This document shows, in pieces, positions 1 to 32,000 of a DNA stretch of 32,000 bases. Source of the DNA: Candidatus Methanophagaceae archaeon. GTDB lineage: Archaea; Halobacteriota; Syntropharchaeia; Alkanophagales; Methanospirareceae. A model generated the notes under the pieces. That model was not told the DNA's origin. It made no database searches and was given only the letters and a program-made list of their open reading frames with translations. The stretch covers positions 1,112,728 to 1,144,727 of the forward strand of contig PQXB01000001.1 in NCBI GenBank assembly GCA_003194425.1, given 5' to 3'. Positions within the stretch are counted from its first letter, which is position 1. Every line of letters begins with the position of its first letter. The position numbers were made by a program, and so were the translations under genes.

Positions 1-30
1 AGGAAAAAGAGAAAAGGAGAGTGAGTTAGG

Positions 31-543
31 ATGGAGAATGAGTCAAGACAACGGACAGAGTGGGCAACCCCCCGCTTGGGTGCCATAGGCAAAGGTGGGA
101 GCGTGCTACAAGAAAGGGTGGCACCAACTGTGGAACTACCCTTTAGAACTGCTGCTCATAACAATTGTAGGCTTCGTCATTTCTCCCCCCTCTCACGGCT
201 TCTCTGCTGCTAAAGAGGTGGAGGGAGCGGGGGCTTATTTTCTCTCCATTTTTGCTTTAGCCTACACGCTTCTGCTTGTCTGGCCCGTTGGCTACGGCAT
301 TTCGTTCGCCTACCTCAAAGCAGCCAGAGGCGAGCAGCCGAGTGTCAAAGATGTGTTTGACGCGCTTTGACTGTCTTTTTCATCGGCTTGCTGGGAATTC
401 CTGTTATCTTGGCAGGACTGCTCTGCTTCGTTGTCGGAGTTGTTGTGGCACTTGTGTGGATTCAAATCGCCTCCGCTTCGCTCTACCTCGCAGTAAGCGA
501 AGAAAAAAGTAAAGATTTAAAAAGGCAGCCAGACAAAGAGTAA
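31..543 (+). pseudogene. Frameshifted polytopic membrane protein gene (DUF975-like by eye)
   Basis: ORF 95..370 (GACYKKGWHQLW...YLKAARGEQPSVKDVFDAL) stops at TGA 368-370. A different frame, open from 361 to TAA 541-543, continues as a plausible membrane C-terminus (FFIGLLGIPVILAGLLCFVVGVVVALVWIQIASASLYLAVSEEKS). A second frame change near 90-100 is possible. Confidence 0.35.
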
Positions 544-548
544 GCGAA

Positions 549-1895
549 ATGGCGAAGAAAATAACCTCAGCGGACCTGGAGGAGCGGCTGGAGAAGCACG
601 AAGTGGTGGAGTTGGATGGGGTAGAGATAAAGGGCGATTTGGAGTTTGAATTGTCCGCGGCGGGCGGTGTGGCTGTTCCTCCTTCAGTGCTTCAGCAGGC
701 ACTGCAGTCCGTCTTGGGCGTGCAGTCGTTGGCGCAGGTGGCTCAGGCAGCACTGCAGTCCGTCTTGGGCGGCGGCGTGCAGGCAGGTACAGGCGAGACA
801 GAGACAGCGAGGAAAATAGAGGCGCAGGAGTTAGCGACGGCGAGGTTTGAAGTTGCGAAGGCGAAGTGGGTGGGGAAGGTAGAAGAGGTTACACTTGGTG
901 CTACTTCGTCGGACGGTGGCACGAGGGAGAAAGTGGTGAAAATAGGGGGCGAGAAATCGCTGCCGTTCTACAACTTCGACCACAAAATGCCGCACGCACC
1001 AGTGATTTCGGTGGACTGCTTTGACATCCCAATTCCGCTTGCGAAGGCGGTGCGGGGGCACTACGAGGATGTGATGCAGGACCCGGGGGAGTGGGCGAAG
1101 AAGAATGTGCGTGAGTTCGGCGCGGATATGGTCACGATTCACCTAATCAGCACCGACCCGCTGATAAACGACACGCCGGCGCGGGAGGCGGCGAAGACTG
1201 TTGAAGAGGTGCTGCAGGCTGTAAAAGTTCCGATTGTCATCGGCGGGTCGGGGAACCCAGAGAAAGACCCCGCGGTCTTGGAGGCTGCTGCGGAGGCTGC
1301 CGAAGGCGAGCGGTGTCTAATCGCGTCTGCGAACTTGAATATGGACTACAAGCGAATAGCGAACGCGGCAAAGGAGCACGGACACACAATTCTCTCGTGG
1401 ACGCAGCTCGACATAAACGCGCAGAAGACGCTGAACCGCTACCTCTTCAAACTCGGCGTGCCACGGGAAGACATCGTGATTGACCCGACGACCGCGGCAC
1501 TGGGCTACGGTCTGGACTACGCGTTCACTAACATCGAGCGGATGCGAATCTCGGCGCTGAAAGGGGACACTGATTTGGCGTTCCCGATTTCCTGCGGCAT
1601 TACGAACGCGTGGGGTGCGAGGGAGGCGTGGATGAAGAATTCGCCGATTGCCGAAGACTCAGACTGGGGACCGGCGGCTTACAGGGGTCCTTTGTACGAA
1701 ATTATGACTGGGCTGACTCTGGGGGTTGCGGGCGGGGACTTGTTTATGATGATGCATCCCAAGGCTGCGGCTGCGGTCAAGCGCGTGACGCAGATGCTGT
1801 TTGGTGCTGCTGCGAAGGAGGGGGCGGAGGCGGGGGCGGAAGAAGAGGGAAGGAAGATAAAAGTAGAGGATTGGGTAAGTTGGGGCGGTCGGTGA
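549..1895 (+). CDS. cdhD: Acetyl-CoA decarbonylase/synthase complex subunit delta (corrinoid Fe-S protein small subunit)
   Basis: 448 aa. Matches my recall of the CdhD family: MAKK N-terminus, GGEKSLPFYNFD, HLISTDP, SWTQLDINAQK, IDPTTAALGYGLDYAFTNIERMR, FMMMHP. Confidence 0.9.
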   Translation: MAKKITSADLEERLEKHEVVELDGVEIKGDLEFELSAAGGVAVPPSVLQQALQSVLGVQSLAQVAQAALQSVLGGGVQAGTGETETARKIEAQELATARFEVAKAKWVGKVEEVTLGATSSDGGTREKVVKIGGEKSLPFYNFDHKMPHAPVISVDCFDIPIPLAKAVRGHYEDVMQDPGEWAKKNVREFGADMVTIHLISTDPLINDTPAREAAKTVEEVLQAVKVPIVIGGSGNPEKDPAVLEAAAEAAEGERCLIASANLNMDYKRIANAAKEHGHTILSWTQLDINAQKTLNRYLFKLGVPREDIVIDPTTAALGYGLDYAFTNIERMRISALKGDTDLAFPISCGITNAWGAREAWMKNSPIAEDSDWGPAAYRGPLYEIMTGLTLGVAGGDLFMMMHPKAAAAVKRVTQMLFGAAAKEGAEAGAEEEGRKIKVEDWVSWGGR

Positions 1896-1945
1896 ATGAA
1901 AAGGTCTTTTAATTCTTGGCGTGAACGGGCAGAGAGAGGTAGAAA

Positions 1946-3523
1946 ATGAGAAGAATTAGAGCCCCGAAAATCGTGCTGACCGCGGACGAGACAATGATGA
2001 GCAGGTACAGGTGGGGGATTTTCGTGGGCTTCTCTACCTGCCTGCCGCAGGGAATTCTGCCTAACTGGTTCTATTTCAGCGTCTTCTCACCGCCAGTGCC
2101 GCGGAAGGACGGCAGGGCGGTCTACGCCGACTTTGGACTGCGGGTCGTTGAAGCCGTGCTTGCAGAGGAATTTGGCGAGGACGAGGTCGCGGTCGTTCAC
2201 CCTCGCGAACTAGAGAAGGTGGCTGGCGGAGGAGAGAGCAGGACGGAAATAATCGGCGTCAGCGGACACGACTTCTTGGGCATTAACCCGCCGAGCTCGG
2301 AGTTCGTTGACCTGCTCAACACCGGACCACCCTACAACCGCGTTAAGTTCTTTGAACTGATGCAGAAGCCTGTAATGCAGGAGAAGACAGTAGTGGCGGG
2401 CGGAAAAGCGGCGTGGCAGTTGGCTGACGAGGAGACGATGGCACGGCTGAACATTGACTACGTCCACCTTGGCGAGGCGGAAATTACGGTTCCTAAACTA
2501 TTTAGGGGCATTCTTGAGGGCGAGCGGTTACCGAAAATAATAAAAGGAAGAGAGTCGAACGCGGACGAGATTCCAAACATTCGCGGCGCCACAATTCACG
2601 GCTTGGTCGAGATTGCACGCGGCTGCGGAAGAGGCTGCTCCTTCTGCACGCCGGGAATGCAACGACTCCGCTTCAAGTCCGTCGAGCACATTTTGAGGGA
2701 TGTGAAGACAAATATTGAGGCGGGACAGCGTTCAATTTTACTACACGCCGAAGATGTCCTGCGTTACGGCGCCAAAGGGCTGGCGCCGGACGAGGAGCGA
2801 GTTTTGAACCTCTTCAGGCGCGTTGCGAGCGTAGAAGGAATTAAAAGCGTTGGCGTGAGCCACGTCGCCCTCGCTACCGTCTACCACAGCCCAAAGCTTC
2901 TCAAAGCGGTCTCCGAAATCTGCTACTCAACGCTCGACCAAGACTGGCTGGGGGCGCAGACAGGAATAGAAACCGGGAGTGCGAGCCTGATTGCGAGGCA
3001 TATGCGAGGAAAAGCGGCGCCCTCGCCGCCTGAGAAGTGGCACGAAATTGTAACCCAGGCTTTCGGAATTCTCGACGACAACAACTGGTTCTGTGCGGCG
3101 ACAATTATAAACGGGCTGCCGGGTGAGACTGTAGAAGATGTAGTCGCAAGCGTCGAGTTGGTGGAGGACTTGAAAGGGATTTCGTCGCTCGTCGTGCCAA
3201 TGAATTTTGTTTCAATGCGTGGCTCGGGTTTAAATTGCGAAGGAACATTTACGATGGCAAAAATGACGCCCGAGCACTGGCAACTCTTTGGCGCCTGCGT
3301 TGACCACGACTTGAAGGTAACCCCTAAACTCTTGAGCAAATACAAAAATAATAACAAGAACTCCAAAGGCGAGTGCGTCAAGACCTGGCTGCTCAGCACA
3401 GCGGCAAAACAAATGGCGAACGCACTGCGGAAATATGTGGGAAAGATGAAGCGGGGCGAGCCGCCGACTGAACGAAGGGAAGTGAGCAAATGGCTCAACC
3501 CTGAAATTCCTGACATTAAATAA
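1946..3523 (+). CDS. Radical SAM domain protein
   Basis: 525 aa. CX3CX2C cluster motif ARGCGRGCSFCTPG (about nt 2623-2646). Shine-Dalgarno-like (SD-like) agagagg lies upstream of the ATG. Confidence 0.8.
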   Translation: MRRIRAPKIVLTADETMMSRYRWGIFVGFSTCLPQGILPNWFYFSVFSPPVPRKDGRAVYADFGLRVVEAVLAEEFGEDEVAVVHPRELEKVAGGGESRTEIIGVSGHDFLGINPPSSEFVDLLNTGPPYNRVKFFELMQKPVMQEKTVVAGGKAAWQLADEETMARLNIDYVHLGEAEITVPKLFRGILEGERLPKIIKGRESNADEIPNIRGATIHGLVEIARGCGRGCSFCTPGMQRLRFKSVEHILRDVKTNIEAGQRSILLHAEDVLRYGAKGLAPDEERVLNLFRRVASVEGIKSVGVSHVALATVYHSPKLLKAVSEICYSTLDQDWLGAQTGIETGSASLIARHMRGKAAPSPPEKWHEIVTQAFGILDDNNWFCAATIINGLPGETVEDVVASVELVEDLKGISSLVVPMNFVSMRGSGLNCEGTFTMAKMTPEHWQLFGACVDHDLKVTPKLLSKYKNNNKNSKGECVKTWLLSTAAKQMANALRKYVGKMKRGEPPTERREVSKWLNPEIPDIK

Positions 3524-3573
3524 AATAAAAACAAATAAAGGGAATACTAAAAAGAGAAGAGAGGAGAAGTAAG

Positions 3574-4593
3574 ATGAAAGTAGTAAAAGGGGGATATTTT
3601 CCGTATTTGCGTCTCGGCAAAATGAACGAACTCTTGAGGGCAATTCCCTTGCAACTCGTCTCGCAAGTGAACGAGTTCTCCGCCCAGAAGTTAGCCGAAA
3701 CTGTCAAAGTAGGACCGACGACTGCCAGCAACTTTATCGCGACACTGAAATCGCTTGGTTTTGTTAAAGGCAGCAGGAGGTTCAGATTTACCGCAGAGGG
3801 GGACAGTTACGCGATTTTTATAAAAAATCAGGCGGCAGGGGCAGCGGCGGAGGAAGAGGCGAAAAAAGTCTTGCGGCAGCAGGTAGAGAAAATCGAGTAT
3901 CTTCAGGCATTTAAGAAAATGCTCGACGAGAAGCGGCGGCTCACGATTTTTGAAATCGGGGAGCAGATTGTCCTGCGGTACGAGAAGAAATGGAAGAGTC
4001 CGCTGACTTTAAAAACTTACGGTGCGGGCGTTGCGAGCGTTCTCGATTTTGCGGGCTTCGGCTTTTACCGACGCGGTCTCTTAAGTCTCGTGAAGAAAGA
4101 AGTAGAGAGCAGGGCAATGCCTGTCCCTTACCTCAGCGCAGAGAAAATGTTCAAAATTCTAAACCTGCTCTCCCCCTCGGGCGCTGACATTCTCTTTCTC
4201 TCGCAGAACCTCAAGACACAAGAAAGACGGCTGAGTCAGGAGCTGGCGTGCTGCAGGACGCTTGGTTTTGTCAAGCACCCGTCCAGAAATTTTTACGCAC
4301 TGACAAGAGAAGGGAAGGCAATAATTTCGCGGTTCAAGAGCGAGGGCGAACGCAGAGCAGAATTTAGGAGACGACTGCTGGCTTCGCCGTACAAAAGGGG
4401 CGCGACCCAACTGCCGCAGGGCGAGAAAATAACCGTAGAGACGGTCGGTAACCTTTTGGAGACAGTGTACCAGAAGAGGTGGTCGGACTTGACGAAGAAG
4501 ACTTACGCGAAGAAATTCCTGAATTGGCTCAAGTTCGCTGGGATTGTGACGAAACTTGAAGGTGAGAAGGGCTACAAAGTGAGCAGAACCTAA
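3574..4593 (+). CDS. Hypothetical protein with four winged-helix-like modules in A-B-A-B order
   Basis: 339 aa, SD gaggag upstream. A modules end in LGFVK...F..T.EG. B modules carry Y(E/Q)K(K/R)W...T.KTY.....FAG. Each type occurs twice. Confidence 0.6.
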   Translation: MKVVKGGYFPYLRLGKMNELLRAIPLQLVSQVNEFSAQKLAETVKVGPTTASNFIATLKSLGFVKGSRRFRFTAEGDSYAIFIKNQAAGAAAEEEAKKVLRQQVEKIEYLQAFKKMLDEKRRLTIFEIGEQIVLRYEKKWKSPLTLKTYGAGVASVLDFAGFGFYRRGLLSLVKKEVESRAMPVPYLSAEKMFKILNLLSPSGADILFLSQNLKTQERRLSQELACCRTLGFVKHPSRNFYALTREGKAIISRFKSEGERRAEFRRRLLASPYKRGATQLPQGEKITVETVGNLLETVYQKRWSDLTKKTYAKKFLNWLKFAGIVTKLEGEKGYKVSRT

Positions 4594-4637
4594 CCTGAAC
4601 CTAACCTAAACCTAACCTAAACCTAACCTAAACCTAC
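4588..4637. repeat. 11-nt tandem repeat (aacctaaccta, about 4.5 copies)
   Basis: Read directly. It starts in the last codons and stop of the 3574..4593 gene and fills the spacer between two convergent genes. Confidence 0.9.
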
Positions 4638-4660
4638 CGTTTTTGTTTGTCTACGTTTCT

Positions 4661-5239
4661 TCAGCAGGGCAGCAATAGTGGTGCTACCACTGCAGCAACA
4701 GCTGCAACCGCGAGCACAGGCACGAGAATCGCGGCGAGCACTGCGAGAATTGCCATTCCTGGAGAGAGTTCGTGCAGTTCCGCGACGCCGTTAATCCCTG
4801 CAAGAAGGGACAAAATCGGTCCGACAAGAATGTTCGGTCCCGGAAGCCAGCCCAAGACCAAGCACGGCGTCGCACCGTAAGTAACCGCTTTTACGGTCTG
4901 CGTTAGTCCCTTTCTACCACCAAACAGGTGCACCCAAATGTGCAGCCAAACCGAAATGTAGAGCGCGAGAAGAACGCCCGCGGCGACTACTGCCACAAAA
5001 ATCCCTGCACCGAGCAGCGGTCCGAGTGCTGCCGTGCTGACTGGAAACGGCATTTCAGGCAGTTCAACCACTGCCGTCGCGATTGAGACCGCTGCTGCCA
5101 CCACGATTCCAAACACTGCACCGAGCGCTGCCAACAGGCTCAAAAAATACTTAAAAGCGTCGCTGAGACTGTCGCCCTTTGCTGCCCCGAACTGTCTCGC
5201 CGGGTTGAACAAAAATCCCCGTATTTTTCCTAATTCCAT
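4661..5239 (-). CDS. Yip1-domain family integral membrane protein
   Basis: 192 aa. N-terminus IRGFLFNPARQF...SLSDAFKYFL followed by about 5 hydrophobic helices, typical of the Yip1/DUF1282 layout. Confidence 0.65.
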   Translation of the reverse strand: MELGKIRGFLFNPARQFGAAKGDSLSDAFKYFLSLLAALGAVFGIVVAAAVSIATAVVELPEMPFPVSTAALGPLLGAGIFVAVVAAGVLLALYISVWLHIWVHLFGGRKGLTQTVKAVTYGATPCLVLGWLPGPNILVGPILSLLAGINGVAELHELSPGMAILAVLAAILVPVLAVAAVAAVVAPLLLPC

Positions 5240-5404
5240 TTTCGTCGTTCTCCTTTTTCTTCTGCTTTTTCTGCTAAAAAAAGAGTAGCACTATTTAAAG
5301 TTTCCTAATTTTTCACGCAAAAAATAGAAAAATTTATAAGCCCTGCCTCTACAAAAATAATTAATTTAAATAAAAGGAGAAAAATAAAAAAGAGGGAAGT
5401 TAAA

Positions 5405-5518
5405 ATGGTAGAAAGGGTAGAAACGGTAGAAAAGAAAGAAGACAAAATGGAAGTTGTGTTGAAAAATCAGAGGCACCAGAGACTCAAGGGAAAGGGGGTA
5501 TTTAGGAGGGCAGGTTGA
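5405..5518 (+). CDS. Candidate 37-codon upstream ORF / leader peptide
   Basis: ATG 5405 preceded by gagggaag. Product MVERVETVEKKEDKMEVVLKNQRHQRLKGKGVFRRAG. TGA 5516-5518 lies 1 nt before the cytochrome ATG at 5520. Contains a 9-nt x3 repeat (ggtagaaaN, 5407-5433). Confidence 0.2.
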   Translation: MVERVETVEKKEDKMEVVLKNQRHQRLKGKGVFRRAG

Positions 5519-5519
5519 G

Positions 5520-6152
5520 ATGGAAACGGGCGAGAAGGTAATTATTGGGCTGGTCGTAGTGGTGACCCTCGGGGTCGTCGTTGGCGCTGTCGCTGGTGTC
5601 ACGGTTGTGATGCCGAAGATGATGGAGGAGATGCACAAACCAGAGGCTTGTGCCGAGAACTGTCACGAAATGGTGCCTTACTACGACTCGCTGCAAGAGT
5701 CGGCGCACGAAGGCGTAGATTGCCATGAATGTCACAAGCCCCACGGACCCGAAATCTTTATGGTTATGGGACATGCCCTGCACCACGCGGAAGGTATGGT
5801 AGTGGGAATGACAGAAGGTAAGAGTTCCGAAGAGATTTTTGAGGAGATGGCAGAGGAAATAGAAGAGAAACCGCCCGCGTCGCCGAAGAGGGAAATCTGC
5901 GAGGAATGCCACAAGCCAGGAGGCGGCGAAGGTGAAGTCAGGGCTGCGTCAGAGCAGATTGCAGACCCCAAGATTTCGTGCTTCAAGTGCCACTCTTCAA
6001 TCTTGCACGAGGCACACCCGATTGCAGAATACAGTGCTTACGAAAGCCCGGACTACGGCGAATTCAGCTGTGTCGCCTGCCACAACGACCACGATGTGAA
6101 TGTCAAGGAAGAGACCTGTGGCACTTGCCACCCACCGGAGAAACATCCGTAA
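5520..6152 (+). CDS. Membrane-anchored multihaem cytochrome c, NapC/NirT/NrfH-like N-terminal module
   Basis: 210 aa. N-terminal TM helix, then CAENCHEM...Y..L..SAH..VDCHECHKPH, which resembles the NapC/NirT pattern. Five CXXCH motifs plus one CX3CH. Confidence 0.85.
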   Translation: METGEKVIIGLVVVVTLGVVVGAVAGVTVVMPKMMEEMHKPEACAENCHEMVPYYDSLQESAHEGVDCHECHKPHGPEIFMVMGHALHHAEGMVVGMTEGKSSEEIFEEMAEEIEEKPPASPKREICEECHKPGGGEGEVRAASEQIADPKISCFKCHSSILHEAHPIAEYSAYESPDYGEFSCVACHNDHDVNVKEETCGTCHPPEKHP

Positions 6153-6155
6153 TTT

Positions 6156-8309
6156 TTAATTTAATTTATTTCTCCGGTTTTTATTTTTTCCCTGCTCGGT
6201 TTTTCCCTGCTCGGTTCTGAGCTCGCTGCAGAGCAGAAGAAGCATTCCTACAGACATTAAGAGAACCCCTGCCCAGACGAGCCAAATTAAGGGGACTTTC
6301 TTTACGACGACGACTGCGTCTTTTGGCTGAAGTTTTTCTCCGGCTGCTACGCCTGTAAGAGCGTAGAACATCGCGTCTGAACTGGAGTTTGTGGCGTGCA
6401 TTGAAATGTAGAGGTCTCCTGCGAGGCTGGAAAGAATTAAAGGCTCAGAGACCACGCCGTAGTTTGCGTAGTAAGACATCCACAAGGACTCGGGCTGCTG
6501 GGAGGGGGCAGTCCCTCCACCCTCTCCTCCTTCTCCTCCTTCTCCTCCTTCTCCTCCTTCTCCTCCTTCTCCCTCCTCGCCCCCCGCGTTAACAACAACC
6601 AAATCCAGTTTTAGAGCCGAGTGTTCGGGTCCTGCGAAAGAATGCTTTGGGTAAAAAACGCTTCCTGTGCCTGCGTAGGTCGTGAAATTGTGGAATTCCA
6701 ACCTCGTCCCCAAGACCTCAACAACAGAATCGGGGCTCACGAGAATGTTACCGCTCTCTTCTTCCGCCGCGGAACTGACAAAGACGCCTACTAAAATGAC
6801 GACGACTGCGAGGTGCACGAACGTTTTCCCCCACGCCCTCGTGCTCGTCATTGTGCTCGTCCTCGTGCTCGTCCTCGTGCTCGTCCTCGTGCCCGTGCCC
6901 TTCGTGCCGCTGCGAGAACGAGAAGCGACGGCAACCCCTGCACCGGCAGCGAGGAGCAGCGGAAGTCCGAAGTTCGCGAGTGGGTTCGGCGTTGGCTGCC
7001 CCAACCACGCTAAAACCGCCCCTACGCTCAGCACTGCTCCAAGTAACACCACAAAACTCCTCATTTTCTCCCTGTCCCCTCCCTTGCCACCCCAAGCAGC
7101 GGCGGTGTTGCAGCCCAGCAGAGCCGCGACGAAGGCGAGCGTGAACGGGTAGCACCACTTGTTGTAGAATTCCACGCTCGTGGTCAGTGGGTTCTCGGAG
7201 AAGAAGCCACCGAGAATTGGCGCCGCGTCACCGAGAAAGCAGACGAACAGCAAGAACACGAGCGACCAGAACGCTGCAAAAACCGAGACCGAGTAGAGCG
7301 AAGAAGTGTCGAGGTCAAAATTGTAGAGCGGTCGGTTCGCCCTCGCAGCGAGGTAGAAAAAGTAGAGAACGACGCAGAAGCCAAAGCCCAGCAGCACGGG
7401 TTCGACTGGCGACTCTCCAAACGCGTGCACCGACTCTAACAACCCCCCCCGTGTCAGCGCAGTAGCGAAAATAATCATAAAAAAAGTAGCCAGGAGCAGT
7501 AGTTCTCTCCCCAAATCCTTCCTCCCCGCAGGCAAGTGAAAATACGCAGTGAGAGCGAGCCAGGGCAGCAAAGAAGCCGTCTCCACAGGGTCCCAAGCCC
7601 AGTACCCGCCCCACCCCAGCACTTCGTAAGACCACCACCCGCCGAGAGCGATTCCGAGCGTCAGAAACAGCCACGCCGCGTAAAGAGAAATTTTCAGCGT
7701 CCTTCTTTCCGCCCCCTCTGCCCCTCCTCCTGCTCCCCCTGCTTCCCCTTTTTTCATCCCCGCGAGCGTCAGTGCGAACGCGAAGAAGACAAACGCGTAG
7801 CCCAGAAAAACGACCGGTGGGTGAACGAGCACCCAAAAAGTCTGCAACAGCGGGTTTAACCCCGCTCCTTCTGGCGGTGTAAAAGGCAGAATCTCGAACG
7901 GGCTCTTCAGTAGAACGAGGAGGACCAGAAAAATTAGGAAACTGTCCAAGATTTTGTAAGAAGTTGCACGGTTCTCTGCCCCTGCTCCTACCCTTCTAAA
8001 CCTGTACGCGAAATAAAGCAGGGCAAAGACGAACGCCACAAAGAGCATTGACCCGCTGCTACCGATCCAGGGGTCGCCGAGTTTGTACTGAACCGCCAAG
8101 CTTGAGGAACTGTAGGCGTAAACTTCGCTCAACCAGAAACTGTCCGTCACGAACGCAGTCGTGAGCCTGAAGTAGGACGCAACAATTAGCACGCAAGCCA
8201 GAAAAAAGAGTTCCTGCTTCGTTCTCTCTCTCGCCCTCAAGAAGAGCAGAGCAAAATCAGCCAACAGCAAAACACAAGCCAAAATTAGAAAAAAATCACC
8301 TGTTTCCAT
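6156..8309 (-). CDS. ccmF: Cytochrome c-type biogenesis protein CcmF (haem lyase)
   Basis: 717 aa polytopic protein. WWD motif WGGYWAWDPVE, conserved His contexts VLVHPP, AYFH and LLESVHAF. Carries low-complexity insertions. Confidence 0.9.
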   Translation of the reverse strand: METGDFFLILACVLLLADFALLFLRARERTKQELFFLACVLIVASYFRLTTAFVTDSFWLSEVYAYSSSSLAVQYKLGDPWIGSSGSMLFVAFVFALLYFAYRFRRVGAGAENRATSYKILDSFLIFLVLLVLLKSPFEILPFTPPEGAGLNPLLQTFWVLVHPPVVFLGYAFVFFAFALTLAGMKKGEAGGAGGGAEGAERRTLKISLYAAWLFLTLGIALGGWWSYEVLGWGGYWAWDPVETASLLPWLALTAYFHLPAGRKDLGRELLLLATFFMIIFATALTRGGLLESVHAFGESPVEPVLLGFGFCVVLYFFYLAARANRPLYNFDLDTSSLYSVSVFAAFWSLVFLLFVCFLGDAAPILGGFFSENPLTTSVEFYNKWCYPFTLAFVAALLGCNTAAAWGGKGGDREKMRSFVVLLGAVLSVGAVLAWLGQPTPNPLANFGLPLLLAAGAGVAVASRSRSGTKGTGTRTSTRTSTRTSTMTSTRAWGKTFVHLAVVVILVGVFVSSAAEEESGNILVSPDSVVEVLGTRLEFHNFTTYAGTGSVFYPKHSFAGPEHSALKLDLVVVNAGGEEGEGGEGGEGGEGGEGGEGGGTAPSQQPESLWMSYYANYGVVSEPLILSSLAGDLYISMHATNSSSDAMFYALTGVAAGEKLQPKDAVVVVKKVPLIWLVWAGVLLMSVGMLLLLCSELRTEQGKTEQGKNKNRRNKLN
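6186..6215. repeat. 15-nt x2 tandem repeat in the ccmF 3' end (encodes TEQGK TEQGK)
   Basis: ttttccctgctcggt occurs twice in tandem. Confidence 0.85.
6524..6572. repeat. 9-nt tandem repeat (ctcctcctt x5+) in ccmF, encodes (GEG)n
   Basis: Read directly. In frame on the minus strand. Confidence 0.9.
6841..6900. repeat. 12-nt tandem repeat (gtgctcgtcctc, 3 perfect and 2 variant copies) in ccmF, encodes (TRTS)n
   Basis: Read directly. In frame on the minus strand. Confidence 0.9.
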
Positions 8310-8312
8310 TTT

Positions 8313-8804
8313 TTATTTTTCGTTCCCCTCGTTCCCCAATTCCCAAATCACGACCTGTGCAGCACTCGCTAACACCCCTCCTCTTTCGTCCACCACCCGC
8401 ACGACAACCTTCACTGCGTCCCCCTTTTTCGGCTCCCTGCCCCGGTCAAAACCGAGCACAAAGTCGTAAGTCCCACTCCCCTTGAACTTCTCTGTCGCCC
8501 AGTAACTAACGCCCCCTGCTCCCGAATTAATTATCGCTTTTGCGTCCACGCTTGGAAACCCCGCGGAACTGCCTTTTGGACTTTCTAACGGGCTGACCGT
8601 GTCCTGTTCTACGCTAACGATTTCAACTGCCACTCCGCTCTCTCCTCCCTGTCCTGCTTCTCCCCCGTCAGTCGAGGAAACCTCTACCTTTGCCTGTAAT
8701 TTTACGACCGGGACCTCTTCCAAACTTACGCAGCCACTCGCGAAAATCAGACCAAAAACTGCAGCCGTAACACCGAGAAACGCAAAAATATTTTTATTTT
8801 TCAT
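8313..8804 (-). CDS. Putative lipoprotein of unknown function
   Basis: MKNKNIFAFLGVTAAVFGLIFASGC is a signal peptide plus lipobox. Beta-rich C-terminus. Its stop lies 3 nt from the ccmF start. Alternative in-frame starts at 8816 and 8858; the 8858 ATG overlaps the upstream cytochrome stop as ATGA. Confidence 0.6.
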   Translation of the reverse strand: MKNKNIFAFLGVTAAVFGLIFASGCVSLEEVPVVKLQAKVEVSSTDGGEAGQGGESGVAVEIVSVEQDTVSPLESPKGSSAGFPSVDAKAIINSGAGGVSYWATEKFKGSGTYDFVLGFDRGREPKKGDAVKVVVRVVDERGGVLASAAQVVIWELGNEGNEK

Positions 8805-8816
8805 CCGCTCTCTCAT

Positions 8817-8852
8817 TCTCCTTCCCCCGCTCCTTCTCCTTCCCCCGCTCCT
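8817..8852. repeat. 18-nt x2 tandem repeat (tctccttcccccgctcct)
   Basis: Lies between the cytochrome stop and the lipoprotein signal peptide. It would encode RRSGGR x2 if the 8858 start is used. Confidence 0.85.
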
Positions 8853-8854
8853 TC

Positions 8855-9754
8855 TCATTCTCCTTCCCCTTCCCCTTCCACTTCTACTTCCCCTTCTCCC
8901 TCTCCCTTGCCCGTCAAAATGCAAGCCTTCAGCGACTTCAAAATGTTCAAAATCGTGGGATATTTCTCCTCCTCTTCCCGCCCAACCCTCGCAGGCACAA
9001 GCACACCTTCTTTCATTTTGTAGCCTTCCTCTTTGTATTTTAGCCCAAACGAGCCGTGGCAGGCGACGCACAAACTCCCTATCTTGTCGCCGTGAATTGA
9101 GTGAGCGTCTCCGAGGTGGCAGGAGTTGCAGTTGGCTGTCTTCGGAATTGTTGGCTTCTTCTCTTTCTCTCCGCCGTGGCACGCCTGGCATTTCACACTC
9201 AAATGGACACGGTGGATTTCGTCGCACGGAATCTCCGCTCCCGCTCCTGCACTCTCGTCGGCAGTCCCGGCAGTCCCGGCAGCCCCGGCTACTGTCCCAC
9301 TTCCGATGTGACAGTCAACGCAGGTCTTCTCGCCGTGTGCAAGCCTTCTGATTTTTTCTCTGTCCACCGCCCCTCCTGTAGTGTAGTCTTTGTCGTGGCA
9401 CTTGCAAGACCCGAGTTTTGACTGCAACGCCTTCTCTGAGAGGAGCGAGACGTGGCACTGCCCGCATTCAGGCACAGGGTGCCACGAGCCGATAAAATTT
9501 TTTGAATTTGGCGGAATTACCTCTTGCACTCCCTCGTTTGCGGTCTCGCCTTTCTCTGTTTCTGCCCCTGCTCCTGCTCCTGCCCCTGCTCCTGCTCCTG
9601 CTCCTGCCCCTGCTCCTGCCCCTGCTCCTACCCCCGTTCCTGCACCTGTTTCTCCTGCACCTGTACCCGTGCTAGTACAGGCACAGAGGGACGCGGCGGC
9701 TGCTGCTGCGACGACTACAGCCGTGACGAAGAACGCAAGGATTTTGATTTTCAT
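8855..9754 (-). CDS. Multihaem cytochrome c, lipobox-bearing, with Gly/Ala tether
   Basis: The listed ORF was trimmed to the ATG at 9754 (MKIKILAFFVTAVVVAAAAAASLCAC). Five CXXCH motifs (CGQCH, CVDCH, CQACH, CNSCH, CVACH) plus one CKCH. Poly-GA linker and (GE)n tail. Confidence 0.8.
   Translation of the reverse strand: MKIKILAFFVTAVVVAAAAAASLCACTSTGTGAGETGAGTGVGAGAGAGAGAGAGAGAGAGAGAETEKGETANEGVQEVIPPNSKNFIGSWHPVPECGQCHVSLLSEKALQSKLGSCKCHDKDYTTGGAVDREKIRRLAHGEKTCVDCHIGSGTVAGAAGTAGTADESAGAGAEIPCDEIHRVHLSVKCQACHGGEKEKKPTIPKTANCNSCHLGDAHSIHGDKIGSLCVACHGSFGLKYKEEGYKMKEGVLVPARVGREEEEKYPTILNILKSLKACILTGKGEGEGEVEVEGEGEGE
9564..9629. repeat. Hexanucleotide repeat (tgctcc/tgcccc) encoding poly(Gly-Ala)
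   Basis: Read directly. In frame in the cytochrome linker. Confidence 0.9.
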
Positions 9755-9885
9755 CAGTTCATCTATTTGACGGATTAAATAAATAAAAATAAATAAAAAA
9801 ACCGATAATCTTAAATGGTCTCGGACGAGAGGATAAACAAAACAAGCGAGTAAGATTAAAAGGGATGAAATAAAGGAGTGAAAAG

Positions 9886-11259
9886 ATGAAGGGACTGGGA
9901 AGAGGCGTGTTAGTGGTCTTAACGCTGTTAGTGTTTTTCTTCTTTTCCGCTGCTGCCACACCCTCTCCCAGTGCCACTCTCTCTCCCACTGCTGCCACTC
10001 CCACTGCCACTGCTGCCACACCCTCTCCCACTGCTACTGCTACTGTTACGGGAACGATGCCGAAAGCGGTGGTTGTCTCTGATGTTCGGGGCTTGAACGA
10101 CTACGAAGTTGGGGAGAACTGTTTCACCCACGGAAACACGCTCAAAGTCTACACCGAACTGCAAGGAGTGAATTACGACGGTTTCGTTGTTGTGGATTTC
10201 TTCTTTATCATCGAAGACCCGCTTGGAAATGTCGTCGGGTTAGACCACGAGGAAGTAAGTCGCAGGAATTACGACCGCAACGTCTTTGTGGTCTACACAA
10301 AAACAATTCCTTCGTGGTGGAAGTACGGCAGGTACAAACTTCATATTTACGCCTACGACTGCTTGGACAAGGCGAAGATAAACGATTTAGAGCAGAGTCT
10401 GCTGGCTACTGTAGGTGTGTCAAAGTTGTTTGACGACGAGGATTATTTTGAAGACTTGGAAGACCTTTTTGGGGACGTCTGCGGAGGCGACAGGGACGAC
10501 CTTGAGGACTTGGACGTGATAAAAAAGTTCTCAAACTCGGTAGAAGAAATAACAACCCTAGAGTTCTTCGTGCGCAGCGAGGAGGAGCTAAAAGAGGCGA
10601 GTGAGGAGGGGGAAGGGGAAGAGGGAGAAGAAGGTGCAGCGGCGCTGCTGCGGTTCCCAAAAATTGAAGGCACTAATTTTGTGGTGTCTGGTGTGGTGCT
10701 CGACAAATTTAAGGTGCAGCCTGACGAGCCCGTTTCAATCTCGGTTACCGTAAAGAACGCGGGAACGAAGGGAACAGAACGGGTCAGGCTGGAAATAAAC
10801 GGTAAAAAAGAGGCTGAAGAATCTGTTACTTTGGACTACTTGGAATCCCGAACGCTCGTCTTTCAGGTGAAGAAGAGCCTCCCCGGGACCTACAAAACGA
10901 CCATTTCTGGCACCGAAATCGTGAAAATGTTCTTCGTTGAAGAACCGCGAGAATCTGTGAGCCCCCAGCGAGAGAGCGAGGAGGGAAAGGGTCTAACTTC
11001 TGAAACAGAGGGAGAGGAAGGGGGACAGGGAGGAGAGGTGGGGGAGGTGAGAGAGGAGGGAGAGGAGGGAGAGGGAGGAGAAGGAGGAGCTAAAAAGGAA
11101 AAAGTATCTTTTAAAAAATATCTTCTTGTCGGTGCTTTTATTGCAATTCTTGTGGTGGTCTTACTGCTTTTACGGTCACCCAGCATAAATCGGCTGCGTC
11201 TCGTTGCAATTCTCTTAATAATTCTGCCGCTCATTTTCATTCTTTTAAAGCTTGAATAA
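9886..11259 (+). CDS. Secreted, membrane-anchored surface protein with a CARDB-like domain
   Basis: 457 aa, SD aggagtga. Signal peptide, T/P/S/A-rich linker, CARDB-like segment VSISVTVKNAGTKGTERVRLEINGK, acidic GE-rich linker and C-terminal hydrophobic helices. Confidence 0.7.
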   Translation: MKGLGRGVLVVLTLLVFFFFSAAATPSPSATLSPTAATPTATAATPSPTATATVTGTMPKAVVVSDVRGLNDYEVGENCFTHGNTLKVYTELQGVNYDGFVVVDFFFIIEDPLGNVVGLDHEEVSRRNYDRNVFVVYTKTIPSWWKYGRYKLHIYAYDCLDKAKINDLEQSLLATVGVSKLFDDEDYFEDLEDLFGDVCGGDRDDLEDLDVIKKFSNSVEEITTLEFFVRSEEELKEASEEGEGEEGEEGAAALLRFPKIEGTNFVVSGVVLDKFKVQPDEPVSISVTVKNAGTKGTERVRLEINGKKEAEESVTLDYLESRTLVFQVKKSLPGTYKTTISGTEIVKMFFVEEPRESVSPQRESEEGKGLTSETEGEEGGQGGEVGEVREEGEEGEGGEGGAKKEKVSFKKYLLVGAFIAILVVVLLLLRSPSINRLRLVAILLIILPLIFILLKLE

Positions 11260-11273
11260 AAGTAGGTGAAAAT

Positions 11274-12335
11274 ATGAAAACAGGAGAGGGAGAAAAAGAG
11301 AAAGAAAGTAGCGTAAAGATTGTCCCTATCGGAATCAAGGTCGGGTCTCAAAATACCGTGATTACGACAAGCGATTGGACGGAGATTGAGACTACTTGCG
11401 TGAAAGAGCGGTCGAACCTAATAACAGGCGAGACCGAGTATATTGTCGGGAACGAGGCTGCGGAAATGTTCGGCGACGGAGCGGAATATATGTTGCGCGG
11501 TGGTCTTCCGGGCAACGAGGAAGAAGCAGACCTTTTACGGCGGTTCCTCGGTCGGCTCATCGAGAAATATGACTTGCCCGAAAATAGTTATGTAACTTAC
11601 GCAATTCCCGCCGTCGAGAGCGAGGTCGGAATAAACCTCTTCAAAAAAGTCGTCAGCCAAATTTCCATCGGCTGGAGCGGTAAAGAGATTTGGAACGATT
11701 CCTTTCTCGGCGCTTTGGCTCTTCCCGGCGGCATCGAAATCGTAGAAAAGACTTTTCTGGTGATAAACCTGGGCTCAACGACTACCGAAGTAGTCGCTGC
11801 TCGGAAGGGCGAGGTTCTCTTGAGCGCGGTAACAGGGGCGGTAAGCGGCGATTTGGTGGACAGGTGGGTAAAAAATGAAATCCTGAACGAGACGCGGGCA
11901 GCACTCAACATTGACCTCGCAACAGCACGGAAATACAAGGAGAAATACGCAAACCTGAAGTCGTGGGAGAACGTTCAGGAGTCGGTTCAACTCTTCAGGA
12001 AAGGGAAATCCAGCTTCAAGATCAGCGAGTGCATAATTAAGCCGATTGAAGATTATTTAGAGCGGCTCGCCGATTTCGTCTGCCTTGAGTTCCTTCCTGA
12101 ACTCGCAGAAACGAATTTCTCGGTCTACAAGCAGGTTCTTGCGAAGGAGTTCATTTTGGTCGGCGGAATGGTTGAAATTCCTGGACTGCGGGAGAAACTT
12201 GGGACAATTATGAGCAGCCAACTTGGAGCGAATGTCACGATGATTTGCCCCGAGAACCCTGTTGCGGCACCTGCGAAAGGGGCGTACACGCTTTCAAAAT
12301 ACCGGACAACGACAACGCAGGAGCAGGAAAAATGA
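11274..12335 (+). CDS. Actin/MreB/Hsp70-fold (ASKHA) protein, divergent
   Basis: 353 aa, SD aggtga 4 nt upstream. Motifs in order: phosphate-1 IGIKVGSQNT, phosphate-2 LVINLGSTTTEV, SGDLVD, adenosine ILVGGMVEIPGLREKL, connect-2 ENPVAAPAKGA. Confidence 0.7.
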   Translation: MKTGEGEKEKESSVKIVPIGIKVGSQNTVITTSDWTEIETTCVKERSNLITGETEYIVGNEAAEMFGDGAEYMLRGGLPGNEEEADLLRRFLGRLIEKYDLPENSYVTYAIPAVESEVGINLFKKVVSQISIGWSGKEIWNDSFLGALALPGGIEIVEKTFLVINLGSTTTEVVAARKGEVLLSAVTGAVSGDLVDRWVKNEILNETRAALNIDLATARKYKEKYANLKSWENVQESVQLFRKGKSSFKISECIIKPIEDYLERLADFVCLEFLPELAETNFSVYKQVLAKEFILVGGMVEIPGLREKLGTIMSSQLGANVTMICPENPVAAPAKGAYTLSKYRTTTTQEQEK

Positions 12336-12967
12336 GGTGGAACAGGTTAGCAAACATTGAGGAACGGTTGGAGAAATGGGACTCTCTCTTTCAGGAATTG
12401 AGCGTCTTTGCCAACGAGTTTATTCCAAATTTGCAGAGTTCTTACGAGGTTTTGAGCAGAAAAGTAGAAAAATTAGAGCGAGATTTAGTGGCAAGTGCAG
12501 AGGAGAAAAGAGAGTGGCAGGAGCAGGCGGTGGAGCAGGCGGTGGAGCAGTCGGTGGAGCAGGTGCTGGAGCAGGCGCTGGAGCAGGCGCAAGGAGAGAG
12601 GCAAGGGCAGGGGCAGGAAGAGTTACTCAACGAATTTGGCGAACTTAAGGAGAAAACAGCAGGCGAAGTCAGGGCTCTTAAACTGAAACTTGAAGCACTC
12701 GAGAACCAAGTGAGTTTCAAGAACTTGGAGAGAAGTGTGAGAGGTGCGAGCGGTGAAGAAGGAGAAAGAGGCAGCGTAGAAGGGCTGCAGGAGCTGCAGG
12801 AGATTAAAGCAACTCTCGGCGAAGTAAGCGAAATGGTTCAGAAGAACACGGACTCGATTGCAAAACTCGCAGCAGAAGTTCAGAACCTCTCTTCCACCCC
12901 TTCCACTGCAACGAGAAGAGTTGCTGTTCGGAAAGAAGGAAAGGTGAAATCTCCACGAATACTGTGA
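12332..12967 (+). CDS. Coiled-coil protein
   Basis: Its ATG at 12332 overlaps the upstream TGA (ATGA). Heptad-like E/K/L/Q-rich sequence. Contains the (EQAV)-type repeat. Confidence 0.7.
   Translation: MRWNRLANIEERLEKWDSLFQELSVFANEFIPNLQSSYEVLSRKVEKLERDLVASAEEKREWQEQAVEQAVEQSVEQVLEQALEQAQGERQGQGQEELLNEFGELKEKTAGEVRALKLKLEALENQVSFKNLERSVRGASGEEGERGSVEGLQELQEIKATLGEVSEMVQKNTDSIAKLAAEVQNLSSTPSTATRRVAVRKEGKVKSPRIL
12521..12592. repeat. 12-nt x6 tandem repeat (gagcaggcggtg and variants)
   Basis: Encodes EQAVEQAVEQSVEQVLEQALEQAQ in frame. Confidence 0.9.
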
Positions 12968-14487
12968 ACGGAAGAAGCAGCGTAGGGAAATTTGAAGAGT
13001 CCCGAAAACGCTTGTCCGACCTCGTAGAACGGTTTGAAGAACTAAAGCAGGACGGGGGGAGAGGGGATTTCGGTCCTGCACCAGAAGATTTGAGATTAGA
13101 AAATGTGGGCACAAAAATCTCTACTCATTTTCTACTCTTTATTCCTGTTTTTTTTTCAGTCTTGCTTTTCGTGCTACTACTCGGCAAGCACTACTCACAA
13201 CAGTTCTTTTACATTTTGTGGCTCTTGTTTTTGCCGGTCGCGGTGATGTCTTTTGCGGGCTTGTTAAAGGGCTCGTTAGAAGGCGCTGTAACTGTGCCAC
13301 TGGAAATTGCGGCTGCGGAAATGGGCGAGAAAAAAGTCGTCTTCCAAGTAACAACGACTGCTGCGACCTCTGCCTTGTTGGCGGTGGTCGAGAGCGTTCT
13401 GCTGCACGCACCCAAGTATTTGAGCGGGCGGTTCAGAATTGATGTTGTGCTGAAGGAGGGGGGAGAGGGAGAGGAGGAAGAGGGAGTTAAAAAATTGAGA
13501 GAGTTGGAGAGTAGCGGGAAAATAAACCTGCTTCTTCTTCCTGCGAACATTTCTTTAGTCGCTCTGCCGCAGAAATTGCCGATGAAAGTTTCTTGGACGA
13601 GGAGCAGGCTTAAGCACTACGCGGTCTTGAAACGGCGGGAGAAGGGCGAGAACACTGCAGACACTTTTGTCTGCCACTTGAGCGCGGAGACTTTGGTGGG
13701 CGAAGACACGGTTTTGGCGATTAAAGAGTTCGTTTTAGCGAGCAACGGCGAGGGGAAATTGGCTGCAGAGGCAGTGCTGACTTTTCCTTACGCAGGAAAC
13801 CTTCTCACCTTTTTCTGCGACGCACTGAGAACGGCGAACAACCTCTCGGCAAGAGGAGGGGCAGGAGCAGGAGGATTTACGGCACCGTTTCACGGGGCAG
13901 GGCTAGTGGTAAGGAGCGACGTAGAAGAGGAGATTGGGTGGTGGGGCGTTGAGAGTTCGGCAATGTTTGCGTCAGAATTTATAAAAAAATACGGCAGGAA
14001 GAAAAGCGGTTTCCTGCGAGGTAGGGTGTACGTGAAATCTGCAAAGAAGACACGAGAGTTGTTAGAGCAGCGAAGGAGGTGGTTTGTGAGGACGGTTTAC
14101 GAACTAAAGGGCTACGAGAGGAGAATGCGTCTTGAAATATTCGTAAAACTGCTTTCGTGGTTTATTTCGCCTTTTGCTCATCCGCTCGTGCTTCTTGCGG
14201 GTGTGGGGCTGATCAGGCTCTTCGCAGGCGAGACGCTACTTTCAGGGGTAGTGCCCTCAACTCTGCTCTCGCCGTTCGTTGCGTTTTGCTTCGCCGTGTT
14301 AATTTTTTGTTATTTTGTGGGGGTGTTAGAGAATTTAAAAGTGTCTCCGCGTGGGCAGGGGAAGGAGCGGATAAGAGAGTTGGTGAAGATATTTGGGCTG
14401 AGCCCCGTTCTGATTTGCGTTGCGACACTTGTAGAGTCTTTTAGCGTAATTTATGCGTTGTTTAAGCCTGAAGAAATTTTAGAATAA
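12964..14487 (+). CDS. Polytopic membrane protein with a GT2 (processive glycosyltransferase)-like layout
   Basis: Its GTG at 12964 overlaps the upstream TGA (GTGA). Two N-terminal TM helices, a cytoplasmic domain of about 260 aa, QRRRW (nt 14068-14082), then 3-4 C-terminal TM helices. Confidence 0.6.
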   Translation: MNGRSSVGKFEESRKRLSDLVERFEELKQDGGRGDFGPAPEDLRLENVGTKISTHFLLFIPVFFSVLLFVLLLGKHYSQQFFYILWLLFLPVAVMSFAGLLKGSLEGAVTVPLEIAAAEMGEKKVVFQVTTTAATSALLAVVESVLLHAPKYLSGRFRIDVVLKEGGEGEEEEGVKKLRELESSGKINLLLLPANISLVALPQKLPMKVSWTRSRLKHYAVLKRREKGENTADTFVCHLSAETLVGEDTVLAIKEFVLASNGEGKLAAEAVLTFPYAGNLLTFFCDALRTANNLSARGGAGAGGFTAPFHGAGLVVRSDVEEEIGWWGVESSAMFASEFIKKYGRKKSGFLRGRVYVKSAKKTRELLEQRRRWFVRTVYELKGYERRMRLEIFVKLLSWFISPFAHPLVLLAGVGLIRLFAGETLLSGVVPSTLLSPFVAFCFAVLIFCYFVGVLENLKVSPRGQGKERIRELVKIFGLSPVLICVATLVESFSVIYALFKPEEILE

Positions 14488-14491
14488 ACGG

Positions 14492-14518
14492 AGAAGTGTT
14501 AGAAGTGTTAGAAGTGTT
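14492..14518. repeat. 9-nt x3 tandem repeat (agaagtgtt)
   Basis: Read directly, 5 nt after the stop of the GT2-like gene. Confidence 0.9.
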
Positions 14519-14811
14519 ACCTGGAGGGAGCAAAATAAAAGGAAATAGGAATTACAACCGACATTGTGGATTCAACCAAATATTACAGGGGCGTGTCAAA
14601 TTAAGGTAAAGCCGATTCCTGCCACCTTTGCTCGTAAAGAAACATTCAGATACGACTCTTCTTTCGGGATTTGACATTTACAGGAATTTAAGTGCAGGCA
14701 TAAAGTCAGTAAATATTTCTCGCTCAAGTCAGTAGAGTTCTACGAGCTCTGCAGTTCAACACCCAACGCCTCGGGCAGTAAATCCCTCTCCTCCGCCTTT
14801 CCCTTGACTTT

Positions 14812-14859
14812 ACCACGAGCCTGACTCACCACAAGCCTGACACACCACAAGCCTGACTA
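14812..14859. repeat. 16-nt x3 tandem repeat (accacaagcctgacNN)
   Basis: Read directly. The last copy contains the acs stop codon (14857-14859). Confidence 0.85.
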
Positions 14860-17124
14860 GACTTTGTAGCCCGGTATTTTTTGCGGTCCCCTGTATTCTG
14901 TAGCCTTGGCAAGCTCCTTTAGGCATTCCGGGTTCTGTGCGGTGGTCATATCTCCGAGTGCTTCGTTCCGAACGAGACCCTTTAGAAATCGCCTTATTAT
15001 TTTCCCGCTCTCGGTCTTCGGCAGATCAGAAACATAGTAAGCGACCTCCGGAGTCGCCACCGGCCCCACCTTCTCCCGCACTGCCTTCACTATTTTCCTG
15101 TCCATTTCCGCTTTCTCTTTTTTATCTTTAAGCACGACGAAAAGAGCAGGCACCTCGCCTTTTATCGCGTTCGGCTTCCCGACAACTGCGACCTCCGCAA
15201 CCTCCTCCAAGCTACTTACCGCCTCCTCTACCTCGGCAGTGCCGAGCCTGTGCCCCGCGACTTCCATAACATCGTCAATCCTGCCAGTAATTTTTATCAG
15301 CGGCTGACCTCCGATTTCCCGCCCGATTTTTACTCCACCGTCACCCGCGAAATAAATCTCCGCACCGTATTCACTCCAGTATTCTCCCAAATATTTCGCG
15401 GGATTTTTGTAAATCCCCCTGAGCATAGAAGGAGCGTAAGGCGGTTTTACAACGAGGTACCCGGATTCTCCGACCTTCACCGGCTCTCCTGTCGCGTCCA
15501 AGACATCAAAACGCACTCCCGGCAGTGCAGGACCCGCAACGCCCGGAACGAACGGTCCTACGCCGGGAAGCGAGGACAAGAGAATTCCGCCGGTCTCGGT
15601 CTGCCAGTAAGTGTCCACCAAAGGACAGCGACGCTCTCCGATTTTCTCGAAAAACCACCGCCAAGTGTCAGGGTCGATTGGCTCGCCGACCGACGCCAAA
15701 AGTCGCAAGGACGAGAAGTCCCGCCCCGCGACCCATTTCTCGCCCGCGGCTCTTAACGCTCGCACTGCCGTCGGGGCGGTGTAAAAAACGGTTACTGCAT
15801 TTTCCTCAATTATTTTCCACCACCTGCTCGGGTTCGGGTAGTCCGGCGCACCCTCGTACCACAAAGTCGTCGCTCCAGCGAGCAACGGACCGTAAAGAGC
15901 GTAAGAATGCCCCGTTATCCAGCCAATGTCCGCGGTTGTCCAGAACAAGTCGGTGGGGTGCAGGTCGAAAACGAGTTTCATCGTCAACGCCACGCCAACG
16001 CTGTACGCCCCGCAGGAGTGCATTACCGCCTTCGGCTTGCCCGTCGTCCCAGAAGTGTAGAGCAGGAACGAAATGTCGTCAGAAGTGAGCGTCTCTGGGT
16101 CGCAGTAAGAAAAAGGCGTGTTTTTCATCAGTTCGTCGTAAAAGTAGTCTCTCCCTTCTTTCATCGCAACCTCGCCCTCGCCCTCTCCCTCGCCCTCGCC
16201 GCTGTCCTCTCCCTCGCCGCTGTCCTCTCCCTTTCCTTCACGCCCCTCGCGGTTCAGTCGCCGAACAACCACGCAACACTCTGCACCAACTTTCTCCAAA
16301 ACCGCACCCTCGTCAATCCGGTTTTTCAATTCTATCTTTTTCCCTCTTCGGTAGAAACCGTCTGCGGTGACAAGAATTTTGGAGCCCGCGTCTTCCATTC
16401 GCTCCCTAACCGCGTGAGGTGCAAATGCGGTGTAAACGATTGAGTGCAGCGCCCCAATTCGCTGGCAGGCTAAAGCGACCACTGCAGTCTCGGGAATCAT
16501 CGGCATCCAAACCGTCACGGGGCTTCCTTTCTTCACTCCGAGCCCCTTCAAAACATTTGCAAACTTGTTCACCTCCCTGTACAAGTCCAAGTAAGTCAAG
16601 ACCCTCTGTGGTTCGTTTTCGGGCTCAGGCACCCACAGAATCGCTGCCTCGTTCCGCCGCTCCTCCAAATGCCGGTCAAGGCAGTTGTAGGACAGGTTCG
16701 TCTTGCCACCCACGAACCACTTGAAATACGGCGGGTTCAGTTCCACGACCTTTCCTTCCTCTACTTTCTCTCCCTCCTTCCCTTCCTCTACTTTCTCTCC
16801 CTCCTTCCCTTCCTTCCTTTCCTCTCCTTCCTTCCCTTCCTCTACTTTCTCTCCCTCCTTTCCTTCCTTCCCCTCCTTCCTCCCCTCCCACACCTCAAAC
16901 CAGTCGATTAACGCCCTGCCCTGCTCTGCCCAGAAGCCTTCGGGGTCTCTGCTCGCCTCTTCGTAAATCCGCTCGTCGCTGAAGTACGCCTTCTCTTTCA
17001 TCTCCGCCGTCGGCCAGTACACTCTTCTGCTTTCACCGCCGTCCTCCTCCGTCGCTTCTTCCTTCTCCTCCGTCACCCACTGCTTCCCCGACTCCCTCAA
17101 CCTGCCTCCAACATTTACGCCCAT
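14857..17124 (-). CDS. acs: Acetyl-CoA synthetase (AMP-forming)
   Basis: 755 aa. YTSGTTGKPKAV, WQTETGG, PKTESGKIIRR. Two low-complexity insertions. Confidence 0.92.
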   Translation of the reverse strand: MGVNVGGRLRESGKQWVTEEKEEATEEDGGESRRVYWPTAEMKEKAYFSDERIYEEASRDPEGFWAEQGRALIDWFEVWEGRKEGKEGKEGEKVEEGKEGEERKEGKEGEKVEEGKEGEKVEEGKVVELNPPYFKWFVGGKTNLSYNCLDRHLEERRNEAAILWVPEPENEPQRVLTYLDLYREVNKFANVLKGLGVKKGSPVTVWMPMIPETAVVALACQRIGALHSIVYTAFAPHAVRERMEDAGSKILVTADGFYRRGKKIELKNRIDEGAVLEKVGAECCVVVRRLNREGREGKGEDSGEGEDSGEGEGEGEGEVAMKEGRDYFYDELMKNTPFSYCDPETLTSDDISFLLYTSGTTGKPKAVMHSCGAYSVGVALTMKLVFDLHPTDLFWTTADIGWITGHSYALYGPLLAGATTLWYEGAPDYPNPSRWWKIIEENAVTVFYTAPTAVRALRAAGEKWVAGRDFSSLRLLASVGEPIDPDTWRWFFEKIGERRCPLVDTYWQTETGGILLSSLPGVGPFVPGVAGPALPGVRFDVLDATGEPVKVGESGYLVVKPPYAPSMLRGIYKNPAKYLGEYWSEYGAEIYFAGDGGVKIGREIGGQPLIKITGRIDDVMEVAGHRLGTAEVEEAVSSLEEVAEVAVVGKPNAIKGEVPALFVVLKDKKEKAEMDRKIVKAVREKVGPVATPEVAYYVSDLPKTESGKIIRRFLKGLVRNEALGDMTTAQNPECLKELAKATEYRGPQKIPGYKV
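16171..16230. repeat. GE/DSGEGE-encoding repeat in acs, including an 18-nt x2 unit
   Basis: ctcgccgctgtcctctcc at 16195-16212 and again at 16213-16230. Confidence 0.85.
16750..16893. repeat. Polypyrimidine (plus strand) repeat tract of about 140 nt in acs
   Basis: Recurring cttcctctactttctctccctcctt. Encodes EGKEGKEGEKVEEGK-type repeats on the minus strand. Confidence 0.85.
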
Positions 17125-17141
17125 TTTCGCATTTTTTATGA

Positions 17142-17167
17142 TTTTTTGCTTTAATTTTTTGCTTTAA
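17142..17167. promoter_or_regulatory. 13-nt x2 tandem duplication (ttttttgctttaa) in the acs/pyrI divergent promoter
   Basis: Read directly. The CTTTAAT core of copy 2 lies 20-26 nt upstream of the pyrI ATG, so it is a TATA-box candidate. Confidence 0.4.
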
Positions 17168-17187
17168 TTTACTTTACATTTGCAATT

Positions 17188-17703
17188 ATGAAAAAAGAGT
17201 TGAAGGTAGTGCCGATAAAGAACGGGACGGTCATTGACCACATTTCAGCGGGGCAGGCGTTGAACGTGCTGCGGATTTTGGAAATAAACGCGAAGAACAC
17301 AAGGACAAGCACAAGGACGAGCACAAGGACGGGCGCGGCGGGTGGTGCGGTCGTGAGCGTGCTGATGAATGTGCGGAGCAAGAAAATGGGGCGGAAGGAC
17401 ATTGTAAAGGTGGAAGACCGGGAGTTAAAGTCGGAGGAGGTGGACAAAATCGCTCTAATCGCGCCGAACGCGAAAATAAACATTATTCGTGATTTTGAGG
17501 TAGTTGCAAAGCACAAGGTCTTCCTTCCAAACTCAATCGAGGGAATCATAAAATGCGCGAACCCTAACTGCATCTCCAACGCCGAGCAGGAGCCGGTTGT
17601 CTCAAGGTTCGTGACTGTTAGTGGTAGCCGCGGCGGGGTTCAACCGCGGTTCAGGTGCTTTTTCTGCGAGCGGTTGATCGAGGACGTGTCTGGGTATTTG
17701 TAA
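17188..17703 (+). CDS. pyrI: Aspartate carbamoyltransferase regulatory chain
   Basis: [24 protein letters not shown], Zn-site cysteines CANPNC...CFFC. Insertion [17 protein letters not shown]. Confidence 0.9.
17299..17334. repeat. 12-nt x3 tandem repeat (acaaggacRRgc) in pyrI, encodes (TRTS)n
   Basis: Read directly, in frame. Confidence 0.9.
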
Positions 17704-17754
17704 CCTTAAGTTCAATTTTAATAGGCATTGCCAATATTATTTGAGGTGGTGAAA

Positions 17755-18042
17755 ATGGCAGCAGAGTTAGTGATTAAAATACCAGAGAGCAAGTTAACCG
17801 AAGGAGATGTTTTAGAGTTGGGCAGGAAAGCGAATGAGGAAATTATTCTTTTTTGCCCCAGACCTGACCGTTTTCCTCCCTTCATTGTCGAATTAGAACC
17901 ACTGCTCGATTCTCTTCTGCCTCGTCTGCCGTGCCGTCTGCGAAATCTTCTCCAAGACCTTGCTCACTCGCTCTACCGAGAAGTCGTGCTCCTCGCAGAG
18001 AAACTCCTTCACCCGCTCCGCCTCAACCGCCCCCCAGTTTAG
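17755..18042 (+). CDS. Possible small SpoVT/AbrB-like ORF (doubtful)
   Basis: Strong SD gaggtggtga 4 nt before ATG 17755. The N-terminus LVIKIPESKLTEGDVLELGRKANEEIILF resembles an AbrB-type swapped hairpin. The last 150 nt are antisense to the FEN1 3' end. Confidence 0.2.
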   Translation: MAAELVIKIPESKLTEGDVLELGRKANEEIILFCPRPDRFPPFIVELEPLLDSLLPRLPCRLRNLLQDLAHSLYREVVLLAEKLLHPLRLNRPPV

Positions 18043-18936
18043 TTCGTAAGTCTCGCTAACCTCGGGCTGCAGGAAAATCTTCCGAACGAGTTCGTAGTTC
18101 TCCACTAATTCCTCAAGGGCGTGGTGCTGTTGCTTCTGCGTTTGTTGCTTCTGCGTTTGTTGCTTCTGCGTTTGCTTCTGCGTTTTCACGAGTTTCAAGG
18201 CTCTCTTGACACCGACGCCTTTAACGCCGGGGTTGAAGTCGGTGCCGACCAAAATTGCGAGGTCAACGAGCTGCTCACGGGTCAGCCCGAGCCGCTCCTC
18301 GACCGCTCGCAGTTCAACGACCTCGAGCGCTGCCTTTCTTCTCGGTGCGCCAGCTGCGGTGAGATTTCGGACTACAACTGGTGCGCCGAAGAGCAGCGAG
18401 TCGTAGTCCTGCGAGGAGACGAGTTCGGCGTCGCCCCGCTGAACCAAGAAAGCCGCCTGAGCCTCGCCCTCTCCGGCTGCCTGCACGCAGGGGACGCCGA
18501 GGTAGGTTAAAAGCCTCTTCGCGTCCTCAACGACCGCTGCGTCTACTTTCGCGGACGCCTGGGCGTACTTGAAGGATTTCTCTGGCTCTTCAGGAAAGAG
18601 AACCTTCGCCTCCTCCCACTTCCGCAACGCCTCCGCTCTCCGCTCCGCCCTCGCTTTAAGAACCTCCGCCTTCAACTCCGACGGCTTGCCGTCAAAGACG
18701 AAGACGAGTTTTAACCCCTTCGCCACGAGGTGGGTAGTGCGGTAAATCAGGCCCGAGAGGTGCGAGGTCGTTCTGCCTGCGGAGTCGGTGAGTGGCGTTC
18801 CGTCGGGCTGCCGAATCGTGCTCAGGAATTGGTAGAGCGTGTTCTGTGCGTCGACCGCGACTACTCTGCCCGTGAGTGCTTCCAAGCTCGTCGGTCTTGA
18901 CCCTGCTCTAATTATTTCGCCAATCTTTGCCCCCAT
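17893..18936 (-). CDS. fen: Flap endonuclease 1
   Basis: The listed ORF was trimmed to the ATG at 18936. MGAKIGEII...VAVDAQNTLYQFLSTIRQPDGTPLTDSAGRTTSHLSGL...VFVFDGKP. Insertion TQKQTQKQQTQKQQTQKQQ. Confidence 0.9.
   Translation of the reverse strand: MGAKIGEIIRAGSRPTSLEALTGRVVAVDAQNTLYQFLSTIRQPDGTPLTDSAGRTTSHLSGLIYRTTHLVAKGLKLVFVFDGKPSELKAEVLKARAERRAEALRKWEEAKVLFPEEPEKSFKYAQASAKVDAAVVEDAKRLLTYLGVPCVQAAGEGEAQAAFLVQRGDAELVSSQDYDSLLFGAPVVVRNLTAAGAPRRKAALEVVELRAVEERLGLTREQLVDLAILVGTDFNPGVKGVGVKRALKLVKTQKQTQKQQTQKQQTQKQQHHALEELVENYELVRKIFLQPEVSETYELNWGAVEAERVKEFLCEEHDFSVERVSKVLEKISQTARQTRQKRIEQWF
18129..18186. repeat. 15-nt tandem repeat (gttgcttctgcgttt, 3 copies plus a partial) in fen
   Basis: Read directly, in frame on the minus strand. 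Confidence 0.9.
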
Positions 18937-18944
18937 TCTTTTAT

Positions 18945-18952
18945 TTTTATAA
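18945..18952. promoter_or_regulatory. TATA-like box (ttttataa) in the fen/rpl11 divergent spacer
   Basis: AT-rich 44-nt spacer. The box lies about 30 nt upstream of the rpl11 ATG. Confidence 0.3.
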
Positions 18953-18980
18953 TCTTGTGAGTTAATTAAAAACACGAAAA

Positions 18981-19451
18981 ATGAATGTCGTTGAAGTGTT
19001 AGTAGAGGGGGGGAAAGCGAGCGCGGGACCGCCGTTAGGTCCTGCACTGGGTCCGCTTGGGGTGAGCATAAAAGAGGTAGTGGAGCGGATAAACGAGCTG
19101 ACACGGGATTTTGCAGGAATGAAAGTGCCTGTGAAGGTGACGGTCGTCGCTGCAGGGAAAGCAGAAATAACAGTGGGCACACCACCGACCGCGGCACTGC
19201 TAAAGAAGGAGTTAGGGATTGAGAAGGCGAAGACCGACTCCACAACCGATTTTGTCGGAGACATTTCGTTGGAGCAAGTAAAAGCAGTGGCGAAGAAGAA
19301 GCGAGAGGGAATGCTGGCAGCCTCGTTAAAAAGCGCGGTTAAAGAGGTCCTCGGCACCTGCGTCTCGATGCGTGTTAAGGTGGAGGGCAAAGAGGCGAAA
19401 GAGGTGCAGAGGGAGATTGAGGAAGGCAAATTTGACGAGACATTCTCTTGA
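18981..19451 (+). CDS. rpl11: 50S ribosomal protein uL11
   Basis: VEVLVEGGKASAGPPLGPALGPLGV and the rest match the family. Confidence 0.95.
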   Translation: MNVVEVLVEGGKASAGPPLGPALGPLGVSIKEVVERINELTRDFAGMKVPVKVTVVAAGKAEITVGTPPTAALLKKELGIEKAKTDSTTDFVGDISLEQVKAVAKKKREGMLAASLKSAVKEVLGTCVSMRVKVEGKEAKEVQREIEEGKFDETFS

Positions 19452-19496
19452 AAAGTTTAAGAAAAGTTTTATCAAAAGAGAAAATTTGTAAAGAAA

Positions 19497-20126
19497 GTGC
19501 AAATGGAAGCAGAAGAGATTGTAGGGGCAGTGGAAGAGGCTGTGGGGTCGCGAGAGCGGGGGTTTGTTGAGACTGTCGACCTCTGCATAAACTTGAAGAA
19601 TTTGGATTTGAAACAGCCGAAGAACCGAATTAGCGTGGATGTGGTTCTGCCAAAGAAGTTCAGGGAGCTGAAGATTGGGGCGTTCGCGTCCGGTGAGGTT
19701 GCGTTGAAGGCGAAAGAGGCGGGTGCGGAGGTGCTTGACCCCGAGGAGTTGAAGCGAATGGACAAGAAGAAGGCGAGGGAGCTGGTGAATAAATACGATT
19801 ATTTCGTTGCCGAAGCGTCGCTGATGGCTCTTGTGGGCAGGAGTTTGGGCACGATTTTGGGCCCGCGGGGCAAGATGCCTGAAGCAATTCCGCCAGGGGC
19901 AGACCCTGCACAAATCCTCTCGCGGCTGCAGAGAATTGCGAGGGTGAAGTCGAAGACCGCGGTGCTGTGGGTGAGTGTGGGTCGCAAAAATATGGCTGCT
20001 GGCGAGATTGCAGAGAACGCGGCTGCGGTGCTAAAGGCGGTAGAGTCGCGGCTCGAGCGCGGGTGGCAGAACATCGGCTCTGTTTTTATGAAGACTACGA
20101 TGGGACGGGCAGTGAAGGTGGTGTAA
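19497..20126 (+). CDS. rpl1: 50S ribosomal protein uL1
   Basis: FVETVDLCINLKNLDLKQPKNRI...GPRGKMP. The start may be the ATG at 19503 rather than the GTG at 19497. Confidence 0.92.
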   Translation: MQMEAEEIVGAVEEAVGSRERGFVETVDLCINLKNLDLKQPKNRISVDVVLPKKFRELKIGAFASGEVALKAKEAGAEVLDPEELKRMDKKKARELVNKYDYFVAEASLMALVGRSLGTILGPRGKMPEAIPPGADPAQILSRLQRIARVKSKTAVLWVSVGRKNMAAGEIAENAAAVLKAVESRLERGWQNIGSVFMKTTMGRAVKVV

Positions 20127-20175
20127 GAGATTCTCGAAGAAAACGACGCTGCGACGCGACGAGTTCGCTGCGAGT

Positions 20176-21423
20176 TCAAATCAAGAACCTCGCGAGACTG
20201 TAGAGGAATCTCGAATTCCTTTTTATCACTTCCCTCATAAACGCTCGCTCGCTGTACTCTTTCATTCTAACCTCCCCATCCAAAGCCTGAAAAAAACGAG
20301 CCAGCTCTTGGCTGCTCAGTCCCAACACAACATTTTTCATTTTTAGCCCCACCCACAAGACCCTGCCAAACTCCTTTCTCCACCTCTTCTCGTACTCTCG
20401 CAGCCTCCTCTTAGAGAAGTTCTTTTCACGCACAGCCTTTGCAACGACCTCGCCCGCAATCTCGCCTGCCTGGATCGCGTACAAAATCCCACCTCCTGTA
20501 AACGGGTTGACGTGCCTCGCAGCGTCGCCTACCAAAACAAGCCCGTCTGCTGTCGTCTCACGAAGCGGACCGCTCAGTGGCACGGCACCGCAAATCTCTG
20601 CCACCACTTTCCCTGCTCCGTCTGGAAACCTCTCTCTCACGAAAGCCCGCAGGTAGTCAAACGCACGGTGCTTCTCGCCTGACACGTCGCCGCCAATTCC
20701 GACCCCCACGTTCGCACAGTCGCCCCCTTTTGGAAAGACCCAAGCGTAGCCTTTCGGTGCAATTTCGTCGCCAAAAAAGAGCTCGCAGTAGTCCCTGTTA
20801 AATTCAATTCCGCAGATTAAAAACTCCGCACAGGTCGCAACTTCGGAAGGTCGCAGCCGCGTCTCGATCCCCGCCCACCTGCCTACTCTCGACTCCACGC
20901 CGTCTGCAGCCACAACAACATCTGCAGAAATGCGAACTCCCTCGCCTTCTCCTGCCTCTGCACTTCTTCCTGCCTCGGTACTCCTCGCGTAAACGCCCTT
21001 CACAGTCCCTGCACCTCCCTCACTCGTTCCCACTCCCGCCTCACGAACCAACCCGCAAGCCTGCGTTCTCACTCGCACCTCTGCACCTGCGTCCGCCGCC
21101 TGTTGTGCCAGAAACCTGTCAAACAGCCTCCGATCAAGCACGTAGCCAGCCTCTGCTGTTCCTTCACCAGTCAAGACAAACTTCGTACCGTTAGGACCGT
21201 AAGTAGTAATCCCGCTCACTCCAGCGCAGACCCACTTACGGTCAACCTCAACGAACCGCTCCAGCTCCTTGCTCACGCCCTCGGCACATTTCACAGGCGT
21301 GCCGATTTCCGCGTTCCGCTCGATTAAAAGAACCTCTGCTCCTCTCTCTGCAGCTGTCTTCGCTGCCACGCTGCCTGCCGGTCCTGCCCCTACTACTACT
21401 ACCTCGTACTTTTCTTTTCTCAT
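20176..21423 (-). CDS. Geranylgeranyl reductase family flavoprotein
   Basis: YEVVVVGAGPAGSVAAKTAAERGAEVLLIER FAD fold, GDAARHVNPFTGGGI. Its start overlaps the upstream stop (ATGA). Confidence 0.85.
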   Translation of the reverse strand: MRKEKYEVVVVGAGPAGSVAAKTAAERGAEVLLIERNAEIGTPVKCAEGVSKELERFVEVDRKWVCAGVSGITTYGPNGTKFVLTGEGTAEAGYVLDRRLFDRFLAQQAADAGAEVRVRTQACGLVREAGVGTSEGGAGTVKGVYARSTEAGRSAEAGEGEGVRISADVVVAADGVESRVGRWAGIETRLRPSEVATCAEFLICGIEFNRDYCELFFGDEIAPKGYAWVFPKGGDCANVGVGIGGDVSGEKHRAFDYLRAFVRERFPDGAGKVVAEICGAVPLSGPLRETTADGLVLVGDAARHVNPFTGGGILYAIQAGEIAGEVVAKAVREKNFSKRRLREYEKRWRKEFGRVLWVGLKMKNVVLGLSSQELARFFQALDGEVRMKEYSERAFMREVIKRNSRFLYSLARFLI

Positions 21424-22133
21424 TTTCCTAAACCTCTAACAACGAACAAAACGCCCAAGACAACCAAAAAGACCGCGACAACGAGCATTGCCAACTCGTA
21501 CCTCCTGCCGACAAAGAAATTCCTTCCCCTCGCGAAAGAGACGGAGACGAATGAGTACCACGCAAAATCTGAGAGAAAATGCCCAAAAACTACTAAAACA
21601 ATTCCCTTCAGTGCGAGCCACTTAAACCCGCTCAAGAGCACCGGGTAGCCCACTGCAAACCACCACGGAAGAAAAGAAGGGTTTAGAGCAGTAAGCAGGA
21701 AACCCCCGAAAATTGTACTGTTGTACTTCCTCTCCCCCTCCCGCTCTCTCTCCTTCTCCCACTCTCTCTCATTCTCCCGCTCCTTTTCTCGCACCTTGCT
21801 CGCTCTTGACCTTGCCTCCCGTGACTCTTTAACAACAAAGAAAGACATCAAAATAAGTGCAACGCCGCCCAGCAAGAAAATCCAGCGTTCAAACTGTCCG
21901 AAATATTTCTCCAACTCAAGCCCCAAAACTACAAGCCCCACAATCAGCGGTAACTCAACCGAGAAGTGCCCAATCATTGTAAGCGGTCCTGAGAGCGCTC
22001 CCTTCTCCCCTTTCTTCAGCGTCTCCGAGACGACAAAAGCAAAGAGCGGTCCCGGAATTAACGCCCCGCTCAGTCCTGTCAGAAATCCTACGCCTACCAG
22101 AGACGCCCCGATGACGAGTGCCGAAGGTGTCAT
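21420..22133 (-). CDS. LysE/RhtB-type translocator family membrane protein
   Basis: Trimmed to the ATG at 22133 (MTPSALVIGASLVGVGFLTGLSGALIPGPLFAFV). The central loop carries an ER-rich insertion (about nt 21725-21800). Confidence 0.6.
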   Translation of the reverse strand: MTPSALVIGASLVGVGFLTGLSGALIPGPLFAFVVSETLKKGEKGALSGPLTMIGHFSVELPLIVGLVVLGLELEKYFGQFERWIFLLGGVALILMSFFVVKESREARSRASKVREKERENEREWEKEREREGERKYNSTIFGGFLLTALNPSFLPWWFAVGYPVLLSGFKWLALKGIVLVVFGHFLSDFAWYSFVSVSFARGRNFFVGRRYELAMLVVAVFLVVLGVLFVVRGLGK

Positions 22134-22210
22134 TTTTATTTGATTTTTAGCAGATAAAGTAAAGAAAGAGAAAAAGATAAGAATAAGAAGAGCGAAGGAA
22201 AGACAGAAAG

Positions 22211-22378
22211 ATGAAAATCCTAAGGTTAGTGGTGCTGGCGGTGGTTGGACTCTTCTTCTTGCTACCCATTCTCTACGGAAGTGCGCCACTTCCAGAGAAC
22301 CTCTCACCCTCTGAGATCGGCGATTTCCTCGCAGGCTACCTGCGTTACTGGCTGGCTGCGTTGAGAAGGCTGTTTTAG
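22211..22378 (+). CDS. Candidate 55-aa small membrane/secreted protein
   Basis: MKILRLVVLAVVGLFFLLPILYGSAPLPENLSPSEIGDFLAGYLRYWLAALRRLF. It is below the ORF-track length cut-off and I translated it by hand. Confidence 0.3.
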   Translation: MKILRLVVLAVVGLFFLLPILYGSAPLPENLSPSEIGDFLAGYLRYWLAALRRLF

Positions 22379-22382
22379 TTTG

Positions 22383-22877
22383 TTACTCAAACCTTGAACC
22401 AAGCCTTCCTAAAATAGTTGTAGCAAGCACCACCACCACGCTCAAGAGAGCCAAGAACAAGTAATTCACGCAAAACCGCCCGAAAAAAAAGAATTCTATT
22501 AAAATCATACTGCCTGCGAAAACTCCAGTTAACGCCGAGGCGGAGATAAAATAGGTAAGAACTTTCTCGCTGAACTTGAAGTCGTCTACTTCTCTAAAGT
22601 TCTGTCCAAGACCCCTTACTCTACGGCGGTGGTAAATACCTCTGATTGATTCTACAGCGATTTTACTCGCCCAGAGGTAGCCCGCAAAGACCAACAAGTC
22701 GTGCAGAAAGGCAAGACGAAAGTGAGTGAAAGAACAAAGAGCAAAAATGTAAAGGGCAATTCCTAAAAGACGGCAGCACCTTTCAAACGCACTCATCTCC
22801 GCCGAGCGTCCAAACTTTACTCTCGCCTGGTGCATAAACTCCTGCTTGAACGCCTCCAAAAATCCGCTCTCTTTCAT
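22383..22877 (-). CDS. Hypothetical membrane protein
   Basis: 164 aa with about 4 hydrophobic helices. I recognise no family. Confidence 0.55.
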   Translation of the reverse strand: MKESGFLEAFKQEFMHQARVKFGRSAEMSAFERCCRLLGIALYIFALCSFTHFRLAFLHDLLVFAGYLWASKIAVESIRGIYHRRRVRGLGQNFREVDDFKFSEKVLTYFISASALTGVFAGSMILIEFFFFGRFCVNYLFLALLSVVVVLATTILGRLGSRFE

Positions 22878-22950
22878 CTAACTACAAAATACAAAGTTTA
22901 AGGTATTTTTATACGAATATAAATCTCTTAATTAAGAAAAGGAGAGAAAA

Positions 22951-23517
22951 ATGGAACTCGAAGTAAAAGCGTTTCCGAAACTGCTCGTCCGACCTGTGGT
23001 GGTCGTTACGACGATTTCGGAGCGAGGAGTGCCGAACGCAGCGCCGTTCAGTTTAAACACGCCGGTAAGTTTTGAACCGCCGTTGTACGGGTTTTCGTGC
23101 AGCCCCGCACACGACACTTGGAGGAACATTCAGGCGAACCGCGAGTTCGTGGTGAATGTTGCAGGGAAGGACTTCGGCGAGTTGATGGAAGTTCTGGAGA
23201 CCGATTTTCCGTACGAGGAGAACGAGTTAGAGCACGCAGGGCTGACCGAGGAGCAGGCGAAGACGGTGAAGCCGCCGAGGATAAAAGAGGCGGTGGCGTG
23301 GCTTGAGTGCAAATTTGAGAAGGGCGTAGAGCTGGGAAACCACATTTGGATAACTGGCAGGGTGCTGGCTGTCGGCGTGCAGGACGGGTTTTGGAAGGCA
23401 GAGGCAGAAGGAAAAGGAGAGTTAGACTTGGAGAAAGCGAAACCGCTTTGCCACGTTGCCGGGGAGTTCTTCGCCGTTGATGTGAAGGAGGCGAAATACA
23501 AGCGAGCGAAAAAATAA
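22951..23517 (+). CDS. Flavin reductase-like FMN-binding domain protein
   Basis: RPVVVVTTISERGVPNAAPFS...REFVVNV...IKEAVAWLECK. SD aaaggagag. Confidence 0.8.
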   Translation: MELEVKAFPKLLVRPVVVVTTISERGVPNAAPFSLNTPVSFEPPLYGFSCSPAHDTWRNIQANREFVVNVAGKDFGELMEVLETDFPYEENELEHAGLTEEQAKTVKPPRIKEAVAWLECKFEKGVELGNHIWITGRVLAVGVQDGFWKAEAEGKGELDLEKAKPLCHVAGEFFAVDVKEAKYKRAKK

Positions 23518-23741
23518 AAAAAGATGAGAGCAGGAATTAAGGCTTGTGCGTGAAGAAGAGAAAGAGACAAAGACCGAGACCCAAGTTCTCTGTTTATAAG
23601 AACGCGGTACATTTCTTCTCCTCTCAACCAACCCTAATTCGTCAAATGTCTGCTCCTCCCCTTTCAGTCCGCTCAATTCTTCCCACACTTCCGATGAGAC
23701 CTGTATTCTCTTTGCGGTTGCCCTCTTAAATCCTCCTCATT

Positions 23742-23778
23742 AAAAAAACAAAAAAGGGGACAAAAAAGAAATCCCCCC
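23742..23778 (-). terminator. Hairpin plus oligo-T terminator candidate
   Basis: The minus strand reads GGGGA-N11-TCCCC followed by TTTTTTGTTTTTTT, 23-59 nt downstream of the stop of the 23801..24352 gene. Confidence 0.35.
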
Positions 23779-23800
23779 AAACTTTTTATAGTCCTTTTCT

Positions 23801-24352
23801 CTACCCTATTCTTTCTACTGTCCTCTTTATCTCGTTTGCGATTTTTGCTTCTTCTACTGGCGTTGCTTCCGTTCCCGCTTCCCTGCTCGGACTGTAAATC
23901 CAGCCCGCAGTGCCGACATCCAAGACCTCTCCTCCTCCGCCTACTCCTGCCTCCTCTGCTAACTGCACATAAAATACATTCCCGAACCCCGTCGCTCCCC
24001 AATTCGGGATCGCGAAGCTGTACTCGAGCGTCTCGTCGTAGCCCGCTGGTATTGAAACAGGAATTAGCGTTACTGGAATGCAGACACTGAACTGCGGGAC
24101 TAACCAGTACCACTGGAATGTTAGGCTGTCTTCTGTTGGGTTTGCGAGGTCTATGGTAACGGTCATTGTGTCTCCTGGGCAGTATTCGAAGCTGTCTACG
24201 GTGATTGAGGCTGTTATCGGTGCTTCTAGCTTGGCGATGGCTCCACTTCCCAAACTCATTAACGGAGATACAATTTCAAGCCATACAGCGCTAGAAATAA
24301 AAATCTCGATAAAATTCTCCCCTTGCACTAAAACATCTTCGTCAGAGGACAA
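23801..24352 (-). CDS. Hypothetical protein with an Ig/CARDB-like core and no evident signal peptide
   Basis: 183 aa. PGDTMTVTIDLANPTEDSLTFQWYW. Its start lies 3 nt after the DUF5615 stop. Confidence 0.5.
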   Translation of the reverse strand: MSSDEDVLVQGENFIEIFISSAVWLEIVSPLMSLGSGAIAKLEAPITASITVDSFEYCPGDTMTVTIDLANPTEDSLTFQWYWLVPQFSVCIPVTLIPVSIPAGYDETLEYSFAIPNWGATGFGNVFYVQLAEEAGVGGGGEVLDVGTAGWIYSPSREAGTEATPVEEAKIANEIKRTVERIG

Positions 24353-24355
24353 GCC

Positions 24356-24697
24356 TCAAAGAAAGGGAACAACTCTTATTTTATCCTTCCTCATCACAAT
24401 GAACCTCCTCTCGAATTCTATTCCTGATTTGAAGAGTTTTTTTAGCATAGAAAATACAAAATCAGCGGACTTCGGCGGGAATCGCAGCAGAATAACGCCG
24501 AAAAATTCCGCTCGCCTTTTGAAGACAAAACTCCCGAAATCCTTGTCAAAAGTAATGAGCACCGCCTTTCTCTCAACTGAAAGCCTCAGGACGTCCTCGT
24601 CTGACAACCCCGGCGACTCCTCGCTGATTGAAGTGATTTCAAGACCTGCCGCTCGGAGACTCTTCACAGCTCCCAGAGGAATGTTCTCATCTGCCAA
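24356..24697 (-). CDS. DUF5615 (PIN-like / Mut7-C-like) putative toxin
   Basis: MADENIPLGAVKSLRAAGLEITSI...SDEDVLRLSVERKAVLITFDKDFG. Confidence 0.75.
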   Translation of the reverse strand: MADENIPLGAVKSLRAAGLEITSISEESPGLSDEDVLRLSVERKAVLITFDKDFGSFVFKRRAEFFGVILLRFPPKSADFVFSMLKKLFKSGIEFERRFIVMRKDKIRVVPFL

Positions 24698-24953
24698 GAA
24701 TTTCTTCCTCTTCCTCTTTTGTCTCTTGGCTGTCTCTTGGCAAGAGGTAAATGCTCTCTTCCTTCAGGAGGGAAGTTGCGTAATGCAGCGCTGCGAAGAT
24801 GTCTTCTTCCTTCAGTTGCGGGTAGTTCTCGGTAATTCCCGCGGTGCTCCAGCCGTTCGCCAAGAGCTCAATGATAAACTCTACGGTTAGCCTCGTCCCC
24901 TTTATCACCGGCTTCCCCCTGCAGACTCCTTCGTCCATTACAATTCGTCCCAT
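24687..24953 (-). CDS. DUF433 putative antitoxin
   Basis: CRGKPVIKGTRLTVEFIIELLANGWS...ENYPQLKEEDIFAALHYA. Overlaps the toxin gene by 11 nt. Confidence 0.8.
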   Translation of the reverse strand: MGRIVMDEGVCRGKPVIKGTRLTVEFIIELLANGWSTAGITENYPQLKEEDIFAALHYATSLLKEESIYLLPRDSQETKEEEEEILGR

Positions 24954-24973
24954 AATTTAACATAAAAGCGCCT

Positions 24974-24982
24974 AATAAAAAA
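24974..24982 (-). terminator. Oligo-T tract after mre11
   Basis: The minus strand reads CCCTTTTTTATT about 10 nt after the stop. Archaeal termination typically occurs at T-runs. Confidence 0.3.
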
Positions 24983-24992
24983 GGGAACCTTC

Positions 24993-26249
24993 TCAACGCT
25001 CCCCCTCCTCTCCCCCCTCGCGCAAATACCTCAACCCCAACTCCTTCAGCCTTGCCTTTTTTATGCCCGACCCCGCCACTCCCGCTCCCTCTCCTGCCAC
25101 CGCGTACTTCTCGACAAACTCCTCGAACTCGGTCTTCAAAGAGCGGAAACTTGGACGCTCGGCAGCAGAGAACAGCTCGCTGCCACTCTGCCGCTGGAAG
25201 TCGTATTTCAGCTCAAAATGAACCGCCGACCGCGTCAGCCGCTTCAACTCGTCAAAGTCGAGCGAGTGGTAAATGTGCAGCGGAATTCCCTGCACTTTCA
25301 ACCGCACGACCTTGCCCTCGGGGTTGCTTTCTCGGATGCGACGCTTTAAAGCACTTTTTATGCCCTGCTCGTCGAGACCGCTGCAGACAACCGGCTCCAA
25401 ATCCAGCATTTCCCTCGTCCTTATCCTGTGGAACACGACCTCTCTTTTGTTCTTAGAATTTTCTTCTTCTTTTTCTCGTTCTTCTCGCTCTCGCAGCCTG
25501 ACCTCCAAGAAGCCCTTCTGGTCGTTCGCCTCGCTGAAGCTGAACCGCTCGGTCGAGCCTGCGTAGTAGGCACCTGCTCGCACTCGCGTGGGTCTGTGGA
25601 AATGCCCAAGTGCGATGTAGTCCAAACCAAGACCCGTGAGGTCGTCGATGCTGACCACCTGCTCGTTGAACTCGTGCATCAGGAACGCTGACGCCGACGC
25701 CGCTGCTGGCAGTCCGGCACCGAGAACGCTCGCGTGCAGAAGTGCGACATTAAAACCCTCTCCTACTCCCGCTCCCTCACCCGCACGCAACTTCATTTTC
25801 TTCTTCTCTCTCTCAATGTCGTCGGAGTGTGGAATCGCGTGTATTTTCAGGCGCAGGTCTGGAATTTCAACGACCTCGTACCTGCCCTCGTAAACCAGCC
25901 GAACGCCCGGAATGTGCTCGAAGAGGCTGAGCACGCTGCCCGTCTCCTTCAGGCGTGGCGTCTCGTGGTTGCCGGAAATCGCTACAAACGGAATTCCCGC
26001 CTCACTCAATCTTAGCAACTGCCCGAGAACAAACGAAATAGCACGGTTCGAGGGACGCACCGAATCAAAGAGGTCGCCAGCGTGCATAATAAGATCCGGC
26101 TTCTCTTTCTCCTGCACTGCGAAGTCCACAAACCTCCTGAACGCCTCGTAGGTGTCCACTTCCCGTTGGTTCAGCCCGCTCGCCTCGTCTGTCCTTCGGT
26201 ACGCCGAGTAGCCGATGTGCGTGTCTGCGATGTGAAAAATTTTCATCAT
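24993..26249 (-). CDS. mre11: Mre11/SbcD-family DNA repair nuclease
   Basis: Phosphoesterase motifs IADTH, HAGDLFD, SGNHE, LLHASV, GHFH. Confidence 0.85.
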   Translation of the reverse strand: MMKIFHIADTHIGYSAYRRTDEASGLNQREVDTYEAFRRFVDFAVQEKEKPDLIMHAGDLFDSVRPSNRAISFVLGQLLRLSEAGIPFVAISGNHETPRLKETGSVLSLFEHIPGVRLVYEGRYEVVEIPDLRLKIHAIPHSDDIEREKKKMKLRAGEGAGVGEGFNVALLHASVLGAGLPAAASASAFLMHEFNEQVVSIDDLTGLGLDYIALGHFHRPTRVRAGAYYAGSTERFSFSEANDQKGFLEVRLREREEREKEEENSKNKREVVFHRIRTREMLDLEPVVCSGLDEQGIKSALKRRIRESNPEGKVVRLKVQGIPLHIYHSLDFDELKRLTRSAVHFELKYDFQRQSGSELFSAAERPSFRSLKTEFEEFVEKYAVAGEGAGVAGSGIKKARLKELGLRYLREGGEEGER

Positions 26250-26251
26250 AA

Positions 26252-26277
26252 AACTTTAATCTTCAACTTTAATCTTC
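26252..26277. promoter_or_regulatory. 13-nt x2 tandem duplication (aactttaatcttc) immediately upstream of mre11
   Basis: Read directly. It shares the CTTTAAT core with the 17142..17167 duplication. Confidence 0.4.
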
Positions 26278-26389
26278 TCCTCTCTTTCCGCTCACTCGCT
26301 CCTTTCCTTTCGCTAACTTCTTCATATTTTTGTCGCCCCGTCACTTAATCTAATTACAGAGACCGTAGACAAAGTGGGAAATCTCCCTT

Positions 26390-27523
26390 TTACCTCTCAA
26401 GCAACACCAAAACCGCTGGCACTATTGTAAGCGCCGCAGCCATGCAGAACAGCACCCCCCCCGCCATCATCGTCCCCATATCTGCCATCACCGGCAGTTG
26501 ACCGAGCGAAAGGCATTTAAAGCCTACCACCGCCGCTAAAGTCGTTATCGTCATTGGATAGAACACGTTCCTGAGCGTATTAACCATTGCATCTTCACGT
26601 TTTTGCGTTCGTAGCTCATATCTAAACCGTTTTGTAACCTGAATCCCGAAATCTATCCCAATGCCCATTATCATCGTCATCACTCCTGATGTCTGCGGCG
26701 TTATTTTGAATCCCACCAGAACAAGCGTCCCGTATGCCCATATAAGACCAAAAACAATGGTTAACAGCGGAATAAGCCCGTATTTAATCGAGGTGAATAC
26801 AATTATGAGAATGAGTATTATCAGAGCAAAGCTGACAAGCGAGGTCTTTCCCATCGTTTCCCCCGCAAGCTCTTGCAACGTTACCTCCTGCACCGGGTCG
26901 CCACTGAGTTCTACTGACACTCCTCGCGGTTTCTTTATATTTATTACCTTTCTCAGTTCTTCAACTGTCTCCTCTGCATCTACCTCCTCTAACAAGTTCA
27001 ATCTTACCACCGTCAGTGCATAATCGTCGCTGATGAAATTTTTCATCCTCTGCTCTGCTGCTTCATTATTTTTCAACACAGACTTCACAGTTCGCAAAGA
27101 AGCTGGAATTCTGCCACCATTTGCTTCTTTTACCACATCCGCAGCACTTTCCGCACCAACGACACCATAAACGAGTTTCGCTCGTTCCGCGAGCAAGTCA
27201 ACGTACCTTAATACCTCAGGGTCGCGGACATCCCGCACCTCGTCCGAGTTCGCATATTTCGGATCTGTCTGCACTGCAATCGTTACGGTGGCAAAACTGC
27301 CTGCAAATTGGTCTGCTATCAGATTAAATGTCTCCACCACTTCCACATCGTCTGGAAGCCAATCCTTCTGCGATGTCCCCGTCGTTTCCATTAGCGAGGC
27401 TTGGTAGCCCGCGAAAAAGGAGAATACAAGAACAACCGCCAGAACCACGACTGCGTGATGCGAGACGAACCTCGCATATTTCTCCAACGCCCACTTTCCC
27501 AACTTACTCAGTTTATCTCGCAT
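26390..27523 (-). CDS. MMPL/RND-superfamily exporter, C-terminal half
   Basis: 377 aa: one TM helix, an extracytoplasmic domain and five TM helices, ending GIGIDFGIQVTKRF. Confidence 0.75.
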   Translation of the reverse strand: MRDKLSKLGKWALEKYARFVSHHAVVVLAVVLVFSFFAGYQASLMETTGTSQKDWLPDDVEVVETFNLIADQFAGSFATVTIAVQTDPKYANSDEVRDVRDPEVLRYVDLLAERAKLVYGVVGAESAADVVKEANGGRIPASLRTVKSVLKNNEAAEQRMKNFISDDYALTVVRLNLLEEVDAEETVEELRKVINIKKPRGVSVELSGDPVQEVTLQELAGETMGKTSLVSFALIILILIIVFTSIKYGLIPLLTIVFGLIWAYGTLVLVGFKITPQTSGVMTMIMGIGIDFGIQVTKRFRYELRTQKREDAMVNTLRNVFYPMTITTLAAVVGFKCLSLGQLPVMADMGTMMAGGVLFCMAAALTIVPAVLVLLER

Positions 27524-27540
27524 TTATTTCCCCTCCCCTC

Positions 27541-28887
27541 CTATTTCTCCTCCCCTCCCCTTTTCCGCACAGCACCTAACCTACCACTCAACCAACCGGC
27601 TAATTCCCTCGCTTCTACTTCCAAACGCTCCTCAAAAACGATAAAGCAGGGGTTTACCAACACCGCAGCGATCCAGCAGAAAAAAATTCCCAAAGCCAGC
27701 GACTGCCCCAGGTGCTGAATCATCGGCATCACAGAGAGCGTCAAAGCGAGGAAAGCCGCAATCGTAGTCGCAGCAGAGCCGAATGTCGACGCTCCAATAT
27801 TTGTAACTGCAACTCGCAACGCTTCCCTCGAACTCTTCCCCGCCTTTCCTTCCTTTCCCTCCTTCCTCTCTTTTCCCTCCTCCCCAGTCTTCCCCGCCTT
27901 TCCTTCCTTTCCCTCCTTCTCTTCCTTCCTCTCCTTCTCCTCCTTCCTCTCCTCTCCCGTCTTCCCCTCCTTACCCCACCGCTCTTCATAGTACCGCGAG
28001 ACCATAAAAATCCCGTATTCAACGCCCAGACCGATGATGACCGCGCCGATCATAACCGTGCTGATGGAGATTGGAATGCCGAGGAAACCCATCGTCCCGA
28101 AGGTCCAGGTAATTCCAAAAATCAGTGGCAGGAAGACGAGAAAGCCCTTTGAGAACGACCGCTCAAGCAGAGCCAGCAGCCCGAAAATAATCGCCGCCGC
28201 CACCGCAGTCGTGAATTTCATATCCTCCCGCATTAACCTCAAGAGCTCAATTATCAGCGGCGCCACGCCCGTTATTTTATACTTCACGCCTGCAGGCTTC
28301 GTAATCGCGTCAACATCGTTCTGTATCATTTCTGTCACCGCCCTAACCTTCTCCTCGCTTAAGCCTGCCAGCGGGCTGACATAAACCAGCATAATGCTGA
28401 AGTCGTCGTTAAAAAAGCTCTCTGCACCCGAACCCGAAGCAGAGGCTAACCGCTTTTTCACCCCTTCTAAATCCGGCGGAACGCCGCCCTCGCCCTGAAA
28501 AAGTGGTGCAACCGACACAACCTTTTCAATTGAAGATTCCGCCTCAAGCCGCTCGTGCAGTTCAACCACCGACGCCACTACCCTCGGGTCTCTGATGTCG
28601 TGCGGGAGGTCTTTTGCTCCTGTTTCGCGATCCAAGCAGACAGCAACAACCAAATACTCCTCGCCTCTGAACTCACTCGCTATTTTATCCTGCAGAACGA
28701 AGACCGGCAAGTCCTGTGGCATCTCCTTCTCTAAGTCTCCCTGAAACCGCAGTTCTGTCGCCCCGTAGCCTAAAAAGACCGTTAGAACCAGCGTCGCCAC
28801 AATCACCTTCTTGTAGTGCCGGCACTGAAACGCAGCCAACTTTGTCAAGCCTCGCTCCAAACTTATCTTCTCTCTTAACCTTGACAT
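27541..28887 (-). CDS. MMPL/RND-superfamily exporter, N-terminal half
   Basis: 448 aa with the same half-transporter topology. GLGVEYGIFMVSRYYEE, followed by a K/E/G-rich insertion. Confidence 0.75.
   Translation of the reverse strand: MSRLREKISLERGLTKLAAFQCRHYKKVIVATLVLTVFLGYGATELRFQGDLEKEMPQDLPVFVLQDKIASEFRGEEYLVVAVCLDRETGAKDLPHDIRDPRVVASVVELHERLEAESSIEKVVSVAPLFQGEGGVPPDLEGVKKRLASASGSGAESFFNDDFSIMLVYVSPLAGLSEEKVRAVTEMIQNDVDAITKPAGVKYKITGVAPLIIELLRLMREDMKFTTAVAAAIIFGLLALLERSFSKGFLVFLPLIFGITWTFGTMGFLGIPISISTVMIGAVIIGLGVEYGIFMVSRYYEERWGKEGKTGEERKEEKERKEEKEGKEGKAGKTGEEGKERKEGKEGKAGKSSREALRVAVTNIGASTFGSAATTIAAFLALTLSVMPMIQHLGQSLALGIFFCWIAAVLVNPCFIVFEERLEVEARELAGWLSGRLGAVRKRGGEEK
27834..27975. 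repeat. Polypyrimidine (plus strand) repeat tract with a 54-nt periodicity
   Basis: tcttccccgcctttccttcctttccctccttc starts at 27834 and again at 27888. Encodes GKEGKAGKTGEE-type repeats. Confidence 0.85.
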
Positions 28888-28906
28888 TTTTCCCTTGACA
28901 TTTTCC
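28879..28906. repeat. 14-nt x2 tandem duplication spanning the MMPL start codon
   Basis: ccttgacatttttc / ccttgacattttcc. Each copy carries an ATG on the minus strand (28887 and 28901), and the two are out of frame with each other. Confidence 0.85.
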
Positions 28907-28931
28907 TCTTCTCGGTCTTTTTCTCGGTCCT

Positions 28932-30242
28932 TTACACTTTTTTCATTCTCCTTACGAAGACGAAGGCGAGAGAAAGTGCGAGAAGTGCGAAGAGAGGCGA
29001 GAAACCGGGAACGGGAACCGAGAGCGTTTTGGAAGAACCTCCTGGACCGCTTGGGGTCACTTCCAACCGGATTTGGTCGTCAAAAATATAAACATTCTCG
29101 TCGCCCAAGTCACGGTCGCCCGTGCACCTTATTTCTACGCCCTGCGAATATTCTTTCGGCTCTGCTTTACCGTCGACCTCAAACTCCAGCACCGCCTCTC
29201 CCGTCTCGCCGACCTTCAAATTGCCCACGAAACCGCTCTTAACATCGTAGTCAAACGGGACTTCCGCCTCGTCTGTAATTCGCACACTCACTGATTCCGC
29301 CTCCTCTGAACCCACATTCTTCACCGTTACACGCAGTTTCACGGCTTTCTCCCCCGCGTTTATGCTCGCAGGTTCCGTGCGGTAAGAGACGATTTCAAAA
29401 TCAGGCTTCGGCTCCACCAGTAAGTCCACTGACCGCGTCACCTCGTACTCCTTCCCTCTCGTGTCCTTGTATTTTATCTTGAGGGGGAGGCTGTACTTTT
29501 TCGCTTCTGTGTTGTCTGCGACGTCAACATAAAACGCAGCCTCCTTCGAATCGCCTGAGTTCAGCCTGCCGATGTACGAGCGGTCTGTTCCCGACCACGA
29601 GGGGTTGAAATTAAAATTCGAAATCAATTTCACTTCTACGTCCTTCGCCGCCGCTTCGCCACTGTTCTCTACGAACGCTCTTATTTCCACATCTTCATCG
29701 CCGGGTCTTACGTCCGCGGGGTCTGTTGTTACCGCTCCAATATTTATCATGCCCTCGCCTTCAACATTGAAAGAGATGCCTAACTCCGCTTTTATCGTGT
29801 CTGTAGCCACGTAGCCTTTCGAAGGGTCAAAGTAGTAGCCCCGCCACGAGCAGCTTACGGGGACAGAGTAAACGCCGTTAGGCGCCTCCTCTTTCACCTG
29901 CACATAAACCTTCACCTCTTTCCGAGACCAGGAGTTCAGTGAATTTATGTGAATTACAGTAGCTCCCACGACCGAGACGACCTCTGTGCCTTGAAACGCC
30001 ATTCGAATGTCTCTTGCGTCCATCCCGCCGTTGTTCTTCACTGTCATCGTCACTTCCTTCGTCTCGCCAGGACGCAGATCCGTAGGCTCTACATCCGTTA
30101 TCGTAACCGAAGAGAAGGAGGCATCTGCCGGCGGTGCAAACACGGGCAGAAGCAAAGCCACCATAAGAGCCGTCATAAAAAATACCGCGCCAAGAAGGCA
30201 GACTTCTGGAAATACCGGTTTTACCACTGCATTTTTTACCAT
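28932..30242 (-). CDS. Surface (S-layer-domain/CARDB-repeat, COG1361-like) protein with a PGF-CTERM anchor signal
   Basis: Signal peptide, repeated V.V.N.G-type beta modules, C-terminus VPVPGFSPLFALLALSLAFVFVRRMKKV. Confidence 0.75.
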   Translation of the reverse strand: MVKNAVVKPVFPEVCLLGAVFFMTALMVALLLPVFAPPADASFSSVTITDVEPTDLRPGETKEVTMTVKNNGGMDARDIRMAFQGTEVVSVVGATVIHINSLNSWSRKEVKVYVQVKEEAPNGVYSVPVSCSWRGYYFDPSKGYVATDTIKAELGISFNVEGEGMINIGAVTTDPADVRPGDEDVEIRAFVENSGEAAAKDVEVKLISNFNFNPSWSGTDRSYIGRLNSGDSKEAAFYVDVADNTEAKKYSLPLKIKYKDTRGKEYEVTRSVDLLVEPKPDFEIVSYRTEPASINAGEKAVKLRVTVKNVGSEEAESVSVRITDEAEVPFDYDVKSGFVGNLKVGETGEAVLEFEVDGKAEPKEYSQGVEIRCTGDRDLGDENVYIFDDQIRLEVTPSGPGGSSKTLSVPVPGFSPLFALLALSLAFVFVRRMKKV

Positions 30243-30793
30243 TTCTTACCCCCTCCGTTTGCTAAATCGCTTTCTATTTTTATTTTTATTGAAATCCTCT
30301 CTGACTCTTCGTTTAGTTTCTCCATCTCAACATTCCCAGGCATCGCATTTATCTCGTTCATTATCTTCGAGAAGAGCAGAACCGCGAGGTTCATTTTCCT
30401 GTATTCGTGTAAGAGCACGAGAAAAGTCTCCCTCACTTTTGCATCCTCTATTTTGGACAGACTCGCGGAGAGCAGTTCGATCATTGGCTTTATGTTCTCC
30501 GCGAGAAATCGCTTCAAGAGTTCGCCAAAACTCTCTGTCAGCGAGGTGTTAACCGAATAACGGGTCTCTCTTCCCTCCCTTCTCTCCTCAATCGTCGGTC
30601 CCCGCTTCAATTCCCGCAGACTCCGACTGACCAGTCCCCTGCTGTAGCCCGTGCCTTCTACAATTTCACGCTGCGTTACGGGGCAGGATTTGAAGAGTAA
30701 GAAGCCCCAGACACGCCCCACCGACTCGCCCAGGTCCCACTGCTTCCCTATTTTCGCCAGCGAATCCAACACTTCTTGCATCACTTCGCTCAT
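30236..30793 (-). CDS. GbsR/MarR-like winged-helix transcriptional regulator
   Basis: GRVWGFLLFKSCPVTQREIVEGTGYSRGLVSRSLRELK. Overlaps the downstream gene by 7 nt. Confidence 0.7.
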   Translation of the reverse strand: MSEVMQEVLDSLAKIGKQWDLGESVGRVWGFLLFKSCPVTQREIVEGTGYSRGLVSRSLRELKRGPTIEERREGRETRYSVNTSLTESFGELLKRFLAENIKPMIELLSASLSKIEDAKVRETFLVLLHEYRKMNLAVLLFSKIMNEINAMPGNVEMEKLNEESERISIKIKIESDLANGGGKKW

Positions 30794-30844
30794 CTTTTCT
30801 TCACCGATTATTTTTTACTTTTTACTAAAAAATAAATTTTGTAT

Positions 30845-30852
30845 TTAAATAA
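30845..30852. promoter_or_regulatory. TATA-like box (tttaaata)
   Basis: Lies in the 74-nt AT-rich divergent spacer, 16-23 nt upstream of the MFS ATG, which suggests a leaderless or short-leader mRNA. Confidence 0.3.
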
Positions 30853-30867
30853 AGATTCTTAATTAAG

Positions 30868-32000
30868 ATGAAAAGAGCAAAGAACACGCAACTTGCACAA
30901 GCACTTGCACAAGCACTTGCACAAGCACTTGCACCTACGCCTACGGTTCTACACCCTGCACCCGCGCTTCTGCCTCTGGTTGCGTTGCACGGCTTAATGC
31001 ACATTTTGGCGACGACGCTGCCTGCACTCTCGCCGTTGGTGAAGCAGGAGTTTTGTCTGACGAACACCGCGGTGGGCGTGCTCTCGTTTGCGTTCGCGGC
31101 TGCGATTGGGTTGGGGAGCGTCTTTTCTGGGCTGCTCTCGGACAGGTTTGACGGACTAAGGCTGGTGAGTCTGGGCTTATTCTTTGCCGCCGTTCTCTCT
31201 GCTCTGCTCTTCGTTTCACACGATTTTCTCTCGCTTACCCTCATTTTTGTCGTTATGGGATTCTGCCTCAGTCTTTACCACCCCTCTTCTCTCTCTTACA
31301 TCGCGAAATCCGTAAAGACCAGACGAGGCAGAGCCTTTGGCGTGCACGAGACAGGAGCGAGCCTGGGGCTTGCAGTAACGCCGTTAGTGGCGGGCTTGGT
31401 CTGTCTTTACGCGGGCTGGCGGTTCGTTTACTTGTTTTGGGCGTTTCCCACCGCCTTCTTCGCAATTCTGCTCCTCTCACTCTCACGCTCTCACTCACTC
31501 TCTCACTCACGCTCACTCTCTCACTCTCACTCACTCTCTCACTCTCACTCACTCTCACTCTCACACAACCACAAGCCGACGGAGGAGGGAGGAAGAACAA
31601 AATTAACGGTTTTCCTTCGGCAAATTGCAAGCACGGGCTCGCTGCGGAGGATTTACTTAATTGAGGGGTTGTTTGGGTTTGTCGTGGGCGGGTCGCTGAC
31701 TTTCATTCCGATTTTCTTTAACGAGGCGCTGGGGGTGAGCCCCGCGCTTGCGGTGGTGCTGACCTGCGTCTTTACAGCAGGCGGAGCGGTCGGGAAATTT
31801 GCAGGTGGGCATTTCTCGGACCTCGTGGGCGAGCGGCGGGTGATGGCTTTTGGCTTTTTCCTGACCGCTCCGTTCTTCTTCGTCGTGCCGTTCCTGCCGC
31901 TGTTCGGGGCGGTTCTGGCGTTGGCACTCGCGGGCTTGATTTTCCCGACCGTTCTGCCTGCGATAATTTCAAGGATAAGCAAGGAAGTCCCGCGGTCGAG
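30868..32000 (+). CDS. MFS transporter (3' end beyond the window)
   Basis: Absent from the ORF track because there is no stop in the window. I translated the frame by hand and it stays open from ATG 30868 to 32000. MFS motif A GLLSDRFDGLRLV. Repeats AQALAQALAQALA and SHSLSHS... are present. Confidence 0.8.
   Translation, partial: MKRAKNTQLAQALAQALAQALAPTPTVLHPAPALLPLVALHGLMHILATTLPALSPLVKQEFCLTNTAVGVLSFAFAAAIGLGSVFSGLLSDRFDGLRLVSLGLFFAAVLSALLFVSHDFLSLTLIFVVMGFCLSLYHPSSLSYIAKSVKTRRGRAFGVHETGASLGLAVTPLVAGLVCLYAGWRFVYLFWAFPTAFFAILLLSLSRSHSLSHSRSLSHSHSLSHSHSLSLSHNHKPTEEGGRTKLTVFLRQIASTGSLRRIYLIEGLFGFVVGGSLTFIPIFFNEALGVSPALAVVLTCVFTAGGAVGKFAGGHFSDLVGERRVMAFGFFLTAPFFFVVPFLPLFGAVLALALAGLIFPTVLPAIISRISKEVPRS
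30891..30934. repeat. 12-nt tandem repeat (acttgcacaagc, 3 copies plus a partial) in the MFS 5' end
   Basis: Read directly, in frame. Confidence 0.9.
31474..31565. repeat. ctcactctc-type microsatellite of about 90 nt in the MFS central loop
   Basis: Encodes SLSRSHSLSHSRSLSHSHSLSHSHSLSLSH in frame. Confidence 0.9.

Follow-up and report, generated by a model that had tools for sequence, protein, structure and literature searches.

The window, a 32,000-nt stretch of DNA, lies on an ordinary chromosome of the ANME-1a species to which the GB37 (G37) enrichment genome and the MAG ex4572-4 belong. ANME-1 GB37 is a methane-oxidising archaeon from a cultured enrichment, and its genome of about 1.4 to 1.5 Mb is assembled in four to five contigs (estimated completeness, 92 to 94%). 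The exact window proteins are encoded on its 1,187,124-bp contig under C4B55_ locus tags. The first-pass annotation had placed the repeats described here in ordinary chromosomal housekeeping genes, and this contig bears it out. Pfam upheld the gene identities in the window, and about one-third of the genes contain short tandem DNA repeats.

At the left end, a 16-nt unit (CCTCCGCTTCGCTCTA; nt 470 to 485, plus strand) is present once in the window, and alignment and translations revealed its tandem duplication in strains L100 and L102. This change is not a multiple of 3, and it alters the C-terminal residues of a small membrane-protein gene upstream of cdhD. The N-terminal linker of cdhD (nt 699 to 771, plus strand) has an in-frame 17-aa duplication (ALQSVLG...), encoded by a perfect 22-nt repeat at nt 699 to 720 and 750 to 771 with a 51-nt spacing, exactly as first reported. 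The Pfam CdhD domain begins at residue 113. An intergenic array of 11 nt × 4.5 (AACCTAACCTA; nt 4587 to 4636), detected by TRF and checked by shuffling, begins at the stop codon of an HTH gene. The 15-, 9-, and 12-nt units noted earlier in ccmF (minus strand) were all recovered by TRF: 15 nt × 2.1 in the C-terminal tail, encoding TEQGK twice (nt 6185 to 6216), 9 nt × 6.9 encoding (GGE)n (nt 6515 to 6578), and 12 nt × 5 encoding (TRTS)n (nt 6837 to 6898). Orthologues have neither the (GGE)n nor the (TRTS)n array. Most window arrays are imperfect, unlike Borg repeats; the only perfect array of at least three units and at least 50 nt is at nt 6523 to 6572, in ccmF.

The multihaem cytochrome gene (minus strand) carries three arrays. 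A purine-rich array of 18 nt × 5.3 at its 3' end (nt 8810 to 8905) spans the C terminus (GEGEGEVEVEGEGEGE), the stop codon, and the spacer beyond. Its periodicity is marginal, as 1 of 200 shuffles scored as high. Between strains it differs by +12 nt inside the gene and by -13 or +5 nt in the intergenic part. The other two are an AGT-type TRF array of 9 nt × 3.4 (nt 9259 to 9289; +9 nt in strain L014) and a (GA)n array of 12 nt × 7.2 near the N terminus (nt 9562 to 9648, residues 18 to 46 of 281; +18 and +12 nt in other strains). Repeats had been claimed for both lipoprotein genes of the cytochrome island; one has strong arrays, but the other has just two copies of a 9-nt unit. In the surface protein gene (plus strand), a T/P/S/A-rich linker is encoded by a TRF array of 21 nt × 4.2 (nt 9950 to 10045; -18 and -33 nt in other strains). 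The perfect repeat expected there at a 60-nt spacing is exact and 21 nt long (nt 9950 to 9970 and 10010 to 10030). The same gene has an E/G-rich purine tract (nt 11007 to 11089) that we rejected as a tandem repeat: it is of low complexity, but its periodicity is not significant, with 22 of 200 within-array shuffles scoring as high.

Farther along, TRF confirmed the 12-nt array of the coiled-coil gene (nt 12520 to 12617, plus strand; 12 nt × 5.8, (EQAV)n; -12 and +6 nt in other strains). It also found two intergenic arrays, 9 nt × 3.1 (nt 14492 to 14519; +9 and +12 nt in other strains) and 16 nt × 2.9 (nt 14812 to 14858; +4 nt in other strains). The acs gene (minus strand) has two insertions, each predicted to be disordered and present in no orthologue, and TRF reproduced both the 18-nt unit and the tract of about 140 nt described at first. 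Insertion 1 (nt 16749 to 16889, residues 79 to 125) is 141 nt long with periods of 9, 18, 27, and 54 nt and encodes (EGK/EGE/KVE)n; other strains differ by -81, -42, -24, and +3 nt. Insertion 2 (nt 16170 to 16232, residues 298 to 318) is 18 nt × 3.5 and encodes GEDSGEGE...; it varies by +12, +6, and -12 nt. An intergenic TRF array of 13 nt × 2.3 (nt 17141 to 17170) shows copy changes among strains that are not multiples of 3.

The 12- and 15-nt arrays that had been read in pyrI and fen1 were likewise found by TRF. In pyrI (plus strand), 12 nt × 2.8 encodes (TRTS)n in an allosteric-domain loop (nt 17298 to 17331). Strains have two, three, or four TRTS units, and elsewhere PyrI differs by just two substitutions, both adjoining the array. 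In fen1 (minus strand), 15 nt × 4.1 encodes (TQKQQ)n directly after the H3TH motif (nt 18128 to 18185), and five length variants (337 to 347 aa) occur in the species. The low-complexity insertions suspected in GGR (nt 20953 to 21033, minus strand) proved, on comparison with the GGR structure from Thermoplasma, to be two short, non-tandem insertions in loops (VGTSEGGAG and STEAGRSAEA). The insertion in the LysE-family exporter gene (nt 21729 to 21783, minus strand) is an 18 nt × 2.9 TRF array encoding ERENEREWEKEREREGER, with +18 nt in L014. Two adjoining intergenic arrays, 13 nt × 2 and 22 nt × 1.9, occupy nt 26252 to 26318 (TRF and shuffles). A 17 nt × 2 TRF array crosses the stop codon of the MMPL N-half gene (nt 27525 to 27558, minus strand). 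Within that gene, a degenerate 160-nt array (nt 27813 to 27972, minus strand, residues 306 to 358) encodes (KEG/KEE/RKE)n; 5 of 200 shuffles scored as high, and it differs by -45 nt in L014. Its periods are 9, 18, and 27 nt; the 54-nt period once attributed to it belongs to acs. The MFS transporter gene (plus strand, start at nt 30868) was correctly said to hold a 12-nt array and a tract of about 90 nt. TRF reported a perfect 12 nt × 3.7 array encoding (LAQA)n at the N terminus (nt 30891 to 30934) and a 91-nt tract of 18 nt × 5.1 encoding LSHS-type repeats in mid-protein (nt 31474 to 31564).

The repeat signal is real and far above chance. TRF reported 57, 24, and 14 arrays in the window at scores of at least 30, 50, and 80, respectively, versus 7.7, 0.32, and 0 in codon-shuffled windows. 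When each array was itself shuffled 200 times, 21 of 24 outscored every shuffle. At the score of at least 50, this species has 7.5 to 10.8 arrays per 10 kb. In contrast, among 78 Fen1 loci from other archaea (1.17 Mb), the median was 0 and the mean 0.58, and other ANME-1 contigs, including some from related sample accession series, had 0 to 1 per 10 kb. The two flanks, taken from a 260-kb contig of the same species, held 13 and 15 arrays, and in-frame arrays there hit purD, pyrB/OTCase, cdhC, Fae-Hps, and an ATP-grasp enzyme. Together, the window and the 18.5 kb that flank it in the chromosome of another strain cover about 50 kb of the genome.

Unit length depended on whether an array was inside a gene. 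At a score of at least 30, 36 of 42 genic units in the window were multiples of 3, versus 6 of 15 intergenic units. At a score of at least 50, in the window plus the out-of-sample flanks, the counts were 33 of 34 and 7 of 18 (Fisher's exact test, P = 5.3e-6), and the intergenic share of 39% matched the chance rate of one-third (binomial P = 0.62). The first-pass annotation had every genic unit as a multiple of 3; within the roughly 50 kb covered this enrichment held, except, at a score of at least 50, for one genic-classed array, the 17-nt unit at nt 27525 to 27558, at a gene end. Intergenic DNA had 1.71 arrays per kb and genes had 0.63 (a 2.7-fold difference), so genic density is about one-third of intergenic density, the share expected to be in frame by chance. 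Between strains, genic copy number changed in multiples of 3, and intergenic arrays changed by, for example, -13, +2, +4, or +5 nt. Variants of other lengths were confined to intergenic DNA or gene 3' ends. Two of these broke the frame at a gene 3' end, the 16-nt duplication at nt 470 to 485 and a 22-nt insertion at nt 14476. Therefore, the generating process is not restricted to multiples of 3. All of these observations fit the earlier proposal of indiscriminate repeat generation filtered by reading frame. Coding repeats are biased to multiples of 3 in all genomes (PMC6749651); what is unusual here is how dense and how recent the repeats are and that they hit housekeeping genes, rather than the bias itself.

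The insertions in acs, Fen1, and ccmF were not found in ANME-1 orthologues at 64 to 73% BLASTP identity, which indicates a recent origin rather than old conserved features. A loop position was also supported: the insertions are gaps relative to the solved Acs, PyrI, FEN-1, and GGR structures. In Acs, the only long segments with a pLDDT below 50 are residues 82 to 120 and 294 to 316, both within the two insertions, and the pLDDT of Fen1 dips only at the repeat. Therefore, the insertions sit at loop positions with predicted disorder, and the ccmF loop seems permissive in ANME-1c species too, which have unrelated repeats there.

Copy-number polymorphism in related MAGs had been anticipated, and we found it by comparing assemblies of strains that are 96 to 99% identical. 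Arrays make up about 7 to 8% of the aligned sequence, yet they hold 42 of the 59 indels; these counts come from assemblies, in which repeats can be collapsed, and the longest arrays (141 to 160 nt) are the most exposed. Genic copy number changes in whole units. SNPs are about 6-fold in excess inside arrays, part of which may be ambiguous alignment of repeat units.

It is very improbable that assemblers or sequencing errors made the repeats or their copy-number differences. Short-read contigs do end at arrays (L096 at nt 4587 to 4636 and another at the MFS array, nt 30891 to 30934), and automatic assemblies often miscounted repeat units in the Borg study. However, at the assembly level, at least eight independent assemblies (ENA, JGI, NCBI, and Logan samples) with differently formatted contig names share these arrays, position for position. 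Whole units separate the variants, which also have SNPs in their flanks, and all reading frames remain open. Typical short reads are also far longer than the variable arrays of pyrI (34 nt) and fen1 (58 nt). Composition without real duplication, in which purine-loaded coding strands yield E/G/K tracts that repeat finders score, is largely refuted. Coding strands are 56% purine, shuffled purine tracts still reach mean TRF scores of 40 to 77, and besides the rejected tract at nt 11007 to 11089, two arrays are marginal. But the shuffling results above, the whole-unit strain differences, and the many non-purine arrays, such as (TQKQQ)n, (LAQA)n, (TRTS)n, and the intergenic 11-, 13-, and 16-mers, contradict it. 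We also consider it hardly credible that the window is part of a giant, Borg-like extrachromosomal element that lives in an ANME-1 host, has captured host-like housekeeping genes, and bears the repeats for which such elements are known. Genes for translation and energy metabolism are found on Borgs, which have short tandem repeats throughout their genomes (PMC9879509; bioRxiv 10.64898/2026.05.22.727314), and a repeat-free ANME-1 with 71% identical acs is present in a sample of the same accession series. Against this, the exact proteins are on the 1.19-Mb chromosomal contig, the Fen1-L11-L1 gene order agrees with that of other ANME-1 chromosomes, and identity to ANME-1 relatives is graded as in an organism (L1, 82%; L11, 74%; Fen1, 66%). 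Moreover, the GC content is above that of relatives, not below, and genes of both strands alternate, in contrast to Borg replichores.

The sense strand of genic arrays is 76% purine and 7% T, versus 56% and 23% in the remaining coding sequence, and no genic array encodes C, F, I, or Y. On the sense strand, 14 genic arrays are rich in purines and two in pyrimidines (surface protein, nt 9950 to 10045; MFS, nt 31474 to 31564). Intergenic arrays are of mixed composition. Genic density is about that left by the frame filter alone, and it could instead be positive retention of useful peptides that produced the strong purine bias and the recurrence of peptide types. Such adaptive disordered regions might be polyampholyte "entropic bristles" for solubility, tunable linkers, or binding or modification sites, or might tune surface and transport proteins at the strain level, as proposed for Borg amino acid repeats. 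This reading is unlikely, although the biased amino acid repertoire favors it, as does the recurrence of TRTS in ccmF and pyrI and of E/G/K peptides in acs, MMPL, ccmF, and the surface protein. In addition, 6 of the 10 genes with arrays code for membrane or extracellular proteins, genic density is no lower than the frame filter predicts, and ANME-1c species have unrelated repeats inserted in the same ccmF loop. However, all-purine codons encode only K, R, E, or G, so the DNA itself accounts for the peptide composition. Related DNA words are translated in more than one frame, depending on the gene (GCAGGGGCAGG in the cytochrome (GA)n and coiled-coil arrays), and words are shared among arrays no more than composition predicts. 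Noncoding arrays are denser, with unit lengths as by chance, copy number drifts among strains with otherwise near-identical proteins, and no insertion was conserved across the lineages compared.

We therefore favor, with a probability of about 0.75, the explanation that tandem duplication and slippage run at a high, lineage-specific rate and that selection keeps those products that preserve the frame, are hydrophilic, and lie in loops. Tandem duplications of 9 to 54 nt would arise unusually often, at any place in the DNA of this lineage, likely by slipped-strand mispairing or by template switching as DNA is replicated or repaired, and existing arrays would keep adding and dropping whole units. 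Selection would purge most variants, so that within genes only multiple-of-3 changes persist, save at the extreme 3' end. The peptides of the persisting arrays would be hydrophilic, with purine codons (E, G, K, T, Q, and R), and would lie in surface loops, linkers, or termini. We infer that the cause is a higher mutation rate and not weaker selection, and the repeat peptides are probably near-neutral passengers. The ANME-1 literature searched contained no earlier account of in-frame tandem repeats; a pattern like this one, in which repeats of varying copy number give conserved enzymes charged, floppy loops, has so far been described for giant Borg elements, and we found none reported for a cellular archaeal chromosome. 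In this lineage, the outcome would be conserved enzymes and transporters that carry lineage-specific, disordered loops of variable copy number.

Tandem Repeats Finder (TRF) called 57 merged arrays in the window at a score of at least 30, 24 at a score of at least 50, and 14 at a score of at least 80. When codons were shuffled within each gene, the windows yielded 7.7, 0.32, and 0 arrays at the same thresholds. The signal is therefore not a product of codon usage or amino-acid composition. Because purine-only tracts can mimic periodicity, we also shuffled the bases inside each array, and 21 of the 24 arrays scoring at least 50 lay above all 200 of their shuffles. Two were marginal against their own shuffles, at 8810-8905 (1/200) and 27813-27972 (5/200), and 11007-11089 was low-complexity sequence only. 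Most arrays are imperfect, with 63 to 97% matches (63 to 100% over all arrays). Five are perfect with at least three units and at least 30 nt, and one (6523-6572) is perfect with at least three units and at least 50 nt. The first-pass annotation, made from sequence without database searches, had listed repeat arrays in many of the genes. TRF reproduced nearly all of them, and the two perfect repeats quoted in that annotation are exact. The annotation had placed a 54-nt period in the MMPL transporter; such a period is present in the window, but in acs. Repeats had been assigned to both lipoprotein genes, of which one has strong arrays and the other has none of that strength. The less regular low-complexity insertions ascribed to GGR number two and are non-tandem.

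The 28 genes lie on both strands, and gene-by-gene annotation showed that their earlier identities were essentially right. They include cdhD, a radical-SAM enzyme, a NapC-type cytochrome, ccmF, a small multihaem cytochrome, a surface protein, a salactin homologue, a coiled-coil protein, a GT2 glycosyltransferase, acs (acetyl-CoA synthetase), pyrI, fen1, ribosomal proteins L11 and L1, GGR (geranylgeranyl reductase), a LysE exporter, a flavin reductase, an Mre11-like phosphoesterase, a split MMPL transporter, a CARDB/S-layer-type protein, and an MFS transporter. Strong arrays occur in 10 of the 28 genes, housekeeping enzymes included, and 21 carry at least one weak array. The MMPL/RND-type transporter (26390-28887) is encoded by two adjacent half-size genes (448 and 377 aa), not one. 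The Mre11-like phosphoesterase (24993-26249) has several low-complexity segments. Solved Mre11 structures match only its N-terminal nuclease domain, no rad50, herA, or nurA adjoins the gene, and the protein is a candidate Mre11. The salactin homologue (PF25229, E=1e-92) lies in an apparent operon (11274-14487) with the coiled-coil protein and the GT2 glycosyltransferase, and it carries an "FtsB/FtsA" annotation in NCBI records. A pattern scan of contigs, with one genome per species, found no relative. Salactin was described in haloarchaea, and its occurrence in ANME-1 is of possible interest for studies of the archaeal cytoskeleton.

Inside genes, the repeat units keep the reading frame. In the window, at a score of at least 30, the unit was divisible by 3 in 36 of 42 genic arrays versus 6 of 15 intergenic ones. 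At a score of at least 50, and with two out-of-sample flanks included, the counts were 33 of 34 and 7 of 18 (Fisher p=5.3e-6). The contrast drawn in the first-pass annotation, that genic units are multiples of 3 and several intergenic units are not, thus holds over about 50 kb. The intergenic fraction (39%) is indistinguishable from 1/3, and the sole genic exception straddles a stop codon. Array density is 1.71 per kb in intergenic DNA versus 0.63 per kb in coding DNA. The coding density is about a third of the intergenic rate, which equals the share expected to be in frame by chance. A bias toward multiples of 3 is generic among coding repeats, and hence unremarkable by itself (PMC6749651). 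Copy changes between strains are also multiples of 3 within genes, and spacers changed by -13, +2, +4, and +5 nt; changes not divisible by 3 are confined to spacers or the 3' ends of genes. The two frame-breaking variants that we found lie where genes end, on the 3' side: a 16-nt unit (470-485), single-copy in the window and duplicated in two strains, and an insertion of 22 nt at the end of the gene for the GT2 glycosyltransferase. Therefore, duplications not divisible by 3 do arise in coding DNA. They simply do not persist where the protein would be destroyed.

The composition of the arrays is strongly skewed. On the sense strand, they are 76% purine and 7% T, versus 56% purine and 23% T in the rest of the coding sequence. 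A rises from 24% to 32% and G from 32% to 44%, so the bias is toward purines, with the larger rise in G. Fourteen genic arrays are purine-rich on the sense strand, regardless of gene direction, and two are pyrimidine-rich; the composition of intergenic arrays is mixed. By the genetic code itself, all-purine codons encode only K, R, E, and G, and purine or pyrimidine tracts are free of stop codons in any frame. Arrays of these types are the least harmful ones. Array residues are enriched in Q, H, E, G, T, and K and include no C, F, I, or Y, in a count in which the MFS frame was one base off, with a slight effect on H, L, S, and A. The ccmF (6837-6898) and pyrI (17298-17331) arrays, a pair outside the purine tracts, both encode (TRTS)n from a nearly identical 12-nt unit in different rotation, and they share the 13-nt word AGGACGAGCACAA. 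For the arrays taken together, we rejected copying and pasting of units between loci, as about 20 shared words of at least 10 nt were observed versus about 25 expected from composition-matched shuffles.

In the AlphaFold2 model of Acs, long segments with pLDDT below 50 and without secondary structure occur only at residues 82-120 and 294-316, within the two repeat-encoded insertions (16749-16889 and 16170-16232, both on the minus strand). The Fen1 model is confident except in the repeat, where pLDDT dips to about 50. Judged from AlphaFold confidence alone, the genic repeats are predicted to create disordered segments in both proteins. Compared with solved structures, the insertions lie in alignment gaps between conserved blocks. 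Those of Acs map to residues 53/67 and 222/226 of the Salmonella enzyme, those of PyrI and GGR fall in gaps against the Sulfolobus and Thermoplasma proteins, and that of Fen1 follows the H3TH motif in the alignment with Archaeoglobus FEN-1. The first-pass annotation had asked whether insertions map to surface loops, and these positions agree with that. Structured repeat domains of the PKD, TPR, or collagen-like type were rejected, because no Pfam family covers the repeat segments and the units of 3 to 18 aa are predicted to be unstructured.

The insertions are young. Acs has 755 aa in the window versus 679 to 713 aa in its nearest other ANME-1 orthologues, with which it shares 71 to 73% BLASTP identity (about 80% if only aligned columns are counted). 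Its additional residues are a 9-aa acidic N-terminal insertion and two repeat blocks (residues ~79-125 and ~290-317), and all three are missing from every orthologue aligned. Ordinary sequence replaces the Fen1 (TQKQQ)n in relatives. CcmF has 717 aa versus 644 to 658 aa in orthologues, and its four insertions are missing from orthologues at 64% BLASTP identity. The acs, Fen1, and ccmF orthologues thus speak against old features conserved across distant relatives, an alternative that the first-pass annotation had raised. Two ANME-1c ccmF orthologues, from Ca. Methanospirare jalkutatii and Ca. Methanoxibalbensis ujae (P0322, P0348), carry unrelated repeats in one shared loop, one having GGGGSGGGGGGSGG and the other NER x3 plus ANYAGA x2. 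The same loop reads GGAGGGA in the window protein. This loop is a permissive site at which repeat insertions have recurred independently. The absence of the insertions from orthologues and the unrelated ANME-1c ccmF repeats indicate that insertions are lineage-specific and recur independently at permissive sites.

We then compared the window with independent assemblies of the same species in ENA, JGI, NCBI, and Logan (L001, L002, L014, L015, L100-L103, and P0121-P0123; 96 to 99% identical), taking copy numbers from the assemblies. Arrays make up about 7 to 8% of aligned bases and contain 42 of the 59 between-strain indels. SNP density is 17 to 39 per kb within arrays versus 3 to 8 per kb outside, a difference to which alignment ambiguity may add part. 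The first acs insertion (16749-16889) differs between strains by +3, -24, -42, and -81 nt and the second (16170-16232) by +12, +6, and -12 nt, while the rest of Acs is identical among the strains aligned. PyrI has two, three, or four TRTS units and elsewhere two substitutions only, both beside the array. Within the species, Fen1 has 337, 342, 345, 346, or 347 aa, and CcmF has 698, 704, 710, or 717 aa. The copy-number polymorphism named as a check in the first-pass annotation is therefore present in related MAGs. A small wHTH regulator with DUF7343 (30236-30793) adds to the length polymorphism, as it occurs across strains in versions of 177, 181, 185, 186, 190, and 221 aa. In the flavin reductase gene (22951-23517), all other strains have 12 more nt (GTTAGAAGGGGT) at 23421, giving 192 aa versus 188 aa. 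TRF calls no repeat there in the window, whose sequence may be a two-copy repeat in contracted form.

Short-read Logan contigs (L003, L004, L096-L099) end at arrays, namely at 4587-4636, 16749-16889, 18128-18185, 27813-27972, and 30891-30934. Because contig ends coincide with arrays, we conclude that arrays fragment automatic assemblies of this species. In strain GCA_029935835.1 (contig L101, 15580-17779), ccmF is called as two ORFs of 186 and 543 aa, which could reflect a frameshift, a masked stretch, or an assembly error. Some strains also have toxin-antitoxin-type genes (DUF433/DUF5615, VapB/ParE-like, and HicB-like) that are absent from the matching window sites (same-species contigs L014, 3203-3800; L103, 15928-16728; L101, 9161-9494; and L102, 284-460). 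These are differences in gene content between strains, located beside mre11 and upstream of cdhD.

The window is chromosomal. Its proteins (accessions PXF51816-PXF51843, locus tags C4B55_) are found exactly on a 1,187,124-bp contig, and a Borg-like element (Borgs are giant extrachromosomal elements of Methanoperedens) is rejected on this 1.19-Mb chromosomal context. Window GC is 52% versus 42 to 50% in ANME-1 relatives. From GC, tag prefix, and contig size, we infer that the window belongs to GB37, the genome of the Guaymas ANME-1a enrichment G37, which has 1.40 Mb in 5 scaffolds and 52% GC; the enrichment G60 has 1.81 Mb in 38 scaffolds and 46% GC (Krukenberg et al. 2018). The G60 locus tags begin with C4B56_. 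A search of PMC9012536 for expression data under GB37 accessions found none. L1, L11, and Fen1 are 82%, 74%, and 66% identical to mainstream ANME-1 proteins versus 60%, 64%, and 54% for M. jalkutatii, and the Fen1-L11-L1 synteny is common to both. One NCBI MAG of the same species (proteins P0001, P0364, and P0376; MHC1577xxx) is labelled "Candidatus Methanospirareceae archaeon," the ANME-1c family. Its proteins are 98 to 100% identical to those of GB37 and of ex4572-4, a MAG of the same species, both placed in Methanophagaceae. By this measure, and by the higher identity of the window's ribosomal proteins to mainstream ANME-1, the label looks inconsistent.

Repeat richness extends beyond the window. 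Two other stretches of a 260-kb same-species contig, of 9.7 and 8.7 kb, contain 13 and 15 arrays, with in-frame repeats in a substrate-binding protein, purD, pyrB/OTCase, cdhC, Fae-Hps, and an ATP-grasp enzyme. Together with the window, the DNA examined amounts to 50.5 kb of a genome of about 1.4 to 1.5 Mb, at a density of 10.3 arrays per 10 kb. The GB37 species shows 7.5 to 10.8 arrays per 10 kb, covering 4.9 to 6.5% of bases. In 78 archaeal Fen1 neighbourhoods (1.17 Mb), the median number of arrays per 10 kb was 0, the mean 0.58, and the 95th percentile 2.0. In a Fen1 scan of genome contigs, the matches listed included no same-species representative (best 64%). Other ANME-1 contigs had 0 to 1 arrays per 10 kb, some of them from sample accession series related to that of the GB37 species. 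The top background locus, from M. ujae, had 7.3 per 10 kb, mostly short two-copy arrays, and M. jalkutatii had 2.8, including an in-frame (AEQ/AER)n in histidinol dehydrogenase. ANME-1c therefore has a milder version of the same condition.

In the best-supported explanation, tandem duplication and slippage would occur at a high rate everywhere in the DNA of the GB37 lineage, and the products would then be filtered by selection for reading frame, hydrophilic composition, and loop or terminal position. We infer slippage from the whole-unit changes and from its occurrence in vitro, where archaeal PolB and PolD are reported to slip (PMC4134008). The main rival is that the peptides are retained because they are useful. 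The strongly biased composition of the repeat peptides and the recurrence of some peptide types would fit this. However, non-coding arrays are denser and ignore frame, related DNA words are read in different frames in different genes, no insertion is conserved across lineages, and copy number drifts freely, and we consider usefulness an improbable cause. We rejected thermophily as the driver, as unproven. The IVYWREL temperature proxy is far too noisy on these samples, and the ANME-1c thermophiles are only moderately repeat-rich. The source genome came from an enrichment kept at 37 °C, but a mat at 50 to 80 °C also yielded a bin of its species.

A broader reading, which we consider improbable, is that a repeat-generating cell activity exists in GB37 and its relatives and, more weakly, in ANME-1c, that host machinery of the same type makes the Borg repeats, and that the loops are functional. 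An altered component of replication or repair would be one candidate for such an activity. Fen1 itself has the variable (TQKQQ)n insertion, and the Mre11-like protein has low-complexity insertions. Yeast without Rad27, its homologue of Fen1, undergoes just such duplications between short direct repeats. If this broader reading were true, repeat "decoration" would be a heritable, possibly adaptive genome-wide trait of some methane-oxidising archaea rather than the mark of an extrachromosomal element.

Of the systems described so far, the Borg repeats come closest. In Borgs, perfect arrays of at least three units and at least 50 nt average 46 per 829 kb (0.62% of bases), all genic units and 14 to 38% of intergenic units are divisible by 3, and the Methanoperedens hosts are reported to be almost free of such repeats (Schoelmerich et al. 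2023, PMC9879509). By the Borg criterion, the window has 0.03 arrays per kb (n=1 in 32 kb) versus 0.055 per kb in Borgs. As in Borgs, short tandem repeats pervade genes and spacers, genic units are multiples of 3 (33/34) and intergenic ones mostly are not (39% are), the repeats are absent from homologues, and unit number varies among close relatives. Disorder-promoting residues (E, K, T) are likewise frequent, C and F are absent and W is nearly absent here, the targets include multihaem cytochromes and surface proteins, and the host group consists of anaerobic methane oxidisers. The purine-rich, T-poor coding strand may correspond to the A-rich, T-poor strand of Borgs. However, the GB37 repeats lie on a cellular chromosome with genes on both strands and GC above that of relatives, whereas a Borg is a linear element with GC below that of its host, in which each replichore has a single coding strand. 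The GB37 arrays are also mostly imperfect, with a single one that is perfect over at least three units and 50 nt; they are enriched in G and A rather than in A alone; and their targets include the core cytoplasmic enzymes Acs, Fen1, PyrI, PurD, and Fae-Hps.

Housekeeping proteins of Plasmodium falciparum reportedly carry fast-evolving, repeat-derived disordered loop insertions proteome-wide, with a composition said to be set by genome nucleotide bias and an origin ascribed to slippage, unequal recombination, and weak selection. The approximately 50 kb of GB37 DNA similarly has lineage-specific low-complexity loop segments in conserved proteins, with a composition dominated by purine codons. 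Unlike that extremely AT-rich eukaryote with Asn/Lys tracts, GB37 is a 52% GC archaeon of about 1.4 to 1.5 Mb with E/G/K/T/Q tracts. Coding minisatellites (VNTRs) and prokaryotic satellites share the in-frame units divisible by 3, the strain polymorphism in copy number, and probably the slippage origin. VNTRs usually occupy a handful of loci per genome, mainly in surface or antigenic proteins, and satellites number fewer than 4 per Mb in most prokaryotes (Subirana and Messeguer 2019, PMC6749651). In GB37, the density is about 10 arrays per 10 kb, and 10 of the 28 window genes are affected. Bacterial contingency loci are also hypermutable intragenic repeat tracts, but their units of 1 to 8 nt switch genes on and off by frame shifts, and in GB37 the frame is kept. 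We rejected phase variation of this type, because genic copy changes are multiples of 3 and frame-shifting variants occur only in spacers or at gene ends.

Papers on the GB37 genome, ANME-1c, ANME comparative genomics, and ANME-1 diversification (2026), and full-text searches with incomplete coverage, contained no mention of the in-frame repeats; this is absence of evidence only. In practice, the arrays break short-read assemblies, inflate apparent protein divergence, offer VNTR-type markers for typing ANME-1 strains, and need to be considered in heterologous expression of ANME-1 enzymes. Pervasive in-frame tandem repeats have so far been treated as a Borg hallmark. That a cellular ANME chromosome has this signature shows it to be within reach of ordinary replication and repair in archaea, which bears on the question of whether the Borg or its host makes the repeats. 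Repeats by themselves are therefore not safe for assigning contigs to Borg-like elements. The GB37 organism is maintained as the long-term enrichment culture G37, with published metagenomes and transcriptomes, and it is a testable system that could allow repeat mutation rates, the birth of disordered enzyme regions, and their fitness effects to be measured.

Follow-up and report, generated by a model that had tools for sequence, protein, structure and literature searches.

A conserved ANME-1 gene cluster that pairs an NrfH-like cytochrome with a CcmF-family haem lyase and a small multihaem cytochrome

The window, by which we mean the whole 32-kb stretch of DNA analysed here, contains a compact cluster of four genes. 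An NrfH/NapC/NirT-family cytochrome of 210 aa (5520–6152, plus strand) converges on three minus-strand genes that encode CcmF (6156–8309, 717 aa), a small anchored Ig-like protein (8313–8804, 163 aa) and a small multihaem cytochrome (MHC; 8855–9754, 299 aa). Only 3 nt (6153–6155) separate the convergent stop codons of the NrfH-like gene and ccmF, and a further 3-nt gap lies between the stop of the Ig-like gene and the start of ccmF. Of all ORFs in the 32 kb, just those of the NrfH-like protein and the small MHC contain multiple CXXCH motifs. ORF analysis confirmed all four genes that an earlier note on this DNA had placed here, together with the 3-nt spacing it had reported between the plus-strand cytochrome and the end of the minus-strand operon. 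Its operon layout was also upheld, as were its identifications of a NapC/NirT/NrfH-like anchored cytochrome, a multihaem protein, an unknown small protein and CcmF, with both cytochromes and CcmF passing their Pfam cut-offs. Position 5405, given in the note as the start of the island, falls within non-coding repeats upstream of the NrfH-like gene, whose first start codon following a stop is at 5520. That the window has no ccmABCE was borne out by a Pfam scan, which found no ccmA/B/C/E-like gene among window ORFs of at least 120 aa. Rfam and tRNA scans of the window gave no matches.

Upstream of the cluster and divergent from the NrfH-like gene lies a gene for a polytopic Yip1-domain membrane protein (4661–5239, minus strand; PF04893, 36.1 bits against a cut-off of 28.6), whose product has four hydrophobic segments. 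On the other side, a divergently transcribed gene (9886–11259, plus strand) encodes a secreted, CARDB-like protein of 457 aa with a C-terminal membrane anchor or anchors. The window copy of this protein has no Pfam matches, and its orthologue in locus L007 gives a weak CARDB match; it carries N-terminal and C-terminal hydrophobic segments and its synteny is conserved. The cluster is flanked by housekeeping genes (CdhD, FEN1, PyrI, L1 and geranylgeranyl reductase), and a mobile-element or viral origin of the cluster was therefore rejected.

All CcmF relatives at 53–63% identity come from ANME-1/Methanophagales-type MAGs, the next best matches being bacterial at approximately 30%, and near-identical proteins carry the names ANME-1 cluster archaeon ex4572_4 and Methanomicrobia archaeon ENG23. 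Judged by these protein relationships, the host belongs to the ANME-1 archaea (Methanophagales), with 'ANME-1 cluster archaeon ex4572_4' as a close relative. An ANME or a Ferroglobus/Geoglobus-type host had been suggested; the ANME-1 relatives support the former and not the latter.

In about 20 ANME-1 contigs, with 50–67% identity, the genes again follow the order Yip1, NrfH-like cytochrome, CcmF–Ig-like–MHC and surface protein, which therefore represents a conserved module. Chance juxtaposition of the genes was rejected because synteny is conserved across related ANME-1 loci. The MHC–Ig-like–CcmF genes converge with the NrfH-like gene in nine loci (L001, L003, L005, L007, L008, L009, L014, L017 and L019), and the identical order was found in four contexts picked independently from the NrfH side (L082–L084 and L086). 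The Ig-like gene lies between the MHC gene and ccmF in 12 loci selected by CcmF and also in L081–L084 and L086, while the Yip1 gene adjoins the NrfH-like gene in L001, L003, L005, L007–L009, L019, L020 and L082–L087. In three loci (L013, L016 and L021) the convergent CcmF/NrfH-like pair is kept without the MHC genes. The cluster extends in other ANME-1 genomes into c7-type cytochromes and an S26 signal peptidase; the window is without this extension of signal peptidase and membrane protein, and salactin and housekeeping genes follow instead. Described earlier as a compact island, the region forms the conserved centre of a wider cytochrome and maturation neighbourhood, and of the ANME-1 (Methanophagales) cytochrome c system.

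The NrfH-like cytochrome matches PF03264 (NapC/NirT) with 48.7 bits (cut-off 24.1, E 9e-13) over residues 10–165, which correspond to profile positions 7–171 of 174. Against the NrfH equivalog TIGR03153 it reaches 46.1 bits, below the cut-off of 134.2. A profile search of the PDB recovered Desulfovibrio vulgaris NrfH (2j7a_C, E 1.4e-5), and hhalign (probability 92%) placed haem sites 1–4 one-to-one with NrfH haems 1–4. The single hydrophobic segment of the protein, at residues 2–35, aligns to the NrfH helix, and none was found elsewhere. From the requirement of the Ccm system we infer an extracytoplasmic orientation of the haem domain. In total there are six haem sites, five CXXCH and one CX3CH, compared with the four of the family. 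The first is C44-AEN-C48-H49-E-M51 (CX3CHEM; 5649–5672, plus strand), which aligns to 'CTSCHIM' of NrfH, the CXXCHXM motif of the quinol-site haem 1. Residues C44, C48, H49, E50 and M51 are invariant in 17 homologues, and one paralogue has CXXCHEM in place of CX3CHEM. Lys82 of NrfH and Lys91 of CymA, near haem 1, are important for quinol binding. The NrfH segment LLAKLPFKAIAG, which holds Lys82, falls in an alignment gap, and near this gapped segment E78 and H89 of the ANME-1 protein are invariant. Neither the window nor the related loci contain an NrfA-like gene. An AlphaFold2 model built from the 17 sequences was unreliable (pLDDT 51). The JGI annotation of the homologues reads 'cytochrome c nitrite reductase small subunit'.

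The small MHC passes the cut-offs of two cytochrome families (PF14522, 33.4 bits against 24.8; PF02085, 27.3 bits against 22.9). It contains five CXXCH motifs and one CXCH motif, C117-K-C119-H120 (9395–9406, minus strand), which is a candidate sixth haem site. C117, C119 and H120 are invariant in alignments of 31 and of 39 small MHC sequences, down to 38% identity, and in the alignment with cytochrome c3 (1w7o) the motif takes the place of the CX4CH site of haem 2. Among the related-locus ORFs scanned, CXCH occurs only in the small MHC family and in one L022 ORF without CXXCH. We are aware of no natural c-type haem site spaced as CXCH, and literature searches for such a motif were fruitless. 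The family has 12 invariant histidines, comprising the six motif histidines and six others, from which we infer bis-His haem ligation. A C-terminal amphipathic helix is conserved. Every taxon-named sequence among the 40 homologues bears the label ANME-1, Methanosarcinales or subsurface metagenome. PDB sequence searches gave no matches of the small MHC to OmcS, OmcE, OmcZ or archaeal ECN filament cytochromes, and the AlphaFold2 model from the 39-sequence alignment was unreliable (pLDDT 47).

At 299 aa, the window copy of the small MHC is longer than its orthologues, which have about 215 aa. Residues 27–68 form a Gly/Ala/Thr-rich linker encoded by a hexanucleotide tandem repeat (9551–9676, minus strand), within which TRF reported an array at 9562–9648 with a period of 6/12. 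The window has about 20 such in-frame arrays of tandem repeats in all. The linker is absent from all small MHC orthologues except the 97–98% identical P0047, and the region differs by 9 nt and 3 nt in length from that of contig L081, which is 99% identical. What had been proposed as a long flexible Gly/Ala tether and as part of the design is therefore better seen as an in-frame microsatellite of strain-variable length and a quirk of the lineage. Nor do most orthologues support the assignment of both the small MHC and the Ig-like protein as lipoproteins. The lipobox-like sites of the window copies are SLCAC in the small MHC and, in this genome only, ASGC in the Ig-like protein (8730–8741, minus strand); most orthologues lack these cysteines and carry just a hydrophobic anchor or signal at the N-terminus. 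As far as the compared sequences can tell, the linker and the lipobox cysteines are peculiarities of the strain lineage and lie outside the conserved design.

The protein encoded between the small MHC and CcmF had been called an unknown lipoprotein. It consists of an N-terminal anchor and one Ig-like beta domain, and has no Pfam or NCBIfam matches. An exhaustive search yielded 42 representative relatives, compared with only three from a word-indexed search, and some of the 42 lie in giant Big_12/cadherin-like proteins, where the Ig-like domain is repeated. Its orthologues have no conserved Cys or His. A role as a substitute for CcmE or CcmH was rejected, as the protein has no HxxxY/CxxxY, no CXXC and no conserved Cys or His. 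It is probably a docking or scaffold subunit.

CcmF passes the curated Pfam cut-offs for PF01578 (104.7 bits) and PF16327 (47.3 bits) and matches Thermus CcmF (6zmq) with an E value of 8.6e-40. The WWD motif WGGYWAWDPVE (7581–7613) aligns with that of the Thermus protein, and four histidines (VHPP, SVHAF, AYFH and FVHLA) are conserved between the two; the two periplasmic and two transmembrane histidines expected of a CcmF/NrfE lyase are thus present. The score against NCBIfam TIGR00353 is 196.8 bits, below the cut-off of 569, and two low-complexity repeat insertions (6515–6577 and 6837–6896) lengthen the protein. An exact look-up of the window CcmF returned no identical record. By homology, the protein is assigned to the System I haem lyases, as a divergent archaeal representative into which repeats have been inserted. 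Each ANME-1 genome yielded only one full-length CcmF of this type, the exception being a tandem duplicate in L021, and this enzyme seems to serve the genomes as their general lyase. Its position may consequently reflect shared inheritance and not a specific functional link. CcmABCEF are found in most ANME, including cytochrome-bearing ANME-1, and CcmH is missing from most ANME (PMC9012536).

We consider that the cluster probably serves extracellular electron transfer as an entry module from menaquinol to cytochrome c, located beside its haem lyase. This is supported by the homology to NrfH, which extends to the transmembrane helix, the matching positions of four haems and the methionine signature of haem 1. 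The NrfH-like cytochrome would oxidise menaquinol at haem 1, the one nearest the membrane, whose CX3CHEM motif includes a methionine like that of NrfH, and electrons would travel through its chain of haems to the small cytochrome, associated with the membrane on its outward side. The small cytochrome could then feed an extracellular cytochrome network that leads to the sulfate-reducing partner. We propose that CcmF is located here because it attaches haem to both cytochromes, including at the two non-standard motifs. The general idea of the earlier note, a quinol-oxidising inner module with an outward cytochrome and a lyase, is retained, and its tether is not. Counting against the entry module are the score under the equivalog cut-off and the Lys82 stretch missing from the alignment. 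The cluster also has no gene for a partner reductase or a large membrane subunit. NrfH and CymA are menaquinol dehydrogenases (PMC3340143). ANME-1 are predicted to use menaquinone, based on Fqo and the futalosine pathway, and are without Mco and without any cytochrome b; the main comparative study gives no quinol:cytochrome c oxidoreductase candidate for them (PMC9012536). That the NrfH-like cytochrome is the menaquinol:cytochrome c oxidoreductase of ANME-1, through which electrons from methane enter the extracellular cytochrome network, and that its partner in addition holds a natural CXCH site to which an archaeal CcmF attaches haem covalently with no help from CcmH, is a more tentative combination, which we regard as possible but doubtful. 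The published accounts searched make no mention of the NrfH homology or of a CX3CHEM or CXCH motif in this cluster.

The proposed module is of interest because ANME-1 consume a large share of seafloor methane and pass the electrons to sulfate-reducing partners. A conserved NrfH/CymA homologue beside CcmF and a small cytochrome offers a concrete candidate for the step from membrane quinol to outer cytochrome, one that can be cloned and studied in Shewanella or E. coli with no need to cultivate ANME. The CX3CHEM and CXCH motifs bear on the substrate tolerance of an archaeal Ccm system without CcmH, and also on haem counts in genome surveys that search for CXXCH only.

Other explanations of the cluster start from its lyase. 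CcmF could serve its two neighbours in the manner of NrfE (CXXCK) or CcsA1 (CX15CH), and would be kept beside them because a general lyase cannot handle CX3CH and CXCH. Both flanking cytochromes indeed have an invariant non-CXXCH motif, and the near-restriction of CXCH to the small MHC family points in the same direction, as do the CcmF paralogues described as tied to particular ANME cytochromes (PMC9012536). We nevertheless think such a dedicated role unlikely. With a single full-length CcmF of this type per ANME-1 genome, bar the L021 duplicate, the enzyme is probably also the general lyase. Moreover, Allen et al. are said to have reported in 2009 that CX3CH and CX4CH are matured by the ordinary E. 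coli Ccm system. It is improbable, too, that the cluster serves cytochrome biogenesis itself, with the small cytochrome and the Ig-like protein as accessories of haem attachment that replace, for example, the thiol- or haem-reducing functions of CcmH/CcmG that archaea lack. The NrfH-like protein would then supply quinol electrons that keep the haem or the apocytochrome cysteines reduced for CcmF. The tight operon coupling of the Ig-like gene and ccmF, the CcmF/NrfH-like pairing kept even without MHC genes and the missing CcmH of most ANME (PMC9012536) are consistent with this, and other ANME-1 clusters adjoin the S26 signal peptidase and an unannotated membrane protein, which are thought to be cytochrome-maturation factors. 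However, thiol or haem chemistry is beyond the Ig-like protein, in which neither Cys nor His is conserved; a thioredoxin-like CXXC protein is lacking, and CcmF has its own b-haem histidines for haem reduction. A six-haem cytochrome would also be an unusual maturation factor.

NrfH and NapC proteins normally serve terminal reductases, and the JGI label of the homologues names such a subunit. The NrfH-like protein could accordingly be the quinol/quinone-coupling subunit of a periplasm-side reductase (of nitrite, sulfite, polysulfide or metal), or act in electron uptake, with its catalytic partner encoded elsewhere. We judge this inward or soluble-acceptor arrangement very improbable, as the window and the approximately 20 related loci contain no gene for NrfA, Nap, Tor or any other reductase, and the conserved partner is a small electron-transfer cytochrome.

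The entry module preferred here can be compared with several known systems. With D. vulgaris NrfH (2J7A/2VR0) and NapC/NirT/CymA, the NrfH-like protein shares one N-terminal transmembrane helix, the order of four haems and the X-Met of haem 1. In contrast to NrfH, its haem 1 has CX3CH instead of CXXCH, a helical insert of about 25 residues lies between haems 2 and 3, and two extra C-terminal haems resemble small tetrahaem/c7 cytochromes; the Lys82 region and an NrfA partner are missing, and the host is an archaeon. Another archaeal NapC/NirT-family cytochrome is GAH_01256 of Geoglobus ahangari, a decahaem protein for which a link between quinol and extracellular electron transfer has been proposed (PMC8280799). 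It has ten haems compared with six and belongs to the Archaeoglobi, and it is compared here through its published description. Mco of ANME-2a/2b/2c has the same proposed role, as an oxidoreductase between a membrane carrier and cytochrome c for extracellular electron transfer, but it consists of a VhtC-like cytochrome b and an MHC, uses methanophenazine and is unrelated in its proteins to the NrfH-like cluster (PMC9012536). An ANME-1 cytochrome c cluster with a signal peptidase and an unannotated membrane protein goes back to Meyerdierks 2010, as cited in Chadwick 2022; this block lies directly beside the NrfH-like and CcmF genes in L007, L082, L083 and L084. CcmF2 next to ANME MHC-B and NrfE of NrfEFG are dedicated haem lyases of the CcmF family, also encoded beside cytochromes with unusual motifs. 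Unlike the giant S-layer cytochromes of the CcmF2/MHC-B arrangement, the neighbours here have about 200 aa, and this CcmF seems to be the main genome copy. The small MHC resembles cytochrome c3 (class III) and c7 in its PF02085 and PF14522 matches, and the spacings of its first three sites align with 1w7o. It differs from them in having six sites, with CXCH in place of the CX4CH of c3 haem 2, and in its added N-terminal anchor and conserved C-terminal amphipathic helix.

The four-gene cytochrome island described in the earlier note, including its 3-nt convergent spacing, was borne out by our ORF listing and family scans. A NrfH-like cytochrome of 210 aa (5520–6152, plus strand; Pfam NapC/NirT, 48.7 bits against a threshold of 24.1) is convergent with a minus-strand operon encoding a multihaem cytochrome of 299 aa (8855–9754; c7 and class III Pfam matches, both above cut-off), a small protein of 163 aa without a family match (8313–8804), and the System I haem lyase CcmF (717 aa, 6156–8309; PF01578 and PF16327). 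There are 3 nt between the stop codons of the NrfH-like and CcmF genes, and a further 3 nt separate the end of the small-protein gene from the start of CcmF. The first gene had been placed from 5405, but the upstream stretch is non-coding repeat sequence and the true start is 5520. Among the ORFs of the 32-kb window, only the two cytochrome genes carry several haem motifs each; Pfam scans of the remaining ORFs detected no ccmA, ccmB, ccmC or ccmE, as had been stated.

The flanks consist of archaeal housekeeping genes (CdhD, FEN1, PyrI, L1, geranylgeranyl reductase). CcmF relatives with 53–63% identity were found on 22 contigs from ANME-1/Methanophagales-type MAGs, some of them labelled Methanosarcinales, Halobacteriota, Methanomicrobia or Syntrophoarchaeum, and the next matches are bacterial with ~30% identity. 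Proteins 97–99% identical are on record for 'ANME-1 cluster archaeon ex4572_4' and 'Methanomicrobia archaeon ENG23'. From these sequence comparisons we conclude that the host is ANME-1 and not an organism of the Ferroglobus/Geoglobus type. A strong salactin homologue (11274–12335, plus strand; PF25229, E 1e-92) adjoins the cluster; the namesake is a member of the actin family known from Halobacterium.

Searches with the window proteins (tblastn and blastp) against CcmF-related loci revealed a conserved gene order: surface protein, multihaem cytochrome–small protein–CcmF, convergent NrfH-like gene, Yip1. It is complete in seven related ANME-1-type loci (L001, L003, L005, L007, L008, L009 and L019) and partly kept in six (L002, L004, L010, L014, L017 and L020); the same order recurs in L082–L087, contexts picked independently via NrfH-like homologues. 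Loci L013 and L016 retain the convergent CcmF/NrfH-like pair without the multihaem cytochrome genes, and L021 (1694–6820) carries two such pairs in tandem, the second CcmF apparently split or frameshifted. In L086 (7104–8407), the tight convergent pair is interrupted by two genes that lack annotation, one of 123 and one of 311 aa. Outside the conserved genes, the related loci are flanked by unrelated housekeeping genes. Two neighbouring genes keep their position next to the cluster throughout ANME-1. The first (9886–11259, plus strand) encodes a secreted protein that is anchored at its C-terminus, has a weak CARDB-like domain and is not assigned to any family; the second (4661–5239, minus strand) encodes a polytopic Yip1-domain membrane protein that might partner the NrfH homologue in the membrane. 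In L007 (2739–7598), L082 (12883–16579), L083 and L084 (13017–16618), the cluster is extended by several genes for c7-type cytochromes, together with genes for an S26 signal peptidase and for a membrane protein (~260–280 aa) that lacks annotation; beside the cluster in the window this extension is missing. The extension matches the ANME-1 cytochrome cluster of Meyerdierks et al., as cited by Chadwick et al. (PMC9012536).

A profile of 17 homologues of the NrfH-like protein matched Desulfovibrio vulgaris NrfH (2j7a_C) at E 1.4e-5, and hhalign gave 92% probability with haem sites 1–4 corresponding one-to-one. The NCBIfam NrfH model aligned end to end at 46 bits, below its equivalog cut-off of 134; JGI automatic annotation names some homologues 'nitrite reductase small subunit'. 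The first haem site, C-AEN-C-H-E-M (CX3CH followed by X-Met), is invariant in the 17 sequences and aligns with CTSCHIM of NrfH, in whose structure the Met of this motif ligates the quinol-site haem; one paralogue has CXXCHEM instead. Five CXXCH motifs follow, and the homologue therefore has six sites, its last part resembling small tetrahaem and c7 cytochromes. Its single hydrophobic segment is N-terminal. The NrfH segment with Lys82 has no counterpart in the profile and hhalign alignments, and the quinol site thus appears only partly conserved. A second, shorter paralogue family (~157–165 aa, five haem sites, ~35% identity) also has CX3CHEM and in some genomes adjoins CcmF or Yip1, again convergently (L021, L007 13356–13853, L013, L016).

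The small multihaem cytochrome has 40 recovered homologues. When 31 and 39 sequences with identities as low as 38% were aligned, five CXXCH motifs and C117-x-C119-H120 proved invariant, as did exactly 12 histidines, six within the motifs and six elsewhere, which is consistent with six bis-His haems. The CXCH site aligns weakly with the CX4CH haem 2 of cytochrome c3 and would bind haem; we found no description of a CXCH haem site in the literature. Orthologues are ~215 aa long; their N-terminus is a plain hydrophobic stretch, and an amphipathic helix at the C-terminus, YPTIxNILKAL, is conserved.

CcmF aligns with Thermus CcmF (6zmq, E 8.6e-40), with an identical WWD motif and all four functional histidines. 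The small protein was rejected as a CcmE or CcmH analogue because its orthologue alignment contains no conserved Cys or His. An exhaustive search gave 42 representative relatives, and several matches lie within giant proteins built from Ig repeats of the Big_12, cadherin-like or He_PIG kind. From these matches, the best description of what had been called an unknown lipoprotein is one Ig-like domain with a membrane anchor, which plausibly serves in docking.

According to Chadwick et al. (PMC9012536), ANME-1 probably use menaquinone, having Fqo and futalosine genes, and possess neither Mco nor a cytochrome b; those authors could identify no alternative gene cluster for quinol:cytochrome c oxidoreduction. 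Geoglobus provides an archaeal precedent, a NapC/NirT-family cytochrome proposed to act in quinol-linked extracellular electron transfer (PMC8280799), and we found no paper in the open literature linking ANME-1 with NrfH, NapC or CymA homologues. Most likely, the NrfH-type cytochrome would oxidise menaquinol and pass the electrons to the small cytochrome on the outer face, both being matured by the CcmF encoded alongside. Less well supported are a pure maturation role of the cluster, a CcmF dedicated to the two odd motifs, and a reductase partner encoded out of sight.

The long Gly/Ala tether of the earlier note is present in the window as a 42-residue Gly/Ala/Thr linker, encoded by a hexanucleotide repeat (9562–9648), but among orthologues it recurs only in P0047, a relative 97–98% identical. 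Likewise, the two proposed lipoproteins have lipobox-like cysteines in the window (ASGC in the small protein, SLCAC in the cytochrome), but these occur in only about a quarter of the aligned cytochrome sequences and 2 of 12 small-protein orthologues. Both features are real in this strain but do not appear to belong to the conserved design. About 20 in-frame tandem-repeat arrays with periods of 6, 9, 12, 18 and 27 lie inside ordinary genes of the window, two of them in CcmF; examples are 6515–6577, 6837–6896, 8810–8905, 9950–10035, 11007–11089, 12520–12589, 16170–16232, 16749–16889, 18128–18185, 21730–21782, 27822–27972 and 31474–31564. They lengthen the encoded proteins by Gly/Ala, Gly/Glu or Thr/Arg/Ser runs, bringing FEN1 to 450 aa, acetyl-CoA synthetase to 755 aa and CcmF to 717 aa. 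All five length differences from L081, a metagenomic contig 99% identical to the window, fall inside arrays, among them 9 + 3 nt in the linker; the arrays therefore act like hypervariable microsatellites within coding sequence. Between an HTH-domain gene and the Yip1 gene lies an intergenic AACCT/AACCTAACCTA repeat of ~9 copies (4587–4636).

Follow-up and report, generated by a model that had tools for sequence, protein, structure and literature searches.

The question raised by this locus of a thermophilic, methane-oxidising ANME-1 (Methanophagales) archaeon is whether an exported protein, an actin homologue, a coiled-coil protein and a membrane protein of the GT2 synthase type, encoded by four consecutive genes, form one functional unit, and what such a unit would do.

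Organisation of the locus

The four open reading frames are on the plus strand at positions 9886-11259 (gene 1), 11274-12335 (gene 2), 12332-12967 (gene 3) and 12964-14487 (gene 4) of the window, the whole 32-kb stretch of DNA analysed here. The tight packing reported in the initial annotation is borne out in each of its details. The TAA stop codon of gene 1 (11257-11259) is followed by a gap of 14 nt, which contains the strong Shine-Dalgarno-like sequence AGGTGA (11264-11269, plus strand) 4 nt upstream of the ATG of gene 2 at 11274; genes 2 and 3 overlap in an ATGA (12332-12335), and genes 3 and 4 in a GTGA (12964-12967). The Shine-Dalgarno sequence of gene 4 is poorly placed (GGTGA, 16 nt upstream), and together with the start/stop overlap this implies translation of gene 4 through re-initiation after gene 3.

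As a sign of coupling between the four products, for which it had been taken, the packing counts for less. The overlaps do exist, but overlaps of four nucleotides are not unusual in the window: the genes at 21420-22307 and 20176-21423 share 4 nt, and those at 30236-30793 and 28932-30242 share 7 nt. Since short overlaps are this frequent, packing alone is ordinary operon evidence only. Upstream of gene 1, an AT-rich divergent intergenic region (9758-9885), bordered by a multihaem cytochrome gene on the minus strand, is the likely promoter region judging from its sequence; iterated centromere-like repeats are absent from it, the only repeat being a two-copy 12-mer. The best reading of region 9886-14487 is that of one operon, with the actin gene and the coiled-coil gene as its core.

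The actin homologue and its coiled-coil partner

Gene 2 (11274-12335, plus strand) encodes a 353 amino acid protein with a charged N-terminal tail, which by its profile matches is clearly an actin-fold filament protein of the salactin family. The match to the Pfam family Salactin (PF25229) covers profile positions 2-332 of 335 (E=9.6e-93; 311.3 bits against a gathering score of 27.1), while the NCBIfam salactin model (NF053533) is matched with 368.5 bits, short of its stricter "equivalog" cut-off of 400. When the gene 2 profile is compared with the PDB, MamK (5jyg) is the best match (E=8e-17), followed by MreB. The earlier description as a divergent actin/MreB-fold protein therefore stands as regards the actin fold, but the protein is neither an orphan nor MreB-like, and falls in a described family. 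Identity to the homologues of Archaeoglobi is 58-66%, and pN/pS is 0.13. The nucleotide-binding motifs align with those of MamK, with the canonical Asp changed to Lys in phosphate-1 (GIKVGS) and to Asn in phosphate-2 (INLGSTTTE); both substitutions are invariant even among relatives at 24-30% identity.

Gene 3 (12332-12967, plus strand) encodes a protein of 211 amino acids, in agreement with the coiled-coil protein of about 210 residues first annotated, and is homologous to the gene found immediately downstream of salactin in Archaeoglobi. The homology is detected by BLASTP (E=1e-12 to the partner in the Archaeoglobi locus L002), and also by phmmer and by alignment; no Pfam or NCBIfam family covers the protein. 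Translation is placed at the ATG at 12332 and not at the start of the longer frame from TTG 12245, as 18 orthologues begin at the same position in the alignment. The protein has a conserved head at its N-terminus, followed by a coil whose length varies and by a C-terminal peptide that is invariant. The head contains, at residues 11-35 (12362-12436), the motif ERLEKWDSLFQELSVFANEFIPNLQ, for which the family pattern is L.KWD.LF.EL......P..E, with W399, L402, F403, L406 and P415 (numbering of the fused alignment) invariant. Within the gene, a 12-nt repeat that keeps the frame (12520-12589) accounts for length variants between strains. The C-terminal hexapeptide KSPRIL-COOH (12947-12964) corresponds to the pattern (K/R)SPR(I/L)L, which forms the C-terminal end in 19/19 orthologues despite an overall identity of about 25%. 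Read from the alignment, this architecture is that of a filament adaptor. Conserved C-terminal peptides that bind the groove of an actin have been described before (PMC5173319), and by analogy with arcadin-2 and ParR the hexapeptide is a candidate actin-groove-binding peptide.

Conservation of the pair and the third position

Wherever a fetched Archaeoglobi contig continues beyond the salactin gene, the coiled-coil gene stands next to it; these loci cover at least 15 distinct lineages, and the adjacency exceeds chance. Salactin and its partner are inherited as a unit across Archaeoglobi and this ANME-1 lineage.

The gene in third position is variable. In most Archaeoglobi it encodes a MinD/ParA-type ATPase (Walker A SGKGGVGKT) with a helical N-extension of about 30 residues; one clade has the MinD-type ATPase and a TadC/FlaJ-like polytopic membrane protein after the pair, another has a short membrane protein with a TadC-like N-domain, and in locus L027 the third position is empty. 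In one Archaeoglobaceae clade the module adjoins pstSCAB-phoU and the gene of a PhoU-domain regulator. In the window, both the head and the C-terminus of the partner are conserved, and the third position is held by the GT2-like gene 4 and not by a MinD/ParA-type ATPase, for which tblastn finds no homologue anywhere in the 32 kb. The ANME-1 genome may carry a MinD-like gene outside the 32 kb, and "replacement" would then be a misnomer.

That all four genes would be co-conserved in relatives, as expected for a module, is contradicted by these comparisons: only the actin and the coiled coil are kept. Genes 1 and 4 occur in a single ANME-1 species-level lineage (at least 99% identity), so that their association is without evolutionary replication.

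The GT2-like membrane protein

Gene 4 (12964-14487, plus strand) encodes a polytopic protein of 507 amino acids, in which a cytoplasmic N-tail and two transmembrane helices precede the GT-A domain, and an interface helix and about four further transmembrane helices follow it. The membrane-integrated GT-A/GT2 synthase fold first proposed from topology and the QRRRW motif is recovered by profile search and by structure modelling. The Pfam family Glyco_trans_2_3 (PF13632) is matched with E=2e-10 (41.1 bits against a gathering score of 27), the AF2 model is confident (pLDDT 78.5, pTM 0.82), and its top Foldseek matches are CvHAS, XlHAS1, BcsA and CesA (E=3e-9 to 1e-7, TM 0.43-0.47); the family profile matches BcsA with E=6e-8. 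Identity to solved enzymes is only 10-16%, and the immediate family, 189 representatives, is uncharacterised and carries no NCBIfam name. As two transmembrane helices separate the N-tail from the cytoplasmic GT-A domain, the N-tail is itself predicted to be cytoplasmic.

The active site is degenerate. Compared with 149 family representatives, gene 4 has K164, S240, A241 and S332 at positions which are acidic in 98-99%. K164 (13453-13455) occupies the place of the uridine-binding Asp in the nucleotide-binding D(E/D)G motif, with Asp or Glu in 130/133 aligned representatives. The DxD motif is replaced by S240-A241-E242 (13681-13689; HLSAET against the consensus HLDDDT), located at the end of a beta-strand (E234-239) of the model; position 240 is Asp in 143/144 representatives and position 241 Asp or Glu in 141/144. 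At the (T)ED catalytic-base motif, where the family ED aligns with the T-E-D of BcsA, gene 4 has E330-S331-S332 (13951-13959), with Ser at position 332 against Asp in 143 of 145. The acceptor-binding motif Q(Q/R)xRW is retained as QRRRW (residues 369-373; 14068-14082). Of the four canonical acidic residues of catalysis, three are gone: the Asp that binds uridine, the first Asp of DxD and the Asp of the catalytic base. E242 and E330 are kept, and some residual or altered catalysis is possible given these two residues.

Among fifteen strain variants, all at least 99% identical, there is no frameshift; fourteen are full-length (505-507 residues) and the fifteenth is a partial record of 425 residues, and the degenerate motifs are fixed in 15/15. 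The pN/pS of 0.18 derives from small counts (7 synonymous and 4 nonsynonymous polymorphic codons). An intact frame under purifying selection, despite the lost acidic residues, makes gene 4 look like a pseudo-glycosyltransferase, in which catalysis has probably been lost. The nearest catalytically intact relative (38% identity) is encoded beside a Wzy_C gene on a bacterial-looking contig, and no close archaeal homologue was found outside the species itself.

The N-tail contains a helix (residues 9-33, KFEESRKRLSDLVERFEELKQDGGR; 12988-13062, plus strand) with weak similarity to the N-extension of the Archaeoglobi MinD-like ATPases and to TadC-like N-termini. Against the HMM of the MinD-like extension it scores 10.0 bits, which is reached by 0/2000 shuffles, and it ranks fifth among the non-MinD N-termini (484 unique N-termini, E=0.014), the four above it being salactin-operon proteins too; against a full-length, all-ORF background the similarity is not significant (E about 7), and the reciprocal TadC-like HMM gives 5.1 bits. 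The resemblance of these N-termini is suggestive only.

The exported protein

Gene 1 (9886-11259, plus strand) encodes a lineage-specific protein of 457 amino acids. It has one hydrophobic helix at the N-terminus and two at the C-terminus, and contains a T/P-rich linker, beta-rich domains and acidic low-complexity stretches of G and E. Homologues are found only within the same ANME-1 species, and pN/pS is 0.62. The single-sequence AF2 model is unusable (pLDDT 41), with moderate confidence only for the helices at 4-21, 409-429 and 434-455. Annotated at first as an exported, membrane-anchored CARDB protein, it does have the predicted export and anchor helices, but the CARDB label is weak: PF07705 is matched at E=0.11 with 13.1 bits, under the Pfam gathering score of 22.7. 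Pairwise comparison with two repeats of the genuine CARDB protein at 28932-30242 (minus strand) gives E values of 0.018 and 0.045, and a single CARDB-like beta-sandwich domain may be present at residues 277-336 (10714-10893, plus strand). That gene 1 belongs to a functional unit with genes 2-4 is uncertain.

Relationship to known systems

Salactin is the product of VNG0153C of Halobacterium salinarum, where it grows from the poles, plays no part in determining shape and has been connected with the partitioning of DNA (Zheng et al. 2023, PMC10746226). The same study already noted that Archaeoglobi and Methanophagales have homologues, and reported poor synteny in Haloarchaea (PMC10746226). Gene 2 shares with it the full-length HMM match, the charged tail and MamK as the nearest relative outside the family. 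It differs in its score under the NCBIfam cut-off, and in that the ANME-1 gene is part of a conserved pair or triad whereas no partner is named for the H. salinarum protein (PMC10746226). Volactin filaments contact the membrane by their tips, and their binding factors are described as unknown (PMC10869688).

An archaeal actin operon with dedicated partners is also found in the crenactin-arcadin "arcade" cluster of Thermoproteales (Izore et al. 2016, PMC5173319). Arcadin-2 carries, like gene 3, a conserved C-terminal peptide after a non-conserved linker, and this peptide binds the hydrophobic groove of the actin; arcadin-4 is, again like gene 3, a coiled-coil protein (PMC5173319). The sequences are unrelated however, crenactin is eukaryote-like where salactin is MamK/MreB-like, and the arcade cluster contains no MinD-type or membrane-protein component.

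Type II partition loci (ParMRC) combine a dynamically unstable actin with a small adaptor encoded directly downstream, whose C-terminus binds the filament. In distinction to these, profile searches of Pfam and NCBIfam find no DNA-binding (RHH) domain in gene 3, upstream of salactin, both in the window and in five loci of Archaeoglobi, there are only two-copy chance repeats, no plasmid-borne salactin was found, and the locus is chromosomal. The missing RHH domain and the missing centromere array speak against a ParMRC type II locus. In the MamK-MamJ system, which includes the closest solved structure and follows the same logic, an acidic or repetitive adaptor ties a membrane-bound cargo to an actin filament, but magnetosome genes are absent here and gene 3 is unrelated to MamJ. 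The order of actin homologue, coiled-coil protein and polytopic membrane protein resembles mreBCD superficially; gene 3 has neither a transmembrane segment nor a periplasmic domain of the MreC kind, gene 4 is unrelated to MreD, and salactin is no shape determinant in H. salinarum. With the processive GT2 synthases (BcsA, class I hyaluronan synthase, CesA, chitin synthase) gene 4 shares the GT-A domain, interface helix, transmembrane bundle and Q(Q/R)xRW, but it has other residues in place of D, of the first Asp of DxD and of the Asp of TED, and a PilZ domain and BcsB are absent.

Functional interpretation

The explanation that we favour, and to which we give an even chance, is that of a salactin and adaptor core coupled, in one ANME-1 lineage, to a membrane anchor repurposed from a dead glycosyltransferase. 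Salactin would be the docking site for the C-terminal peptide of the adaptor. What occupies the third position is interchangeable between lineages, and in the ANME-1 species the GT2-fold protein fills this slot. Gene 4 would no longer polymerise sugar and would act as a membrane-embedded anchor or receptor, through its cytoplasmic N-tail of about 55 residues, through the dead GT-A domain, or both, and the adaptor would tie dynamic salactin filaments to it. We infer all of these physical interactions, as well as the anchoring role.

It is also conceivable, if somewhat doubtful, that salactin and its partner are by themselves a cytoplasmic positioning or DNA-partitioning system, and that genes 1 and 4 are unrelated to it and merely co-transcribed in the ANME-1 species. 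The pair alone is conserved and in L027 stands alone, genes 1 and 4 are lineage-specific, and four-nucleotide overlaps are common in the genome; the MinD/ParA-type third gene of Archaeoglobi and the proposal made for H. salinarum salactin are consistent with such a system, and the pstSCAB-phoU neighbourhood is reminiscent of the DNA-partition phenotype that salactin shows at low phosphate (PMC10746226). On the other hand, the GTGA overlap and the poorly placed Shine-Dalgarno sequence imply that translation of gene 4 depends on gene 3, proteins associated with the membrane and with look-alike N-termini recur in the third position, and a dead enzyme under purifying selection needs some non-enzymatic role. 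Upstream centromere-like repeats and plasmid-borne salactins, moreover, are absent.

A cytoskeleton-positioned envelope or exopolymer machine, as initially proposed by analogy with MreB-guided wall synthesis, would have the actin and its adaptor position an active processive GT2 enzyme; gene 1 could be its extracellular partner, as in BcsA-BcsB. In fold and topology gene 4 agrees with hyaluronan and cellulose synthases, and it retains QRRRW, the H-G motif and the transmembrane channel helices; the genes are tightly coupled, and gene 1, exported, C-terminally anchored and beta-rich, is loosely like BcsB. The loss of the first Asp of DxD, the uridine-binding Asp and the Asp aligned with the BcsA catalytic base makes an active synthase of this kind improbable, the four genes are not co-conserved, and salactin, which does not govern shape in H. 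salinarum, is nearer MamK than MreB. That gene 4 is a pseudogene in decay, left from a bacterial-type GT2 acquired by horizontal transfer, in a meaningless arrangement, would fit its intact relative beside Wzy_C and the lack of close archaeal homologues beyond one species, but is very hard to reconcile with the full-length, unshifted frames, the excess of synonymous over nonsynonymous polymorphic codons across about three times fewer synonymous sites, the confident model and the preserved QRRRW.

Of the machine initially proposed, it is the active synthase that becomes unlikely, and coupling of the filament system to a membrane or envelope component may still hold. For the salactin family, the locus and its Archaeoglobi counterparts provide a coiled-coil partner which was previously undescribed.

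Gene organisation and genomic context

The salactin locus is composed of four plus-strand genes: gene 1 for an exported protein (9886-11259, ending in TAA at 11257-11259), gene 2 for the salactin (11274-12335, ATG at 11274), gene 3 for its coiled-coil partner (12332-12967, ATG at 12332) and gene 4 for a GT2-like membrane protein (12964-14487). The layout given in the initial annotation is exact: a 14-nt gap containing AGGTGA (11264-11269) separates genes 1 and 2, genes 2 and 3 overlap by ATGA (12332-12335) and genes 3 and 4 by GTGA (12964-12967). The ATG at 12332 was chosen for gene 3 over a longer ORF opening with TTG, because 18 orthologues start at the same aligned position. As the next gene downstream, the acetyl-CoA synthetase gene acs (14857-17124, minus strand), is convergent with gene 4 and a 128-nt AT-rich divergent intergenic region lies upstream of gene 1, genes 1-4 look like one transcription unit; the tight packing by itself is ordinary operon evidence, because short overlaps occur elsewhere in the window. 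A promoter and terminator scan gave no signal above shuffled sequences, its models being bacterial and not applicable to archaea. Rfam gave no match in the window, and searches for anti-phage defence systems (PADLOC) and phage families (PHROGs) returned coiled-coil noise only. The intergenic stretch shared by gene 4 and acs carries two tandem repeats, neither with an Rfam match: AGAAGTGTT in three copies immediately behind the gene-4 stop (14492-14519) and a 16-nt unit in 2.9 copies at the acs stop (14812-14858).

PXF51826.1, from a 'Candidatus Methanophagaceae' MAG, matches the gene-4 protein with 100% identity; proteins from ANME-1 ex4572_4 and from other Methanophagales MAGs match it with at least 99%, and the same gene order is present in ten other contigs, all of the same species. 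The neighbourhood, with CdhD, a NapC/NirT-type cytochrome, multihaem cytochromes and a CcmF-like protein, is consistent with ANME-1. In the adjoining cytochrome cluster (5520-10021), typical of ANME-1 extracellular electron transfer, a tetrahaem protein of NapC/NirT type is encoded at 5520-6152 and, on the minus strand at 6156-8309, a haem lyase that is CcmF-like and interrupted by low-complexity inserts. A lipoprotein-like ORF also belongs to it, as does the minus-strand gene of a multihaem cytochrome of c7/c3 type (about 8855-9757), which diverges from gene 1.

Short in-frame tandem repeats with a period of 6, 9, 12, 18 or 27 nt occur throughout the window (42 TRF rows in 32 kb), examples being 6515-6577, 6837-6896, 9950-10035, 11007-11089, 12520-12589, 16749-16889, 17298-17331 and 18128-18185. 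Proteins that are conserved apart from this, among them Acs, a FEN1-like protein, PyrI, the CcmF-like protein and products of the four-gene locus, thereby carry low-complexity inserts such as (GE)n, (TRTS)n, (TQKQQ)n, (EGKEGEKVE)n and (AVEQ)n; the repeat in gene 3 differs in length among strains, giving proteins of 207, 211 or 213 aa.

The actin-fold protein is a salactin

Gene 2 matches the Pfam Salactin family (PF25229) over the whole profile with E=9.6e-93 and scores 368.5 bits against the NCBIfam 'salactin' model, just below the equivalog cut-off of 400. A profile of gene 2 and its homologues recovers MamK (5jyg, E=8e-17) and then MreB. The salactin of H. salinarum is a dynamically unstable, pole-grown actin with an effect, at low phosphate, on how DNA is partitioned; the paper on it already records homologues in Archaeoglobi and Methanophagales, describes synteny in Haloarchaea as poor and names no partner (PMC10746226). 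The closest relatives of gene 2 are Archaeoglobi proteins (58-66% identity), and in a neighbour-joining tree it falls in a polytomy with Archaeoglobi clades and may or may not have been acquired from this group. Where MamK, MreB and actin have Asp, the salactin clade carries a Lys in phosphate-1 (GIKVGS; window 11334-11342, the K22 region) and an Asn in phosphate-2 (NLGSTTTE; INLGSTTTE at 11763-11789), and both variants are invariant across all aligned homologues, even those at 24-30% identity.

Metagenome and genome scans for distant salactin loci turned up nothing beyond Archaeoglobi, the ANME-1 species itself and three remote actins, with 24-30% identity and the same Lys and Asn variants (L029 4271-5272, on a Methanoperedenaceae contig; L046 5986-6969; L047 1077-2108). 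Neither a coiled-coil partner nor a MinD is found beside these three; an Orc1/Cdc6-like gene lies close to one of them, in what could be a mobile element, and downstream of one come three small proteins, secreted or anchored, whose genes overlap. A tblastn search of PLSDB found no plasmid-borne salactin, and no parC-like repeats are present upstream of the salactin genes. A ParMRC-type partition system is not supported, there being no DNA-binding domain, no centromere repeats and no plasmid copies.

A conserved partner and a variable third position

Wherever an Archaeoglobi contig continues beyond the salactin gene, the next gene encodes a homologue of gene 3, 150-275 aa long (BLASTP E=1e-12 between gene 3 and the JdFR-42 orthologue). 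No Pfam or NCBIfam family covers this partner. In the alignment its N-terminus has the conserved motif L.KWD.LF.EL......P..E, its centre is a coiled coil highly variable in length and sequence, and its C-terminus is an invariant (K/R)SPR(I/L)L-COOH in 19 out of 19 sequences. Arcadin-2 and ParR are built alike, with a spacer that is not conserved ahead of an end peptide that is, and each uses its C-terminus to bind its actin in the hydrophobic groove (PMC5173319); by analogy we infer that the KSPRIL peptide of the partner would bind the salactin groove likewise.

The four genes had been presented as one coupled module. This holds for the pair formed by genes 2 and 3, which in one locus (L027) stands alone; among the loci compared the GT2-like gene and gene 1 are found only in the one ANME-1 species, and these two are therefore not co-conserved with the pair. 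The third gene of at least 13 distinct lineages of Archaeoglobi encodes a MinD/ParA-type ATPase of 250-275 aa with the Walker A sequence SGKGGVGKT and a conserved helical N-extension of about 30 aa, whose best family is the archaeal MinD (100-110 bits, below cut-off). One Archaeoglobaceae clade has, after the MinD-like gene, a 731-737-aa protein made of a cytoplasmic N-domain and a TadC/FlaJ-like polytopic membrane domain (L008 10548-12743; equivalents in L013, L016, L022 and L024), with no secretion ATPase or pilin nearby; the N-domain, about 190 aa, is non-TadC. In another, sister lineage the partner is directly followed, with no MinD, by a 239-244-aa protein consisting of the same N-domain and a hydrophobic end (L043 2889-3608; L045 1572-2306). 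The comparison shows that the usual third component beside the partner is a MinD/ParA-type ATPase and that one ANME-1 lineage, in which no MinD/ParA homologue is found within the 32-kb window, seems to have swapped it for a probable pseudo-glycosyltransferase.

In the Archaeoglobaceae clade that has the TadC/FlaJ-like protein, the salactin-partner-MinD block directly adjoins the phosphate-uptake operon pstSCAB-phoU and a PhoU-domain regulator, located upstream of salactin (L008-L010, L012, L013, L023, L024, L038). This adjacency echoes the phenotype of the H. salinarum salactin mutants, which is seen only in low phosphate.

Gene 4 has a synthase fold and a degenerate active site

The proposal that the last gene encodes a protein of GT-A/GT2 synthase fold is borne out. 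It scores 41 bits against Pfam Glyco_trans_2_3 (threshold 27), and its AF2 model, from an alignment of 23 representatives (pLDDT 78.5, pTM 0.82), has a low-confidence N-terminal helix, two transmembrane helices, the GT-A domain, an interface helix and about four more transmembrane helices. The best Foldseek matches are the hyaluronan synthases of Chlorella virus and Xenopus, BcsA and plant CesA (E=3e-9 to 1e-7, TM 0.43-0.47). Phmmer found no match among PDB sequences; only the family profile reached BcsA, aligning over TED and QxxRW with E=6e-8. Word-indexed searches with gene 4 alone or with the family profile returned only the query's own cluster, and the relatives come from a full HMMER scan (189 representatives at E<1e-3, best 38% identity). 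The immediate family is without a curated name.

The family consensus reads D-E-G, HLDDDT, GLHGEH, IGWDFG..EDAxF and QRRRW, and the window protein K-E-G, HLSAET, FHGAG, IGW-WG..ESSAMF and QRRRW. Counted per aligned position across 149 family representatives, Asp or Glu occupies position 164 in 130/133 (Lys in the window), Asp position 240 in 143/144 (Ser), Asp or Glu position 241 in 141/144 (Ala), and the Asp of the ED motif is present in 143/145 (Ser). All four substitutions are fixed in the 15 strain variants (14 full-length, of 505-507 aa, and one partial record of 425 aa). Among strains, seven synonymous and four nonsynonymous codons give a pN/pS of 0.18, against 0.13 for salactin, the counts being small. 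The closest catalytically intact relative lies on a bacterial-type contig beside a Wzy_C gene. The GT2 fold, the lost acidic residues and the maintained ORF together make gene 4 most likely a pseudo-glycosyltransferase kept for a non-catalytic role, although residual activity through E242 and E330 may persist.

In its cytoplasmic N-tail the gene-4 protein has a stretch (residues 9-33, KFEESRKRLSDLVERFEELKQDGGR) that is similar to the N-extension of the MinD-like ATPases, scoring 10.0 bits against an HMM of that extension, a value reached by none of 2000 shuffles. When 484 unique N-terminal 56-mers are ranked, the leading non-MinD places go to three proteins of TadC-like type, one partner and, with E=0.014, the window protein; each of the five is a salactin-operon product, and the GT2 family's 149 other members are absent. 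The similarity is no longer significant when full-length sequences and all ORFs form the background (E about 7). With an HMM built reciprocally on the N-termini of the TadC-like proteins, the MinD-like proteins and the window protein come first, but at E>0.1. This is suggestive only of a possible docking helix akin to the MinD-like N-extension.

The exported protein

The gene 1 product has one hydrophobic helix at its N-terminus and two at its C-terminus, together with a T/P-rich linker, segments rich in beta structure and acidic G/E repeats. Its earlier CARDB label does not stand as a family match (13 bits, E=0.11, below threshold); what remains is a weak similarity to the repeats of a genuine three-repeat CARDB/NPCBM_assoc surface protein (28932-30242, minus strand). 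The latter, used as comparator, belongs to a cluster unrelated to the salactin locus (26390-30793, minus strand), together with a MarR/DUF7343 regulator and two MMPL-family half-transporters. The single-sequence AF2 model of gene 1 is unusable (pLDDT 41), and its pN/pS is 0.62.

Interpretation

The reading we prefer, to which we would give an even chance on the sequence comparisons, is that a salactin filament and a coiled-coil adaptor form the core of the operon and that a membrane-associated third component is interchangeable between lineages. In ANME-1, where the arrangement belongs to one species-level lineage, this component would be a protein of synthase fold that has lost catalysis and been put to a new use as membrane anchor or receptor. 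The chief alternative, somewhat doubtful in our view, holds that genes 1 and 4 are unrelated passengers beside a cytoplasmic positioning or partition core. An active synthase guided by the cytoskeleton, which the initial annotation put forward as a possibility, is improbable: the catalytic residues are missing, the four genes are not co-conserved and salactin has no shape role. Decay of gene 4 to a pseudogene is highly improbable against an intact ORF and a signal of selection.

Within the preferred reading of a salactin and adaptor core, we propose tentatively, and as a rather less probable step, that the partner is a dedicated salactin adaptor which, attached through KSPRIL, recruits interchangeable membrane-associated proteins by a shared N-terminal amphipathic helix. 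The recruited protein would be a MinD-type ATPase, a TadC-like platform protein or, in ANME-1, the dead cellulose-synthase-like protein. If so, polytopic machinery proteins would, more than once in archaea, have been given a new role as membrane anchors or nucleators of an actin with dynamic instability, and this could explain the pole- and membrane-tip-anchored behaviour of salactin and volactin.

To our knowledge, salactin and volactin are the only archaeal actins, Asgard actins and crenactins aside, with live-cell data. The published work on both says outright that what they bind, what anchors them to the membrane and which cargo they carry is not known (PMC10746226, PMC10869688). The actin family was already known; the partner, the Archaeoglobi MinD-type triad and the pseudo-GT2 variant were not found in the searchable literature, and nothing relevant was found there on an ANME-1 actin or the locus tag. 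The locus does not reveal a new kind of machine; it is a clean example of an enzyme fold kept after the probable loss of catalysis. The comparison nominates a concrete partner family, conserved beside salactin outside Haloarchaea, and the partner, the MinD-type ATPase and the pseudo-glycosyltransferase are testable handles on what salactin filaments pull or push.
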